Part shown: piece after piece, positions 1-64,000 of the stretch | How positions within the stretch are numbered: position 1 is the stretch's first letter | Layout: every line of letters starts with the position of its first letter | Origin: Candidatus Latescibacterota bacterium | Lineage (GTDB): Bacteria > Latescibacterota > UBA2968 > UBA8231 | DNA: 64,000 nucleotides | Assembly (NCBI GenBank): GCA_965197905.1 | Contig: CBDAOB010000004.1 | Span: 864,001-928,000 of the forward strand | Direction: 5' to 3' | The notes under the pieces: generated by a model | The model's database searches: none | What the model saw: the letters and a program-made list of their open reading frames with translations, nothing else | Told to the model about the DNA's origin: nothing | Translations under genes and position numbers: made by a program

Positions 1-790
1 CTCGGTAGTAATCAGAGTCCAGCAGCTGAGCTTTATTGGAGCTTCGTAGCATGCGGCTGGCAAGCCGGAGAAACCCGTCAGTCGATGACGTCGGGGACGC
101 TTCCGACCCTTCTTGCACAAGTCCAGCCGCACGCAATCGAGAAAGGCTGCTCTCATCTTCGACTTGCATTCCTTGAAGAATCGAGCCAAGTAGCTCTAGG
201 TCTGGCGGAGTCAGGTCTGTCTTGCTCGTCTCAGAAAGCGTGTCTTCGATCCTCGAGTCCTGGGCGCGCTTTCGAACCCAAGTAGCGAGGGCCTCTTCAA
301 TCTCCTCCTCGAGTTTCTCGTTGCTCTGGAAGTCTTTGTGGTAGACCCCTTTTGTGCCAATCTCGTTTTTGAACTCAAGGACTCTTGCGAGTTGCTCATC
401 GGGAGCCCCTGCAAGATCTGGAGGAGGTGGACGGAAATACATCATAACCTCTGGCGGGGGTTCCTCAATGCCGCGACGGGAAACAATCCTCTCGTATTCC
501 TCAAGCGTCCCGCTTTCGACAAGGCCAGTGTCGCTACCAAAGCGTACGTGGAGAATGCCGATGAAGGCATGCGCCCTGTCGACCTCGGCGTTGATTACTT
601 CCTGTGCGCGATCTGCCATGCCGACGGGTACATTCTCCCATCCTCGTGGGACTATGGTGATCCCCAAGTCTCTCGAGACCAGACGGTCGATCCGCAGGAC
701 AGCTCGACGTGCAGCGTCTCTCGCGTCCGCTACATCGCTGGGTGACGCGACAAAAACGAGGAGTTCTCTGAGTAGTCGCTCGTCCGCCAT
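1..790 (-). CDS. DUF4062 (TIR-like) domain protein, cassette 4; 3' end runs off the window
   Basis: Hand-translated (absent from the ORF track because it has no stop): ATG at 790 after GAGGAG; MADERLLRELLVFVASPSDV...FIGILHVRFGSDTGLVESGTLEEY, typical DUF4062 motifs. Confidence 0.7.
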   Translation of the reverse strand, partial: MADERLLRELLVFVASPSDVADARDAARRAVLRIDRLVSRDLGITIVPRGWENVPVGMADRAQEVINAEVDRAHAFIGILHVRFGSDTGLVESGTLEEYERIVSRRGIEEPPPEVMMYFRPPPPDLAGAPDEQLARVLEFKNEIGTKGVYHKDFQSNEKLEEEIEEALATWVRKRAQDSRIEDTLSETSKTDLTPPDLELLGSILQGMQVEDESSLSRLRAAGLVQEGSEASPTSSTDGFLRLASRMLRSSNKAQLLDSDYYR

Positions 791-806
791 TGGCTCCTCT
801 TCAGTC

Positions 807-897
807 ACATGACGATTGAACTCAGCGCCGCGCGCAAGAGTGTCCGCTGCAGTGACGCCGTTCACCTTTGCACGGTCTGCTCGATTGCTTGTTAGGG
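807..897 (-). mobile_element. attC site (attC3)
   Basis: Minus strand: CCCTAAC-aagca-ATCGAGC...GCTGAG-ttcaatc-GTCATGT, located between two co-oriented genes; L-box pairing imperfect. Confidence 0.7.
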
Positions 898-909
898 CTC
901 GCTGATCCC

Positions 910-1999
910 CTATGACACCGTTGATCTCACTTTGCGAATGATGAACGCCCCAAATCCACGCTGATAGTCGGACCTTATCGGCTCCAAAGTTAAGAGCGCC
1001 CAATGTGCTGCCGCCGGCAGCGGTGATAGTCGCCTCGCCACCTGCCTCAGCGAGGAATTCATTGACAAGACCGTTGATGTGGAGGCCGTGTGTCCACCAT
1101 TCACGCCCAAAGTTGATGGCGTTGTTCGTGCCGATCACGAACCACGGCCATCGCTCCATCCAAGCCTCAGTCATCTCGGTGTCGGGAATCCGCTCAGGTT
1201 CGGATGCTACTGTGTAGTAAGTCAGTACCAGACCAGTACCCACCCCGTAGGCTATCATCGTGTCACCGATTGCGACCCCTGCAGGTCGTCGTTTCGAAAA
1301 GTGGAGTTCGTCAGGGCTTGCTGAGAAATCCGTTCCCTCAATGATGGGATCATCGCTCACCCCGATCGGTTTGAGCCATATCGTGGAAGATATCTCCTCG
1401 GCAAGCGGCTTGCCACGTGACTCCATCACCTCGTTAAGGTTCAGCTCGATATTCTCAGAAGGTGTTGGCTCTCCGTGTTTCTGCCGATAGTCATCGAGAG
1501 CTTCTAGCATCACGAGCGCATCGTCGACTGATAGGTCAAGATAGTCGGTTGCGTCGGCAATCGTGGACTCAAGGGTCGTCAACGTGTCGGTGTCCTCAAT
1601 CAGAACGCCCCACTCGCGATTCTTGTGGAGTCCAGACTCGGTGAAATTCGCAGAGGTTATTACCGCAGCGAATACGCGGGCACTGTGGCGAAATATATAG
1701 ACCTTTCCATGTAACCGATTGTTGATCGAGACTCGGAGGTTAACATGCCCCAATGCTTGGGCCAAATCCATAAGGGATACGATCGCATCTAGCTTCCGAA
1801 ATTGCTCCTTAGTCCGCGGCTTGAGAGTCGTAATCACGTGAAGATCACGGAGCTGGGTGAGATCGAAACCGCCTAACAGTTCTTTCATATCGGACGCCAG
1901 GAACGGCGACATGAGTGTCATTGATGTCGCTCTCTCGACGAGTCCTGCAAGTTGAGGAAAATGCCCCTCTGTCGCGGTTGAGTTCGTGACGATTCTCAT
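910..1999 (-). CDS. PLD/HKD-family nuclease with a possible PUA/EVE-like C-terminal domain, cassette 3; probable frameshift near 960
   Basis: Hand-translated from ATG 1999: ...MSPFL...NNRLHGKVYIF...VITSANFTESGLHKNREWGV...IWLKPIG...; a natural-looking end (TAG 910-912) lies in another frame. Confidence 0.75.
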
Positions 2000-2012
2000 T
2001 TTTCCCTTGTTG

Positions 2013-2065
2013 TCCGAACGCGGAGTTGAGCGGTGTAACACGTCCGCTCGAACGACTGGTTAGGT
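2013..2065 (-). mobile_element. attC site (attC2, 53 bp)
   Basis: ACCTAAC-cagtc-GTTCGAGCGG...CCGCTCAAC-tccgc-GTTCGGA; L''/L' pair with one extra base. Confidence 0.85.
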
Positions 2066-2090
2066 GGCACCTTCACCTGCGACACTATTC

Positions 2091-2885
2091 CTAGGTCGTC
2101 TTACTATTGATGTAATGCAATAGCGTATGGATAGAATCCAAAGTCAGATCCGCCTCCGGTTTGTCGAGCAGCTGTTCATTCGGATGGGCCAGTGACGCCC
2201 GATTTCGTAAGGGGTTCAATGTATCAATAACAGTCGACAAGGCACGTAGCAAACGCGTAATGTCGTCCGACCTCGGCCCATCAGCTTGCAGGGACGGATG
2301 TGAATCTCGAAGTGCTCGAAATAACCGCGTCACACTTGCTTCCTCAGCGATCTCGATATCGGCATTAACGCAAAGCTCCCGGAGATATCCGTGAAATGCG
2401 GTGTGCGCTCGGTCGACGCCACTTGTAGAGCCGCGCCCTGATATTAGGTGTCGAGCATCGGCTAGGGCTTCCTCAACAGTTCGGGATGTGATTCCCAGGT
2501 GCGGTTCCGCCACAGGTGCTATTGAGCCATCACCCAAGGAAGCCCCTATAGCGATAAATCGAACATCTATAGGGCAAATTTCGTTAAGTGCTGACGAGAT
2601 CTGTTTAAACTCAAAACGGCTAGTCGGCTCGGAATACTTATCTACGAGCTTTGCGTATGTATCGATCGGGAGTTCCGTGTAAAGAACCACAAACTCGTCG
2701 CCGAAGAAATTCTCGCCCTCTCGAAGTTCGAATTGCATGGATTCGAACATCTCTGATGCTTCGAAATTGCCGCGCGCTTTTAACAATTGCAGCACGCCGT
2801 TTCGAAACGATTTCCAATTATTCGAAAATGCCAGATCTCCGATACTGTAATCTTGAGCTCCACTACCCGAGACTAGCGTGAACAT
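2091..2885 (-). CDS. Abortive infection family protein (Abi_C-type C-terminus), cassette 2
   Basis: VDRAHTAFHGYL...LNPLRNRASLAHPNE motif; bounded by matching GTTAGGTGGC / GCCACCTAAC cores. Confidence 0.75.
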   Translation of the reverse strand: MFTLVSGSGAQDYSIGDLAFSNNWKSFRNGVLQLLKARGNFEASEMFESMQFELREGENFFGDEFVVLYTELPIDTYAKLVDKYSEPTSRFEFKQISSALNEICPIDVRFIAIGASLGDGSIAPVAEPHLGITSRTVEEALADARHLISGRGSTSGVDRAHTAFHGYLRELCVNADIEIAEEASVTRLFRALRDSHPSLQADGPRSDDITRLLRALSTVIDTLNPLRNRASLAHPNEQLLDKPEADLTLDSIHTLLHYINSKTT

Positions 2886-2911
2886 CGGTTAATTCCTGAT
2901 GTGACCGCGCC

Positions 2912-3029
2912 ACCTAACGCAGTGATGACCTGCGCGGAACGACCAATCGTCTTTGAGCCCGTGGTTGCAGTCGAGCATCCCAGCAGCTTCAACCTCAGTG
3001 TCAATAGTCTGGTCCATCCCCTGTCATGC
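2912..3029 (-). mobile_element. attC site (attC1, 118 bp, R'' = GCATGAC)
   Basis: GCATGAC-agggg-ATGGACC...GGTCAT-cactgc-GTTAGGT; L boxes pair with one extra G. Confidence 0.8.
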
Positions 3030-3086
3030 AATGTAGGACGCCCCGCGGGAGTGTCTCTGTGCTCGGAGGATCCGTGGCAGGCCGTT

Positions 3087-3650
3087 CTATCCGTCTTCTG
3101 CCTTCGGAAGGCCGTCGCTCATCTTCGACTTTTCTGACTTTGTCAGGCTGAACACCTGCTTGAACAGCGTCTCGAGCTTCTCTACGGCCTCCCGGGAGAA
3201 CATGCCGACCAAGCCTGCTAGACCTGCCAGCCCGTAAATGTTCAGCTTCTCTACCTCTACGTTGGTCGTCAGGATTCCACCTCTGATGATCAGGTAGACG
3301 ATGACTGAGAGCGCCGAGCTGATAACTGGCCGTAGCATGTACCACCACGCCCACCGACTGACCAGAGCGTTGTTCCCGACATACCTGATGAAGGAACTCC
3401 CCGTCTCAACAAAACTGCCCAGTGATCCCATTAGCAGTATTATCAAGAGGTAGCTGACTTCGGCGTCCACCTGCCATCGGTCTGGCATGGCACCATTGTT
3501 TGAAGTGCCTTGCTTGGGCCACAGATGCACAAGGCAGTAGAGCGATGCTGCGTACACAACAAGGAGATAGGTACCGACCAGTAAAATCGTAACCCAATGG
3601 TTGGTGGGAGGATTTTCCGTATTGCCGTCGTTACTTGGTCGATCTTTCAT
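3087..3650 (-). CDS. Hypothetical membrane protein (about 4 TM), cassette 1 gene 2
   Basis: 187-aa ORF, GGAGG RBS, four hydrophobic segments. Confidence 0.7.
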   Translation of the reverse strand: MKDRPSNDGNTENPPTNHWVTILLVGTYLLVVYAASLYCLVHLWPKQGTSNNGAMPDRWQVDAEVSYLLIILLMGSLGSFVETGSSFIRYVGNNALVSRWAWWYMLRPVISSALSVIVYLIIRGGILTTNVEVEKLNIYGLAGLAGLVGMFSREAVEKLETLFKQVFSLTKSEKSKMSDGLPKAEDG

Positions 3651-3760
3651 GTGGGACCTCCATCTCGCCTACGCATCCGCCGTTGACGCACCCGTCAGGC
3701 TATAGCCTCCCTCTCGGCCGGCATCGCATTCACCCGTTCCCCACTTCGAACGAGGCAAGG

Positions 3761-4342
3761 TCATCCGGTCGTTGAGTCCATTCTCCGTTCCCAGTGTCTC
3801 ATATGTACCCTTGGATCTACTGCGTCCACGAGGCGTGCTCGGGCATGGACAGTCACCAGACCTATGACCAAAGCAAGGAAACACCATACAAGCGAGTCCA
3901 TGTCAAGGCCCTCGAGGCGGACAATGGGAAGCTGCGGAGTCACCGTTGCAAGCCCGACAAGAGATGCTACGTTGAGACCTACGGAGCTCAGGACAAAGGC
4001 CGAAGCTGGAGTCCCGAGACTGCGGTAGGTGTGAGTTGATTGATATCTAGACCACTCCGCCTCCCAGCCCAGCCCGGGAACGTGTGGTTCGATGAACAAC
4101 TGGATGTACCGACCGACTCGGAACATCCCGTGGTACAACCCCACCACGTGGTACATGCAGGATATCACTATGAAAGGAACGACGAGAAAGACCCATCGGT
4201 TGTCTTGATCGGCCGCGTACGCAAGTCCCGCACTGCTGGCCACCAGCATCAATCCCTGCACTTGCAGAACCATTGTTTGCTTGCTCACGATCTCTTGGCG
4301 TAGGGCCTGATACTCGGCCAGTCTAGCGTCCATTTCTTCCAA
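3761..4342 (-). CDS. Hypothetical membrane protein (about 4 TM), cassette 1 gene 1
   Basis: 193-aa ORF; EYQALRQEI followed by hydrophobic helices. Confidence 0.7.
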   Translation of the reverse strand: MEEMDARLAEYQALRQEIVSKQTMVLQVQGLMLVASSAGLAYAADQDNRWVFLVVPFIVISCMYHVVGLYHGMFRVGRYIQLFIEPHVPGLGWEAEWSRYQSTHTYRSLGTPASAFVLSSVGLNVASLVGLATVTPQLPIVRLEGLDMDSLVWCFLALVIGLVTVHARARLVDAVDPRVHMRHWERRMDSTTG

Positions 4343-4430
4343 GCGTCACCTATCCATCAGCGATCACCTCGCCGCTCCAAGCCTCGGTTGGGCTTCCTTG
4401 TGTATGGGTGTCCTGCCAACTGGCCCCCAC

Positions 4431-4449
4431 GCATGACTAGTGATTGTGC
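4431..4449 (-). mobile_element. attI-like site heading the array
   Basis: GCACAA-tcacta-GTCATGC; its core is the exact complement of the R'' of attC1; no long hairpin. Confidence 0.5.
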
Positions 4450-4690
4450 TGCGTAAATCCCGGCACTATCCTGTCGTAGCCGCCAGAGATGCCTGCACAA
4501 CTAACCTGGTTGAATAAATGCGCAATGGCATATACGAATACATTACCGAATTCGGCATTCCTCAACAAGCAGCGTTTCTCCGCGCGAAGGTTTCGTCATC
4601 GTCGTATTATCTGCCGTTGAGTCCAAGAGTAGAATTCACACAAGTCCTTGATGGCCTGCTTGTAGGGTCATAGCTCTCCGAAGAATCGTA

Positions 4691-5221
4691 ATGACCACTA
4701 CCGACGTCGACATCCGACCCCTCGAACTCTCCGACGCCCCCGCCGTCCAGCGCTACGCCTCCGACCAACGGGTTGCCCGCACCACCACTATCCCTCGACC
4801 CTACCCCGAAGACGGCGGCGAGCAATTCGTCAAGAAATGCCTAGGTGCCCACGAACAAGGCCGGCTGTTTCCGTTCGCCATCCTTGCCGACGAGGAAATG
4901 ATCGGTGTACTTGAACTGAAGGTGGTAAAGGGCCAGTACCGCACCGTCCAGTGCGACTACGGCATCGCCTCTTCCCACTGGGGCAAGGGTATTACGACCC
5001 GGGCCGTCGGCCTCGCCCTGACCTACGCGTTCCAGGAACTCGACATGGCGACCGTGAACTCGGGTTGTCTCGCGCGCAATCCCGCGTCGGCCCGCGTTTT
5101 GGAAAAGAACGGATTCACGGAGATCGGCCAGTTCATCTACAACTCACCCAAATTCAAGGATGAGCCCGCTCGTCGTTTCCGTCTCACCAAACAGGAATGG
5201 CTGCAACGAAACCCGGAGTAG
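4691..5221 (+). CDS. GNAT N-acetyltransferase (RimJ/RimL type)
   Basis: YGIASSHWGKGITT and NPASARVLEKNGF motifs. Confidence 0.9.
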   Translation: MTTTDVDIRPLELSDAPAVQRYASDQRVARTTTIPRPYPEDGGEQFVKKCLGAHEQGRLFPFAILADEEMIGVLELKVVKGQYRTVQCDYGIASSHWGKGITTRAVGLALTYAFQELDMATVNSGCLARNPASARVLEKNGFTEIGQFIYNSPKFKDEPARRFRLTKQEWLQRNPE

Positions 5222-5228
5222 TAGAAAG

Positions 5229-5762
5229 ATGCTGACCATCCGCCCGATCGATCCCGAAGAGGATCGTGACACCCTGCTCGAACTGCACTGTATGGGCAAC
5301 TACGACAGCGAAACGCCGTGGGCGCGGACGATCTCCTACGACGACTACCGCGAGAAATGGCTGAGCACGGAGCAGACCGATTCCTTCCTGACCCATCTGT
5401 CCCAATCCATGGAGGATGAGCGCACCATCGCCTCCATCTGGGAGGAGGGCGGTCTCGTGGTCGGTTTCGTCTGGGTTGCTATTCGAGAGGTGGAGGGTTA
5501 CGACGTGACCATTGCGGAGATCAACGACATCGCCGTGAGCGAATCCCATCGCCGCCGGGGCATCGGCACCGAGATCCTCGAGCACGTAGAAGCGCTGGCC
5601 AGGGAACGCGGCGCCGATCTGTTGCGCTCCGATACCGGCATCGAGAACCTCGCCTCCGACCGGCTCCATACCAAGGCCGGCTTCAAACCGATCCGCACCG
5701 AATACGAGAAGGTGCTGACGCCGCCGCCCATGGCGAGAAGCGTGTGCAACCCCTCCTCATAG
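5229..5762 (+). CDS. GNAT N-acetyltransferase
   Basis: IAVSESHRRRGIGT acetyl-CoA motif; ATG 5229 chosen over 5160, which overlaps the upstream gene. Confidence 0.85.
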   Translation: MLTIRPIDPEEDRDTLLELHCMGNYDSETPWARTISYDDYREKWLSTEQTDSFLTHLSQSMEDERTIASIWEEGGLVVGFVWVAIREVEGYDVTIAEINDIAVSESHRRRGIGTEILEHVEALARERGADLLRSDTGIENLASDRLHTKAGFKPIRTEYEKVLTPPPMARSVCNPSS

Positions 5763-5779
5763 CCGCGTGACGCCGCCGT

Positions 5780-6818
5780 GCCCTCCAATCCTACGACGCC
5801 CTGCTCGACGGCATTGACGAGATCATCGACGCCCAGAAGGATCTCGGCACCCAGGCGCGTGGCCGCCGCCTCGCCCGCAGCTACTGGGAGATCGGCGACG
5901 CCATCCACGTCCACCTGCTCGCCAACGAAGGCAAATCGACCTACGGCGAGCGTTTCTTCACCCGCCTTTCAAATGATCTAAACTTAGACCAGTCATTAGT
6001 TTATAACATGATCCGTTTTCGTCGGTGCCAAATTTGGAATCAATTCCAAAATTGAGCTGGACCCATTACGTCCAGATCATCTCCCTCAAGTCGGGTCGAC
6101 AGCGCGAATTCTACGAACGCGCCGCCGCCGAATCGAGCTGGACCGTGCGCGAGCTCAAGGAACAAATGAAGGCCGACCTTTTCGCCGATGCTCGCCAGGT
6201 ACGTTCCGTCGCCTTCCGACCCGGCGGCGAGCACCAAGGGTGCGCCTCACGCCGCGAAAAGGCGAGCTCTACACCTACCGCCTGATTCCGTCACTGCCTG
6301 GACAGGCGCAAGATCTCGCCGTCGATCTGGGATTTGACAACCATTGGCTAGGACCGATCCGGGATATCACCGCTCCCCGGGTCGGCATGATCGTTGCGGC
6401 CGAAAAAAGCAGAGGCGGCAGCCAGCCGCGCTACCACTTCTCCGTCAACCGGCGCCGCGGCCGCAAACTCTACACCGTCAAAGCCCTCTGCGAGCGTGTC
6501 ATCGACGGCGACACCATCCTCGCCCGCATCGATCAGGGGTTCCACATGTGGCATGCCGCGCGCTTGCGGCTGCGCGGCATCGACACCCCCGAGCTCTACT
6601 CCAGCGCCGGCCGCCGGGCGCGCGAATTCGTGCAGGCAACAATGGATCAGTGCGACTTCGTCGTCATCTGCACCGCTAGCCGCGACAAATACGGCCGTTA
6701 TCTCACCGACCTGTTCTACCTGCCGGGTGCGACCCACCCCGCCGACGTACTGCGCGATGGATTCTTCCTCAACCTTGAGTTGATTGATCGCGGACACGCG
6801 CGTCCATACGCTCCGTAG
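5780..6818 (+). pseudogene. DUF1016/YhcG N-terminal domain joined to a thermonuclease (SNase) domain; frameshifts near 6025 and 6240, start not evident
   Basis: SYWEIG...TYGE...LSWTHY...REFYE...WTVREL, then RVIDGDT...RLRGIDTPE...DKYGRYL. Confidence 0.7.
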
Positions 6819-6964
6819 AAAAAGCGTCGAAGCCGCGCAGTGCGGGATGGATTTCGGTTGAACGGGATATAGGAGCTGGGGCACAGCGGCACAGGTACAC
6901 TTCACCCACGCGTGCGTGACAAAATCAGGCGTAGGCGAATTCCGCTTGGAGATGTGGCCGCGCC

Positions 6965-7085
6965 GATGCGATGGGTGGCGCGACCACCGGCGTGGGGTGC
7001 CAACACCCCGTTATAGCGAATCAGATTCAGCCGCGGCGGCGGTACCAAAGCGGCGAGTTTCTCGATGAGTTCGAGGGGGGAAGCA
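6965..7085 (-). mobile_element. IS91-family (Y2 rolling-circle) transposase remnant
   Basis: PLELIEKLAALVPPPRLNLIRYNGVLAP. Confidence 0.8.
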
Positions 7086-7264
7086 TCACGTGGGTGCTGC
7101 CGGGGCTGGTCGTCGGTCGCGCGGGTGTTGGAAACAACGATACGGCCGCGATGTATCCACTGTAATGGTGGCGTCTCCTTGCCCGTGTGGCATTTTGGGG
7201 TGCTCGCTAACACCCAGGATACGCCGCCATTACACGACTTTCGGTTATACCCCCGGTCAGCAAG

Positions 7265-8289
7265 TTACGGGATTCTCACTCCCCTTCCTGATTGATAGAC
7301 AACAGCCTGAAATAGCGGCGAGTCCCAGATGTTGTCGAAATCTGGATCGACGGTCGCAAGGTAACGACAATATTCCTTTTGCTCAATTGACTTCGCCAAG
7401 CACGCCAATGCTTCCTGCAGGCTGTGCATCTTCGAATGGGCACACGCAAGGTTGTAATTGAACATGTGAAAATCATTCTTCTCTTTAAGCCGCTCAAAGA
7501 CGTCGATCGCTTCTTGTGGTCGATCAAGCTTAATGAGCGCGACGCCTTGTTCCTTTCGCAGTAGCTCGTGCTGAGGGTATAAATCTAATCCTCTTATACA
7601 CACACATCAAGACATTCCAGGTAGCACTGATGTTGTTCAATGCCCTCATCTCCGGCCTCACCCCTCAAGAAATACATATCAGCCAATGCAAAAAAGTCTT
7701 CGGCGGTCGGATTCTTCTTCTTAAGTTTGTTTTTGTAGCGTTTTATGCGCTCATCAAATTCAGCTATTGATAAAGATTTCTTGTCTGTGTATTTCCTCAG
7801 TAGTGTGGCTCGATGCTTGCTGATTGCTCCAAAGCGAATCAGTTGGGCGTGCATTTCCGTTCTCTCGTTGCTGCTTTCTTTGTGTAGGTGCTTGAATATT
7901 GCGTTTTCCATGGCGCTGGTAATTCTCTTGCAAACAGCCGGCGTTAGCTGCTTCCTGTATTTTATTGCCTGGTAGTTGGATATCATGCCAGGAATGCGTT
8001 GCGAGGTTGGAATAACAATTAGTAAAGGTTTTCCAAGGGCTACGACCTGCCCGGTTTCATACATCACATTAGGGTTGCAGTCTTCTAGGAAGGAAATAGA
8101 AACCAGACACCTGCGAATAGTGGCGTGGATCTCATCAAGCCAAATCTCACCTCCCTGGATTTTCATATAGGTTCCAAGGGAGAATTTTGGGAATGCGGTT
8201 CTGATTGCAGGACCCAACTCATTCGCAATGAACGTCTTGAACTTAACTTCATCAGGCATAGAAACGAAAATTTTTCGATGTTCTAGCAT
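7265..8289 (-). CDS. NDT/TIR-like N-terminal domain plus TPR protein, AT-rich, frameshift near 7600
   Basis: KIFVSMP...NPNVMYETG...ALGKPLL; C-terminal YNLACAHS...ALACLAKSIE...DPDFDNI. Confidence 0.65.
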
Positions 8290-8669
8290 GATTCAGTTCT
8301 CACATTACCATAATGTTCAGAATTGATGAAATTTTCGCCCTCAGTGGCAATTGTTCGCCAATATCTGTATGACTTCGAGTCGGTCGCCTTCATTCTTTGT
8401 TCGCGCCTAAGTCCTGTCTTCAAATCAATCCCCCTCTAATTGCCGTCGGAGTACCATATCTTTGTCGAACAGGTTCTCGATGGTGGTGTTTGTGCCTACC
8501 TCGGTGGTCGGGTTGGCGACAGCGGGAGTGGCCTGCGTCCGTTAACGCTCATTGCCAACACGCTCATCGGCGAAGATAATAGCAATTATCGATGCGTTTG
8601 TGAAGCAGAAAATTATGTTATGCGAATTTTATTCGGACTTGTAGGTTTTTCTTCGCCGGTTTTTGACAG

Positions 8670-8795
8670 ACTGCCCGGACAGGCGCAAGATCTCATAGTC
8701 GGTCTGGGATTTGACAACCGTTGGATACGCCCGAGCCCCGGGCTGGCACGATCGTCACCGCCACGAAAAGTAAAGTCAGCAGCCAGCCGCGCTAC
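8670..8795 (+). repeat. Degenerate copy of 6293-6434 (thermonuclease-gene fragment)
   Basis: First 55 nt match at 49 positions; both end in GCAGCCAGCCGCGCTAC. Confidence 0.85.
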
Positions 8796-8910
8796 TGACG
8801 ATTCGCCCGGTCGAACCTGGGCGGGATCGACCGCCGGCAATTCGCCCGGTGAGTCCAACCTGAAAAAGCTTCTCGCAATATGGCACACAACTCGCGCGAA
8901 CCACATCGCT

Positions 8911-10374
8911 TCAGTTGACGACCGCTTTGAAGCTGAACAGGTCCATATTGTCCAGGTGGAAGCGCAGTCGGATCTGCTGCCCTCGCAACGAGTCGATCTT
9001 CTTCGCGTCGCCGTTCCACGTCTGCCGTAGAGCCGTACTATCACTCGTTACAGGATCGGCGTCCGCGAGGGACAGGCCCGCTATCGGATCGAGCGCTTCC
9101 GTCAATACCTCACAGCGGAGCTCACCGGCGCCGCTGCCGCCGAGAACCGCCGCGTTGATACTCAATTCGCCGCCCGGCCACTCGATAGGTACGGTCGTCA
9201 GCGTGCCGGGGAATCGGTTCGCCCGCAGTGAACAGAATCCGTCCGCTCTGAGCTGTGCGAGTCCGAGTCCGCGCCCGAACGTGAGGTGTGCGCTACCATG
9301 CATCGCCTGGCCGCCCCAGTAGTAGAACCACAGCGTCGACACGGGGTGTTGATACCTGAGCCGCCTCTCGAGGTCGCCCGACGCTGCCGGCTTCGATGCG
9401 CCGCTCGTGCGGATCGGTGGGCTGAGCGCCGTATCGGTAACCGCACAGTCGAATGCACCGCCGGCACCACCTCCGGGAGCGGGCGGCAGAAAAGAGGTGC
9501 GTGGGCGCGGCCGTTTCCAGTCCTTCGCATCGCGACTGAAGAGCAATGCCATTTCCCCCCATGACTCGTTCACTTCCCAATACCATTGGAACAGTCCCAC
9601 CCAGACGCCTTCGTAGGGGAACGCGTGCGCGTGGTAAATCTGGCCCGCCGGATCGTCTTCGAGGTCCGGAATGAGCACCCTCGTCGGCTCGCCAGGTTCG
9701 GCCTCCGTAAGGTTGCACGCGAGTCTGTGGGCCGTTCGCGGTAGGTTCCAGCGCTGGATATCCTCTTTGCCCCGTCCGATGAGGAGATAGGGGTAGTCGG
9801 GATTTCCGCTGAAGGTTGCCGTTGTACGGTCGTGGAATCCGTGTTCGAATCCGTTTGGGCGCTCCTGCACCCAACGCCAGTGGACGCCATCAGGAGATTT
9901 CAGGAAATACCCCCTGTAGTGTTTGCTGTCGGGCGGCCAGCACAGGCTGATAAACATGGTCCACGGCTCGTCAGCGTCCGGCTCGTGAAGGATGGTCGGC
10001 GCTGTCGTGCGCCCTGCCGGGCCGAGATCCAGGACGATATTCGTCATCTCGCCGTTACGACCGCGATACACGTCCAGTTCGGGCCGACGCCAGTGTATGC
10101 CATCGTCGGACACGATCATACAAATGGCGAACTGTATTTCCGGATATTCCGGCGGCGAGAGCGTTACGTACCACGCTTTCCATAGCCCATCGGCCGGATC
10201 GATATACACGCCGCCAAGATAAACGATCCCATTGCCTTCCCATGGAGCCCCAACGGTATATACGGGATTGTCGAAATACTTGTGGGGCTGATGCATCACC
10301 CGCTGCAACCGAACCGATTGTTCGATTATAGCATCATCAAGGAATAGTTGAGAATTACGGAGGTCGAATTCCAT
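8911..10374 (-). CDS. Beta-propeller glycoside-hydrolase-like protein (GH32/GH130-like fold)
   Basis: QLFLDD N-terminus, SDDGIHW repeats, LRADGF...RLRF...LFSF C-terminus; ATG overlaps the upstream TAA. Confidence 0.65.
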   Translation of the reverse strand: MEFDLRNSQLFLDDAIIEQSVRLQRVMHQPHKYFDNPVYTVGAPWEGNGIVYLGGVYIDPADGLWKAWYVTLSPPEYPEIQFAICMIVSDDGIHWRRPELDVYRGRNGEMTNIVLDLGPAGRTTAPTILHEPDADEPWTMFISLCWPPDSKHYRGYFLKSPDGVHWRWVQERPNGFEHGFHDRTTATFSGNPDYPYLLIGRGKEDIQRWNLPRTAHRLACNLTEAEPGEPTRVLIPDLEDDPAGQIYHAHAFPYEGVWVGLFQWYWEVNESWGEMALLFSRDAKDWKRPRPRTSFLPPAPGGGAGGAFDCAVTDTALSPPIRTSGASKPAASGDLERRLRYQHPVSTLWFYYWGGQAMHGSAHLTFGRGLGLAQLRADGFCSLRANRFPGTLTTVPIEWPGGELSINAAVLGGSGAGELRCEVLTEALDPIAGLSLADADPVTSDSTALRQTWNGDAKKIDSLRGQQIRLRFHLDNMDLFSFKAVVN

Positions 10375-11972
10375 TACTGTCTCACATACAATAGCGCGCA
10401 ATCGAGCGCGATCGGTGTCCCTGTAGACTCAGCCCGCGTGTTCAGGCTGACTTCGAGCCTGTTTTCACCATTGACGACCCGGTCGGGCTGCACCTCGCAC
10501 TCCAGCCAGTGGCCGGCGGGCGCCGCGTCTAGAGTCTTCTGCGGCCGTAGACCATTCAATGCGACATCGTTGAATTTCACCGATATCTCATCGCTCGCAG
10601 CGAGCTCCCACAAGTGCAGGCGAAAGCGAAAGGGGCCCTTCCGCGAGCTCAGATCTTCGCCGACTTGAAAGTGCGCTTTGGCTGTCTCTCCGGGCTGCAG
10701 TTCCAGTTCACGAAGCCGCTCGAAGCTGCAGGCACCGCGGAAATCGTCGACGCCGAAGAGCTTGTCTTTGCCTGCCATCGTTTCGAGATCTCCGATCTCC
10801 ATCCACACCTCATCGTTGACAAAGGCGCCGTTGAAGACGTAGATGCCGTCGGCGCCGGCAGCGAGCAGATTGGTCGCGGCTCCGCGCCAGGCAGGCAGCA
10901 TGCCTTCCCACTCATTCATCTCGATCGTGAAGGACGAGCCGGTCTCCCTCAGGGATGCAGCCCAGGATTTGTACTCCCTGTACTCGCCGTCCGTGAGATC
11001 GAGGAACGTCCATGGATGCCAGAACCCCCAGCCGATGCAAGGATACACCGGCACATCATGGTCGTGTCCCAGTTTGATCATGGGGCCGAACGACTCGGTC
11101 ATGTGCGACTCGACGCCGCCGCCGGGTATCAGCAGGTCCAACAGATCCTCGGCCAGCCAGGTCTCCAGGTCCAGGCCGATGAAACGCGCGTCCGCCAGAT
11201 TGAACGGCGTGCGCGCCGCCACTAGCAGCGGTCGCCCTCGCTTGTGGCCGACTTCGTCGGCCAGCTTCCGCACCCGCCGCACCAGGGCCGTCATCATCTC
11301 CACGTGCTCCGCCTCGACTGGAAGCATGTCACGGGTCGGACGGAAAAAGGGATAGTGCCGGAAGAAGTCCATCTCTATCCCGTCGACGTCGTAGTTGCGC
11401 GCCACCTCGTCTATATTGGCAAAGACGTGGTCGCGGACCTCGGGAAAGCTGAAATCCATTCCCGACCAGACCTTCTTCGAACCGTCCTCCTTTTCCCAGT
11501 CTGCCGGCTCGCCCATGAGAAATTCCGGATGGTCGCGTTTGAAGGGCGCCAGACCATAGGTCCAGTAGGACGACCCGTCAGGGTGGGAATCGTGTACGTC
11601 GTTCATGCGCAATGACCAGAAGGCTTCCAGCTCGTTCTCGTGACAGAAATCCGTCTGAATCTGCAGACTGTCGCGTCCGTAGGTTTCGACCAGCTCCAGG
11701 GGAATCCCCTCGCCGTGGAACCCACCCAGCTTGGTATGGTGGGAGAAGCGAACACCGGCCATGCAGCTGCAATACCAGCTGCTGTCCACCTGCGTTCCGA
11801 GCAGCGTCCGGGCGCGGGCATCGAGAAAGTCATCGATCAGCTCGCCGCTCTCGCGCCCCGCCAGGCCTTGAGCGGAATCCTGCGGCGTCCTCGCCTGGAT
11901 TACGTCGTCGCCGTCGTTGTTGTAAATGATCCGCCGTCTGCACCACCGTGCGTCTCGTCTGGTCTGGTTCAT
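10374..11972 (-). CDS. TIM-barrel glycoside-hydrolase-like protein (GHL10-like), paralogue 1
   Basis: RRIIYNNDG, SLRMND, YDVDGIEMDFFR, GADGIYVFN. Confidence 0.7.
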   Translation of the reverse strand: MNQTRRDARWCRRRIIYNNDGDDVIQARTPQDSAQGLAGRESGELIDDFLDARARTLLGTQVDSSWYCSCMAGVRFSHHTKLGGFHGEGIPLELVETYGRDSLQIQTDFCHENELEAFWSLRMNDVHDSHPDGSSYWTYGLAPFKRDHPEFLMGEPADWEKEDGSKKVWSGMDFSFPEVRDHVFANIDEVARNYDVDGIEMDFFRHYPFFRPTRDMLPVEAEHVEMMTALVRRVRKLADEVGHKRGRPLLVAARTPFNLADARFIGLDLETWLAEDLLDLLIPGGGVESHMTESFGPMIKLGHDHDVPVYPCIGWGFWHPWTFLDLTDGEYREYKSWAASLRETGSSFTIEMNEWEGMLPAWRGAATNLLAAGADGIYVFNGAFVNDEVWMEIGDLETMAGKDKLFGVDDFRGACSFERLRELELQPGETAKAHFQVGEDLSSRKGPFRFRLHLWELAASDEISVKFNDVALNGLRPQKTLDAAPAGHWLECEVQPDRVVNGENRLEVSLNTRAESTGTPIALDCALLYVRQ

Positions 11973-12053
11973 TGATTTCTGCCTCTGCTGGTTGATGTTC
12001 GCGTGGCGCTGTCAGGTGTCCGCTGCCAGCGATTGTTGTGTCGTTTCTGTCAA

Positions 12054-12830
12054 TTATGGTATCGTGAAATCCTTCTCGTAGGCTTTCAGGCAGTCTTCTT
12101 TCGACCCTTCAAACAGATATATTCTACCTCGGATCGTCTTCTTCTCGCCTCTAGCCAAAGGGCCAACTTTTACGGAAAGGTGCATGCACTTCAAGGGGTT
12201 GTGCCCTTGAGCGGACAGGAACGATTCCCACGCGATTCCCATCACATATCGTCCGTCATCGCTTTCTCTAATCATTATGCCGGCATAGGCATCGCGATCG
12301 GATGTGGGCCACTTCTCATCAAAAACAAAAATCCCGTCTTCCTTCTCTTTATTCCAGGACACAACCTCCGGGCGACATTCGTGGTTAAAGTGGATTTCAC
12401 GAGGAAATTCGCCCTTTATTAATTCCAACCCGTTCTTTCCTTGGAAGTATGTATGGACGTGCCCTTCATCCAGAAAAAGGGGGTTTCTCCCCAATGGGTT
12501 TCTTGTGGGACCGGGGGTGAAACAGGGAATAATTGCAGCAATGGCTGGCCATTCATGCTGCGTCTTATTAGTAATCTCCAGAGATAGTTCGGCACCATTC
12601 TTTGTCGCATTGATGTGCATCTTCAACCATTCAGCATCGATATGTGCGGTTGCTCTGTTTTCATCAACACGCCATTCCCAATCGCATGCCCCCTCCGTAT
12701 GCTCGCCCTTTGTTACAGCATCAAACAAATGCCATTCGTAAAAATAGAGGAAGGCGAATTGGTTTCTATCGGAACAAGATTCTAACCGGATACCTCTTTC
12801 CCATTCTGTAAGCTTCATTGTGTTGTTCAT
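12054..12830 (-). CDS. Hypothetical protein, relatively AT-rich
   Basis: Start at 12830 or 12818; the ORF-track extension upstream is transposase sequence. Confidence 0.6.
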   Translation of the reverse strand: MNNTMKLTEWERGIRLESCSDRNQFAFLYFYEWHLFDAVTKGEHTEGACDWEWRVDENRATAHIDAEWLKMHINATKNGAELSLEITNKTQHEWPAIAAIIPCFTPGPTRNPLGRNPLFLDEGHVHTYFQGKNGLELIKGEFPREIHFNHECRPEVVSWNKEKEDGIFVFDEKWPTSDRDAYAGIMIRESDDGRYVMGIAWESFLSAQGHNPLKCMHLSVKVGPLARGEKKTIRGRIYLFEGSKEDCLKAYEKDFTIP

Positions 12831-12834
12831 AGGC

Positions 12835-12920
12835 CTCTGCGGGCGGGGCACGATGGCGGCGCGGTCGCTGTTGTTAGGCGCCAACACGCCGTGATAGCGG
12901 ATCAGGTTAAGCCGTGGAGC
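12835..12920 (-). mobile_element. IS91-family transposase remnant
   Basis: PRLNLIRYHGVLAPNNSDRAAIVP; same segment as 6965-7085. Confidence 0.8.
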
Positions 12921-12968
12921 ACCGCGCCAAGCGCCTCTCGATCGAGCCAGATTCCGGCTGGTTAGTAA

Positions 12969-12995
12969 CGACAATGCCGTTTATGCTACCTATCC
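12969..12995 (+). repeat. 27-bp oriIS-like motif, copy A
   Basis: CGACAATGCCGTTTATGCTACCTATCC. Confidence 0.65.
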
Positions 12996-12998
12996 GTT

Positions 12999-14150
12999 TT
13001 ACCACAGCTCGCGAGAGGCCAAGCGCGCTCCTTCTGCCATCGCCGCCAATTTCGCCCACGCAATCCTGGGATCGATTTTGGGATCGGTCGTGGCGAAATG
13101 TGCGAACCCGCAGTCGGTACCGGCGATCACGTTCTCCCTGCCAACCAGTTTCGCGTACCGGACAATCCGCTGCTGCACGAGTTCGGGATGTTCGATGAAG
13201 TTGGTCGTCGAATCCAGCACTCCCGGAATAATCGTTTTTCCGTCGGGAAGTTTGATGCTCTCGAACAGCTTCCACTCGTGCCCGTGGCGGGGGTTGGCGG
13301 CCTCGAAAGAGAGGGCGGAGGGTCGGGCCCTGAACGCGAGATCGATGATGTCCGCAAACGGCGTATCGAGGTGATGCGGTCCCTCGTAGTTGCCCCAGCA
13401 CAGGTGCATTCGCAGCCGGTCCGTCGGGATATCGCGCAGCGCGTGGTTCAGCGCCTCCACATGGAGCTCCCGTATACGATTCAGGTCGTTGGAGCTGTAG
13501 TTCAGCCGCTCCCAGCCGCTCATGGTCAAGTCTGGACAGTCGACCTGCAGCACGAGGCCCGAACGAAAAATGGCGTCGTATTCGACCTTCATCGCATCTG
13601 CCAGCGCGTAGAGATATCCTTCCTCGCTGTCGTAGTACTGGTTCTTGCAAAAATGAGCCAACAGTCCAGGAGAAGCCGCAGTCATGAAGACTTCCTCTGG
13701 GCTGGCGTCGGTCAACGCTGCCTTCAAGTTGTCCAGGTCCTTTTGAAGAAGCGCGTGCTCCGTGTACTCAATGGGCCCGGTGCATACCGGCAGCCGTATG
13801 TCGCTGCTGACGATGGTGCGCCGCTCTCGCGCCAACCGCTGGGTGTATTCGGGGAAGTCTTCGACGACAATGGCCGGCCGGGGACGATCCCGATCCTCAA
13901 GACCGCTGAGGCGATCCTTGGCGTAGGTAGAGTAGGCTACCTTGCCCTGCTCGCCATCGTTGATCACGTCCACGCCGGCGGCGCATTGCCTGGTGACGAC
14001 CTCCTCTACCGACTGAGCGATGAGAGAATCCAGCGCAGACAAGTCAAGACGCTCTCCTGCTTCTTTTGCGCGCAATTGCTCAGCCAGGTTTGCAGACCGC
14101 GGCAGACTACCGGTGTGCGTGATGAGAATCCTGTCGGTGCTGCGTCTCAT
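12999..14150 (-). CDS. Cobalamin-independent methionine synthase II family protein
   Basis: ITHTGSLPR, MHLCWGNY and GTDCGF Zn-ligand motifs. Confidence 0.9.
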   Translation of the reverse strand: MRRSTDRILITHTGSLPRSANLAEQLRAKEAGERLDLSALDSLIAQSVEEVVTRQCAAGVDVINDGEQGKVAYSTYAKDRLSGLEDRDRPRPAIVVEDFPEYTQRLARERRTIVSSDIRLPVCTGPIEYTEHALLQKDLDNLKAALTDASPEEVFMTAASPGLLAHFCKNQYYDSEEGYLYALADAMKVEYDAIFRSGLVLQVDCPDLTMSGWERLNYSSNDLNRIRELHVEALNHALRDIPTDRLRMHLCWGNYEGPHHLDTPFADIIDLAFRARPSALSFEAANPRHGHEWKLFESIKLPDGKTIIPGVLDSTTNFIEHPELVQQRIVRYAKLVGRENVIAGTDCGFAHFATTDPKIDPRIAWAKLAAMAEGARLASRELW

Positions 14151-14207
14151 ATTCGATGAAGCCGCTTGATATCTAGTATTTAGGTCGACACCCTCTGACA
14201 AGTAATG

Positions 14208-14234
14208 GCATAGGAATAATAGTTGCCAGCTTGC
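14208..14234 (-). repeat. Degenerate oriIS-like motif
   Basis: GCAAGCTGGCAACTATTATTCCTATGC; 16/27 to copy B. Confidence 0.4.
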
Positions 14235-14324
14235 CGGCATCAAGATAGACACCTTTAAGTCGAAGCTCGCCGCGTGAAACGCATGACATGAGTGATTTCG
14301 AGCACCGCCAAGGCGAGTAACCCC

Positions 14325-14482
14325 ACAGCAGGCCAGTCATGATGCTGGCGCGCGCGGGACTGCATATAGGCTGGGCTACGTAGGCGTTCTGGAAGACGAA
14401 ACTCTCGTCCGCCAGGGCCGTTCATGGTCGGGGTGTGGATGCGCTCGTTGCCGTAGCAGCGCAACGTGTCGTAGCGCTGTTG
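14325..14482 (-). pseudogene. Sulfatase N-terminal fragment
   Basis: QQRYDTLRCYGNERIHTPTMN/ALADESFVFQNAYVAQPICSPARASIMTG with the CxPxR motif; one frameshift. Confidence 0.85.
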
Positions 14483-14541
14483 GAAATGAAGAGGAGATTG
14501 GGCTTGGCCTTTTACTTAGCTCGGCCGAACTTCCCTCCACC

Positions 14542-15510
14542 CTAAACCCCAGTCGCCATCCAAACGACATTAGGCTTCTTTGATACCCCAAGCGCTAAGT
14601 CATCGTCGAAGTCGTCAGCATCTTGGTAGGTACCGAATAAGCGATCCCAGAAAGTAAAAAAGCCACCGAAGCTGGCATTATAGACACTGGGATGGTTGGC
14701 GTGATGCAGGCGGTGGAATCTGGGGGTGACCAGGACCCATTCGAGCCATTTCATTCTGAAGCGTATATTGGCGTGCATCCAATGATCGGCTAGGACGATG
14801 ACCGCGATAATGTAAATGATAATCCAGTTGGGCAGGAGGAACCACGCCATTAGGATGCTACTGAAATTTCGAATGACATTGTCAAGAAAGCTCGCACGCA
14901 CACCTGAGAACCAATACAGTTGCTCGATGCTGTGATGCCACACATGCATGCGCCAGCACAGGCGGGTGTGCAGCAGGCGATGTAACCAGTAGTAGATCAG
15001 ATCGCTTACGATGAATAACATCACAATTCGATAGACCAGTGAATAGTCGGCAATGTAGCTGTCGATTACAAAATGTTTTAATTCCGCCAAAAGTTCAAAG
15101 CTGCCGAGAACAGAGTAGGTAAACATCACAATTGGGACGACTAGTAAATCTTTAAATTTGCTCAGTAGGTGGACTGTGAAGAAGGCGACTAAATCGTTTT
15201 TAATGCAACCCTTGAAGTCTATTTTTTGGTAAGCGAAAAAGTACTCGGCAAAAGTGAATACTGAACCACTTATAAAGAATAACAGCAGAAAATAATTCCC
15301 GTGCCTGAGTACTCCTTCGATGGCGGCGAATAAGAGGTAGCCGACGATTAGTAACGAGGTGATGTACAGAGCGGCCTGGTACAAGTAATGTTGTTGAATC
15401 CTCTCGACAGGGGCCCTGAGCGCGCCAAACAGGGCCATACGCTCTGAAATACCTCGAATGAGAAAGAGCGCGAATAAAAGATAGAAAACATGGGTGCTGG
15501 TCATGTTCAT
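14542..15510 (-). CDS. Sterol desaturase / fatty-acid hydroxylase family protein, AT-rich
   Basis: His boxes HRLLH, HVWHHS, HWMHAN, HRLHH; WDRLFGT. Confidence 0.9.
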   Translation of the reverse strand: MNMTSTHVFYLLFALFLIRGISERMALFGALRAPVERIQQHYLYQAALYITSLLIVGYLLFAAIEGVLRHGNYFLLLFFISGSVFTFAEYFFAYQKIDFKGCIKNDLVAFFTVHLLSKFKDLLVVPIVMFTYSVLGSFELLAELKHFVIDSYIADYSLVYRIVMLFIVSDLIYYWLHRLLHTRLCWRMHVWHHSIEQLYWFSGVRASFLDNVIRNFSSILMAWFLLPNWIIIYIIAVIVLADHWMHANIRFRMKWLEWVLVTPRFHRLHHANHPSVYNASFGGFFTFWDRLFGTYQDADDFDDDLALGVSKKPNVVWMATGV

Positions 15511-15546
15511 GAAACCTGCGGCCTATGGCGTTGGATCAGTCTGTAT

Positions 15547-16389
15547 TTATTTGTGCTGGTGGTCCAGTTCCAAAGGCATACCTGCGGTAATGTCGTTGTC
15601 CGTTCCGGCGGTGACCGGCCAGGCTTGGCCGCCCTCGAATACAAAGTCTTCCCTGCCGCACAGCCACAGGAACATACGTGCAACACGGACGGAGTCGTGC
15701 CATTTCTCGGGCATTGCGCGGCCTGTGCCGAATGGGATCTTGGTGAAATCGCACTGCGGATCGGCAACCCAGTCGCGCCTGGGTGTGACCGTGCGCCGGT
15801 AGGTGTATTTGAGCAGGTTGCGGATGCCGCTGGCCGTGGAGCTGCTGGCGCGATGCCACATCGAGCAGTGGGTGATAAAGATCGAGCCGGCCGGCGCCAC
15901 CGTCTGCACGGCCTGGCGAATGCTACCGTATTGGGTCATGTAGCGACGCTTGATACGCAGAAAGTGAGAGCTGGGCACGATCTCTGTAGGTCCCAGGCCC
16001 GCGGGCGTGTCCTGTGGATAATAGAACACAAACAGGCTGTCGAGCCGCGGTGAATCGATCGCCCCGCTGTCGCGGTGCCAGCCGCCGCTCGTAGCGCGCG
16101 GGCACTGGACGCGGTGGTTGCTCATGACCATGGGCGATATAAAGTCTTTGCCCAGGAGCGAGCGCACCGCCCCCGCTGCCTGCTGGTTCTTAGTGACGTG
16201 GTCGACGAACCACTCTTCATCCAGGATCTCCATCGGCTGTCCCTCCGGATTCCTGTCGAGGAATTCAGTCGTGCGGCGGTTGACCTCGTCGGGGACCACG
16301 GCCTCGAGCATCATGAAGCCATTCTTGCAGAATTCAATCACCTGCTGGTCGGTCAGTGTCGGTTCGCAATCGTATATCTCTCCTCGCAT
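15547..16389 (-). CDS. Phytanoyl-CoA dioxygenase (PhyH) family protein
   Basis: WHRD, GPTEIVPSSH, MWHR. Confidence 0.85.
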   Translation of the reverse strand: MRGEIYDCEPTLTDQQVIEFCKNGFMMLEAVVPDEVNRRTTEFLDRNPEGQPMEILDEEWFVDHVTKNQQAAGAVRSLLGKDFISPMVMSNHRVQCPRATSGGWHRDSGAIDSPRLDSLFVFYYPQDTPAGLGPTEIVPSSHFLRIKRRYMTQYGSIRQAVQTVAPAGSIFITHCSMWHRASSSTASGIRNLLKYTYRRTVTPRRDWVADPQCDFTKIPFGTGRAMPEKWHDSVRVARMFLWLCGREDFVFEGGQAWPVTAGTDNDITAGMPLELDHQHK

Positions 16390-16678
16390 GATCTGTCCTT
16401 TCCGTGGATTTATTTCTCGCGGATAAATTCGCAGCCGAGCCCGTAAGCTCCGTGCCGCATCTGCTTACGGCGCCTGATAGTGGCAATGAAAACCGCCGAC
16501 GTAGAATAATTACGGTAAAGAATTTCGGCGGTCCCACCAAGAGCCGCGGCTAGAGATTGAAACTACAGAGGGTTCCAGACGCTATTTGCCAGATCTTGAC
16601 CCGAATCAAGCGCTTACATTATTGTTCTGTCTAGATCATCACTTTCCAAAGTAAAGCGATGGTGGAGGTGAGCTCATA

Positions 16679-19639
16679 ATGTGGCGATCGTTCCATAGAT
16701 ATTGGAGCTTCTTATTGCTGGTATGGGCCACGGCAGGCGCGGAGCAAGCGTCTCGTGTGGCGATTCCCGAAGTGGGGCAGCACCGGCCTTTTCTGCGCTA
16801 TGAGCGGCCATCCTACCGAAACTTTGCCTTTGATCACTTCACCAACTACGAGGATCACACCTGGGGCGTGCGGGAGGCCGGGATAGCAACCCGGCTAAAT
16901 TCGAGCGAGGTAGTACGGGCGCATGCCTTATGGAGCCCTATGGGGGATTACGTCACGACCGGGTACGATCTGTTCACCTGGATCGAGCGGCGCCAGCCGG
17001 AACAGCGCTGGGGCAGCGCGCTCTTCAAAGACTGGGCGAGTTGGTCGGATGAGTTCAACAATGTGGTGGTGGCGAGCGACGGCTACGGGGGCTGGGGCTA
17101 CAGCGCCATCGTCGGCGACGGCTTGATCGCCCGCCTCACGCCGCTGACCCTGTCGATGACGGATTTCAATGGCCTGCGGCTGGACGTGTCTCTGCCCCGC
17201 GTGAAGTTCACCGCTCTGGGCTCGCGCATTGCCCGGCCGAATAGAGAGTCGTACCTGAGCTCCGAAAATGCCGCAGAGTTCGAAGTCGACCATTCCACCT
17301 TACTTGCAGGCGCCCGCGCCCAGGCTGATCTAGGCGCGCTGCGCCTGGGTCTAAATGGAGTGAACCTGCACTCCTACAATAGCACGCAGGCGGGCAACAG
17401 TACGAAGGGCCGGCTACGGGCGGATCAGCCGCTGTACGAGTGGCTCATCGTGCGCATTTCCGATGACGCGCCCGCCGACGGGCGGGGTGGGGCCGTAGTC
17501 CAGGACGTGCGGCTCATCCTCAATGGCCAGGCGCGGCCCGATCTGCCGCCGCAGGTAATCCGGCAGCAGGCCGGCGCCTCATCCCAGGTAGGGCGCACGC
17601 TCTCATCGGGTGCCTTCGTTCCGGTCTTCTACAGCAGTATCGGCGGACCTCCCCAGTATTACCACGGGCAGGAGATCCCACTCTATGCGGACTATCTCTA
17701 CCGCCTGGCGCACGAAAGGGGTGAAGACGTGAGCAAGGATGCCCACGTGGAGGGATTGCTGGCGAATTTTGCGCCGGAAGACCCGGGGGGGGTCCTGCAC
17801 GCCGATAGGGAGGAGCAATTGGTCTACCTCTTCGATCTGGGGCAGGAACCCCACGTCGAGTCGGTGGAGGTGGAAGCGGTTTTGGGCAATGACTACCGGG
17901 TGGAGTGGGCCGGCTTGCGCCTGAGCAAGGGCGGCGCGACCGCTTCCAAAGTCGAGCAGCGGTTGCAAGGCACCTTCTACCGCACCGTCCTGCGCGCCCG
18001 GGGCAGCGTCGAGGATAGGTCGAATCTCAGGCGGGTGCGCTTCAAAGTGGGCGAAAACACGGCGATTTTCACCTACAGTGCGGACGTGCATCTGGCGCTG
18101 AAAGGCCTGGAGGTCAGCGGCGAGTATGCGCGTTCGGCGGTATATGGGCGCTATCCGGCCCACTTAGAGAGGCAATCCTTGATCGATGCAAGTCCACGCT
18201 TTGCGAATCGGGGCTCGGCCTACTTTGTCAATGCGGTCCGCTGGTTCGAGCGCGGCCAGATGGGGGCGGAGTACTTTTCCATGAACCCGGGCTTTACGAC
18301 CGAGATGCAGACCTATCTGCCCAAGGATTTCGGCTACTCATCGAGCCGCGGCTACAGCCCTTTTGCCGGGTTGGCCAAGGATACCGTCATCTGGCGGCTG
18401 GTGCAGGACAACGAGGACGGGGACCGCTGGAAGGATGTCATCCTGGGCAATGTCCTGGGCAGTCCATGGTCATATGATCGTCGCGCGGAGAGAGGTAATG
18501 ACGGGGATGGAATTTTCCCGGGGCAGGACGAAGACAAAGACGGGATTGTGGATACGGACCGCAACTTCAATGGCATCCCCGACTACGAAGAGCTCTTTCT
18601 GATGTACGAGGTGGAACCCCCTGAATACGTCTACGGCCTGGACCGCAACCACAACGACGAGCCCGACCATCGCGAGGACGATTGGTTCCCGGACCACCCC
18701 TACGATGCGGACCAGCGCGGCTACCACCTCTTCGGGCAGGTGGATCTGAGCCGGCACGGGTCGGTGGGGGTGGGACGCTACGCGGTCAAGGGACTGGCCA
18801 GCGGCGGGCGCAACCGCTCGACCTATGCCCTCTTGAACTACCGCCGGGAGGACGTCGCACGGGTCCGCCGGCTCTTCTTCGAGAACCACTTCCGCCGGGT
18901 AGAGGACGATATTCCTGACGAATTCAACGAATTCAGTAGAGCCATTGGGTTGGAGCGGGTGGAGCCAGTTGATACTCGGGGTAGTGGAGTAGTGCAAAAT
19001 GTTGTTTTCGACATCACCCGGCATCAGGATCTGTTGTTTTATCAGGACAGCTATGTCAACGAGACCTACCTGGAGGGGGCGTTCCGACCCTGGTCGACGC
19101 TGAATTTGGTGCAGAAGCTGCGCTCACGGATCAACTGGCAGCAGGGGGGGCGATTGGCCAATGACAGCTTCCAGCGCCAGCGCCGGCTGGACTTTTGGGC
19201 GGTGACCAGCCGAGTGGACTATACCTGGCAGTGGGGCAAGCTGCGCGTGGTGCCCCAATTCAAGTTTTTGCTCTTGCGCCTGCAGGACCGGGAGGCCGAC
19301 TTGGCCCTGCGCTCCGAGTACCGGATGATCCCGATCCTCAAACTGAGGTATCCGCTGATGAGCCGGACGACGCTGCAAGTGGGGGCACAGGGCTGGGGGC
19401 CGCTGCCCTATCGGCTCAAAGACCGGACCGAAAAGCGCAACAGTCTTGAGCAGCGCACCGCGGTTGTCTCGCTGACAAACCGCTCGCGCTATTTTGGTTA
19501 TGACATGTATACGATCATCGGCTTCAGTCGAGAAGAGCTGGACTTCGACGTGCGTTTTCAGCGCTTCAGAAACTTTGATAGGTGGACGCTTTTCGTGCGC
19601 AATCTGATCGGCTTTGGCGAATTTGGACGGTTGTTGTAG
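16679..19639 (+). CDS. Large secreted protein with Asp-rich Ca-binding-like motifs and a beta-strand-rich C-terminus
   Basis: 986 aa, signal-peptide-like start, DEDKDGIVD and DRNFNGIPD motifs. Confidence 0.75.
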   Translation: MWRSFHRYWSFLLLVWATAGAEQASRVAIPEVGQHRPFLRYERPSYRNFAFDHFTNYEDHTWGVREAGIATRLNSSEVVRAHALWSPMGDYVTTGYDLFTWIERRQPEQRWGSALFKDWASWSDEFNNVVVASDGYGGWGYSAIVGDGLIARLTPLTLSMTDFNGLRLDVSLPRVKFTALGSRIARPNRESYLSSENAAEFEVDHSTLLAGARAQADLGALRLGLNGVNLHSYNSTQAGNSTKGRLRADQPLYEWLIVRISDDAPADGRGGAVVQDVRLILNGQARPDLPPQVIRQQAGASSQVGRTLSSGAFVPVFYSSIGGPPQYYHGQEIPLYADYLYRLAHERGEDVSKDAHVEGLLANFAPEDPGGVLHADREEQLVYLFDLGQEPHVESVEVEAVLGNDYRVEWAGLRLSKGGATASKVEQRLQGTFYRTVLRARGSVEDRSNLRRVRFKVGENTAIFTYSADVHLALKGLEVSGEYARSAVYGRYPAHLERQSLIDASPRFANRGSAYFVNAVRWFERGQMGAEYFSMNPGFTTEMQTYLPKDFGYSSSRGYSPFAGLAKDTVIWRLVQDNEDGDRWKDVILGNVLGSPWSYDRRAERGNDGDGIFPGQDEDKDGIVDTDRNFNGIPDYEELFLMYEVEPPEYVYGLDRNHNDEPDHREDDWFPDHPYDADQRGYHLFGQVDLSRHGSVGVGRYAVKGLASGGRNRSTYALLNYRREDVARVRRLFFENHFRRVEDDIPDEFNEFSRAIGLERVEPVDTRGSGVVQNVVFDITRHQDLLFYQDSYVNETYLEGAFRPWSTLNLVQKLRSRINWQQGGRLANDSFQRQRRLDFWAVTSRVDYTWQWGKLRVVPQFKFLLLRLQDREADLALRSEYRMIPILKLRYPLMSRTTLQVGAQGWGPLPYRLKDRTEKRNSLEQRTAVVSLTNRSRYFGYDMYTIIGFSREELDFDVRFQRFRNFDRWTLFVRNLIGFGEFGRLL

Positions 19640-19856
19640 GCACAGACAATAGTCTGATCGTCTTCTTGCGAGTCGTCGCCACTGAACGCTCGCACGTCAC
19701 CGAGTAGCTTCTCCAAGATCCCTGCGGAAAGACCCGCCTAGCAGCCCTGGCGTACCGTCTCCGCCGTCTGATCGAGCCCGAACATATCCCCAGCACTGTT
19801 TCGTGCTTCCATGAGGCCATCGGAGCAGAATGCGAGAGCGCGTTAAGGAGATATCC

Positions 19857-20552
19857 ATGACAAAACCACTCATATCCTCTGAAGTTATCGAGGATCTGCG
19901 TCAGATTGACAGCGCAACGGTTGCCAATGCAATCGAGCATTTCAATCTACGTGATCCAGTCACTGGATATGCTTCCTGGGAGTTGCCATGCCAATTTCCC
20001 AAACTGGCACCCATGGTCGGCTACGCTATAACCTGTACGGCGGACACCACAACTGCTGGCGATAATCGCCCCATGCGGTTGCATGAACTACTGGATATTA
20101 TCCACGATGCACCAAAGCCCGTTGTTTTGGTCGCACAGTACGTGGGACCAGACCGCCAACGCACTTGCCTGATCGGTGATATGTTTGCGGCCACCCTGCA
20201 AAAGCTTGGTGCGGTTGGCGTGGTCACAGAGTTGGGAGGGCGTGATTTTCGGGGCATTGAAGAGCGGGCGCCAGGCTTTCAACTTTTTTGTCCAGGTTCA
20301 GTGGTATCTCACGGATATGGCCTCTATCATGATTTCAACCTGACAGTATCGGTCTGCGGCCTGACAGTCCAACCCGGCGATCTGCTTCACGGCGATGCCA
20401 ACGGGATTGTCCACGTGCCCATTGAAATCGCTGAGGATGTGGTAGCACAGAGCAAACGCGTGCTGGAGGAAGAGGCAGCATTCTTTGATTTTCTGCACAG
20501 TGATGCCTTTAGCTACGAAGGGTTGAAGCAACGTATGGGACGGAAAGACTAG
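19857..20552 (+). CDS. RraA / HMG-aldolase family protein
   Basis: PMVGYAIT, GDMFA, VQPGDLLHGDANG; AAGGAG RBS. Confidence 0.85.
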   Translation: MTKPLISSEVIEDLRQIDSATVANAIEHFNLRDPVTGYASWELPCQFPKLAPMVGYAITCTADTTTAGDNRPMRLHELLDIIHDAPKPVVLVAQYVGPDRQRTCLIGDMFAATLQKLGAVGVVTELGGRDFRGIEERAPGFQLFCPGSVVSHGYGLYHDFNLTVSVCGLTVQPGDLLHGDANGIVHVPIEIAEDVVAQSKRVLEEEAAFFDFLHSDAFSYEGLKQRMGRKD

Positions 20553-20616
20553 ATCGATATCAACCAGAGGACACACAAGTTGTCAATTTATGCCAGCAAC
20601 CTAGAGGAAACTGCTA

Positions 20617-21495
20617 ATGGCTCTAAAATATTCGATCATTATAGACACGCTGGGGACATTCGGTCTCAGCATATGGGATAACCCGCGCGAAGTATTTGAG
20701 CAGGTGGCGCATGCAGGCTACGATGGCGTCGATATCACTGCTGAGCCAGACCGGATTGATTTGAAACGCTATCGTGAAGTCACTGATATAGCCCGATCAG
20801 CAGGATTAGAAGTGGCCGCATTGCTGGGGGCGTGGGCTACTTGGCACGCAGGTGAAGCCAGAGATCTGGGTTCACCTGATGATGCAGTCAGACGCCATGC
20901 CATCGACTATGCCAAGAAGTGTACGAATTTGGCTGTAGAGTTAAATGTGGGGATCTATGAGATCTGCTGTGCGCCCGCCGTCCCCCAATATCCAGCTCAC
21001 GAGACGCCTCTAAACATCGTTCGCGAAAATTTTGTCAAGTCTGCCCGCGAAATCAGTCAGCACGCGGCCGGGCAGGGCGTGAGCGTAGCGATGGAGCCGA
21101 TCAATCGCTTTGAGGGTTATGCAGGCTTTATGAACAGCGTCGTGGATGCCGTGAGTGTGGCAGAAGAGGTCGGTGAAGACAACCTCGGAGTGATGGTAGA
21201 CTTTTTCCATGCCAATATGGAAGATGTCTCCGTTCCCAGCGCGATTCGTTGGGCAGGACCAAGGCTTATGCTCATCCATCTGGCTGACAGCAACCGTCAG
21301 ATGCCGGGTACCGGCCATGTTGATTTCACCCAAGTGATCCGAGAACTTGATGAAATTGACTTTGACGGCTATCTCTCTCTCGATTGCCTCCCAGCCAGAC
21401 CCGATGCCAAGACTTATTTGGAGGGCTCCATTGGCTACATGAAACAATTGGAGCAGGCTGTTGCGGTAGAGCAGCAGTTGGCTGGGACAAGCTAA
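20617..21495 (+). CDS. Sugar phosphate isomerase/epimerase (ketose 3-epimerase-like)
   Basis: EPINRFE, DFFHANME, HLADSNR, PGTGHVDF. Confidence 0.9.
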   Translation: MALKYSIIIDTLGTFGLSIWDNPREVFEQVAHAGYDGVDITAEPDRIDLKRYREVTDIARSAGLEVAALLGAWATWHAGEARDLGSPDDAVRRHAIDYAKKCTNLAVELNVGIYEICCAPAVPQYPAHETPLNIVRENFVKSAREISQHAAGQGVSVAMEPINRFEGYAGFMNSVVDAVSVAEEVGEDNLGVMVDFFHANMEDVSVPSAIRWAGPRLMLIHLADSNRQMPGTGHVDFTQVIRELDEIDFDGYLSLDCLPARPDAKTYLEGSIGYMKQLEQAVAVEQQLAGTS

Positions 21496-21524
21496 TGGAT
21501 CTCAACTCGGCGCTTGCGTGAGCC

Positions 21525-22334
21525 CTATGACTCGGCTGGCACGAATTGTTCGACGATCTTCTTGAAACTCGGCTGCAGCCCCTTCTCCCTTATCTCCATC
21601 AGTTCAACCGTCTCCTCATCCAGTTCAATCCCATGCTCTTGCGCTGTCGCCACCGCCTCCATATCGCCGCGATAGGTGTCCTGCGGTACGAATGTGTAGA
21701 AGATACATCTTCTGTCCCTGTCTTCGGGCACCCACTTGAAGGCAGCGTGCAGCAGTCGGAGAGGCATGATGATGGCGTCGCCCGCCTTTACCGGAATGTT
21801 GACTGCACCTAAGCCGTCCAGCGCCTTAGGCGAGTCTTTCTTGGGGTAGACGAACGTCGATTTGTGTGAGCCCGGAAGAACGACGAGGCCGCCGTCGCCC
21901 GGCTCTACGTCTGTGAAGTAGACGGCAATGAAAAAGAGATCGCAGAAGATAGATCGAGTCTCAAAACTGGAATAGAATCCTGGTGCGTTTTCGACCCTGT
22001 ACCAATTTATTTCCTTCTGGCCGTGAAAGCCGTGTTCAGTATGCGAGGCGCCGTTGATCATCAAGCCGCCGCCGGTGAGGCGCGGCATGTTGTTGAGGAG
22101 CTCACATGCATACTTCAACATCTTGGGAGATCTCGGTATCCGTTCCAGAACCTTGTCGTAGAGGAAGGCGCCGGGATATTTGTCACCATATCCAGAATCC
22201 TTGTATAGATGCGAGCAGTTCTCGACGATCTTTTCTGTTGCCTCGAACGCTTTGGCTGTGGTTGCCTTGTCGATCATAGCCTCTACTTTGAGGAATCCAA
22301 GAGTATCGAACAAGTAGAGTTCTTCGTCTGTCAT
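21525..22334 (-). CDS. PhyH family dioxygenase
   Basis: MTDEELYLFDTLGFL, GGLVVLPGSHK. Confidence 0.8.
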   Translation of the reverse strand: MTDEELYLFDTLGFLKVEAMIDKATTAKAFEATEKIVENCSHLYKDSGYGDKYPGAFLYDKVLERIPRSPKMLKYACELLNNMPRLTGGGLMINGASHTEHGFHGQKEINWYRVENAPGFYSSFETRSIFCDLFFIAVYFTDVEPGDGGLVVLPGSHKSTFVYPKKDSPKALDGLGAVNIPVKAGDAIIMPLRLLHAAFKWVPEDRDRRCIFYTFVPQDTYRGDMEAVATAQEHGIELDEETVELMEIREKGLQPSFKKIVEQFVPAES

Positions 22335-22431
22335 GATTCGTCCTTTATCTGTGGGATTGCGAAAACAACCGATCGACAATAAACCAAAAAATGCTGGCTG
22401 TCGAGGAGGTCGCCCGAGTGAAAAAAAGACT

Positions 22432-22570
22432 GTCACCCTGATCAATTCCGGCATCGGCGCCAACGGCATATCCACTCTCAGCCCGAATTACAAGGGCGGC
22501 GGCAAACCCGCCGGCCTCGGAGCGACTCGACAGCCGTGTGATCGCCCATCAGCCCGACCTGCTCGTCATC
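22432..22570 (+). pseudogene. SGNH/GDSL hydrolase internal fragment
   Basis: VTLINSGIGAN...AGL/ERLDSRVIAHQPDLLVI. Confidence 0.6.
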
Positions 22571-22740
22571 AGGCTGAGCAATTTCGTCATCGAACCGGGA
22601 AAGAAGCTGGACTCCGGAGTAGTTTGACACAGATTTGGATAAACTTAGTGATTAATCGTAAGTTAAAACCCGCAAAATAGAGAAAATACGCACCCGGCGC
22701 ACCCGGCGCCGAGCAGCGATCACTAAACCGAAAGCAGCGT

Positions 22741-24821
22741 ATGGGGCGCGAGCTAGCACCACAACGAGTAAAGATCCCGTTCGGCCAGGCTGTGCGAATG
22801 GTAGGCCCGTATGCCGGGAACAAGATTGTCGAGCAGATCCGCAGCATATCACTGATCGTTGCTTACCTAGTGTTGTTCCAGCTGGTCGTGCTCGGCATAC
22901 CGGTGGCTAGTGCGACCGTGGTGGCGCTGGGCATCGGCGTGGTAATCCTCGGACTAGCCCTCTTCATGGAGGGGCTGTTCCTCGGTCTCATGCCCCTCGG
23001 CGAAATCTGTGGGATCATGCTGCCGCAGAAAACAGTGCTGCCGGTGATCCTGATCTTCGCCTTCATTGTCGGCCTTGGCGCAACCTTTGCAGAGCCGGCC
23101 ATCGGCGTGCTCAAAACCGCGGGTTTCTCGGTGAAGGCGTGGAACGCCCCGCTGTTGTTCCTGCTTCTGAACAAACATTCTGCGATCCTCGTATGGGCCG
23201 TGGGTGGCGGCGTCGGCTTAGCGGTGCTGTTCGGAATGCTGCGCTTTCTCTATCACTGGTCGCTGAAGCCGTTCATCTTCGTTCTCTATGCCGTCATCGG
23301 ATCGGTCTCCATCTGGGCGTTTTTCGATCCCAATCTGGTCCATATCACCGGGTTGGCCTGGGACTGCGGCGCCGTGACCACTGGACCGGTAACGGTGCCC
23401 CTGGTGCTGGCGCTGGGTATCGGCATTTCCCGGGTCGCCTCTCAAGGCGAAGGCGGCACCGCCGGCGGTTTCGGCGTGGTGACCCTGGCTTCCGCCTTTC
23501 CCATCCTTGCGGTTCTCAGCCTCGGTCTGTTATTGCAACCCGGCACCCTGCTGCCCATGAGCGATGTCGAATTCTCGAGCCTCCGCAATCGCGATCAGGC
23601 ACTGCAGCTGTTCAGCGACAAGAACGAGCTGACGGGTTATGTGCTTCGCAACGGCAGTCCCCAGGGACGGGTTGCTTTCTTTGGCGACAAAGATGCGCTG
23701 AACGATGAAGTCGTCAGACTCGCTGGCGATGCAGCCGAACAAACGGCAACCTTTGGCACCACCTTGGCGTTCGAGCACTGGCTGCTGACCAGCGCTACTC
23801 ACGAGCAGCGTTTGCGTGTCTACGGCTCCGAGGAACGCGTACGCGAGAAGGTCGGGGCGCTGACCGATGCTCTCGAAGGTCAGGTCGACACAGCGGAATT
23901 GCTTATGGGGAACACCCTCGCGGCCGCACAGGCGATCATCCCGTTGAGTCTGTTCCTCATTCTAGTTTTGCTGGTCATCCTGCGCGAGAGAATCAGGCGA
24001 GCGGACGAGATGGTTCTGGGTCTCGTACTGGCGGTAATGGGGATGTCGCTGTTCAGCATCGGCATCGAGCTCGGCCTGTCCCGCCTGGGCAGCGAGATCG
24101 GCACCAATCTGCCTTCGTCCTTCAAAGCTGTGGAGATGGGTCAGGAGAAGACTGTCATCCGCAATTTCGATCCGGGCATCGTCTCGCGGGCCATCACGCC
24201 AGGAGGGGAGCTGCAGGAGTTTTTCACGAGCAAAACCGAAGACGGCTATGAGGTGCTACCCTACGCGCCCGAGAACTTCGACGGTAGCACCGGCCGATAT
24301 TCCTTCACGCCGCTAAGCGGGCCGCTGTTTGAAGGATTTTTCGGCGTTTTGGTGGTCGTGTTTTTCGGGTTCATGATGGGTTACAGCGCGACCCTGGCAG
24401 AACCGGCGCTGAACGCATTGGGCACCACGGTGGAAGAGCTGACCGTGGGCACCTTCCGCAAGACGCTGTTGATGCAGGCCGTCGCCATCGGCGTCGGCAT
24501 CGCTCTCGGGGTCGCGCCAAGATCATCTACGACTGGCCGCTGATCTGGATCCTGGTGCCCCCGTACGCTGTTTTGATGGTTCTTACCGTGATCTCCGGCG
24601 AGGACTTTGTTAACATCGGGTGGGACAGTGCCGGAGTAACGACGGGGCCAGTTACGGTGCCACTCGTGCTGGCCATGGGGTTGGGTATAAGCGCTCAAGT
24701 GGGCAGCGTCGAAGGTTTCGGCATTCTCGCTCTCGCCTCGGTCTGTCCGATCCTGGCAGTTCTCCTCGTGGGTCTCCACGTTACTCATCGCCGACGCGAG
24801 GAAGTGGAATCGGCGTCATGA
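22741..24821 (+). CDS. DUF1538 membrane protein (two domains fused), frameshift near 24520
   Basis: Duplicated motifs ATFAEPA/ATLAEPA and WDCGAVTTGPVTVP/WDSAGVTTGPVTVP. Confidence 0.85.
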
Positions 24822-24843
24822 CCTACCGTTCTCCGAGACCGTT

Positions 24844-25959
24844 ATGGACACTGTAGAAGCGGCCCAGGTTACCTGCACCATCTACAATCCGGTAACGGAC
24901 AAGGCGCTGGAGATCATGAGGGCCCTGGACGTGCAAGAGTATCATCTGCAACCCAGTCGCGCGGTCGTTCTCAAGCGCCGGTCGGGGTTCATGGGTATCG
25001 GGGCCGGAATCGTGCTGGAAGAGGAGCCAGCGGACAAACTTATTTTCTATGTCCCGTTGGCCAATGCCAAAGCCGCCGTGCAAGCACTGGTGGCCGCGTG
25101 CGACCTGAGCATTCCGGGCCACGGCAGCGCCGTTTACGAGGAGGTGGAGATCGGCCGTGGATCCGCCTGGGAACAGCATCCGTTAGCCCCAATTGCCGGC
25201 TCGGAGAACATCGTCACCGAGGAAAACCTCGCCAGCCTTACCTGCACGGTGCAGCGGGGCCGCGCCGACAGGATCGTCAAAGCGGTGCTCGGATTGGGGG
25301 TCCCCATGCCGCAGGTCACCACCGGCGAAGGCACGGGGCTGCGGGACAAGTTGGGACTGATCCGAGTCGCCATGCCGGCCGGAAAGGATGTGGTGCACGC
25401 CGTTGCTTCGGATCACGAAGCCACCGACATACTTGGATCACTGGTCGACACCGCCCGGTTGGACCGTTTCGGTTCCGGCTTTATCTACGAGTCGCCCATC
25501 GCAGGCGGTGTGGTCAATAACATGGTCATTCGTGGTCAGCGGCACTCCGCTAGCATCGAGCAGCTGATCGGCGCGGTCGATAAGTTGATGGGATCGACCG
25601 ACTGGCGCAAACGATCGCTGGGCGGCGACGATCCCATCAAGAGAAACAAGTACCTGTACGACCTGGTCAGCTTGACCCTCATCTGCAACGAAGGCCGCGC
25701 CAGCGATCTGGTGCGCGCGGCGCTGGCTGCGGGGGCCGGAGGGGCGACGATCAGCAAGGCGCGGCACGCCCGCATGGATGGAGCCGCCACCCCGGTATCC
25801 GCAGCGCGCGAGGTGACTGAGCTGGTCATCGGCAAAGATATCGTCGAGGAGATTTCCTCCGGCCTGGAAGCGGCCGGGGTATTCGACGAAGAGGCGGCCG
25901 GGTTTGTCGCCTTCAAACCGGTGACGGTCGCCTGCACCCACCCCACTGTCGATCGCTGA
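24844..25959 (+). CDS. Protein with three tandem P-II-like domains
   Basis: 371 aa; GEGTGLRDKLGL, GHGSAVY, GSGFIY, AGAGGATI; follows the DUF1538 gene. Confidence 0.7.
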   Translation: MDTVEAAQVTCTIYNPVTDKALEIMRALDVQEYHLQPSRAVVLKRRSGFMGIGAGIVLEEEPADKLIFYVPLANAKAAVQALVAACDLSIPGHGSAVYEEVEIGRGSAWEQHPLAPIAGSENIVTEENLASLTCTVQRGRADRIVKAVLGLGVPMPQVTTGEGTGLRDKLGLIRVAMPAGKDVVHAVASDHEATDILGSLVDTARLDRFGSGFIYESPIAGGVVNNMVIRGQRHSASIEQLIGAVDKLMGSTDWRKRSLGGDDPIKRNKYLYDLVSLTLICNEGRASDLVRAALAAGAGGATISKARHARMDGAATPVSAAREVTELVIGKDIVEEISSGLEAAGVFDEEAAGFVAFKPVTVACTHPTVDR

Positions 25960-26038
25960 GGAAGCCTATTCGCGGCGACCCGCCCTATTCAACGCTGGCT
26001 CGATGCGGCATCGCACCGTTATCCAGAGCAACTGAACC

Positions 26039-26674
26039 ATGAAAGAGCTTGCGCCCGGTCTGTTTCACTGGCGGGTTATCTGGCCGGAAATCTGGTCGCT
26101 GGAGTGCTACTTCCTGCAAACAGATGCGGGCAGCGTGATCATCGATCCGATAGAGCCCGGCATCGGACCGATCAACGGGGCGACAGACGTAAAGGCCGTC
26201 ATCATCTCCATCGGGTGGCACGAGCGATCCGCGCGCTTGTTCGCCAAGCGAACTGGAGCACCACTCTTCGTGCCGGAAAGGGATGTGTGTATGATCGAGG
26301 ATCTGGATGACATCGAGACATACGGCGACGGAGACGTCCTCCCGGGCGGAATCAGGGCGGTGGGCGCACCCGGTCTGACGCGCGGGGAACAAGTGCTGTA
26401 CTCAGAGACGAACGGCGGCACCATCTTCGCAGGCGACTGTCTCGGCACAACGGCCAAGTGGGCTCCCGGCGACATGATCCTCGGTGGTCATCCAAATGGT
26501 CATCCCCAACCCAGGGCGACGCTATCCCACTTGAGGGATCTGGATTTCCAGAATCTCTGTCCGGGCCACGGAGATGCCTTGATCGGCGATGGCAAGGACC
26601 GACTGATCGAGCTGTTCGAGTCGGGGGAGTCGACGTCGAAAGAACCGCCGAAAGTCAGCTACTTTCCTCTTTAG
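26039..26674 (+). CDS. Metallo-beta-lactamase-fold protein with a degenerate metal motif
   Basis: VIIDP, WHERSA, FAGD, LCPGHG. Confidence 0.7.
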   Translation: MKELAPGLFHWRVIWPEIWSLECYFLQTDAGSVIIDPIEPGIGPINGATDVKAVIISIGWHERSARLFAKRTGAPLFVPERDVCMIEDLDDIETYGDGDVLPGGIRAVGAPGLTRGEQVLYSETNGGTIFAGDCLGTTAKWAPGDMILGGHPNGHPQPRATLSHLRDLDFQNLCPGHGDALIGDGKDRLIELFESGESTSKEPPKVSYFPL

Positions 26675-26696
26675 ACCAGAGGGAGATCTACCGCAA

Positions 26697-28250
26697 ATGG
26701 TAGAGCCTATCGCACTGACAAACCGAAAGCAGCTGTTCATTGACAGCAGATGGTTTGCCAAGAGCCACGGAGTCGCTCTGCGAGTCAATCCACCGACAAA
26801 AGCCGATATGGTGTTTGTCCCGGAAAAGCCCTGGGAAGGCACGATATCTCCCTATTCAAACATCGTTGAGCACGAGGGCATCTACAAGATGTGGTATCTC
26901 GCGCATCGCGTGGATGCGAGCAACAAAAAACCCGGAGACGCAGCCTGCACCTGCTATGCGGAAAGCACCAATGGGATAGACTGGGAGCGGCTGAACCTTG
27001 GCTTGTTTTCTTTCGAGGGCGTTGCAGACACCAACATAGTCATGCCGGGTGCCAGTCCTTTCGTCATGATCGATCCCACTGGTCCCGATGAACACCGGTA
27101 CAAGTCACTATCATCGGTGAAAGAAACGGATCGGTGGTCACAGACAGAAGGATGCATAGGGAGCGCGTACGCGTATCTGGAAAGCGAAAAACGCTGGGTA
27201 GAGAAAACCAGAGAAGAAGGGGGAAGAGGATACAAAGAGCTCTACCTGTGTACCAGTGCCGATGGCCTGCGTTGGAACGTCCATCATCCGGGTGCCCTGC
27301 CGTTCTACCACGATTCTCACAATCAGGTGGGATACGATACCAGGCTGCGGAAATACGTTGCTTATGTGCGCTGGCACCAGAAGGGGCGTGCCGTATCGAG
27401 AACGGAATTCGACGATCCCATGGTGCTACCCTGGCCGTTCAGGGAGAACCTGAAAGCAGAGCGAGGACCGGGAAATTCGAGGGCACGAGTAGGGGATGAG
27501 ATGCAGGTGGTGCTGGACCGTGACGAAGCAGATCCGGTGGATACGGATCTGTATACGCCTGGTGTCCACCAATATCCCTGGGCAGCGGACGCATATTTTT
27601 CGTTCACCACTCCGTACAGGCACTATCTGGTCGGTGACACATCCGATACTACGACGCGGGGAAAGGACGAACGGGGACGATACCGCAACGACGGACCGAT
27701 AGATGTCCAGCTGGCCGTCAGTCGCGATGGAATCGACTTCTCGCGGCCCGATAGAAAACCATATGTTGGCCTGGGCATTGAGGGCAGTCATGACGGCGGA
27801 CAGGTGTACATGATGCATGGCATGGTCAGGAAAGGTGATGAGATCTGGCAATACTACGTAGGCTCGCCGGTTACTCATGGAGTCGAATCAGCGCAGAAGT
27901 CGAGTGGCATTCGTCGAGTAGTCCAGCGCCTGGACGGATTCATGTCTGCCGATGCGGAGTACACCGGAGCAGATTTCACTACACCCCTACTGACCTTTAC
28001 CGGTAGCGAATTGACAATCAACGTAGATTGCTCCGCTATGGGCGAAGTGTGGGTGGAGATCCGAGACGACTGGAACCATCCCATCCCGGGCTATACGCTG
28101 GACGAGGCGATCAGTATCGACCGGAACCATGTTGCGGCAAAAGTGAGGTGGCGAGACAGAGATACGGTTGAACCCCTCATCGGCCGCCCCGTACGGCTGC
28201 ATTTCAAGCTGCGGGCATGCAAGCTGTATGCGTTTCAGTTCGTCGACTAG
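26697..28250 (+). CDS. Beta-propeller glycoside-hydrolase-like protein, paralogue 2
   Basis: QLFIDS, STNGIDW, SRDGIDF, RLDGF, LYAFQF. Confidence 0.7.
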   Translation: MVEPIALTNRKQLFIDSRWFAKSHGVALRVNPPTKADMVFVPEKPWEGTISPYSNIVEHEGIYKMWYLAHRVDASNKKPGDAACTCYAESTNGIDWERLNLGLFSFEGVADTNIVMPGASPFVMIDPTGPDEHRYKSLSSVKETDRWSQTEGCIGSAYAYLESEKRWVEKTREEGGRGYKELYLCTSADGLRWNVHHPGALPFYHDSHNQVGYDTRLRKYVAYVRWHQKGRAVSRTEFDDPMVLPWPFRENLKAERGPGNSRARVGDEMQVVLDRDEADPVDTDLYTPGVHQYPWAADAYFSFTTPYRHYLVGDTSDTTTRGKDERGRYRNDGPIDVQLAVSRDGIDFSRPDRKPYVGLGIEGSHDGGQVYMMHGMVRKGDEIWQYYVGSPVTHGVESAQKSSGIRRVVQRLDGFMSADAEYTGADFTTPLLTFTGSELTINVDCSAMGEVWVEIRDDWNHPIPGYTLDEAISIDRNHVAAKVRWRDRDTVEPLIGRPVRLHFKLRACKLYAFQFVD

Positions 28251-28416
28251 GAGCGTGTCCGAGTATCCCATTTGAGCTGCCGGGGCGTCATTGCTGCCCC
28301 TGTCTGCGTTGCGCTTCTCTCTCTGAATTCCCCAATTCAGATCGCTCACGCGCCTTGCCATCGACAACAATGACGCCCCCTCGCTTGTCAAAGCGAATAC
28401 TCGGACACGCTCCTAG
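28247..28416. mobile_element. MITE with 16-bp terminal inverted repeats and flanking CTAG
   Basis: CTAG-GAGCGTGTCCGAGTAT ... ATACTCGGACACGCTC-CTAG, perfect. Confidence 0.8.
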
Positions 28417-28442
28417 GCCGTGGTGCTGAGAAGGGGGTGAGA

Positions 28443-28805
28443 ATGGAGAGATTACTGGTGGTAAGGCATGGGGAGAGAGAAGACACAGATCCTGCTTGGC
28501 GGAGTACGGCGGCAAGACCGTTTGATCCTGGATTGACCGAGAAGGGCCGATCGCAGGCAATGCGATTGGCGCAACGATTGGCAGCGGACAAGATCACTCG
28601 GATCTACTCGTCACCCTACCTCAGAGTGGTGGAACTCGGCCCCGGCGAATAGGCAGATTGCTCCGGTGAGGTGTACTTGCCGCAACATGACCTACCATAG
28701 CCGAAGTGACGAAGTCACAGACCGGCCTCGGCGAGATGTTATGCCCGGACGTTCCGTCGGCTCCGGAGATACTTCCCGTGGCCCAGTTGCAGGAACGCTT
28801 CACAT
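28443..28805 (+). pseudogene. Histidine phosphatase (PGM family), interrupted and truncated
   Basis: VVRHGE...LTEKG..QA...IYSSPYLR; apparent resumption TGLGEML..PEILPVAQLQERF after the 45-bp repeat. Confidence 0.7.
28658..28702 (+). repeat. 45-bp direct repeat, copy 1
   Basis: TTGCTC(C/A)GGTGAGGTGTACTTGCCGCAACATGACCTACCATAGCC; 44/45 to 30079-30123. Confidence 0.95.
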
Positions 28806-29181
28806 TTGGATGCGTGACCGCTGCCGGTGCCTCCCGCTGCGGCGATCTAACGCCTATCGCAGCAACAGCAGTTTACGGGTTTTCACCTGTCCTTCTGCCG
28901 TCCGCAATCTCATACAAAACCCCACTGGACAGATAGCGTCCGTCGCCGTCGCGACCATCCCAACGCGCAGCGTGCGTTCCGGCTTCCAGTGTGCCCTGCA
29001 CGAGGGTTTGCGACTGCCTGCTTCGGCCCTCTGCTAGAGGTTAGGGCCATCTGGCGACTATCTGATTGAGCGGGCAGACCTCGGTGTACCAGTGTCCGGC
29101 GTTGGTTCTTCTTAGCTTCGGTCGGAGGCCGACATCTTGCCGAAGTTGGTTAAACGGTGCATGGCCTTCGAGCCCTCCGGT

Positions 29182-29217
29182 TTGCATGACCTCGCCCCTT
29201 CCTTACATTACAGTAAG
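29182..29217 (+). promoter_or_regulatory. Putative TA promoter and operator
   Basis: TTGCAT...TACATT overlapped by the palindrome CTTAC-attaca-GTAAG. Confidence 0.45.
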
Positions 29218-29239
29218 AAGACTAAGTAAGGAGGATCAA

Positions 29240-29473
29240 ATGTTGGCAACGCTCACCAGCAAAGGCCAAGTAACCGTTCCCAGCGAGATCAGGAAACGCC
29301 TGAAATTGCAACCTGGCGACCGGCTGGATTTCGTCCTTCACGAGGACGGTCATATTGAGGTGGTGCCCATGCGCGGTAGCATCACTGAACTGAAGGGAAT
29401 GGTGCCGAGCCCGGCCAAAATCGTTCGACTCGAGGACATGGACGCGGCCATAGCAGATGCCAGCCGCGGATGA
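29240..29473 (+). CDS. vapB: AbrB/MazE-type antitoxin
   Basis: MLATLTSKGQVTVPSEIRKRLKLQPGD; AGGAGG RBS. Confidence 0.9.
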   Translation: MLATLTSKGQVTVPSEIRKRLKLQPGDRLDFVLHEDGHIEVVPMRGSITELKGMVPSPAKIVRLEDMDAAIADASRG

Positions 29474-29871
29474 TCGGGATCGACACCAACGTTCTGGTGC
29501 GATACATCGTGCAGGACGACCCCGACCAGTCACGTGCGGCCGTCCGGTTCCTCGAATCAACCTGCTCTTCAGAGCGGCCAGGTTGGATATGCCTGATCGT
29601 GCTGTGCGAGCTCGTGTGGGTTCTGACGCGAGCGTATGGATACCGCCGCGCGACGGTGGCAGATGTGCTCGAGCAGTTGCTGAGCACAACCGAGTTGCGA
29701 GTTGAGCAATCGACTGTCGCCTGGCGGTCGGCGCGAGATTTCAGATCCGGTAATGCCGAATTCGCTGACTATCTGATCGGTCATCTCAACGCCCACCACG
29801 GCGTCGACTATACGATCACGTTCGATCGCAGAGCTGCCGATCAAGATTCCTTTCGACATCTGGCTACCTGA
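29470..29871 (+). CDS. vapC: PIN-domain toxin
   Basis: MIGIDTNVLVR, CELVWVL, FADYLI, TFD; ATGA overlap. Confidence 0.9.
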   Translation: MIGIDTNVLVRYIVQDDPDQSRAAVRFLESTCSSERPGWICLIVLCELVWVLTRAYGYRRATVADVLEQLLSTTELRVEQSTVAWRSARDFRSGNAEFADYLIGHLNAHHGVDYTITFDRRAADQDSFRHLAT

Positions 29872-30078
29872 TGGTGCCGGAAGAAGAGCGCGCTGGCAAT
29901 CTACTCGATCAGCCTCTGTAGGTTGGACGTTGTCAGAAGGTCTGCTTTGGACGTGTGTCTTCGAGGAAGGGGCCTCGAGCGTGTCCTGCAGTTGACGCGG
30001 ACATTCAGCTGGACTGGGTAGGAGGGCCGAGTAACGCGTTGCTGAGCTATCAGCTGCCTGGAAGCTTAAAAACTCCTG

Positions 30079-30123
30079 TTGCTCAGGTGAGGTGTACTTG
30101 CCGCAACATGACCTACCATAGCC
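30079..30123 (+). repeat. 45-bp direct repeat, copy 2
   Basis: Matches 28658-28702. Confidence 0.95.
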
Positions 30124-30148
30124 CGATCAGATCGTAAGAGCCCCTTGT

Positions 30149-31786
30149 CTAGCCCTTGTAGTGAACATATAGCTGCACCGCGTCCAGCACGGGGGGTGTC
30201 TGCATGGATTCATCCCGTTTCCTCGCCACTAGCTCAACCCTGTTCTCCCCCCTGTTGACCTGAGAGGGTCTTAGCTGGCATTCCAGCCACTGCCCCGCCG
30301 AGTGTGTCTGCGTAGGGCCGGCTGGCTTGAGGTCATCGAGAGGTTCATTATTGAGTTTCACTTCTATGTCGTCATTGCTTGCAAACTCCCAGAGGTGGAG
30401 ACGAAATCGCAACTCGGCGGCATTGCTAGACTCCACATCCTCACCCACCTGAAAGTGGACGCTGACGGGTCCTCCTTGCGTCAGCTCCAGTTCGCATACG
30501 TCACTGAAGCTGGAGTCACCACCGAACCGGTCCACGCCGAATATCTTGTCCTTGCCAGCCATAGTCGCGGGATCTCCGATCTCTCTCCACAGGTCGTGCT
30601 TGGCGAAAAAAGCGTTGAAGATGTAGATGCCGTCCGCGCCGGCGTTGAACAGGTTCGTCGCCGCAGCACGCCATGCCGCCATGGTTCCTTCCCACGAATT
30701 GAACGTCACCGCATAAGACGGCCTGTTGATACGCGCAGGCTGTCCGCCGTACAGCGTGCTCAACCACGACTCAAATCTGCGGTGTTCTGCCGCTCCTAGA
30801 TCGAGAAAAGCCCAATGGCCCCAGAAACTCCAGTCGATACAGGGATACACCGGCACGTCGTATTTGTGCCCCAGGTCCACGATCTCCTTGAACGACTCCG
30901 TCATCTCCGACTCGTAGCGACCGCCTGCAATCAAAATGTCGATAAGATCTGCTTGCAGCCATTTTTCCAGGTCTAACCCAACGAAACGTGCATCCGGAAG
31001 ATTGAAAGGTACGCGAGCCGCCAGCAGCACGGGACGCCCCCTTTGCTGCCCTGCTTGGTCTGCCATCTTCCTCAATCGCCGCACCAGGTCTGTCATTATG
31101 TCCAGGTGTTGCTGCTCGACGGGAAGCCACTCTAGCGTCTCGCGGAAATAAGGGAATCTCTTGAAGAAATCCATCTCTATCCCATCCACGTCGTAGTTCT
31201 GGGCGACCTCCTGGATCAACGAGAATATGTGCTCCCGGACCTGTTGAAGACTGAAGTCGAGATAAGACCAGTATTTATTGTGTGCCTTTCCCTCAATCCA
31301 GTCCCCGGGGTCGCCCATCACATATTCCGGATGTTCCCGCTTGAAGTGATCCAGAGGGAATGTCCATCTGCGCGAACCCTCGGGAAAGGAATCGGCTGCG
31401 TCGTTCATGCGCAATGACCAGAATACCTCTATGTCATTCTCGCCGCAGAAATCTGTTTGAATCCGCAGGTTATCGCGTCCATACTTCTCCACGAGCTCTT
31501 GGGGTACTCCTTTTCCGTAGAACCCGCCCAATTTCGTGTGGTGCGAGAACATGACGCCGGCCATACAACTGCAGTAGGAGATACTGTCCACCTGTGTCCC
31601 AACCAGCGGCCTGCTGCGAGCATTGAGAAAGTCATCGATCAGCTCAGCCCCGCTGCGCGCGAACAGCTTCTCCTCGACGTCATGACGACGTTCCACTCCC
31701 GTCCACGCCTCTCTCACGTCGTTTCCATCATTATTGTAAATGATGCGACGCTCGCGCCAGCGCGCGGCTCTCCTCTTCTCGTCCAT
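30149..31786 (-). CDS. GHL10-like TIM-barrel protein, paralogue 2
   Basis: Same motifs as 10374-11972; ATG 31786 after AGGAGGAG. Confidence 0.7.
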   Translation of the reverse strand: MDEKRRAARWRERRIIYNNDGNDVREAWTGVERRHDVEEKLFARSGAELIDDFLNARSRPLVGTQVDSISYCSCMAGVMFSHHTKLGGFYGKGVPQELVEKYGRDNLRIQTDFCGENDIEVFWSLRMNDAADSFPEGSRRWTFPLDHFKREHPEYVMGDPGDWIEGKAHNKYWSYLDFSLQQVREHIFSLIQEVAQNYDVDGIEMDFFKRFPYFRETLEWLPVEQQHLDIMTDLVRRLRKMADQAGQQRGRPVLLAARVPFNLPDARFVGLDLEKWLQADLIDILIAGGRYESEMTESFKEIVDLGHKYDVPVYPCIDWSFWGHWAFLDLGAAEHRRFESWLSTLYGGQPARINRPSYAVTFNSWEGTMAAWRAAATNLFNAGADGIYIFNAFFAKHDLWREIGDPATMAGKDKIFGVDRFGGDSSFSDVCELELTQGGPVSVHFQVGEDVESSNAAELRFRLHLWEFASNDDIEVKLNNEPLDDLKPAGPTQTHSAGQWLECQLRPSQVNRGENRVELVARKRDESMQTPPVLDAVQLYVHYKG

Positions 31787-31876
31787 TGAGCTCCTCCTTT
31801 TGTGCAGAATCGCCACGCCCGTTTGCAGCCCAAAAAAACGCCGAGCAACCGAGGCGGCGAGCCTTGCCGTAACTGA

Positions 31877-31903
31877 CGATAATGCCAATTATTTGCCCTA
31901 TCC
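31877..31903 (+). repeat. 27-bp oriIS-like motif, copy B
   Basis: CGATAATGCCAATTATTTGCCCTATCC. Confidence 0.7.
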
Positions 31904-31942
31904 TCAGCCGCTGACCGGCCATTGTGCCCAGTTCAGTCAGAT

Positions 31943-33134
31943 TCATACGTCATCGTGGTCGGTTCGTCCGCCCGTGAGTTCGCGGTCGTGGCTGTGGCGC
32001 AGTATCCGGGTGAGGTCGGGCGGCAGTTCGCCGCGCTGCGCTTTCATCGCCCAAACGGGTGGGAGGGCGCTCGGAGGCTGCACATAGCCCGTGTTATCGT
32101 CCGCTTTCCTGTAACAATGCAGCGAGCACCAGCGAGTTTGCCGCCCCGGGGCTTTCGGGGCGACACCGTGGGCGGCGTGGGAAAGGCAGCAAACGATCGA
32201 GCCCGGTACAGCGAGATGCTCGATCTTCAGCGGCTTGGAGGTCACCGGATGGAGTCGATCTCTGAGCCATCCCCGCCGCAACTCGTCGTCAGTCGCGGCG
32301 CGGCAGCCACTGGGGTCGCGGAAAAGATGACTGCCGGCAACCAGTTTCAGGCCGCCATCTCCCTGCGCTTCAAAACCCCGCGGATAACAGAGGGTCAGGT
32401 TGATGTTGGGCCTGGGCGCGATATTCAGACACCGTGGCGCTACCGCAGTCATCGTGTCCGCCGCCAATTCCATGACTGTGCCAACGGCCGCCGGAGTAGC
32501 CACCTGGTCGCGACAACAGTTGATGATGATCGAAGTAGATATCGTCGGATCTCAAGCACATCCGTTGCAACTCGAGAAACTGCGGATGGGTCAGCACGTC
32601 CATCAGGAACGGGATGTGGCCGGCTGGGAAGTATTCGGCAAACAGACTGTGTTGCCGCAGCGTCTGAACGCCGGCATCATCCGTCGACCGCGGGGTCTGC
32701 TGGCTGCCGCCGAGGGCGGCTTCGATCTCAGCGCTGGTGAGGAATTTCTCCGGCGGCGTACGTCCCAGGGCGAGCCAGTCAATCATGTTCCAGTCGGCCG
32801 TCAGCAGAGCGTCGTTGAGCTGCTGGCCGCGTCTGAGCGCAGTGGTCCACTCGTCGATCGCGTCCGCCGTCATGACCCCGCGAAAAACGGTGTATCCATC
32901 GAGCAGAAACGCCTCGGCATCAAACTGTGCTGAGACAGAGGCCATATCGAGCAAATCGCGGCGTTCCGCGGCCATGCGGACCCAGTCTTCAGCGGACCAT
33001 TGGACCGGAGAGCGATCGTTGGCGAGAAAGGCCGGTCGCGTCGCCCGCGCCAGTTCGTCAGTGGGGCCCTCAAGGACGCGGGCCAGCCCGACGTCGATCT
33101 CAGCGGGGTTGTGGAGCAACGGATTATTCAGCAC
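31943..33134 (-). CDS. PhyH-like dioxygenase, frameshift near 32420
   Basis: WHSH in one frame; GGLKLVAGSH and HGVAP in the next. Confidence 0.7.
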
Positions 33135-33212
33135 ACGTGCACCAGTTGGCCACGGGGAGAGACGGGACTACGTTTTTCGACAAGTTTCGGCGTTTCCGTG
33201 TCGGGGGAATGT

Positions 33213-33296
33213 ATGTCAGTTGAGCCGGTCGAGATAGGGCCACTGGAGATCGACATCCCGCAGGAGGCGCTTGACGATCTAGACGAGCACCTGTGA
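33213..33296 (+). pseudogene. Epoxide-hydrolase N-terminal fragment
   Basis: MSVEPVEIGPLEIDIPQEALDDLDEHL. Confidence 0.5.
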
Positions 33297-34424
33297 CGGA
33301 ACTGCAAGACAGACTTCAGAGATTGCTCGACGAGCTTGTCAAGTCCGGCCGCGAGCTGGGACTGCAGGCAGCGGTGTACGTCGAGGGTCAACTCGTGGCC
33401 GACGTCTGGGCAGGCGACATGAAGAGGGGGGAGGGAGCACCGACCGTCGACGGCGATACCCTGTTCACCTCATGGTCGACGACCAAGGGGTTTGTCGCCA
33501 CGTGCCTCCACATCCTGGCGGATCGCAAGCAGGTCGACTACAACACGCCAGTGGCGCAGTACTGGCCCGAGTTCGGCTGCCGGGGCAAAGAAGTGATCAC
33601 CGTGCGGCAGGCGCTCAATCACACGGCGGGAATTTCCCCAATTGCCTGCGGGCACTGCTGTCGATTCGCTCAGCGACTGGGACGGCATGTGCGCGGCGAT
33701 TGCCGAGCTCGAACCACTGTGGGAACCTGGTGTGAAGGCGGCCTATCACGCGCTGACATTCGGCTGGATCATCGGGGAGGTCGTCAGGCGTGTTGACGGG
33801 CGGTCGATCTCGGCGTTTGCTCGCGAAGAACTCTGCGAGCCCCTCGGCATCAGCGATTTCTATCTTGGAGTCCCACCAGCTGTCGAGGACCGGGTCGCCA
33901 CACTCGTCGACGATGTGGCGCCCGAGGCGGGCTCCGGTCTCCGCGAGCAGGCGCTGCCCCTGCACACCGCCACGGCTGATACAATGAATTTGCCCGCTGT
34001 GCGGCGGGCGGCAATTCCGGGAAGTGGCGGCGTCATGAAAGCCCGCGCCATTGCACGGCACTATGCTGCGCTCGCCGCCGGCGGCGAGCTGGCGGGAGTT
34101 CGCATTCTGTCAGCGGACCGCGTGGCGGCGGCGACTGCCCTGCAGACGGATGCCCGCGACGAAGTGATGGAAGTGCGCAACAGCAAAGCCCTGGGATACA
34201 TGCTCGGTGGTGTGGAGGAGGAGGGTGGCGATGTGCGCATCGGCTCCACCGGTTCGGCGTTCGGTCATCCCGGTCACGGCGGCTCGATCGGATTTGCGGA
34301 TCCGAGCAGGGCAATGGCGGTCGGTTTCACCAAGAATCTGATGACCAATCACGCAGACAGGCGATTGTCCGCAGCCTATCTTGTAGGTCAGGTCGCTCGC
34401 GACTGGGTCGATGGAAGCAGATGA
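33293..34424 (+). CDS. Serine hydrolase (class C beta-lactamase/esterase family), frameshift near 33640
   Basis: WSTTK (SxxK), LNHTAG, YHALTFG, FGHPGHGG. Confidence 0.85.
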
Positions 34425-34463
34425 GTAACTGACAGAAACGTAGGGAATGAGAGGCGATGAGCC

Positions 34464-34714
34464 ATGATGGACTGGAAAGACAACGCAACACAGATCAAGC
34501 ACGATTTCGACCGGGACGGGTATATCATCCTGCGGAGCTACCTGAGCGCGGAGGAGACTGCCGCTGTGGCGGAAAACGTCGAGCGTTATGTGTCCGACGT
34601 GCTGCCCGGTTTGCCGAGCGATTTGGCGTATTACGAGGTCAAGGTGACACCGAGACCATCATGCGCTTGAGCAGTATGACCGATCACGACAGCTACTTCC
34701 AGGAACTCATGTGA
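34464..34714 (+). pseudogene. PhyH-family N-terminal fragment
   Basis: HDFDRDGYIILRSYLS; frameshifted and truncated. Confidence 0.6.
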
Positions 34715-35091
34715 CGCGCTGTCCGGACTGTGCTTGTGGGCCTGACCTTCGACGACGGCAACAAGCCAGACGTAACCTTTGTGGCACCGCTGCTTACGTA
34801 GTTGGGCGCCACGATGTCTATCAGATAGCTCTCCATCTTAGTGGCAACTGGGCGACACCGAACCTCAATACTAATCTCTTCCAACTACATGACCGCCGTA
34901 ACGATTTCGCTTGCCCATCAATTGGCAGATACTTATACTGGCCCCGCCAAATAGCTGAACCGGCCAAAGACGCGTATTCTCCTCAGAACACCGGTGGCCG
35001 TCTTGCAAAGAAGGCAGCGTGCAAGACAGATATCGGTTGCGTCGCCCACCATGCACCGGCGTTCAGGTCCAACCTCGCGAAAGGGGCAACC

Positions 35092-37671
35092 GTGTACAGA
35101 CGGACATCGACGTTTGCAGTGACAGCTCTGCTCACTGCCGCCACGATTCACGCGCAAGATATGTCGGATTATCAGATCGAAACCGGGAAGGGAACGCTGA
35201 CCTGGGGGGAGTTCGTCGATGTCTTCGAGGGATATCGCGCCGCGACGAAGACCCATGCCTACAGTCAGATCAACTCACTGAGAAAGTCGATCCCCGGCCA
35301 CCTGGAGCTTGCGACCAAGCACTTCGGTGAGGTCAGTTCGATCGAGGCGGGCCCCGGGCGGCGGCGCAGCGATGTGTCGACTACGCCGGACAACGCGTGG
35401 AGGCGGCGACCGCCGCGGATCCTGCGGGTGAGCTGTTCCTGTTCCTGGAGACGGCAGGCGATCTGTGGAAAGGTAAGAAAGGACCTCGGGATAACTGGGA
35501 CGATGAGACAATCGTCACCCAGTACTCCCGCGATGACGATGCCGACTGCCTCAGCCCCGGGCGCGTGTCGCAGCTGGCTGCCAGCATCCGTGACAACTGG
35601 CCTCCGAAGCAGATGAAGGGCAAGCAAAGAAAAGACTACCAACCGCCGGCCGCCCCCCAGCAGGTGGCTCACGAGCAGGCCGAGCTGGACCGGCTGACTG
35701 AGGAGCTCGCCCCCCCCAGGAGGCGGCCGACGCCGCGGAGGCGGATCTGACGGACGCCCTCGAGCGGAGCAAGGTCCCCCCTACGACCAGGCCATCGAGG
35801 CGCGTGACCTGGCCGAGAGTGGCTTCGCCGAGCTGACGTACCAGATGAACAGGGAAGCGGGTCTGATGCGTCTGGTCGAGGACGCGGCACTCCAGAAGAC
35901 GCAGCCCGAGCTGGATCTGGTCAAGTATGAGAATGCGCAGCCGCACAACGGCAGCTGTGGTGGGCCGAACGAGCCCGTCTGCTACAAGCCGCTGAAGGCA
36001 GAAAAGAAGGGGGACATCGGCTGCGAAGCGGGAGATTTCTTCAGCCTTCGCAATGGTGGCGAGTGCTGGTCCTGCCCGTCGGGCTACGAGCCCACGCTCG
36101 ACGCCATGAACCCCTTTACTCTGGACACCAGTCAGCGAGCCTGCGTGAAGACGACCTCCGCGGGACACGTAAAGGCGATCAAGGGAGATCCGACACCATG
36201 GCCGTGGGAGTGCACCGGCAAGTACTTCTGGGACGTCGGCAATGCCAGATGCTACAGGTGCCCTGACGACAACCCCCATCGCACACTCCATTCCGTGACG
36301 GGCTCTAAGGCCTGCAGCAGCCCGTCCCGCACGTCCCATCACTCCGCCAGCTTCGTGAAGAAGGTCGGATGGTGCGACGCCGGGCAGTTTCCTGTGCTGG
36401 GGGAGAATTCCGGCTGCTACACCTGCCCCCGCTATTACTCGCGTGATCCCTTCCAGCCCATCGATGGAGAAGGCGCCTGTGCCCGCTCGCCCTGGCAGAT
36501 GTGTGATCCGGGCAACATGATCGTCGGCAGCCAGTGCCAGACCGCAGGCTACTGTGGCCGCGAGGGTCAGCGACCGTGTTACGTCTACGAGCGCATCCCG
36601 TCGTGTGATGCGGGGCTTGTGGAGGACTTCGGTAACGGCACCTGCCGCAAACAGGAAGCCAACCAGGCGTGCAAAGACTTCGTGACCTTGCTGCTCGAGG
36701 CGAAGGCGACGGCCGAAGACGCCAAGGTCCCGAGCGTGAAGTTCATCGACAACATCGTGGCGGCGCTCAACAAGGAGAAGGAGAAGCTGCGGAAGGAGCT
36801 GTCCAAGATCGCCGATACATCCAGTCTCGAGGCCGAAATGGCGAAGCGCACGGCGCCAATCGAGAAGCAGATCCAGCCCCTGATCGAGGTCCGCAACACA
36901 CTGAAGGACCTCGAGGCGGAGATCTTCACCGCCGACTTCCTCTGCGGGGCTACCGGACAGGAGGGGGCAGACATGTTCGCGCGGGCCGGGATCACCAAGG
37001 AGCTGCTCGCGGAGCTGCAGGGCGGTGGATCCACCGGCATGTGGCTTGACGATGGTGGCTTCGGCCTCCTGTCGGCCGCTTACGCAGATGACGGCCCCCT
37101 CGTGGAGAGCCTCGTCCTTTCCACCGGCTTCGGCGTGACGATCTCGGCCTGACCTACTCGAACGATCTCGGCACCGACGGCGAGGCCACGGGTTCACTCA
37201 CCTGGGCTATCTCTGGAGGCATGGGCACACCGGATCCCGCAGAGCCCGACCTGAAGGTCGAGCTCGTCGACACTTTCGGACTGTCCTTCAATGACGCGCT
37301 GCCCGCCAGTGACGACGACGAGTGCTCGCAAGCCTGGCACGTGCTCCCACCCTTTCAGTACGAAATCACCATTGAGGGCAAGACGGGTAACCCTAAGATC
37401 GATTACGCACTGAATCTGCCGTCGGCACTGGGGTTTGGCTGGGAGATCGACTTCAACAAGCTGCCGTGCCTCGGCTATGAGAGTGCTGCCGACTTTGCCC
37501 GGGATGCTCTGCCCGAGATCAGCATCACCACGGCGCACCAGGTCTTTCCCAAACCGGATTCGTCCTCAACCGAGGCCGCGATCGAGGTCGAGACAAACCT
37601 GGGTTACGAGGGGGATGCGCCCGGCGCCTCGGCGGAGGGTAGCTTTTTCTAGACCCGTGCGCCGGTTCTAG
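35092..37671 (+). pseudogene. Large secreted Cys-rich repeat protein broken by several frameshifts (core ORF 35845-37152)
   Basis: Signal peptide MYRRTSTFAVTALLTAATIHA; repeats CWSCPSGY, CYRCPDD, CYTCPRYY; coding-like sequence continues across frames. Confidence 0.55.
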
Positions 37672-37788
37672 ATGGGTTGCATGGAAGGGCCCGATCCGAG
37701 TCGCGATCCCCTTCGTTTCTTCAGCCTGTGAACCATCTGACGCGTGACGTCTGTCCTCAACTACCACGATTCGCGAAGGAGGAAACAG

Positions 37789-38295
37789 ATGGGCTTTCCG
37801 CACCTGTCATTCGTTGCTTTCGCCCTGGGGCTGGTCGCCTCCGGGTGCACCACCCACGGGATCCATCAGGCACGGACCAATGTGTCCGAGCACGGCATCA
37901 CGGCGATCTCGTATCCCGAGAACCACCGCGTCGCCTTCCTGAAGAAGAACCACGACATCGAGCATCTGTGCGCCGGGCCCGGCATCGACGTGGCCAGCAG
38001 CTCCGTGGGGGGATTCTCCCTCGGTCTGTCCGGCGGACCTGTGGCTGGCGACAAGGTCGGCAACACTAGAGAGACGGTGGAAACGAGCCTGGGCGGCCGG
38101 GATGCATCGGTGCTATTGGCGCGGGAGATCCTGTTCCGGACCTGCGAGGCCGCGATGAACCACGAGTTCCCACCCGAGCAGGCGCTGAGTCTGCTGCGAG
38201 ACGCGTTGAAGACCATCCAGGCGATCGCCGCGGCGCACGACGACGTAGGCACCGATGCGACCCAGGGGCCGGAGTTCATCAAGCCCGCCGACTGA
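37789..38295 (+). CDS. Hypothetical lipoprotein
   Basis: AGGAGG RBS, lipobox VASGC. Confidence 0.7.
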   Translation: MGFPHLSFVAFALGLVASGCTTHGIHQARTNVSEHGITAISYPENHRVAFLKKNHDIEHLCAGPGIDVASSSVGGFSLGLSGGPVAGDKVGNTRETVETSLGGRDASVLLAREILFRTCEAAMNHEFPPEQALSLLRDALKTIQAIAAAHDDVGTDATQGPEFIKPAD

Positions 38296-38368
38296 CGGAT
38301 CCCGATTCAAGGAAGCGGCGGCTGCCGCCAGATTCGGTCTCCCTCCGCACCCAACTCACGGAGCCGGC

Positions 38369-38450
38369 CTCATCGCCGTCCTCACCGACCCAAGTTCGAT
38401 CCGCCGCTGTCTGCACAGTATGGGCTTGCCGGCGCGGGCGCCACCGCGCC
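38369..38450 (+). mobile_element. IS91-family transposase C-terminal remnant
   Basis: LIAVLTDPSSIRRCLHSMGLPARAPP. Confidence 0.7.
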
Positions 38451-38502
38451 GCTTCGACGCTTTTCCCAGGCGCCGAGCGGCACGCAATAACCAGGAGGTA
38501 CC

Positions 38503-40701
38503 ATGGCACGATCGCGTTACACCGCCGAGCTCTTGCGGAAAATCCCGTACGAAGACCGCGTCTGCCGCATTGAGCACTACCCGGAATGTTTGAGTCCCGA
38601 CGTACGCGACGAGCCACGCGCGACTATTCAACAGGAAGTCGACGCCATCGCCGATGCCGGTACCCAGGTCTGGAGCATCGGGGCGATGCGCCACAACCCC
38701 GAAGGCGTCGGGAAAGGCCGTTCGTGGCCCTTATGGGACTCCAAGATGATTCCGCGTCCGGAAGAGTGGGCTGAGGACGCGGAGCGCTTGAAGGAGTTCG
38801 TGGAGGTGGCCCACAAACGGGGGATACTCATGCTGAGCTACTACCCGTTCATCTTCACCACGCCAATCCACAGGCAGCATCCGGAGTGGGGCATTCAAAT
38901 GCTTGACGATGGCGGCGTAGAGGTCTGGAACGAGGGGTGGCTGTGCTGGAACTCCCCGTACCGCGATTGGCTGCCGCAATACCTCAACGAGATGATTGAG
39001 TACTTCGACCTGGACGGCGTCTACTTCGATGATATGAACTGCGGATCCCATTCCGATGCCGGGCAGCGCCGCACGGGTGGGTGCACCTGCGCCTTCTGCA
39101 AGGAGCAGTACCTGGCCGAGACCGGTCGCGAGCTGCCAACAACAGTCGACATGGAAGACGCGGATTTCCGCCGGTATGTCGCCTGGCGCTACGGGAAATT
39201 CAACGACGGTGTGGAGCACGTGGCCAAAGGCGTCTACGCAAAACACCCGGACGCAGTCCTGGATTGGAACTATTATGGCCGGCCATACGGCAGCCCGGAC
39301 ACCGGTTGGATGTCGAGCCATCCACTGAATCCACTGCCCACCACCACCCACTTCTTCATGGAGGCCGGGTTGGACAATCTCGGCATGAGTTTTCCCGCGA
39401 AGCTGCTGCGAGCCGCCGGGCCCTCGTTCGGGTACTTCTTCAATGCGTCGAGAAGTGCCGGAAGTATTGGGCCTTCACCGAATCCGGAACCCCACACCGG
39501 CGCCGTCGCGGCACTGTCTGCCGTTGCCCGCGGCGGTGCTTCGGTAACGGTCGGTGTTCACGCGGGTTCGTTTACCCATTGGGGCGATGCGTTGGAATCG
39601 ATCTTCTCGGAGGCGAAGAAGCTGCGGCCGCACGTGAACGGAGAATCGGTCAAGCATGTCGCCTTCCATGTCTCGCAGCAAAGCAGAGACTTTCATTATT
39701 ACACCGACATCGACGAATTCTGGAAGTTGTGCCGGGGCAGCGAAGAGATGCTGAAACGTTCGCAACTGCTCACCGAAGTGGTCTTCGACGACCACCTCAC
39801 ACTGGATACTCTGTGTGGGTATAAGGTGTTGATGCTCTCGAACAGCGGGTGTCTATCCGACGGCCAGGTGGATGCGATCCGCGAGTTCGTCAACCGCGGC
39901 GGTTGCCTGATCGCCACCTACCAGAGCTCGCTATTCGACGAACTCGGGCAGAAGCGCAGCAACTTCGGGCTGGCGGATGTTCTGGGCGTCGACTGCGCAA
40001 CCCCGGAAAGGGGAGAAATCCTCGATTCGGAAGACGGGACGACAGATTCTGGCGAGACCAACATCATCGTGCCACAGACCGAACAATTGAAGGCCATGTT
40101 TGGACATTTTCTCGCGTTCGAGGCCGGGCAGACCGAGATCTCTGTGCGTTCGGCTTCGGAGCCGGAGGTTCTTTTTACCAAGAGCGGATTGAAACGGAGG
40201 GGCACTAGGGGACCGCTGTCCGGTGAGTTCTTCGACAGGCCCGATCTCGATTCCGGACGACCTGCCCTTACCCGACACCGATTCGGAAAAGGCACGGCGA
40301 TCTACATATGTGGGGACCTTGGTCAGGGGTTCTATCGCAGCCCTTTGCCACAGCTTCGGCAGCTACTCGACCTGCTGGCGCGGACGACACAGCCGGCCAT
40401 CGAAGTAGAGGCGCCGCAGGTGATCGACGTGACCGCCTGCCGAAGCGATCCGGGACAGCTGATGGTTCACCTGTTGAACAATCCGTTTCCCATGCTTCCC
40501 TGGGACACCTCCCGGGGTTCCCCCTATTTCTGCATCGACGAAATCTTGCCGGTGCAAAATGTGGTGATTCGCCTGAACGACTCTAGGGCCGGGTCGGCGT
40601 CGTTGCCCCTGCGCGACCAGTCGTTGACACCAAGCTCCGACGGCAAGCAGATCACCGTCCCCGAGGTTGGCTTGCACGAGATCGTGCTGATCGATTCGTG
40701 A
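38503..40701 (+). CDS. Glycoside-hydrolase-like protein (GHL6/GH42-like, with trimerisation-type domain)
   Basis: LCWNSPY, DGVYFD, CTCAFC, LSDGQVDAIREFVNRGG. Confidence 0.75.
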   Translation: MARSRYTAELLRKIPYEDRVCRIEHYPECLSPDVRDEPRATIQQEVDAIADAGTQVWSIGAMRHNPEGVGKGRSWPLWDSKMIPRPEEWAEDAERLKEFVEVAHKRGILMLSYYPFIFTTPIHRQHPEWGIQMLDDGGVEVWNEGWLCWNSPYRDWLPQYLNEMIEYFDLDGVYFDDMNCGSHSDAGQRRTGGCTCAFCKEQYLAETGRELPTTVDMEDADFRRYVAWRYGKFNDGVEHVAKGVYAKHPDAVLDWNYYGRPYGSPDTGWMSSHPLNPLPTTTHFFMEAGLDNLGMSFPAKLLRAAGPSFGYFFNASRSAGSIGPSPNPEPHTGAVAALSAVARGGASVTVGVHAGSFTHWGDALESIFSEAKKLRPHVNGESVKHVAFHVSQQSRDFHYYTDIDEFWKLCRGSEEMLKRSQLLTEVVFDDHLTLDTLCGYKVLMLSNSGCLSDGQVDAIREFVNRGGCLIATYQSSLFDELGQKRSNFGLADVLGVDCATPERGEILDSEDGTTDSGETNIIVPQTEQLKAMFGHFLAFEAGQTEISVRSASEPEVLFTKSGLKRRGTRGPLSGEFFDRPDLDSGRPALTRHRFGKGTAIYICGDLGQGFYRSPLPQLRQLLDLLARTTQPAIEVEAPQVIDVTACRSDPGQLMVHLLNNPFPMLPWDTSRGSPYFCIDEILPVQNVVIRLNDSRAGSASLPLRDQSLTPSSDGKQITVPEVGLHEIVLIDS

Positions 40702-40740
40702 GCGATCGACCCGCGTGCTAGCCTGAAGGGAGAAATCGGA

Positions 40741-42048
40741 ATGAAGGTAACCATCTATTGTGCCACGCTGCTGGCTTTCACTTGCCTGAGCGAGATCGCC
40801 GCCGAGTCGAACTGGCCGAACTGGCGCGGTCCCAGCCGAAATGGACTAAGTCCAGACAAAGGGCTACCCGTGAACTGGGGGCCGACGGAGAACATCGTCT
40901 GGAAGACCGCTTTGCCCTCCTGAGGTGCCGGCACGCCCATCGTCTGGGGCGACCGCATCTTCGTGACATCCGCGTCAGGAACCGAAGCCGATGCGGTGGA
41001 GCCGACAAAGCGCGGCGGCGATGCCGGTGGGCCTGCCCTGCTTCTCATCTGCATCGCCAAGGAGACCGGCACGGTGCTCTGGCAGCGGGAGCTAGACAGG
41101 GGGAATCAGTACCATCGAAAACACAACCTTGCATCCCCTTCGCCAGTCACCGACGGAAAAAACGTGTGGACGGTAGCGGGCACTGGCATGGTGAGCGCCT
41201 TCGACATGGAAGGCGAGCAGCTCTGGCGCAAGAATCTCCAGGAGTTATACGGCCCCTTTGGTCTGATATTCGGGTACGCCGCTTCTCCGTTGTTGCTCGA
41301 CGACAAGCTGGTCATCGAAGTGTTGCACGGGTACAAGACGGACGATCCCTCGTACCTGGTCGCCTTCGATGCGTTGAGTGGCGATGTAAAGTGGCACCAG
41401 GAGCGACCTACGGACGCCGTCAAGGAATCGCCCGATGCCTACACCACGCCGACGCTTCTTCGCCGCAACGGAAAGAGCGAGATTGTCGTCTCAGGCGCGG
41501 ATTATGTGACCGGTCACGATCCTGACACCGGCGCAGAGCTCTGGCGTATCGCCGGCCTTAATCCGGAAAAGGAGGGCAATTACCGCGTCGTCGGCTCACC
41601 AGTTGTCGTGGACGGAATGATCTACGCGCCTACCCGCAAGCGACCTCTGCTCGCCATCCGGGCCGACGACGACCGACCTCGTATTGCCTGGCGATTTATG
41701 GGAAAGGCAGCCCCCGACGTTCCCACCCCCGTCAGCGACGGCAGCCGCTTCTTCATGGTGGACGACCAGGGCATCGCCACCTGTCTCGATGCCAAGACCG
41801 GTGAAGCGGTCTGGGGACCGGAACGCACCGCCCAAGGTGTGGTCAGTGCCTCACCCATTCTGGCGGACGGCAAGCTCTTCATCACCAATGAGAATGCCGT
41901 CACCACGGTGCTAGAAGCGGGACCTGTATTCAAGATGCTGGCCACCAACGAGCTGGATGGCAGCTACACCCTCTCTTCTCTCGCCGTGAGCGATTCGCGG
42001 ATCTTCATACGAACGGCGACCCACCTCTACTGCATCGTCAAGACCTGA
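40741..42048 (+). CDS. PQQ-binding-like beta-propeller protein; in-frame TGA at 40921-40923
   Basis: NWPNWRGP...WKTALPS*GAGTPIVWGDRIFVT; the frame continues past the stop. Confidence 0.85.
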
Positions 42049-42151
42049 TGAAGCACGGCAGACGGATCTGGAGTCGATGCGATGGGAATTCTGCCGAATG
42101 GCGGTTGGTTCACGAAGCGAACCTGTAGGAGTAGAGTTCAGGGAGAGGACA

Positions 42152-42990
42152 TCATGGACCGTCGTAACGCTCCACGAATGTCTTCGGAAATGCCGCAGTC
42201 TTGCGCAGCACGTCCTCCGCAGTTGCGCGGCTCACTTCAAACATGAGTTCACCCTTGTAGTCAATGTCTTTGAGTGCAGCGAAAACCTCTCCCCACTCGA
42301 TGTTGCCATCAAAAGCGGGCTTATGATCCGTGTCTGTGAAATCGTGCAGGTGAAGATGCAAGAGGCGCTTGCCACATTGGGTCATAGTCTGACGGGCGAC
42401 TTCTTTCTTGACGAAGGGATTGATGCCATCAGGGTCCCTTTGATGACCGATGTCCACCGTGATACCGAAGCGATCGGCATCTATCTTGTCCACGAACGCG
42501 ATGCAGTCTGATATTTGAGGATTCGGTAACAGGTTCGCACACGTGAGTGTCAGAGATGAGCCGTGCAGTTGACCCAAAATCTCGATGACCGATTTCTCCG
42601 ACTGCTCGCCAACATCAAAGTGTCCCGCATAAATAGCGGCACCCAGCTCCTCTGCCGCCCTTGCCGCCATGATGCCTTCCCTTACCGCGGCCCTCCTCTC
42701 CTCTTCATCTTCTGAACCAAAAGGAAGGCCGGGGCCATGCGCAGAAACGATCGAAACGCCTTGCTTCTGGCATTCAGCCTTGTCTCCGATACATGAGTGG
42801 GATCGTGATAGTCGCACTGCAGGGGGTGTAAATATACCTCAATCCGAGCTATCCCCGCCTCGCGAATCGCTGCAATCTCTCTCGCTCCGAGCACTGATTT
42901 CTCCACCTTGAGCGCGGAGATTCCGAGTCGATCCTCGATCTCTCGAGATGTCCACCGAGGGAGTGAGTCGGGAGCTGCGCTGATTCCCAT
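42152..42990 (-). CDS. Sugar phosphate isomerase/epimerase, frameshift near 42790
   Basis: TVDIGH, HLHLHD, DHKPAFDGNIEW, MFEV. Confidence 0.75.
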
Positions 42991-43078
42991 CGTACCTCTC
43001 CAGCATTTCAACCGGACCGCGCCAGGATTAGGCCGCTATCCTACCGGCTGGTTGATGACCATTTTGTCTTGCTTAGAG

Positions 43079-43843
43079 CTATTCAATCAAGGCACTGCGC
43101 AGCATGTCTACTTGCTTTTGGGAGAGGCCCCCGTCCAAGGCGTATGCCTCTACGCCACCGTATCGTTCTTCAAAGTGCTGAAGCAGTTCGAGCATAGCTT
43201 CGGGCGGGCAATGGTGTTGCCGATACTCCTCTACAGTCTCACGAGGAGTTACGCCAGGTGGAGGTGGGAGTCCTGCCGAATCGCGGTTCGCGAGGAAGTA
43301 GGCACTCAATGCAAAATCTTCGGCTATAACCTCCGCTGGCACACCTACCAGCCCAAGTACCAGAGCGGTTATCACACCGGTGCGGCCCATCCCCGCCCAG
43401 CAGTGGGCCAACGCAGGTAGCACTCCAGGGGATGCTAGAGTCGCCAGGGTCTCAACTATTTGAGGCCGCCTGTAGTTTAATGTCTTGGCGTAGGACTTCA
43501 TGGAACTATCTGACGGCACGTTGAATTCGGGGAAGTCTGCCATGTCAGGAAGCGGCTCGTCTCCATTCATATTCTGGTGGTAGCAGGTAACGACAGATGA
43601 GTTTGCGAAGACGTTTGGCTCTCGCTGGATACCCTTGGTGGATCTGAGATCAATAACCGTGCGTACCCCGTATTCGATGAGAGCAGCCTGAGAACCAAGT
43701 GTCAGATTGTTGAGGTTGTCGGCGCGTAGAAACTTTTTCCAACGTGTTCGTCGTCCATCTGAAGTGGCGTAACCACCTATATCGCGGATGTTGTAGGCTC
43801 CTTCTAACTCCAAGTGCCGTCGGGGCTCTAGATATTTAGCCAT
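43079..43843 (-). CDS. Tyrosine-protein phosphatase family protein
   Basis: NIRDIGG, VIDLRS, HCWAGMGRTG (CX5R). Confidence 0.9.
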   Translation of the reverse strand: MAKYLEPRRHLELEGAYNIRDIGGYATSDGRRTRWKKFLRADNLNNLTLGSQAALIEYGVRTVIDLRSTKGIQREPNVFANSSVVTCYHQNMNGDEPLPDMADFPEFNVPSDSSMKSYAKTLNYRRPQIVETLATLASPGVLPALAHCWAGMGRTGVITALVLGLVGVPAEVIAEDFALSAYFLANRDSAGLPPPPGVTPRETVEEYRQHHCPPEAMLELLQHFEERYGGVEAYALDGGLSQKQVDMLRSALIE

Positions 43844-43890
43844 TATCTGGTATCTCCCGGGTTGCCGGCCGCGGAATGCCGCCGCCGATC

Positions 43891-45276
43891 TCATTGATAG
43901 GCGATGTATCCGGTCGTGTAGTGACGGTCGTAGCGAAGGAACGCCATACTGTACTCGACATTTCGGAACAAGCGGGTGAAATTCAACAATGAGATTTCGC
44001 CCGGAGCCGGCCGGGGGTGGTATTTGTCGTCCCACCGCAACTCGAATTCTACGGACCAGAAGTTGTCGCCGACAAAGGTCGCTGCCGCCCCGTCGACGTC
44101 CCAGCTGTAATCGTGGCTGTGGCCCTCGCTGAAGTTGCTCCAGCGATCCCTTACCGCTCCTTCGGGGTTCACTGATAAACCGGCAAGTAGCGTTTTGTCC
44201 AGATCGCGATCGAAAGTGAACGAGATCCTGTCGCCGCGGGCGTCGGTCAGTTTGTCTTCCATGGGCAACACCAGCAGGCTTTCGGGGTGGGCGTCGAAGC
44301 AATGTGCGCCCCAGTAAAACGCTTTGTCTGTGTAACCCATCAAAACGTGGGTTTCGACCCGTGGCAACATCGTGGCAAGAGATCCCGAGAATGTGTAGAA
44401 CGAATCGATGCGCCCGGCGCTTTTCCAAACCGCGTCGTCTAATCGTCCGTCGATCTGTGGCGCCGCGGCGAACCTGGGAACATCGATCAGCAGCCGGTGA
44501 TCCCGCAAAAGCTGCTTCCCGCGGTCGCGATCGCCGTGTTCCAAATAAAACGTGCCCATGTAGTAGTTCGCCTGCCTGCTGGCAGGGGCGTACGCCAGCG
44601 CCCGGTTGTAGATGGAATCCGCCAACGAGATGTTGGCTTTGAGAGCAGCCTTTTGCGCTTCCTTTGCCCAAAGGCGGACAAACTCTTCCACGAGGGACAG
44701 CGCGGCTTCACGGGCGTAGCGATCCTGCGACTGGGCGCGTTCGCCGGCGAGCCGGCGCAAGGTTGCGATCTGTTCATCGTTCAACCGACCGAGCACGCTC
44801 CCCAAAGCGAACAGGGCTGGGGTTTGGACCAGGGGCGAGGGATCGGACAGCGCCTGTAAAAAAGGACCATAATATTCGGAGCGCATCCGCATTCCGAGCT
44901 CTTCGGCGATCCGTCCCCGCACCACCGGATCAGGATCGTCAAGCAGGTGTTTGTTGAGGACGTCAGCTACCCGTTCGTTCCCCGACCTCGCCCTGATGCC
45001 GGCCAGGATGGCGGCAACCTCGTCGCGCGGGCGGTCGCCGGCTGGCGATTCCAACGCCGCGATGAGGGGCTCGATCGCTTCGTCCGCGGCCAGGGTGAGC
45101 TCGTGCCTTGCTGCGGCGCGCTCGTCGGGACCGGCGCCGAGCTCGTCGATGCGGTCTTCGACGGAAGGCCCGCAAGCCGCAAGGCAAAGGGCCGCCGCCA
45201 AGCCCACGATCTCCAGGTATCGCCCAGACCGGCCGGCGTGAAGCTCATCGCCCGCAGGGCTTCTTCTTGATGCCAT
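43891..45276 (-). CDS. HEAT/TPR-repeat lipoprotein with a CBM9-like C-terminal domain
   Basis: LAAC lipobox, DPDPVVR, PQIDGRLDDAVW, WSVEF. Confidence 0.7.
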   Translation of the reverse strand: MASRRSPAGDELHAGRSGRYLEIVGLAAALCLAACGPSVEDRIDELGAGPDERAAARHELTLAADEAIEPLIAALESPAGDRPRDEVAAILAGIRARSGNERVADVLNKHLLDDPDPVVRGRIAEELGMRMRSEYYGPFLQALSDPSPLVQTPALFALGSVLGRLNDEQIATLRRLAGERAQSQDRYAREAALSLVEEFVRLWAKEAQKAALKANISLADSIYNRALAYAPASRQANYYMGTFYLEHGDRDRGKQLLRDHRLLIDVPRFAAAPQIDGRLDDAVWKSAGRIDSFYTFSGSLATMLPRVETHVLMGYTDKAFYWGAHCFDAHPESLLVLPMEDKLTDARGDRISFTFDRDLDKTLLAGLSVNPEGAVRDRWSNFSEGHSHDYSWDVDGAAATFVGDNFWSVEFELRWDDKYHPRPAPGEISLLNFTRLFRNVEYSMAFLRYDRHYTTGYIAYQ

Positions 45277-45402
45277 TGTCGTCTAAGTCACCGCCGTGGA
45301 ATTTGTGTCCCACTCCTCAGCCCACTCGTGAAACTCCGAGTTGAATCTACAAAACGCCTTGGGTGTTGGCACCCGCCGCCGCCTGATGCATGCCGCCGAG
45401 GC

Positions 45403-46998
45403 CTATAGACTGAACGCGAAAAGGGTCGCCTTGTACATCTCGATGCGAATCGCCAGCGAATCCGACAACCGCGCCACGTTGTCGTTGCCCCGCCAGGTGA
45501 CAACCCGGTCCAGCTCGTCTCCCTGCAGGACGTCGCAGTCGGCGAAGCTGTACCCTTCCATTGCGCTGAGAGAACCGGACAGATGTGGTTTCGGTCCGAC
45601 ATGGGTGATAAGCTCGACCTTCATGAAACCACCGGTCTCCGTCTTGTAGTTCAGGCGCAACTGTCTCGGCGGCTCGTTCGGGTCGGCGAGCGGCGGAAAA
45701 CGATTGTGTATCGGCGCCGGGATGGCGTCGGGGCAGTCGGGGGGTGAGCGGTAGAGGTCCTGGCGCAAGGTAAGCCTTCCGTCCGCTTTGGCGCGGATAC
45801 CCGCGATGCGATCCTTCTCCCACAGGGCGTAGCGAATGGGGAGATTCACGTGGGCACTGTCGTGCGCACCCTTGCGGTCCGTACCCCAATAGGTGATCGC
45901 GCAGCGTCCGTCCGGCATTTCCAGCAGCCCGGGGCCGGCGTCGAGTGCGGCTCCGTAGCCGGCGCCATCCGCATAGTTGTCGATGAGGTGGTGGGTGCGG
46001 TCGGGCCGCTCCCAGTTGATGCCGTCGTGGCTGACCCCGAGCTGTATGTCCTTGGTCCCTGCTGACTGCGCGAACCGCGACAGGAACATCAAGTGCAGAT
46101 CGTTGCGCCCCGGATAGCGGGTGTAGGCGTGATTGTAGAAGGAGACGTCCGGCGGGTCGAGGGCGTCATTCATCACGGCCGGCTCTTCCGGCGTGAAGGT
46201 GCGGAAGTCGTCGCTCACGCAGCGGCCGGCGCAGCGCCGGCCGGCAATATGAAAGCGGCAGTAACCTACGTACTGCCCGAGCACCTCGTCATAGAAAACG
46301 ATGTTGTCGCCGTCGACGAACTCCTCGAGGAGCGGTTTCTCGAGATGTGTCCAAATGAACCCGTCAGGTGAGACGGCACCCATCATGAAGGATTTCAACG
46401 TTCCCCACTGGCCCTCGAACTTCTCGCTATTCCACTCCTGAAGGTGTATGTGATCCTGAATATCCGGGTTCTCCGGGCCGCCCATGCGGGCGACCGCCTC
46501 CTTGTCCAGTTGCACTTCCACGTAGTTGCCATCTGCATCCTTCTCGCGCGCGTAGAAGCCGCCCTTGCCTCCGATCGCCTTGAAGCGCTCCTCCGGTGGC
46601 GCCGACGGATCTTCGAATATGCGCCCGTACCTGGTGGTCACGATGTTGTTCTTCGTCGACCCCTCGAACTCCACCACCCCAAACTCAGGTTTGGTCCAGT
46701 TGTAGCCATCTTCGCTTTGCGCCCGGCAAAGACCTGCGGGTGTCGTGTAATCGATGATGTACAGACCATCCTTGAAGATGAAAGAGGTGACCGGGCCGCC
46801 TCCATCTTGCTCCCAGGGTCGATCCGGCGGCAGTATCGGCTCACTCCTTTCCGCCGGCTGTGCCTCGATCTCGATTCCCATGGGCACATCCCACGATCGC
46901 GACATGCCATCCTTGAATCCGGCGTAGCCGGCGTGAACATACCACCAGTCGAGTAGCGGGCCTGTCGTCGGATTTCCCGTAGTCGGATCAGTTACCAT
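45403..46998 (-). CDS. Beta-propeller glycoside-hydrolase-like protein, paralogue 3
   Basis: SEDGYNW, SPDGFIW, SHDGINW, LFAFSL. Confidence 0.65.
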   Translation of the reverse strand: MVTDPTTGNPTTGPLLDWWYVHAGYAGFKDGMSRSWDVPMGIEIEAQPAERSEPILPPDRPWEQDGGGPVTSFIFKDGLYIIDYTTPAGLCRAQSEDGYNWTKPEFGVVEFEGSTKNNIVTTRYGRIFEDPSAPPEERFKAIGGKGGFYAREKDADGNYVEVQLDKEAVARMGGPENPDIQDHIHLQEWNSEKFEGQWGTLKSFMMGAVSPDGFIWTHLEKPLLEEFVDGDNIVFYDEVLGQYVGYCRFHIAGRRCAGRCVSDDFRTFTPEEPAVMNDALDPPDVSFYNHAYTRYPGRNDLHLMFLSRFAQSAGTKDIQLGVSHDGINWERPDRTHHLIDNYADGAGYGAALDAGPGLLEMPDGRCAITYWGTDRKGAHDSAHVNLPIRYALWEKDRIAGIRAKADGRLTLRQDLYRSPPDCPDAIPAPIHNRFPPLADPNEPPRQLRLNYKTETGGFMKVELITHVGPKPHLSGSLSAMEGYSFADCDVLQGDELDRVVTWRGNDNVARLSDSLAIRIEMYKATLFAFSL

Positions 46999-47205
46999 AA
47001 GACTATTCTCCTCTCAGACTGTGCCTGGCTCCATCCGCCTCTGCTCAGCTGCTGAACCGAGGTTGCTCAGTGCAGCTCGTTCCTCAGCGACAGGTCTACG
47101 GCGTCGCCCGTCTCTTGCTGGTGGCAGAGATGATATGGAGATTTGACGGGCCCACCAAAAGTAGTGGGTCGGAATCGAAACGATATCAACGCGAGGAAAA
47201 CAACC

Positions 47206-48708
47206 ATGAGTACCTCAGACGCAGGCCAGCTTCGCGCGGGCGCCGCGAAGGTGGAGATCAGCGGAACCGGCGAACGCCCTGTCAACGACCCGCTGTACGC
47301 CAGAGCATTGGTGCTGACCGATGGCGTGACCACAGCCGTTCTTGTCTCCGTGGATGTCGTGACGATCGCCGAGCTCGGCATCGTTCAGGACGACTTCCTC
47401 CCCAATGTGCGTTCGCAACTGGAGACCGAGCTGAACCTGGAGCCGGCGAACCTGCTTATCAGCGCCACCCACTGTCATGGCGAGGTGAGCACCGATATCG
47501 AGCAACGGACGATTCAAGCGGTGAAAGAGGCCTGGGGAAAGATGGTTCCCGTCTCCGTCGGGACGGGCAGAGGTCACGAAGACAGAATTATGGAGAACCG
47601 GCGGGTCAAACTGAGGAACGGCCGCGAGGCGGATGTGCGCCAGAACTACTGTTTGCCCCCGGACGACCAGGTTGTGGGTGTTGGTCCGGTCGATCCGGAA
47701 ATCGGGATTCTGCGACTCGATCGGGAGGATGGACGGACGCTGGCGGTTGTCTACAACTTTGCCTGCCATCCGATTCAGGAGGTGCCCAGCGGAGCAAACA
47801 CGGCTGACATATCTGGCATTGCCTCCGGCGTGATCGAGGAAAATCTGAGCGATGGTACCATCGCCTTGTTTACGCAGGGTTGTGGCGCTGATGTCAATCC
47901 GGCCTTCTACAAGGGGAACGACATCGACTTTCTCCGCGACGCGGAGCCGCTGGGAAACCGGCTGGGTCTAAACACGTTGAGAGCTCTGAGAAAGATCCAA
48001 ACCGGCGAGGACGGGAGGCTCGAGCTGATTAACGAGACACTCGAGCTGCCGCGGGCCGACCTCACCCAACTCATCGACGAGATGGAGGGGGAGCAGCGAA
48101 GGCTGCTGGAGACTTTGCCCCTCTCGCTGACCTCTTCCACGACGAGGGGAGAGATATTCCTGAAAGGCACGAATCTCAACTTCAAGACGTTCCTTACCCT
48201 GTTTGTGAAACACAAACTCTTTCCCGAGTATCCATCCTATTACGCGTATCGGTATGTCCACGAAGAGATGATGGGGAGGGACGATCTGGTACGACTGGAT
48301 GCCAATAAAAAGAGGAACATAGATCACTACCTGGAAAGCATCTACACCATGGAGGAGCTGACGAAAATCCAGATAAACATCGCTATGCTGAAGAAGAAAC
48401 AGGCGTCGAACGCGGCCTCCGAAACGGGAACGATCAAGGCGGAGGTGGTTGGGCTGCGAGTAGGGGATTTTGCGCTTGTCACGTTTCCCGGCGAGCTCCC
48501 CGTAGAGATAGGGCTCAATATCAAAAAGAGATCTCCCCACAAAAACACCTTCGTCGCCGGTGTTACCAACGGATATCTCTTTTACACGCCCACGGTCGAA
48601 CAGCTGAAGAACCGGGGTAAAGCCCAAGAGGACACCGACTGCCTGGTTGCACCGGAATGGCAGGCGCTGTTCGAAAGCAAGGTGGCTGAGATACTGAAGA
48701 AGCTATGA
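47206..48708 (+). CDS. Neutral/alkaline ceramidase-like amidohydrolase
   Basis: DPLYARALVL, SATHCH, NFACHP, FPGE, NGYLFYTP. Confidence 0.75.
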   Translation: MSTSDAGQLRAGAAKVEISGTGERPVNDPLYARALVLTDGVTTAVLVSVDVVTIAELGIVQDDFLPNVRSQLETELNLEPANLLISATHCHGEVSTDIEQRTIQAVKEAWGKMVPVSVGTGRGHEDRIMENRRVKLRNGREADVRQNYCLPPDDQVVGVGPVDPEIGILRLDREDGRTLAVVYNFACHPIQEVPSGANTADISGIASGVIEENLSDGTIALFTQGCGADVNPAFYKGNDIDFLRDAEPLGNRLGLNTLRALRKIQTGEDGRLELINETLELPRADLTQLIDEMEGEQRRLLETLPLSLTSSTTRGEIFLKGTNLNFKTFLTLFVKHKLFPEYPSYYAYRYVHEEMMGRDDLVRLDANKKRNIDHYLESIYTMEELTKIQINIAMLKKKQASNAASETGTIKAEVVGLRVGDFALVTFPGELPVEIGLNIKKRSPHKNTFVAGVTNGYLFYTPTVEQLKNRGKAQEDTDCLVAPEWQALFESKVAEILKKL

Positions 48709-48787
48709 TACGTTTCTCACCGATCACGTTCGATCCGCCTCGGCCTGACTTCTACCAGGCAATTAAGAATGAACTGGAGATGCCATC

Positions 48788-50339
48788 ATGATGGACGCGG
48801 AACGAGAAAAGGCACGCTGGCGCCGCCGCCGGATCATTTACAACAACGACGGCGACGACGCGATCGAGGCGCGCTCCGGAGTAGAGCACGAGTATGATGT
48901 TTCCGAAGCCCTGACGGTGCGCGCCAGCGGAGATCTGGTACAGGATTTCCTCGATGCCCGCAGCACGCCCCTGATCGGCTCGCAGGTGGACAGCAACTGG
49001 TACGCCAGTTGCATGGCGGGTCTCACCTTTTCCCACCACACCAAACTCGGCGGGTTCTACGGCAAGGAGATCCCGCTGGAGCTGGTGGAGAGATATGGCC
49101 GCGATACCCTTGAGATCCAGCTGGACTTCAGCCACGAGTACGGCATGGAAGCAGCTTGGTGCCTGCATGAACGATATCCACGACGCCTTTCCACCTGGAA
49201 GCCGCCGCTGGACCTACGGGCTAGCGGCGTTCAAACAGGAGCATCCCGACTGTATGATGGGTGAGCAAGGCGACTGGGACAAGTATGGTCAACACCACCA
49301 CCCGAAAGGACAATGGACGCGATTGGATTTCGCCATTCCGGAGGTGCGCGAGCACATCTTCCGCATCATCGAAGAGGTGGCGGAGAACTACGACGTGGAC
49401 CTCATCGGCATGGAGTTCTTCAAGTACTGGCCGTTCTTCCGCGAGTCGCGGGATGGAGATCCCGTCGAACCCGAACACGTGGAGATAATGAACGATCTTC
49501 TCCGCCGCATTCGGCGCATGGCGGACGACGTTGCCAGCCGCCGCGGGCGCCCGCTGCTACTGGCTGCCCATACTCCATTCAGCCTGGCGGATTGTATACA
49601 CGTTGGCGTGGACCTGGAAACGTGGCTCCAGGAGGGATTGATCGACCAACTCATGCCCGGCGGCAACTTGGAATCGGTGTTTTGCAGTTCCTACAGCGAC
49701 ATCATCGCCCTGGGACACAAGTACGAGGTCCCGGTCTATCCCTGTATGTCGTGGGGCTTCTGGGATCGCTGGGCTTTTCTCGGACTGAGCGATGGCAAAT
49801 ACAGACAGTTCAGCTTGTGGATAGAGACCCTCTACGGGGGACAACCCGAACGCGCCGGCAAACCGTCGTTCATCCTTGTGTTCAACGAGTGGGAGGGCAC
49901 ACTCGCCGCGGCGCGCGGTGCCGCCTCGAATCTGTTCAACGCCGGCGCCGATGGACTCTACCTCTTCAATCCCGCCTTTGGCGAGCCGCAATGGTGGCGC
50001 GAGATCGGCGAGGTAGCGACAATGGCCGGTAAAGACCGTATTTATGGCGTCGACCGCTTTGAAGGCGCGCGGAGCATCGATTTCAGCCTGCATCTGTGGG
50101 ACTGGGTTCCAGGTAACGACCTCTCTGTGAAGCTGAACGGCGCAGCCGTCGATGGGCTGCAACCGACCGACCCGGACCGAAACCCGGAGGAAGGTCAGTG
50201 GTTGCAGGGCAATCTCGAGGCCAAGCAGATCAATCGAGGTGAGAATCAGCTGGAAGTGGGGGTGAAAAAACGCGGTGGGTCCGCCTCATCTCCAGTCGTT
50301 CTGGATACGGTGCAATTGCGCATTCTGTGCGAATCCTGA
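48788..50339 (+). CDS. GHL10-like TIM-barrel protein, paralogue 3, frameshift near 49160
   Basis: Same motifs as paralogues 1 and 2, split over two ORFs. Confidence 0.7.
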
Positions 50340-50560
50340 GCGTCGCTGCCTGCCGCGGTAACGCCGAGCTTGAGTCGGGCGCCGCTGTTATCGTCCGTCG
50401 TGGGCGGTACTTTTGGCAAAAGCGACGTTCAGGCGCGCCCGAAATAGATTCGCGCCAGCGGTTCGGGGTCGTTTCCCATGGCCAGCCGTCAGCGCTAGGT
50501 CCCATAATTCTTGAGGAAATGAGAAGCACAATTTCACAGGCAACCACAGGGGAATGGAAA

Positions 50561-51459
50561 ATGAGCCAGACACCATACCGAGTGGCCCCACCCGGATTTA
50601 CGGAGGAGCAGTGGCAGACCTTCGAAGAGGCATCGTCGTCATCGAGGACGCCCTGACCAACGACGAAGTGCGGCAATATATAGAAGCGATCGACCGGGTG
50701 GCGACCACCCTGCCCGAGTACCGCGATAACGCGTACTGCAACCCGGAAAACATCGTCGAGTTCGACCCGGTCTTCACCGGCCTGATCGACCACCCGCGCC
50801 ACATCGGTTTCGCCTACGACCTGTACGGCGAATTGCTCAAGCTGCACCAGAGCCAGTTTCTTCTGCGTCCCCCCGGCGGCAATGAGTACAATTCCTGGCA
50901 CCCCGATCCCCCCCTTGCCCTGCCTTACGGCACCTTCTCGCCCACATTGCCGCTGCAGATCAAAATCGGCTACTGGCTCACCGATTTACCGCGCCAGAAG
51001 ATGGGCAACCTGGTGGTTTTGCCCGGCAGTCACCGGCAGCAGTACCTGGATACCTACTACACCCACGAAAGCGCGCCCGGAGAGCGCGTCATGCGCTTGC
51101 AGAAGGGCGCCCTTACCGTCATGAATTCGAACATCTGGCACCGGGTAGAGCCCAACGAGAGCGAGGTGACGCGCAAGAACATCTTCGTCGCCTACTGTCC
51201 GGCCTGGGTTACGTCAACCGATCGCATACTTTCCGATCCTGAGTGGCTCGAAAGCCTCAACCGCGAGCAGCGCATCATCATGCGCAACTATGACCAGGCC
51301 TACCAGTATGCCAAGCCGCCGAATGAGGACTTTCCGCTCTTTCTGGATCGCGACACCGGCCTGGACCGTGATCCCGACCTTTACCGCGAACACGTGGGCC
51401 TGAGCCGCCGCAAGCGCCTAACGGCGGCAGAAAAGCGTCTGGTCCAGGCGGCAGTGTAG
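50561..51459 (+). CDS. PhyH family dioxygenase, frameshift near 50630
   Basis: WHPD, GNLVVLPGSH, IWHR. Confidence 0.8.
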
Positions 51460-51495
51460 AGAGAGTATGCGGCGGCATATAAGCGACGTTCAGGC

Positions 51496-52803
51496 GTGCG
51501 CAAGGTCGAGCTCAAGGATCTTCACCACATCATCGTCCACCGCGACGAGCACATGTATTTCTACGCCACCAACAGAGGCGGCATCTGGAACTTCGGCGAT
51601 GGCGAGATCGCCGTCGCCTATCTGGCCGCGCCCGTGGATTACAGCGTCATGCGGGAAGGTCCCAACAAGAACTGGTCGCGGCACTGCGGCGGGCCTCGCA
51701 GCATGTATCGTCCCCACGAGCGCTGGGGCAGCGAGTCGGGCTGTATCATCAGCCGCTCCTTCGACAACGGCGAGACCTGGCCCGATGACCAACGCCAATG
51801 GATCTGGAACAACGATCGCACCACCGACGAGATTCTCGACTGGCTGCGACCGCGAGGCCGTTCGGAGCGCGAAGAGATCGACATGGGCGCCACCGATTCC
51901 ATTATCCACTTCTGCCCTGCGGTGTATCTCAAGCCTCCTATCGGCAGTGTCGGGCGCGATTCGAACAGCTTCGACCTGGGTCGCCGGCAACACCTACCGA
52001 CCTTCAGCCTGCGCAGCGGGGACCGCGGTCGAACCTGGGAAAACCATGCGACGGTGATCGACAGCCCATCCTGGGCGCCTAATGGTGGGTACATGGGTGC
52101 GAATCTCGGTTGCGTCCGCTTCGACAACGGAGTTCTCGGCCATATCGGCGCCGTCTACTGGCGACACGTGCTCTGTTACTACGTCAGCTATGACAACGGG
52201 ATCTCGTGGGAGTACTGCAGCGATGTGGTTCGCGCGAGCCCGCACCTAATCCGCTCGGCGCCGGGCGAGGAAGGGGTCGGCTATACCTATCCGGGGGTGC
52301 ACCGACTACCCGACGGGCGTCTGATGGCCTGCATGCACAAGATGCCTCCCGAAATGCCCGGTGTTGCCTTTTCCGCGGACGACGGCATGACCTGGTCTGA
52401 GCCCCAGTTTGTGAGCAGCCCGGGCAATCGCTTCGGCAACATGAGCGATCCTGAACCCGAGTGCCCGTTGAACGAACCGTCCCGTTTCAATCGCTGGCGA
52501 TGCCCCGTGGCTCTGGTGCTGCGCGACGGTCGAATCCTCGTTCTTTTTGCGCGCCGTACCCCCAGCCTGGGCAACCGCGGAATCCTGGGCGTGGTGAGCG
52601 AGGACCTAGGCGAAACCTGGAGCGAGGAATTCGTGGTGCGGGGCGATGCCTACAGCTACGACATGGGTTACCCGGTGCCTACTGAACTGCCCGACGGCCG
52701 TATTTTCGTGGCCTACTGGTTCTGCGCCAAAGAACAGGACGAACCGATCGAGGACGTGCAGATCGTGCGCCACATCGCGGGAAGCTTTTTCAGATTGGAC
52801 TGA
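51496..52803 (+). CDS. Sialidase/BNR-repeat protein
   Basis: Five Asp-boxes (SxDxGxTW-type). Confidence 0.85.
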   Translation: MRKVELKDLHHIIVHRDEHMYFYATNRGGIWNFGDGEIAVAYLAAPVDYSVMREGPNKNWSRHCGGPRSMYRPHERWGSESGCIISRSFDNGETWPDDQRQWIWNNDRTTDEILDWLRPRGRSEREEIDMGATDSIIHFCPAVYLKPPIGSVGRDSNSFDLGRRQHLPTFSLRSGDRGRTWENHATVIDSPSWAPNGGYMGANLGCVRFDNGVLGHIGAVYWRHVLCYYVSYDNGISWEYCSDVVRASPHLIRSAPGEEGVGYTYPGVHRLPDGRLMACMHKMPPEMPGVAFSADDGMTWSEPQFVSSPGNRFGNMSDPEPECPLNEPSRFNRWRCPVALVLRDGRILVLFARRTPSLGNRGILGVVSEDLGETWSEEFVVRGDAYSYDMGYPVPTELPDGRIFVAYWFCAKEQDEPIEDVQIVRHIAGSFFRLD

Positions 52804-52836
52804 CCGGCCAATTGCTAACGGGCGCGTTCCCGCTCA

Positions 52837-52899
52837 GGATCGATCGGGCGAATCGTCAGCATCTTTCCTCTACTCGGGGTTTGCACGAATTCGCGCGCC
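52837..52899 (-). repeat. Mosaic of a thermonuclease-gene fragment and the GNAT-GNAT junction
   Basis: 18/18 to 6617-6634 abutting 41/46 to 5209-5254. Confidence 0.8.
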
Positions 52900-52974
52900 G
52901 CCTTTCTAGTTGCAATGGCGCAGACTTTATCCTGTCTCTGGTCGCCGGCATAAACAATGGCAAGTCTGTAGCAT

Positions 52975-55266
52975 GTGCAGACTGTACCTATGGCCTTTAA
53001 CAGACTGTTGGTTTGGTTCATGGTGGCCCTCTCGGCGGGGGCCGGACCCACCACCGCCCAGCACTCGGTGGCGCGGCAGTGGAACGAAGCCCTGCTGGCG
53101 GCGATCCGCACCGATTTCGCCCGCCCCACGGTCCACGCCCGCAATCTCTTCCACATGAGCATAGCCTTGTACGACGCCTGGGCCGCGTACGGCGACGGCC
53201 CCGAACGGACGTATCTACTGGGCCGGACCGTGGACGGCTTCACCGCCCCTTTTGCCGGGGTCCCCCGCCCCGACGACATCGAGGCCGCCCGCCATCGGTC
53301 CATGAGCTACGCCGCCTACCGCCTCATGGAGCACCGCTTCGCCAACTCGCCGGGCTTGGGGCCCACCTTGACGCGCATCGACGGGCTCATGGACGCGTTG
53401 GGCTTCGACCTCAATTTCACCAGCACCGACTACGGCGGCGGCGAGCCGGCGGCCCTGGGCAATTATATCGCCCAGCAACTCATCGAATTCGGCCTCCAGG
53501 ACGGCTCCAACGAACAGCTAGGGTACCACAATCTGTTCTACACCCCCGTCAATCCACCCCTGCGACCGGACGAGCCGGGTAATCCCGATATCATCGACCC
53601 CAATTTCTGGCAGCCCCTCAGCCTGGAGGAATTTATCGACCAGTCGGGCCGGGCCCAGCCCGGCGACGCGATCCCCTTCCTCAGCCCCGAGTGGGGCGGG
53701 GTGACCCCCTTCGCCCTGACGGAGGACGACCTCACCCTGTACCGGCGCGAGGACAACGACTACTACGTGTACCACGACCCTGGGCCGCCGCCCCATATCG
53801 ACACCCAGCGCCCCGCCGCTGCCGCCACCCGCCAGCGCTCGGGCTTGGCACTGGCCTCGGCCGAATACCAGTGGGGTTTTGCCCTGGTGGCCGTCTGGTC
53901 GTCCCACCTCGACCCGGCCGACGGCGTCCTGTGGGACATTTCGCCCGGCACCATCGGCAATATCCCCGAATTGCCCACCACGCTCGAGGAATACCGCCAG
54001 TTCTACGACCTGCTCGAGGGCGGCGACCCCAGCCTGGGGCATCCGCTTAACCCCCACACCGGCGAGCCCTACGAGCCGCAGCTGGTGCCGCGGGCTGACT
54101 ACGCCCGCGTACTGGCCGAATTCTGGGCCGACGGCCCCGATTCGGAAACCCCGCCGGGCCACTGGTTCACCATTCTCAACTACGTCGACGACCACCCCCT
54201 CTTCGAAAAGCGTTTCAAGGGCGCCGGCCCCATCCTGGACGATCTCGAATGGGACGTCAAGGCGTACTTCGCCCTGGGAGGAGCGGTGCACGACGCCGCT
54301 ATCTCGGCCTGGGGCATCAAGGGCTGGTACGATTACGTCCGCCCCATTTCGGCCATCCGCTGGATGGCCGACACCGGCCAGAGCAGCGACCCTGGCCGAC
54401 CGCGCTTCCACCCGGCCGGCATCCCGCTCATCGACGGTAGTATCGAGCTGGTCGAGGCGGGCGACCCGCTGGCCGGCAACGACGGCGAGCACGTCAACAA
54501 AATCAAACTCAAGGCCTGGCGCGGCCCCACCTATATCACCAACCCCGACACAGATATAGCCCGCGTCGGCTGGATCCTGGCCGAAAACTGGTGGCCGTAC
54601 CAGCGCCCCACCTTCGTCACCCCGCCCTTTGCCGGCTATATCTCGGGCCACTCGACGTTTTCGCGCGCCGCCGCCGAGGTCATGACCCTGCTCACCGGCG
54701 ATCCCTTCTTCCCCGGCGGGATGGGCGAATTCCATGCCCTGCGCAACGAATTCCTTGTCTTTGAGGAAGGCCCCTCGGTCGACTTGGTGCTGCAGTGGGC
54801 CACATACCGCGACGCCTCAGACCAGACCAGTCTCTCGCGCATCTGGGGCGGCATCCACCCGCCGGCCGACGACATTCCCGGCCGCTTGATCGGCCTGCGC
54901 ATCGGCCGCGACGCCTTCGCCCTGGCCGAGGAACACTTCGTCCCGCCGCAGACGGCGGTGGCGGAGGAAAAGGTCGATGAGGTGCCAGCAGATTTCGTCC
55001 TGAGGCAGAACTGGCCCAATCCGTTCAACGCCGGCACGGCCATCTCCTTTGCGCTACCCGCCCATGATGCCGTGGACCTGGCGGTGTACAATATCTCGGG
55101 CCAGCGCGTGGTCGCGCTGGTGCGGGGGGAGCGCCCGGCCGGGCGCCATCGGGTGGCTTGGGACGGCCGCGACGACTTTGGCGCCGCACTGGCCAGCGGC
55201 GCCTATCTGTACCGCCTGCGGGCAGGCGACTGGGTACACACGCGCAAATTGCTGCTGCTGCGCTAG
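52975..55266 (+). CDS. Vanadium-dependent haloperoxidase family protein with a C-terminal FlgD-Ig domain
   Basis: KGWYDYVRP, PPFAGYISGHS, SRIWGGIH; NWPNPFN...WDGRDD...LASGAY. Confidence 0.85.
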   Translation: MQTVPMAFNRLLVWFMVALSAGAGPTTAQHSVARQWNEALLAAIRTDFARPTVHARNLFHMSIALYDAWAAYGDGPERTYLLGRTVDGFTAPFAGVPRPDDIEAARHRSMSYAAYRLMEHRFANSPGLGPTLTRIDGLMDALGFDLNFTSTDYGGGEPAALGNYIAQQLIEFGLQDGSNEQLGYHNLFYTPVNPPLRPDEPGNPDIIDPNFWQPLSLEEFIDQSGRAQPGDAIPFLSPEWGGVTPFALTEDDLTLYRREDNDYYVYHDPGPPPHIDTQRPAAAATRQRSGLALASAEYQWGFALVAVWSSHLDPADGVLWDISPGTIGNIPELPTTLEEYRQFYDLLEGGDPSLGHPLNPHTGEPYEPQLVPRADYARVLAEFWADGPDSETPPGHWFTILNYVDDHPLFEKRFKGAGPILDDLEWDVKAYFALGGAVHDAAISAWGIKGWYDYVRPISAIRWMADTGQSSDPGRPRFHPAGIPLIDGSIELVEAGDPLAGNDGEHVNKIKLKAWRGPTYITNPDTDIARVGWILAENWWPYQRPTFVTPPFAGYISGHSTFSRAAAEVMTLLTGDPFFPGGMGEFHALRNEFLVFEEGPSVDLVLQWATYRDASDQTSLSRIWGGIHPPADDIPGRLIGLRIGRDAFALAEEHFVPPQTAVAEEKVDEVPADFVLRQNWPNPFNAGTAISFALPAHDAVDLAVYNISGQRVVALVRGERPAGRHRVAWDGRDDFGAALASGAYLYRLRAGDWVHTRKLLLLR

Positions 55267-55461
55267 CCAGGACGGATACTTCGCCGCTCAGGGCTAGCCG
55301 GCCCTTGTCTCTGAGCACGGCTTCGGGGGTGGGATGCCAGCGCTTGCCGCCGGCGAGCACAATCGGTCGGGGTCCGGAAACTGCGCCGGGTCCCGGTTGG
55401 CCGCGCCCAGCATTATGAAATCATTCGGTTCGGGCACACGCCGGTGGGTTCAGCGCTGCTC

Positions 55462-56262
55462 CTACCACACCGTCCATCCGCCATCAACAACCAGATTATG
55501 ACCTGTCACATACGCTGAGAGATCACTGGCCAGGTATGCAACAGCTCCTTTGAAATCCTCCTCGGTGGCCATGCGACGCAGTGGCGTACGTGCCTTGTAG
55601 CGTTCGTGGAAGACGTCCAGTTGGTTGCGCCACACACCACCCGGCGATATGGCATTGACGCGCACGTCTGGTGCCATCTCGGTCGCCAGCCAGCGGGTCA
55701 ACTGTAGCAATCCGCCTTTGCCGGCCGCGTAGGCAGCCGGAAGGCTATCAGGGGTGTCTTCATACATGGGTACATGAGGTCCTACTATCCCATAGATCGA
55801 GCCGATGTTTATCACGGAGCCGCGTCCCGATTCTGCCAAGGCCTCAGCACATGCCTGCACCAGCACAAATGGCGCCGTCAGGTTCACTTCTAAGGCCAGC
55901 CTCCAGGGTTCAGACCGTTGCTCCAGAAACGGGGCGGCCCATCCCTTCAAGCCTGATCCCACCAGCGCAGCGCAGTTGACCAGGATGTTCAACCGTCCGA
56001 AACGGTCGAGAACCTTCTCGGGTACCGACCGCACTGCCTGCTCATCCGCCAGATCGATGACCAGTGGCAGGGTCTCGACGCCGAAGTTTTGGTGAATCTG
56101 CTTGGCCACGGCGGTACAAGATTCGTGTGCCGTGTCTAGCACGACGATGGCAGCGCCCAACTCGGCCAGCGCCTCGCATATCGCAACCCCGATATGTCCT
56201 CCGCCACCGGTAATCAGGGCTACACCCCCTTGCAGATTCATCAGCTCCTGCAGTGATTTCAT
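55462..56262 (-). CDS. SDR oxidoreductase
   Basis: TGGGGHIG, YAAGK, VDGGW. Confidence 0.9.
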   Translation of the reverse strand: MKSLQELMNLQGGVALITGGGGHIGVAICEALAELGAAIVVLDTAHESCTAVAKQIHQNFGVETLPLVIDLADEQAVRSVPEKVLDRFGRLNILVNCAALVGSGLKGWAAPFLEQRSEPWRLALEVNLTAPFVLVQACAEALAESGRGSVINIGSIYGIVGPHVPMYEDTPDSLPAAYAAGKGGLLQLTRWLATEMAPDVRVNAISPGGVWRNQLDVFHERYKARTPLRRMATEEDFKGAVAYLASDLSAYVTGHNLVVDGGWTVW

Positions 56263-56334
56263 CCTACGCCCGACATCGCATAGAGGCCAATTGTAGTTCC
56301 ATTTTCTTTCACTTCACGGCGTAGTCGAGGCATT

Positions 56335-57024
56335 TCAGTGTCCCATGCGCTTGAGCCCTGCATCCATGGTGAAGTCCGGACTCTTCATGAAATCAAACGC
56401 CTCACGCTCGAGCTCTCGTATCTTCTCCACCTCGGCCGGCAGCTCGTGGGCGATCTCCAGCGGAACCGTGATCACGCCATTCACGTCGCCATGAATCAGA
56501 TCGCCGGTCTCGACGTACATGCCGTCGACGACCACCGGCATGCCCCAGGTCACTCGACGTGGGTTGCCGTGCGAGGCGGTGGTGCCCAACGCGAAACACT
56601 GCATGCCCAGCGCTTTGACCTCGTTCACATCGCGGATAGCGCCGTCGGCCACCATTCCCACCGCCCCTAGTTGCTGCATGAGGGTTGCCATATACTCACC
56701 AAACGGCGCGGCGTCCCCATGTCGTGGCCCGATATCCTGCTGGACCAGCACGACCGGCTTGGGCGAGGCATCAACCAGCTCTGCGAATTGCCTGAGTCCG
56801 CGGCCGACGCTCGGTGGACCGGGGCTGGTTGGGTCCGTCTGCGAGGTAACAGCGTAGCCGACCATGACGCCCAGCTCAGGGAACATGCAGCGCATACGGT
56901 GGCCGGTGAAACCAGTGACAAGCTCTCGTACCTTAAATGCCTCGACGGCATTCGACAGAGTAGGGGTATCGATACCGCGCAGCGTCTCGATGAGCTCGGG
57001 TGAAAGGGTCTTTTTCGTTGTCAT
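56335..57024 (-). CDS. RraA / HMG-aldolase family protein, paralogue 2
   Basis: MVGYAVT, DGAIRD, GDLIHGDVNG. Confidence 0.85.
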   Translation of the reverse strand: MTTKKTLSPELIETLRGIDTPTLSNAVEAFKVRELVTGFTGHRMRCMFPELGVMVGYAVTSQTDPTSPGPPSVGRGLRQFAELVDASPKPVVLVQQDIGPRHGDAAPFGEYMATLMQQLGAVGMVADGAIRDVNEVKALGMQCFALGTTASHGNPRRVTWGMPVVVDGMYVETGDLIHGDVNGVITVPLEIAHELPAEVEKIRELEREAFDFMKSPDFTMDAGLKRMGH

Positions 57025-57029
57025 GTTAA

Positions 57030-57920
57030 TCACACCTCCTGATAAGTCCTCTTTTGCACCGCGACCACCTGCTCCAGTTGGTTCAGATAGTTCACGGAAC
57101 TCTCGAGAAGCGTTTCACGCAGCAGCTCCACGTTGAGCCTGGATGGTACAAACCCGATGGACAAGAAGCCCTGGTACCCAATTTCATCAAGCGTCCTGAT
57201 GACCTCTATGAAATCAATATGCCCGGTGCCAGGCGCCTCGCGATTGCTGTCCGACACGTGCACGTTCATCAGCTTACTGCCCGCCATCCTGAGAGCGCCG
57301 CAGATGGAGCTGTCTTCGATGTTTGCATGAAAGAAGTCTACCAAAACGCCCAAGGCGCTGGCATCGATCTCTCCAATGACGCTCATGGTGTCAGCGACGC
57401 TGTTCAAGAATCCTGGATGGCCCTCATACCGGTTGATGGGCTCGATGGCAATGGCGACGTTGTGAGCCGCGGCATATTCACACATCTCGCTGGCAGATTT
57501 GATAAAGTTCTGTCTGATGATCTCGAGCGGCACACTGGAGCGCGGATAGTCAGGGCGTAAGGGAGCCGCGCAGACCTCGAAGATCGGTGAGCCCAGGTTC
57601 GCCGCCAGGTCGATGCACTTTTGGGCGTAATCTAAGGCGTGTCTTCTCACCGCATCGTCGCTCGACGCCAGGTCTCTCTCTTCTCCGGCGTCCCAGCCGC
57701 CCCAAGACCCACCGAGCGTTGGTAGCTCCAGGCCGAGCGCGGCCGCAATGCTCGCTATTTTCCTGGCCAATGTCGGATCGATCCTGTCCGGCTGGCCCTT
57801 GAGTTCGATACCGTTGTACCCCGCCTGCGCAATCATCTCAAGCACCTCGCGCGGATTTTCCACGGCATCGAACCCAGCCACTGCTAACGCACTGGCCTTC
57901 ACCGAGTATTTCAAAGCCAT
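57030..57920 (-). CDS. Sugar phosphate isomerase/epimerase, paralogue of 20617-21495
   Basis: MALKYS start, EPINRYE, DFFHANIE, HVSDSNR. Confidence 0.9.
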   Translation of the reverse strand: MALKYSVKASALAVAGFDAVENPREVLEMIAQAGYNGIELKGQPDRIDPTLARKIASIAAALGLELPTLGGSWGGWDAGEERDLASSDDAVRRHALDYAQKCIDLAANLGSPIFEVCAAPLRPDYPRSSVPLEIIRQNFIKSASEMCEYAAAHNVAIAIEPINRYEGHPGFLNSVADTMSVIGEIDASALGVLVDFFHANIEDSSICGALRMAGSKLMNVHVSDSNREAPGTGHIDFIEVIRTLDEIGYQGFLSIGFVPSRLNVELLRETLLESSVNYLNQLEQVVAVQKRTYQEV

Positions 57921-58063
57921 TGCTGTTCCTCCCTTAGCGAAATCCTATAGCGGCTATCAGGACAGGCTGTTGCACACAGCGCGTCGGCTCGGCCATCACG
58001 TCGTCCGTCAACGGAGAAGCCGTCGCCAAGTTTCGAATCGTCGAGACGAATGATGGCAGCAAA

Positions 58064-58090
58064 GTATAGGACAAATAAAGACCGTTATCG
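58064..58090 (-). repeat. 27-bp oriIS-like motif, copy C
   Basis: CGATAACGGTCTTTATTTGTCCTATAC. Confidence 0.7.
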
Positions 58091-58111
58091 TTAGTGACGC
58101 CGAGGGTCCGT

Positions 58112-58172
58112 GCGCCATCGGGTGGCTTGGGACGACCGCGACGAGCTTGGTGCCGAATTGGCCAGCGGCGCC
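58112..58172 (+). repeat. FlgD-domain gene fragment
   Basis: 55/61 identical to 55143-55203. Confidence 0.9.
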
Positions 58173-58198
58173 GATAATGCCATTTATTTGCCCTGTCC
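58172..58198 (+). repeat. 27-bp oriIS-like motif, copy D
   Basis: CGATAATGCCATTTATTTGCCCTGTCC; 25/27 to copy B. Confidence 0.7.
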
Positions 58199-58322
58199 TT
58201 CGCTGGAGTTGGTAATTATATCCTGATTGTCAATAGGCCCAGAGAACATCCACTATAACCCCTACCTCCGGAATATTGGCCGATTTTAATTTTCTTAGCT
58301 TTTCAGACTGTTTTTCGATGTC

Positions 58323-58349
58323 CAAAAGCCCCTTTATAAATTCCTATAC
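58323..58349 (+). mobile_element. IS91/ISCR oriIS-like end
   Basis: AAAAGCCCCTTTATAAATTCCTATAC resembles the TT..AATTCCTAT(A/C)C terminus recalled for IS91/ISCR. Confidence 0.55.
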
Positions 58350-58377
58350 ATAGACCCAAGCTCTGGCACAATTCTAA

Positions 58378-59367
58378 ATGAAAGAGGTGTTGCTGATGAA
58401 AATACTCTTTATTCCTTTGCCAGAACTATTCAAACAGCCCTGGTACGATGGCTTTGTCGCGGCGATTGACGGACGCTATCCTATTCGGCTTTGCGACCCC
58501 GCTAAACCATTGGCCGATCAATTTCAGGGTATCGACGTTGTGGTTGAGTTGGGGGGCGCAACTCGAAATATGATTGATGCCGGTCTAGCAGCGGGCGTAA
58601 AACTGTGGCAAATTTACCGTACCGGCCTGGATGAAGTAGATGTGGCCTATTTCTTAGAGCAGGGTCTGCCCCTGACCCATACGCCCGGCCATTTTAGCGC
58701 CGTCGCCTTGGCCGAGCAAGCACTTTTTTTGATGCTCTGCCTGGCCAAGAACTTTAAAGCCAGCCAGCAGAGCGTGCGCTCGCGGGTACTTTGTGCCCCA
58801 ACCACCGACGAGTTGGCCGGGAAGAGCTTAGGCCTGATTGGACTGGGCGCGAGTGGCCGCGAACTGGCCAAGCGGGCTTGGGCGATGGGTATGCGGACCA
58901 TGGCCATAGATATAGCCGATGTCCCGCAAGCGACACGTGACGAATTGCATATTGCATTCTTTGGCGACCCGTCGCAATTGGACAAGGTGTTGGTCGAGGC
59001 AGATTACCTGTCGATCCACACACCGCTTACATCGCGGACCCGACATATGATTGACCGGCGCGTCTTGGAACTGATGAAACCAACGGCCGTGTTGATCAAC
59101 GTTGCCCGCGGCGGGATTGTGGATGCGGATGCTCTCTTCGAGGCGCTACAGATCGGGCAGATTTGTGGCGCCGGATTAGATGTGTTCGCCCAAGAACCGA
59201 TAGACCCAGCCCATCCCTTATTGCAGATGGAGAATGTGATTATCACGCCGCACGCGGCCGGGGTGACCACAGAAACCGCGCTACGACGTGGCCAGGCGTT
59301 TGCCGAGAACGTGGACCGCGTCGCCCAAGGCCTGTCGCCACTATACCAGGTCATGTCTGTTGAATAA
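58378..59367 (+). CDS. D-isomer-specific 2-hydroxyacid dehydrogenase
   Basis: GLIGLGASG, LINVARG, GAGLDVF.QEP, TPHAAG. Confidence 0.9.
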   Translation: MKEVLLMKILFIPLPELFKQPWYDGFVAAIDGRYPIRLCDPAKPLADQFQGIDVVVELGGATRNMIDAGLAAGVKLWQIYRTGLDEVDVAYFLEQGLPLTHTPGHFSAVALAEQALFLMLCLAKNFKASQQSVRSRVLCAPTTDELAGKSLGLIGLGASGRELAKRAWAMGMRTMAIDIADVPQATRDELHIAFFGDPSQLDKVLVEADYLSIHTPLTSRTRHMIDRRVLELMKPTAVLINVARGGIVDADALFEALQIGQICGAGLDVFAQEPIDPAHPLLQMENVIITPHAAGVTTETALRRGQAFAENVDRVAQGLSPLYQVMSVE

Positions 59368-59434
59368 GCCGTACGATCTCCGCAAGATTGCTCTAGCTGA
59401 GAGAAAACGCTGAACCGCCAGGTGGGAAAGCATA

Positions 59435-60679
59435 ATGTCAACGATCGAAAGTGGCGCGTTGGACGAGCAGTTATCGACACCCGAATTCCTGAACGACCCG
59501 TACCCTTTATACCACCGACTGCGTAACGTGGATCCGGTGCATTGGAGCGACGCCTGGGACTGCTGGCTGCTCACACGTTACGACGACGTGAATGCGGCGC
59601 TGCACGACTCGAAGCAATTTTCCAGTGTGGGGACGATCGAGCGTTTTCTTCAGCAACTTCCGGCCGATGCACTGGCAGAACTGCAGCCGTTATACAAACA
59701 CTTCACCTCCGGCATGGTGCGCCTCGACCCGCCTGAGCACACGCGGATTCGCAGTCTGACCAACAAGGCGTTTACGCCCCGCGTCGTCGGATCGCTCAGG
59801 ACGCAGATTCAACGCATCGTCGACGAATTGATCGATGCCTTTCAGGCACGCGGGCAGTGTAATCTGATCTCCGAGTTTGCCTATCCGCTGCCGGCGCAAG
59901 TGTTCGCGGGCCTGATCGGATTCCCGTTGGAAGATTGTGACCGGTTCAAGGTGTGGTCGGTCGAAATTGCCGCGTTTCATGGCACCGGCAGGGCGGACCC
60001 CGCCGTGGCGAAGCAAAGCCAAAGCGCATTGCTGGAAGCCCGACAATGGTTGAGCGAACTGGCGGACGACCGGCGCAGCCAGCCACGGGACGACCTGCTA
60101 ACACGCTTTGTCCAGGCCGAAGAGGAAGGCGACCGTCTGAGCGAGGCCGAAATGTTTTCGACATGTGTGACCTTCATGATCGGTGGGCACGAAACGACAA
60201 CCAATCTCATCGGCAACGGAATGCTGGCCTTGCTGCAGAATCCCGATCAATGGTCCTTGATACGGCAGAATTCGAATCGGATCGAATCGACGGTCGAGGA
60301 GATGTTGCGCTATGACGCACCAACCCAACGAGCCCACCGCATCGCGGTAACGGATATTTCGCTGCGGGGAAAAACGATTCGCCAGGGTGAACTCATTCAG
60401 GCAGTCCTGGGGGCCGCCAATCGTGACCCCGAGCAGTTTCCGGAGCCCGACCGGTTCGACATCACGCGACAGAACAACAAGCACCTCTCGTTTGGAGCCG
60501 GTCCGCACTACTGTGTCGGCGCACCCCTTTCACGGCTGGAAGCTCAGATCGCGATTCCCACGCTCATTCACCGTCTTCCCAACCTCAGGCTGGCGTCCGA
60601 CGAAGTCCCAGAACTTTCCTCCAATAACTTTTTTCGAGGGCGCACCAAGCTACCGTTGGAATTTGATATGGCGCCATGA
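59435..60679 (+). CDS. Cytochrome P450
   Basis: GGHETT, EEMLR, FGAGPHYCVG. Confidence 0.95.
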   Translation: MSTIESGALDEQLSTPEFLNDPYPLYHRLRNVDPVHWSDAWDCWLLTRYDDVNAALHDSKQFSSVGTIERFLQQLPADALAELQPLYKHFTSGMVRLDPPEHTRIRSLTNKAFTPRVVGSLRTQIQRIVDELIDAFQARGQCNLISEFAYPLPAQVFAGLIGFPLEDCDRFKVWSVEIAAFHGTGRADPAVAKQSQSALLEARQWLSELADDRRSQPRDDLLTRFVQAEEEGDRLSEAEMFSTCVTFMIGGHETTTNLIGNGMLALLQNPDQWSLIRQNSNRIESTVEEMLRYDAPTQRAHRIAVTDISLRGKTIRQGELIQAVLGAANRDPEQFPEPDRFDITRQNNKHLSFGAGPHYCVGAPLSRLEAQIAIPTLIHRLPNLRLASDEVPELSSNNFFRGRTKLPLEFDMAP

Positions 60680-61013
60680 CAAGCAAAATGAAGGACGCGT
60701 CTCCTGACCGGTGAGACCCATCAGACACGTCGGACATGTCCGACCCGTCCGACAAAATGCGCGTCCGGCGTCGCCTGGTCGATCCGCAGCAGGGCGTCCG
60801 CGCCGGTCCTCTGTGCTTCGCCGCCCGCTATACTTACGCGGACTTGAGTTCGACGGATGCCGTCGTGCGCCGATGCAGAACGCGATCGACGCAGTACGCA
60901 TTCGGATACGATGCGATACGCCTCGGTTATGCGCCGCTATCAAGGCGTGCCAGGTTGTAGCGGTAGGTCTGCGGGCTGGTAACGTCGCGCGGGCGCAAGA
61001 ATTTTCGGCCGGC

Positions 61014-62207
61014 TTAGCGCTCGCTCTTCTGCAGTACCGAAGCGATCTCGCGGGCGAAACCGAGGAGCAGCTCGTCCGCGCCGGGAGCCCCGATTAGCGA
61101 GAGTCCGACGGGAAGCCCATCGAGCGCGGCCAGCGGCAGGCTGATCTGCGGCGCTCCGATGGTACCGGCGATGCAGGTAAGAGCGAGGATGCGCGCTCTG
61201 TTGGCGTACCGCTCAGGTACAGAGAGGCCGACGGGAGGGGCCGGCATCGGAGTGGTTGGCAAGCAAACGACAGCGCCGTCTTCGAGCACCTCTGCCATCC
61301 GGTGTACGATTGCTTCGCGCTCGGTCTGGGCTTGCTCGACGTCGGCCTCGGAGATGGCCATGGCGTCGGTGAAACGCCGGGCGACCTCGAAACCGAAGCG
61401 CGGATCCACCCGCTCGATCCACTCCTGCGCAGACGCCAGGGACTGTCGTAGGGCAAGTATCGATTGCTGCCGCACCCACGCACCGAGACCCGCGTCGGAC
61501 AGTTGCAACCCCTTCGTATCCGCAGCCATGGTCGCCACCTTCTCCGCCACGGGCAGCAACGCGGCAGCCACCTCTGCGTCGGCGGTCTCGAACGCATCCT
61601 CCGCGATCAAAACTTGGGCGGGACGGGCTATTGTTACCCGGCTTTGCAGCAGAATCTCGCCGACCCGTGCGAGCACCGCGGCGTCGCGTGCGAACCAGCC
61701 CACTGTGTCGTAGTCGGGGGCGCTCTGCAACATGCCATCTATCGGAATGCGCCCATGGGTGGGACGCATGCCGAATATCCCGCAAAAGCTGGCTGGTATG
61801 CGCACCGAGCCGCCGGTATCCGAGCCCAGAGCGAAGTCTACCATCTCGCCGGCTACCGCGGCTGCCGAACCACTGGAGGAGCCCCCCGGAACCCGCCCGG
61901 GAGCTGCCGGGTTCACAGGAGTGCCGTAGTGGGCATTCTCCCCGAAAAGTCCCCTAGTCAGTTCGTCGGTGTGGGTCTTCCCCACCATGGTCGCGCCGGC
62001 GTCGACCAGCACCTGAACCGCCCACGATGTTGTCACTGCTTTCCCGTGGGTCGCCTTCCAGTCCGGATTGCCGCCCCCAGTGACTTCCCCGGCCACGTCG
62101 TAGATGTCCTTCGCAGCGAAACTGAGACCAGACAACGGCCCATCCTTCGCACCCGGGAGGTATGCTTGACTATCCTTGCAGAACGCGTTCAGACGGTCGT
62201 CCATCAC
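61014..62207 (-). CDS. Amidase signature family protein
   Basis: AKD, GGSSSGS, GSDTGGSVR. Confidence 0.95.
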   Translation of the reverse strand: MMDDRLNAFCKDSQAYLPGAKDGPLSGLSFAAKDIYDVAGEVTGGGNPDWKATHGKAVTTSWAVQVLVDAGATMVGKTHTDELTRGLFGENAHYGTPVNPAAPGRVPGGSSSGSAAAVAGEMVDFALGSDTGGSVRIPASFCGIFGMRPTHGRIPIDGMLQSAPDYDTVGWFARDAAVLARVGEILLQSRVTIARPAQVLIAEDAFETADAEVAAALLPVAEKVATMAADTKGLQLSDAGLGAWVRQQSILALRQSLASAQEWIERVDPRFGFEVARRFTDAMAISEADVEQAQTEREAIVHRMAEVLEDGAVVCLPTTPMPAPPVGLSVPERYANRARILALTCIAGTIGAPQISLPLAALDGLPVGLSLIGAPGADELLLGFAREIASVLQKSER

Positions 62208-62341
62208 GGTTCATTCCAATGTCTATAACCACCCGACCTTGCCGCAAGCAATTGTCGTGGTGTTTATTTCTTTCTTTTGGAAAGAGGGCCACTTCGTCGC
62301 GACCCTGAAATGTCTTGACTCACAGCTAAAAGGTCCAGTCG

Positions 62342-63571
62342 ATGAAACATCTATTCATTGATGATCACGAGTTGGAAGCGATCGAGAATCTGGCGCGCAA
62401 GCTTCATCAGCCGCAGAAACCTGGCAACCGCTTTCCCGACTATACGATCGGGGAGATCCTCGGTACGCAATCGTTCCGCGCCATCCGCGATCTCGACGGG
62501 GTGTTTCCGGGGCGCGATGAAGACAACGACGGTTGGCCCGACACCAACCATAATCACAACCGTACACCTGACTACGACGAGCCGTTTTTGATGTACGGAG
62601 TGGAGCCCGACGAATACGTCTACGGCTTGGACCGCAACAACAACGACGCGCTGGATGAGCGCGAGGACGACATGGACTTCGACTATCCCTATGATCACGA
62701 CCAGCGCGGGTATCACCTTTTCGGACGGTTGGATCTGCGCCGTTACTGGTCGTTGGGGGCGGGACATTACGCCGTAGACGAGATCGCCGGTGCCGGACGC
62801 AACCACTCGACCTACGCGCTGCTGAGCTATCGCCGGGAGGGGATCGGGCGGCTGAAGAGATTGTGGTTCGAAAATAATCTGCGGCGGGTCAGCGACAACA
62901 TCGCCGACGAGTACATAGGGACAAATATCCTGTCGCGGCAGTCTTATCCGTTTCGCGACGATGTGCTGTTCTACCGCGACAGCTTTGTCGAGGAAACCTA
63001 CTTCGAAGGTCGGTTCAACCCGTGGTCGACGTTGAACGTAGTGCAGAAGTTGCGGTTGCGGTTCAACTGGCAGCAGGGCGGTCAGCTCCGCAATGGGTTC
63101 TACCAGCGGCCGCGGCGTCTGGATTTCTGGACCTGGGCGAGCCGCACGGACTATACGTGGCACTGGGGCCGCTGCGAGCTGCGGCCGCAATTCAAGTTTC
63201 TCATTCTGAGTCTGGAGGATCGGGCGGACGAACTTACGCTACGCTCGGAGTACCGCGTGATCCCGATTCTGCTTGTGAAATATCCGCTACTGCGGCGGAC
63301 GACGTTGCAAGTCGGCGTTCAGGGCTTGGGCCCGGCACCGTACCAGGTGATGGTGCGCACGAACGAGAGCAGCAGCTTCAAGCAGCGCACGGCGTTCGTC
63401 ACATTGACCAACCGCTCGCGCTATTTCGGCTACGACCTCCACACCATCGTTGGAATCAAGCGCGATCGCCAGGAGTTCGACAATGTGTTCCAGCGCAACC
63501 GAAATCGCAACGAGTTGACCGGGTTCGTGAGGGCGATGATTGGCTTTACGGAATACGGGCGACTGTATTGA
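62342..63571 (+). CDS. Chimeric ORF: propeller-GH-family N-terminus plus the C-terminal ~380 aa of the 986-aa protein family
   Basis: HLFIDD..IENLARKLHQPQK, then continuous similarity to the product of 16679-19639. Confidence 0.75.
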   Translation: MKHLFIDDHELEAIENLARKLHQPQKPGNRFPDYTIGEILGTQSFRAIRDLDGVFPGRDEDNDGWPDTNHNHNRTPDYDEPFLMYGVEPDEYVYGLDRNNNDALDEREDDMDFDYPYDHDQRGYHLFGRLDLRRYWSLGAGHYAVDEIAGAGRNHSTYALLSYRREGIGRLKRLWFENNLRRVSDNIADEYIGTNILSRQSYPFRDDVLFYRDSFVEETYFEGRFNPWSTLNVVQKLRLRFNWQQGGQLRNGFYQRPRRLDFWTWASRTDYTWHWGRCELRPQFKFLILSLEDRADELTLRSEYRVIPILLVKYPLLRRTTLQVGVQGLGPAPYQVMVRTNESSSFKQRTAFVTLTNRSRYFGYDLHTIVGIKRDRQEFDNVFQRNRNRNELTGFVRAMIGFTEYGRLY

Positions 63572-63753
63572 ATTTCACGCCTCGAAAACTGAATACTGCA
63601 GCAGGCGCATCCTATACTCTGGAGCGGCGTTCTAGGCAGCACAGACTTTTTGGAAACGTGTGATGGTGAAGAACGTGAGCCACATTGAAATAAGAAACCG
63701 AGCTGTTCGGAAAACCTCGGTTTCTGTGGTATCATCAGGAAGGGAGAAACTTA

Positions 63754-64000
63754 ATGACTGAAGCGCAGAAAGAACTCATGGAAACGCTGACATCGGAACT
63801 AGAGCGCGGCACCCTGACAGCAGACAGGTTACGCCAAGGAATCAGGGATATCGTGGGGGAAAACGGTCATCAACAGCAGGATGTCCTCTATCTACAGGCA
63901 AGCAATACTTCACCCGGATCCACGGTGGTCGGCATGCTGCAGATCGAGGACGGGGAGCTCTCCGAGGGGCCGCCTGATCCGGATGACTGGCCCTATAAAA
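63754..64000 (+). CDS. Hypothetical protein, partial
   Basis: ATG 63754 after GGGAGA, open to the window end (QDVLYLQA...DPDDWPYK). Confidence 0.6.
   Translation, partial: MTEAQKELMETLTSELERGTLTADRLRQGIRDIVGENGHQQQDVLYLQASNTSPGSTVVGMLQIEDGELSEGPPDPDDWPYK

Follow-up and report, generated by a model that had tools for sequence, protein, structure and literature searches.

ISCR-type elements are known mainly from antibiotic-resistance plasmids and are blamed for the spread of many resistance genes. The transposases of IS91 and IS1294 are two-tyrosine enzymes. The cassette arrays of superintegrons consist of long series of same-facing gene modules with a repeated end between them, in which similar ends are clustered. 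The transposition of ISCR elements is without experimental demonstration (PMC6218425, PMC9376610), and the DNA behind their ori is variable and mostly faces away from it, as was also found here (PMC6218425). The right-end miniatures of IS801 are 5'-truncated fragments with read-through into upstream DNA and no need for a ter end (PMC3189936). The remnants described below share these features with them, but the IS801 fragments are plain insertions with a conserved tetranucleotide at their start, whereas neither a 5' consensus nor a plain insertion was found here. For IS91 and IS1294 (PMC13181058), an essential oriIS, a transposase able to act in trans on mini-elements, a subterminal palindrome and the lack of target duplications are described, features that the present element may share; the tetranucleotide described there beside the ori belongs to the target, whereas the bases after the ori in the present element are its own.

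The window analysed in this study is a stretch of 64,000 nucleotides from Candidatus Latescibacterota bacterium (assembly GCA_965197905.1, genome G000, 91% complete). All genomes compared are metagenome assemblies, and those of its kin are not independent of each other. The initial annotation had described four core copies of a 27-bp motif, and all of them proved genuine: exact consensus matches are located at 12969(+), 31877(+), 58064-58090(-) and 58172(+), with 0.00 expected from 100 shuffles. The genome scan proposed alongside them, conducted with a genome-refined 40-bp matrix, yielded 37 sites above 22 bits in G000 and none in the reversed genome. Three of the four core copies are contained in this set; the copy at 12969 scored 11 bits with the 40-bp matrix, rising to 21 bits when a 26-bp matrix was used. 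Upstream, the homology of the copies extends over about 30-530 bp and reaches the transposase 3' end. Downstream, similarity had been described as stopping right after CCTAT(A/C)C, but it continues for two more bases, which are TT, TC or AT depending on the variant. Each copy was shown to be a 5'-truncated remnant retaining the ori, with unrelated DNA starting directly behind CCTAT(A/C)C and the two variant-specific bases.

The short variant A end at 12961..12997(+), recognized by consensus and matrix matches, comprises the motif at 12969-12995 and two terminal bases; a MetE-like gene on the opposite strand (12999-14150) has its stop codon 3 bp away from the motif end. Directly 5' of this ori, tblastn revealed a transposase fragment in inverted orientation (12846..12968, minus strand) that corresponds to about amino acids 372-412 of the full-length L021 protein, and the DNA of 12846-12917 matches remnants in the congeneric genome G002 at 85%. 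The remnant at 31829..31905(+), about 76 bp long and identified by its consensus match, lies at a synteny break, and the two blocks flanking it are about 85 kb apart in G002. A third remnant of about 50 bp (58062..58113, minus strand) is situated upstream of epimerase/RraA/SDR genes (55462-57920), an operon that is also preceded by an ori in G002 and G020, there with a shorter spacer. Behind the 58064 ori, both spacer forms were present, as strain variants, among the metagenome contigs matched to 52000-64000. Back-to-back with this copy lies a remnant of about 30 bp (58169..58200, plus strand; consensus match), and the 68-bp spacer between the two ends (58108..58175, plus strand) is 88% identical to window positions 55139-55206, which lie within an ordinary gene. 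Five weaker copies had been reported as well. The one at 58323-58351(+) is indeed an ori of another variant: it belongs to a 100-bp remnant (58252..58351, plus strand) that has CCTATAC-AT as its terminus, lies 27 bp ahead of a gene for a 2-hydroxyacid dehydrogenase and shows 91% identity over 100 bp to C3:305409-305501. The remaining four were dismissed. Those at 14208 and 16476 scored below zero and that at 8565 reached 1.1 bits, all background-like, and at 6867(-) the CCTATA is internal to a C-terminal remnant (6820..7102, minus strand) recognized by transposase homology, which has an internal deletion, includes part of the 3' untranslated region and lacks its ori end.

As judged from sequence and position, the motif represents the 3' end (oriIS) of a rolling-circle element that is of ISCR type, measures about 1.8 kb and occurs in this bacterial family. 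The oriIS, ending in CCTATAC-NN, sits about 200-250 bp downstream of the transposase stop. Behind the full-length transposases of relatives (L005, L021, L022), motif variants lie about 200-220 bp past the stop; in G000, all 11 transposase traces are C-terminal, and seven of them are followed on the same strand by an ori at a distance of 148-366 bp. The 3' part of the motif is common to the published ISCR1 ori 22-mer (PMC13023784) and a plasmid ISCR end, and the suggested oriIS identity is supported by this match to ISCR1/ISCR3-type ends together with the location behind transposase stops. Full-length HUH transposases, encoded in G015 and G020, possess an N-terminal zinc finger and a single tyrosine in the catalytic motif, whereas G000 contains only fragments. 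The protein matches Zn_Tnp_IS91 and Y2_Tnp, and its top NCBIfam match is ISCR clade Ia (NF052416), although its 379 and 354 bits remain below the cut-off of 925, a difference from described ISCR elements. The catalytic motif reads LCRYV in L021 and L022 versus YLARY in L004, which carries a YxxxY motif. Membership in the Y2 group (IS91/IS801/IS1294) was rejected for L021 and L022 because they have no YxxxY; the Y2 transposase originally claimed is thus replaced by an ISCR-type enzyme with one catalytic-motif tyrosine (Y1). ISCR1 and plasmid ISCR3-type elements (L073, L074) have the zinc finger, the HUH domain and the single tyrosine in common with it at 41% identity, and their ori is placed likewise, about 200-240 bp past the stop and ending in CCTATAC plus two bases. 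Several copies in G020, G017 and G019 share a 5' boundary at which a GGGAG...CTCCC repeat, possibly marking a ter end, precedes the start codon by about 110 bp; a ter side was not found in G000. At the junctions read, for which an empty site for comparison was lacking, neither terminal inverted repeats nor a target-site duplication were apparent, and no target tetranucleotide was present at either junction, beside the ori or at the truncated 5' ends. Only one of six folded strands showed a strong ori hairpin (z below -2.5).

Searches with PF04986, PF14319 and tblastn revealed no intact transposase in G000 at its 91% completeness, and none was found in G002. With C-terminal traces in all 11 cases and not one intact gene detected, the window copies look like fossils. 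The non-autonomous state postulated for the ends in G000 is supported, whereas there is no support for a transposase presently acting in trans, an intact gene having been found in neither genome. The ori-bearing remnants of G000 are worn down to a median of about 50 bp. A co-oriented array was ruled out for this genome by an orientation count of 6/15. Tyrosine recombinase searches gave 15 hits in G000, none of them in the window.

Compared with G002, all three ori clusters of the window lie at synteny breaks, and seven of the ten window breaks are without an ori. Breaks at the 3' end of the motif, as predicted initially, were seen in the window and at the junctions of relatives; as an explanation of the patchwork of genes, however, the ends account for only 3/10 window breaks, and they are not co-oriented here. 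Among 97 ori ends examined in relatives, 21 had the start of a G000 orthologue within 400 bp. In 11 of these the orthologue started at -7..+3 of the ori end, for which chance predicts about 0.002 per site, and in the other ten it started away from the end. The two bases after CCTATAC agreed with the orthologue in only 2 of the 11 cases and therefore belong to the element, not to the flank. None of seven junctions with both flanks mapped was a simple insertion. One 6.0-kb passenger is collinear with a 6.4-kb region of G000; an ori borders it on one side and a remnant on the opposite side, and the cut lies within a gene. The 5' truncation is random, with 32 truncation points at 28 different 4-mers. 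In each of the three informative read-through duplications, the gene was longer or complete in the upstream copy and reduced to a cut piece in the downstream one. Passenger-remnant joints were inspected for microhomology in three cases, of which one was cleanly readable and blunt. A comparison of two G000 regions with G001, G002 and G020 revealed no empty and filled pair at one locus, and neither activity of the element nor a circular form was observed.

Relatives contain arrays of 7-34 units and at least 40 ends per genome, located on the chromosome and carrying metabolic genes, with most copies reduced to the ori, whereas ISCR elements occur in one or a few copies. The main array of G020 has 34 same-facing ends in 150 kb. 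Its neighbouring ends are more alike than in shuffled order (p=5e-5), a likeness that was significant in one of the three arrays of G020 (the other two gave p=0.30 and 0.39); ori variants run in stretches along it, and remnant lengths are not strictly nested. Co-orientation amounted to 57/62 in G020, 11/12 in G002 and 5/5 in G017, the counts for G020 and G017 being inflated because these regions were chosen for the clustered, co-oriented appearance of their remnants. Replichore bias was rejected as the cause in G020, where remnant orientation flips more than twice around the chromosome. The passengers measure 0.1-10 kb, are often multi-gene or cut within genes and occur in either orientation. 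In its long same-facing series with repeated ends the organization resembles superintegrons, but the repeat is a variable-length transposase remnant instead of an attC site, and the passengers differ in their size range, gene content and orientation. No description of tens of oriIS ends arrayed on a chromosome was found in the literature covered, which largely lacks subscription papers including the ISCR8 work.

We consider it probable that the window copies are fossils of ISCR-type capture events at the ori end, as the whole explanation of their presence. The HUH transposase would act at the ori end and join it to other DNA without a target consensus, and the far end of the joined piece would become linked to a stretch of the element that has been copied again and is truncated at a random 5' position. 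The resulting ori|passenger-remnant-ori| units would pile up in the vicinity of an active copy, forming arrays of one orientation. The process may be a single step or may proceed via a circle that is reintegrated by recombination, and the data do not discriminate between the two. Downstream capture would involve a top-strand 3'-OH after CCTATACTT, and the IS91 scheme a bottom-strand nick. In G000, the island would have been scrambled further by other processes, and some of the window copies may have been retained for an outward promoter that they provide. More tentatively, a one-step capture of foreign DNA behind a resident ori by the ISCR-type HUH enzyme may have built integrase-free, superintegron-like chromosomal arrays, of which the window could be an old, scrambled product. 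The 3' end of the ori would then be linked to a donor fragment or elongated on it, after which synthesis would come back to the element at a random position and copy the ori anew. Repetition, with transposase supplied from cis or trans, could lead to tens of gene modules, and ori-to-ori units might be excised and re-inserted.

Ordinary one-ended or prematurely ended ISCR transposition might instead have scattered 5'-truncated ends locally, with homologous recombination between these repeats and deletion placing them at seams later and no genes being brought in. IS801 forms right-end miniature fragments in vivo, and its investigators regarded genomic fragments mostly as recombination substrates (PMC3189936). 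Recombination between remnants would likewise put breaks at ori ends, and the mixed orientation of the G000 copies and the many window breaks without an ori agree with such debris. We nevertheless regard this origin as rather unlikely, given the lack of simple insertions among the mappable junctions, two bases behind the ori that do not derive from the flank, truncation points without the tetranucleotide of the IS801 miniatures and the runs of ori variants along the main array; moreover, few G000 remnants are long enough for recombination.

A role as outward promoters is quite improbable as the reason for which the ends now serve and persist, with shuffling incidental, like P-OUT of ISCR1. Of 139 genes next to an ori, 106 point away from it, close to the 84% reported for ISCR1 (PMC6218425), but this count rests on gene calls from a home-made model, and one ori end in four faces the end of a gene. 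The shortest remnants retain only the last 40 bp, and variant A can be read by eye as a -35/-10-like pair with a spacing of 17 bp and TATACT at its end, whereas a sigma-70 promoter scan of 57900-58400 gave no match. Promoter function leaves the junction anatomy unexplained and is compatible with capture, not exclusive of it. That the motif is a recombination site of the Xer/dif type or is bound by a regulator, the alternative named in the initial annotation, is scarcely credible and, as the origin of the motif, already refuted. Variant A includes ATAA-N6-TTAT, and 33 of 42 next genes in G000 point away from the motif. However, homology extends hundreds of bases into transposase coding sequence, other ori variants occupy the same position with the same CCTATAC end but without ATAA-N6-TTAT, and the distance to the next gene varies from <20 to >1000 bp, unlike the fixed promoter distance of a regulator site. 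A Xer/dif site is a stand-alone 28-bp sequence of 11-6-11 structure with conserved XerC and XerD arms. The motif, by contrast, is embedded in transposase remnants, its arms differ between variants, and a pattern search found no site with a classical XerD arm in G000.

Under the capture explanation, this lineage leaves dozens to more than 100 such junctions in each genome, and orthologues of the donors are present in sister species. The rules of ISCR capture thus become statistically readable with regard to end position, absence of a target consensus and donor copy. The lineage is also a source of intact transposases from environmental bacteria together with their cognate ends. The same-facing arrays of the relatives point to large-scale gene gathering by an ISCR-type element; if they grow as proposed, they would represent a second route, beside integrons, to large chromosomal gene-cassette arrays.

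The consensus of the 27-bp motif matched the window four times without a mismatch, at 12969(+), 31877(+), 58064(-) and 58172(+), with 0.00 matches expected. The motif is a real feature, and the four core copies of the initial annotation were borne out. A 40-bp matrix iterated over the assembly (6.69 Mb, five contigs, 91% complete) retrieved 37 sites scoring over 22 bits, against none when the genome was reversed. Addition of a broader 26-bp matrix, whose threshold is noisier (33 real versus 4 null sites above 19 bits), raised the total to 42 ori ends, 15 of which lie in C4:860-1010 kb, a region that includes the window and represents 2.2% of the genome. Of five weaker copies proposed earlier, that at 58323-58351 is an ori of a different variant, of which C3 holds another copy. 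The copy at 6867 sits within a transposase remnant whose end is lost, and those at 14208, 16476 and 8565 did not exceed background in matrix scoring.

Pairwise alignments of the copies end at the 3' side of the motif and reach 80-480 bp upstream, the longer ones taking in the final codons of an IS91-family transposase. With tblastn, 11 transposase traces were detected in G000, the genome holding the window; all start at residue 264 or beyond of about 490, and seven are followed by a same-strand ori at 148-366 bp. The zinc-finger N-terminus was not found in G000 or in the congeneric genome G002. Full-length transposases with Zn_Tnp_IS91 and Y2_Tnp domains occur in the related genomes G020 (L021) and G015 (L022), and both elements terminate in motif variants about 200-220 bp after the stop codon, which places the motif downstream of an intact transposase. 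L022 shares 41% identity with plasmid proteins that bear an IS91-family transposase annotation, and it carries a HUH motif with one tyrosine where the IS91-type protein L004 has two. L004, encoded in G008 of the same bacterial family, is a separate transposase without the ori motif. The ISCR1 ori 22-mer quoted in PMC13023784 and the end of plasmid ISCR3-type elements (L073/L074) have their 3' part in common with the motif, and both stop two bases after CCTATAC. Judged by transposase and ori sequences, the element is an ISCR-type member of the IS91 superfamily. The earlier assignment to an IS91/ISCR oriIS end is upheld by the ori sequence and its placement 3' of the transposase, while the accompanying Y2 transposase is not, given the single tyrosine.

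The window copies look like worn fossils. Remnants, i.e. 5'-truncated pieces that keep the ori, are short in G000 (median about 50 bp), and neighbouring oris are not co-oriented (6/15). The ori ending at 12995 is flanked 5' by a transposase piece in inverted orientation and lies 3 bp from a stop codon; oris 58064 and 58198 stand back-to-back and enclose a 68-bp piece copying 55139-55206. The window was compared with about 260 kb of the 6.7-Mb G002 genome, in regions chosen beforehand by matches, yielding blocks of 92-98% identity, with collinearity lost at 10 junctions. Each of the three ori clusters lies at one of these; none interrupts a block or a joint that stays collinear. The break at ori 31903 is tight (42 bp), and in G002 about 85 kb separate its flanks; the other two clusters are linked more loosely because of an unmatched gap of 2.5-3 kb. 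The suggested link between synteny breaks and the motif 3' end is supported at every ori cluster, closely at one, but seven of the 10 breaks are free of oris. The homology to G002 and G020 also stops at a short ori-like end, 57935-57949(+), which could be a micro-remnant or a chance occurrence.

Other features were observed in the window. A repeat of about 165 bp at 28251-28416, which recurs elsewhere in G000 and four times in G002 at 94-96%, may be a MITE. Two intergenic repeats, at 16575-16662 (about 88 bp, at least five other copies, beginning at the start of a synteny block) and 14330-14483 (about 150 bp, three other copies), are not ori remnants. A beta-lactamase-fold gene (PF00144, 33293-34424) and a PQQ-type propeller gene (40755-42048) are apparently split over two frames. 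A MazE/AbrB and PIN toxin-antitoxin pair lies at 29240-29871 and an Abi_C domain gene at 2091-2885. Two large paralogous families have many copies across relatives, one weakly GHL10-like (10374-11972, 30149-31786, 49167-50339), the other weakly PhyH-like (15547-16389, 21525-22334, 50554-51459); near-identical copies of 10383-12003 occupy three places in G002.

Across 185,579 species genomes the exact pattern occurred in 21 stretches of five genomes, titled Candidatus Latescibacterota (three) and uncultured Gemmatimonadaceae (two); it is present in 8 of 61 family genomes. The search for the transposase C-terminus gave hits in 38 of 75 genomes of the family and 51 of 168 of the phylum, nine having at least 10 matches. 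Matches numbered 127 in G020, 66 in G015, 50 in G017, 14 in G002 and 3 in G001, and were mostly C-terminal and clustered (among the matches listed, 150 of 260). Contig C10 of G043 holds further same-strand clusters of transposase C-termini (354-381 kb, 550-561 kb, 1.46-1.65 Mb), together with several zinc-finger copies in long frames; G043 is likely an active genome.

In clusters fetched because they looked dense and co-oriented, G020 contains 34 same-facing oris in 3611350-3760097, 19 in 1736113-1803789 and seven in 1237471-1251885. Neighbours within 12 kb in these selected regions were co-oriented in 57/62 cases in G020, 11/12 in G002 and 5/5 in G017. Four oris lie within 11 kb of G002 where G000 has none, and their passengers, the DNA between one ori and the next remnant, match separate G000 loci at 92-99%. 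Ori variants form runs along the main G020 array, with an adjacent score of 104 against 56 ± 7 (p=5e-5). No such order was evident in the second and third arrays (p=0.30 and 0.39), one of which is nearly uniform.

A G000 orthologue starts within 400 bp of 21 of 97 oris in relatives, in 11 of the 21 at -7 to +3 of the ori end; chance would give about 0.002 per site, or about 0.6 in 21 for starts uniform over 400 bp. The two bases after CCTATAC vary by variant (TT in 50/53; AT in 9/11 of another) and are shared with the orthologue at only 2 of the 11 junctions, two of the mismatching ones lying inside genes; they therefore travel with the element. Similarity was said to halt right after CCTAT(A/C)C, but two variant-specific bases further belong to the element. 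No target consensus was seen at the 11 junctions. Truncation on the 5' side is random, 32 ends giving 28 different 4-mers, and remnants often carry internal deletions. A 6.0-kb passenger behind ori 3624570 of G020 is collinear with G000 C2:349867-356263 and breaks off 33 bases short of a stop codon. Three duplications run past the element into upstream genes, which we take from familiar motifs to be IS110-like, PhyH-like and sulfatase-like; in 3/3 the gene is longer or complete in the upstream copy and reduced to a cut piece in the downstream one, two further, uninformative pairs being set aside. By a home-made gene caller, the next gene points outwards from the ori in 106 of 139 instances (33/42 in G000), at very variable distance.

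ISCR-type ori ends, truncated on the 5' side, thus lie at non-homologous seams and form arrays in relatives. The transposase would make the joint between ori and passenger, and a variable stretch ending in ori would be re-copied on the far side of the passenger. One step could suffice, if strand transfer or priming at an ori already in place drew on donor DNA and then switched back to the element. Alternatively, a truncated copy would land beside a gene, one-ended transposition would form a circle, and recombination would return it to a similar remnant. This two-step scheme was reportedly proposed for ISCR1 by Toleman in 2006. A summary of it is given in PMC13023784. Runs of like variants fit both routes, while the absence of plain insertions (0/7 oris with both flanks mapped) leans weakly towards the one-step route. 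The ends could also be passive debris, as PMC3189936 argues for IS801, above all in the scrambled island of G000.

The unit C4:958727-960434 (gene, remnant and ori) recurs in G002, where its 5' boundary is identical and another ori immediately precedes it. Tandem ori-after-ori copies of very short length (about 6-78 bp; G000 C3:305716 and C4:1313570; G020:1760022/1759944 and 1793790) suggest that ori ends themselves are preferred sites for further events. At G020:3639775-3640753 (L050), a 975-bp piece of window 40702-41679 has inward-facing ori ends on both sides; beside it lies a permuted segment from that region of G000, and the two may hint at a circular intermediate.

With its ISCR-type transposase and ori, the element appears to work as ISCR does, although its best NCBIfam match (L022), to ISCR clade Ia, scores below the cut-off, and it differs from IS91/IS801 in their Y2 and tetranucleotide features. 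According to the comparison literature (PMC3189936, PMC13181058, PMC5737581, PMC13023784, PMC9330008, PMC9376610, PMC6218425, PMC13393415), right-end fragments, read-through capture and variable genes behind ori are already in print; within the literature searched, mostly non-subscription journals, no paper was found to describe chromosomal arrays with tens of ori ends. The interest of the system lies in its lineage-wide arrays and in the junction rules that can be read from them.
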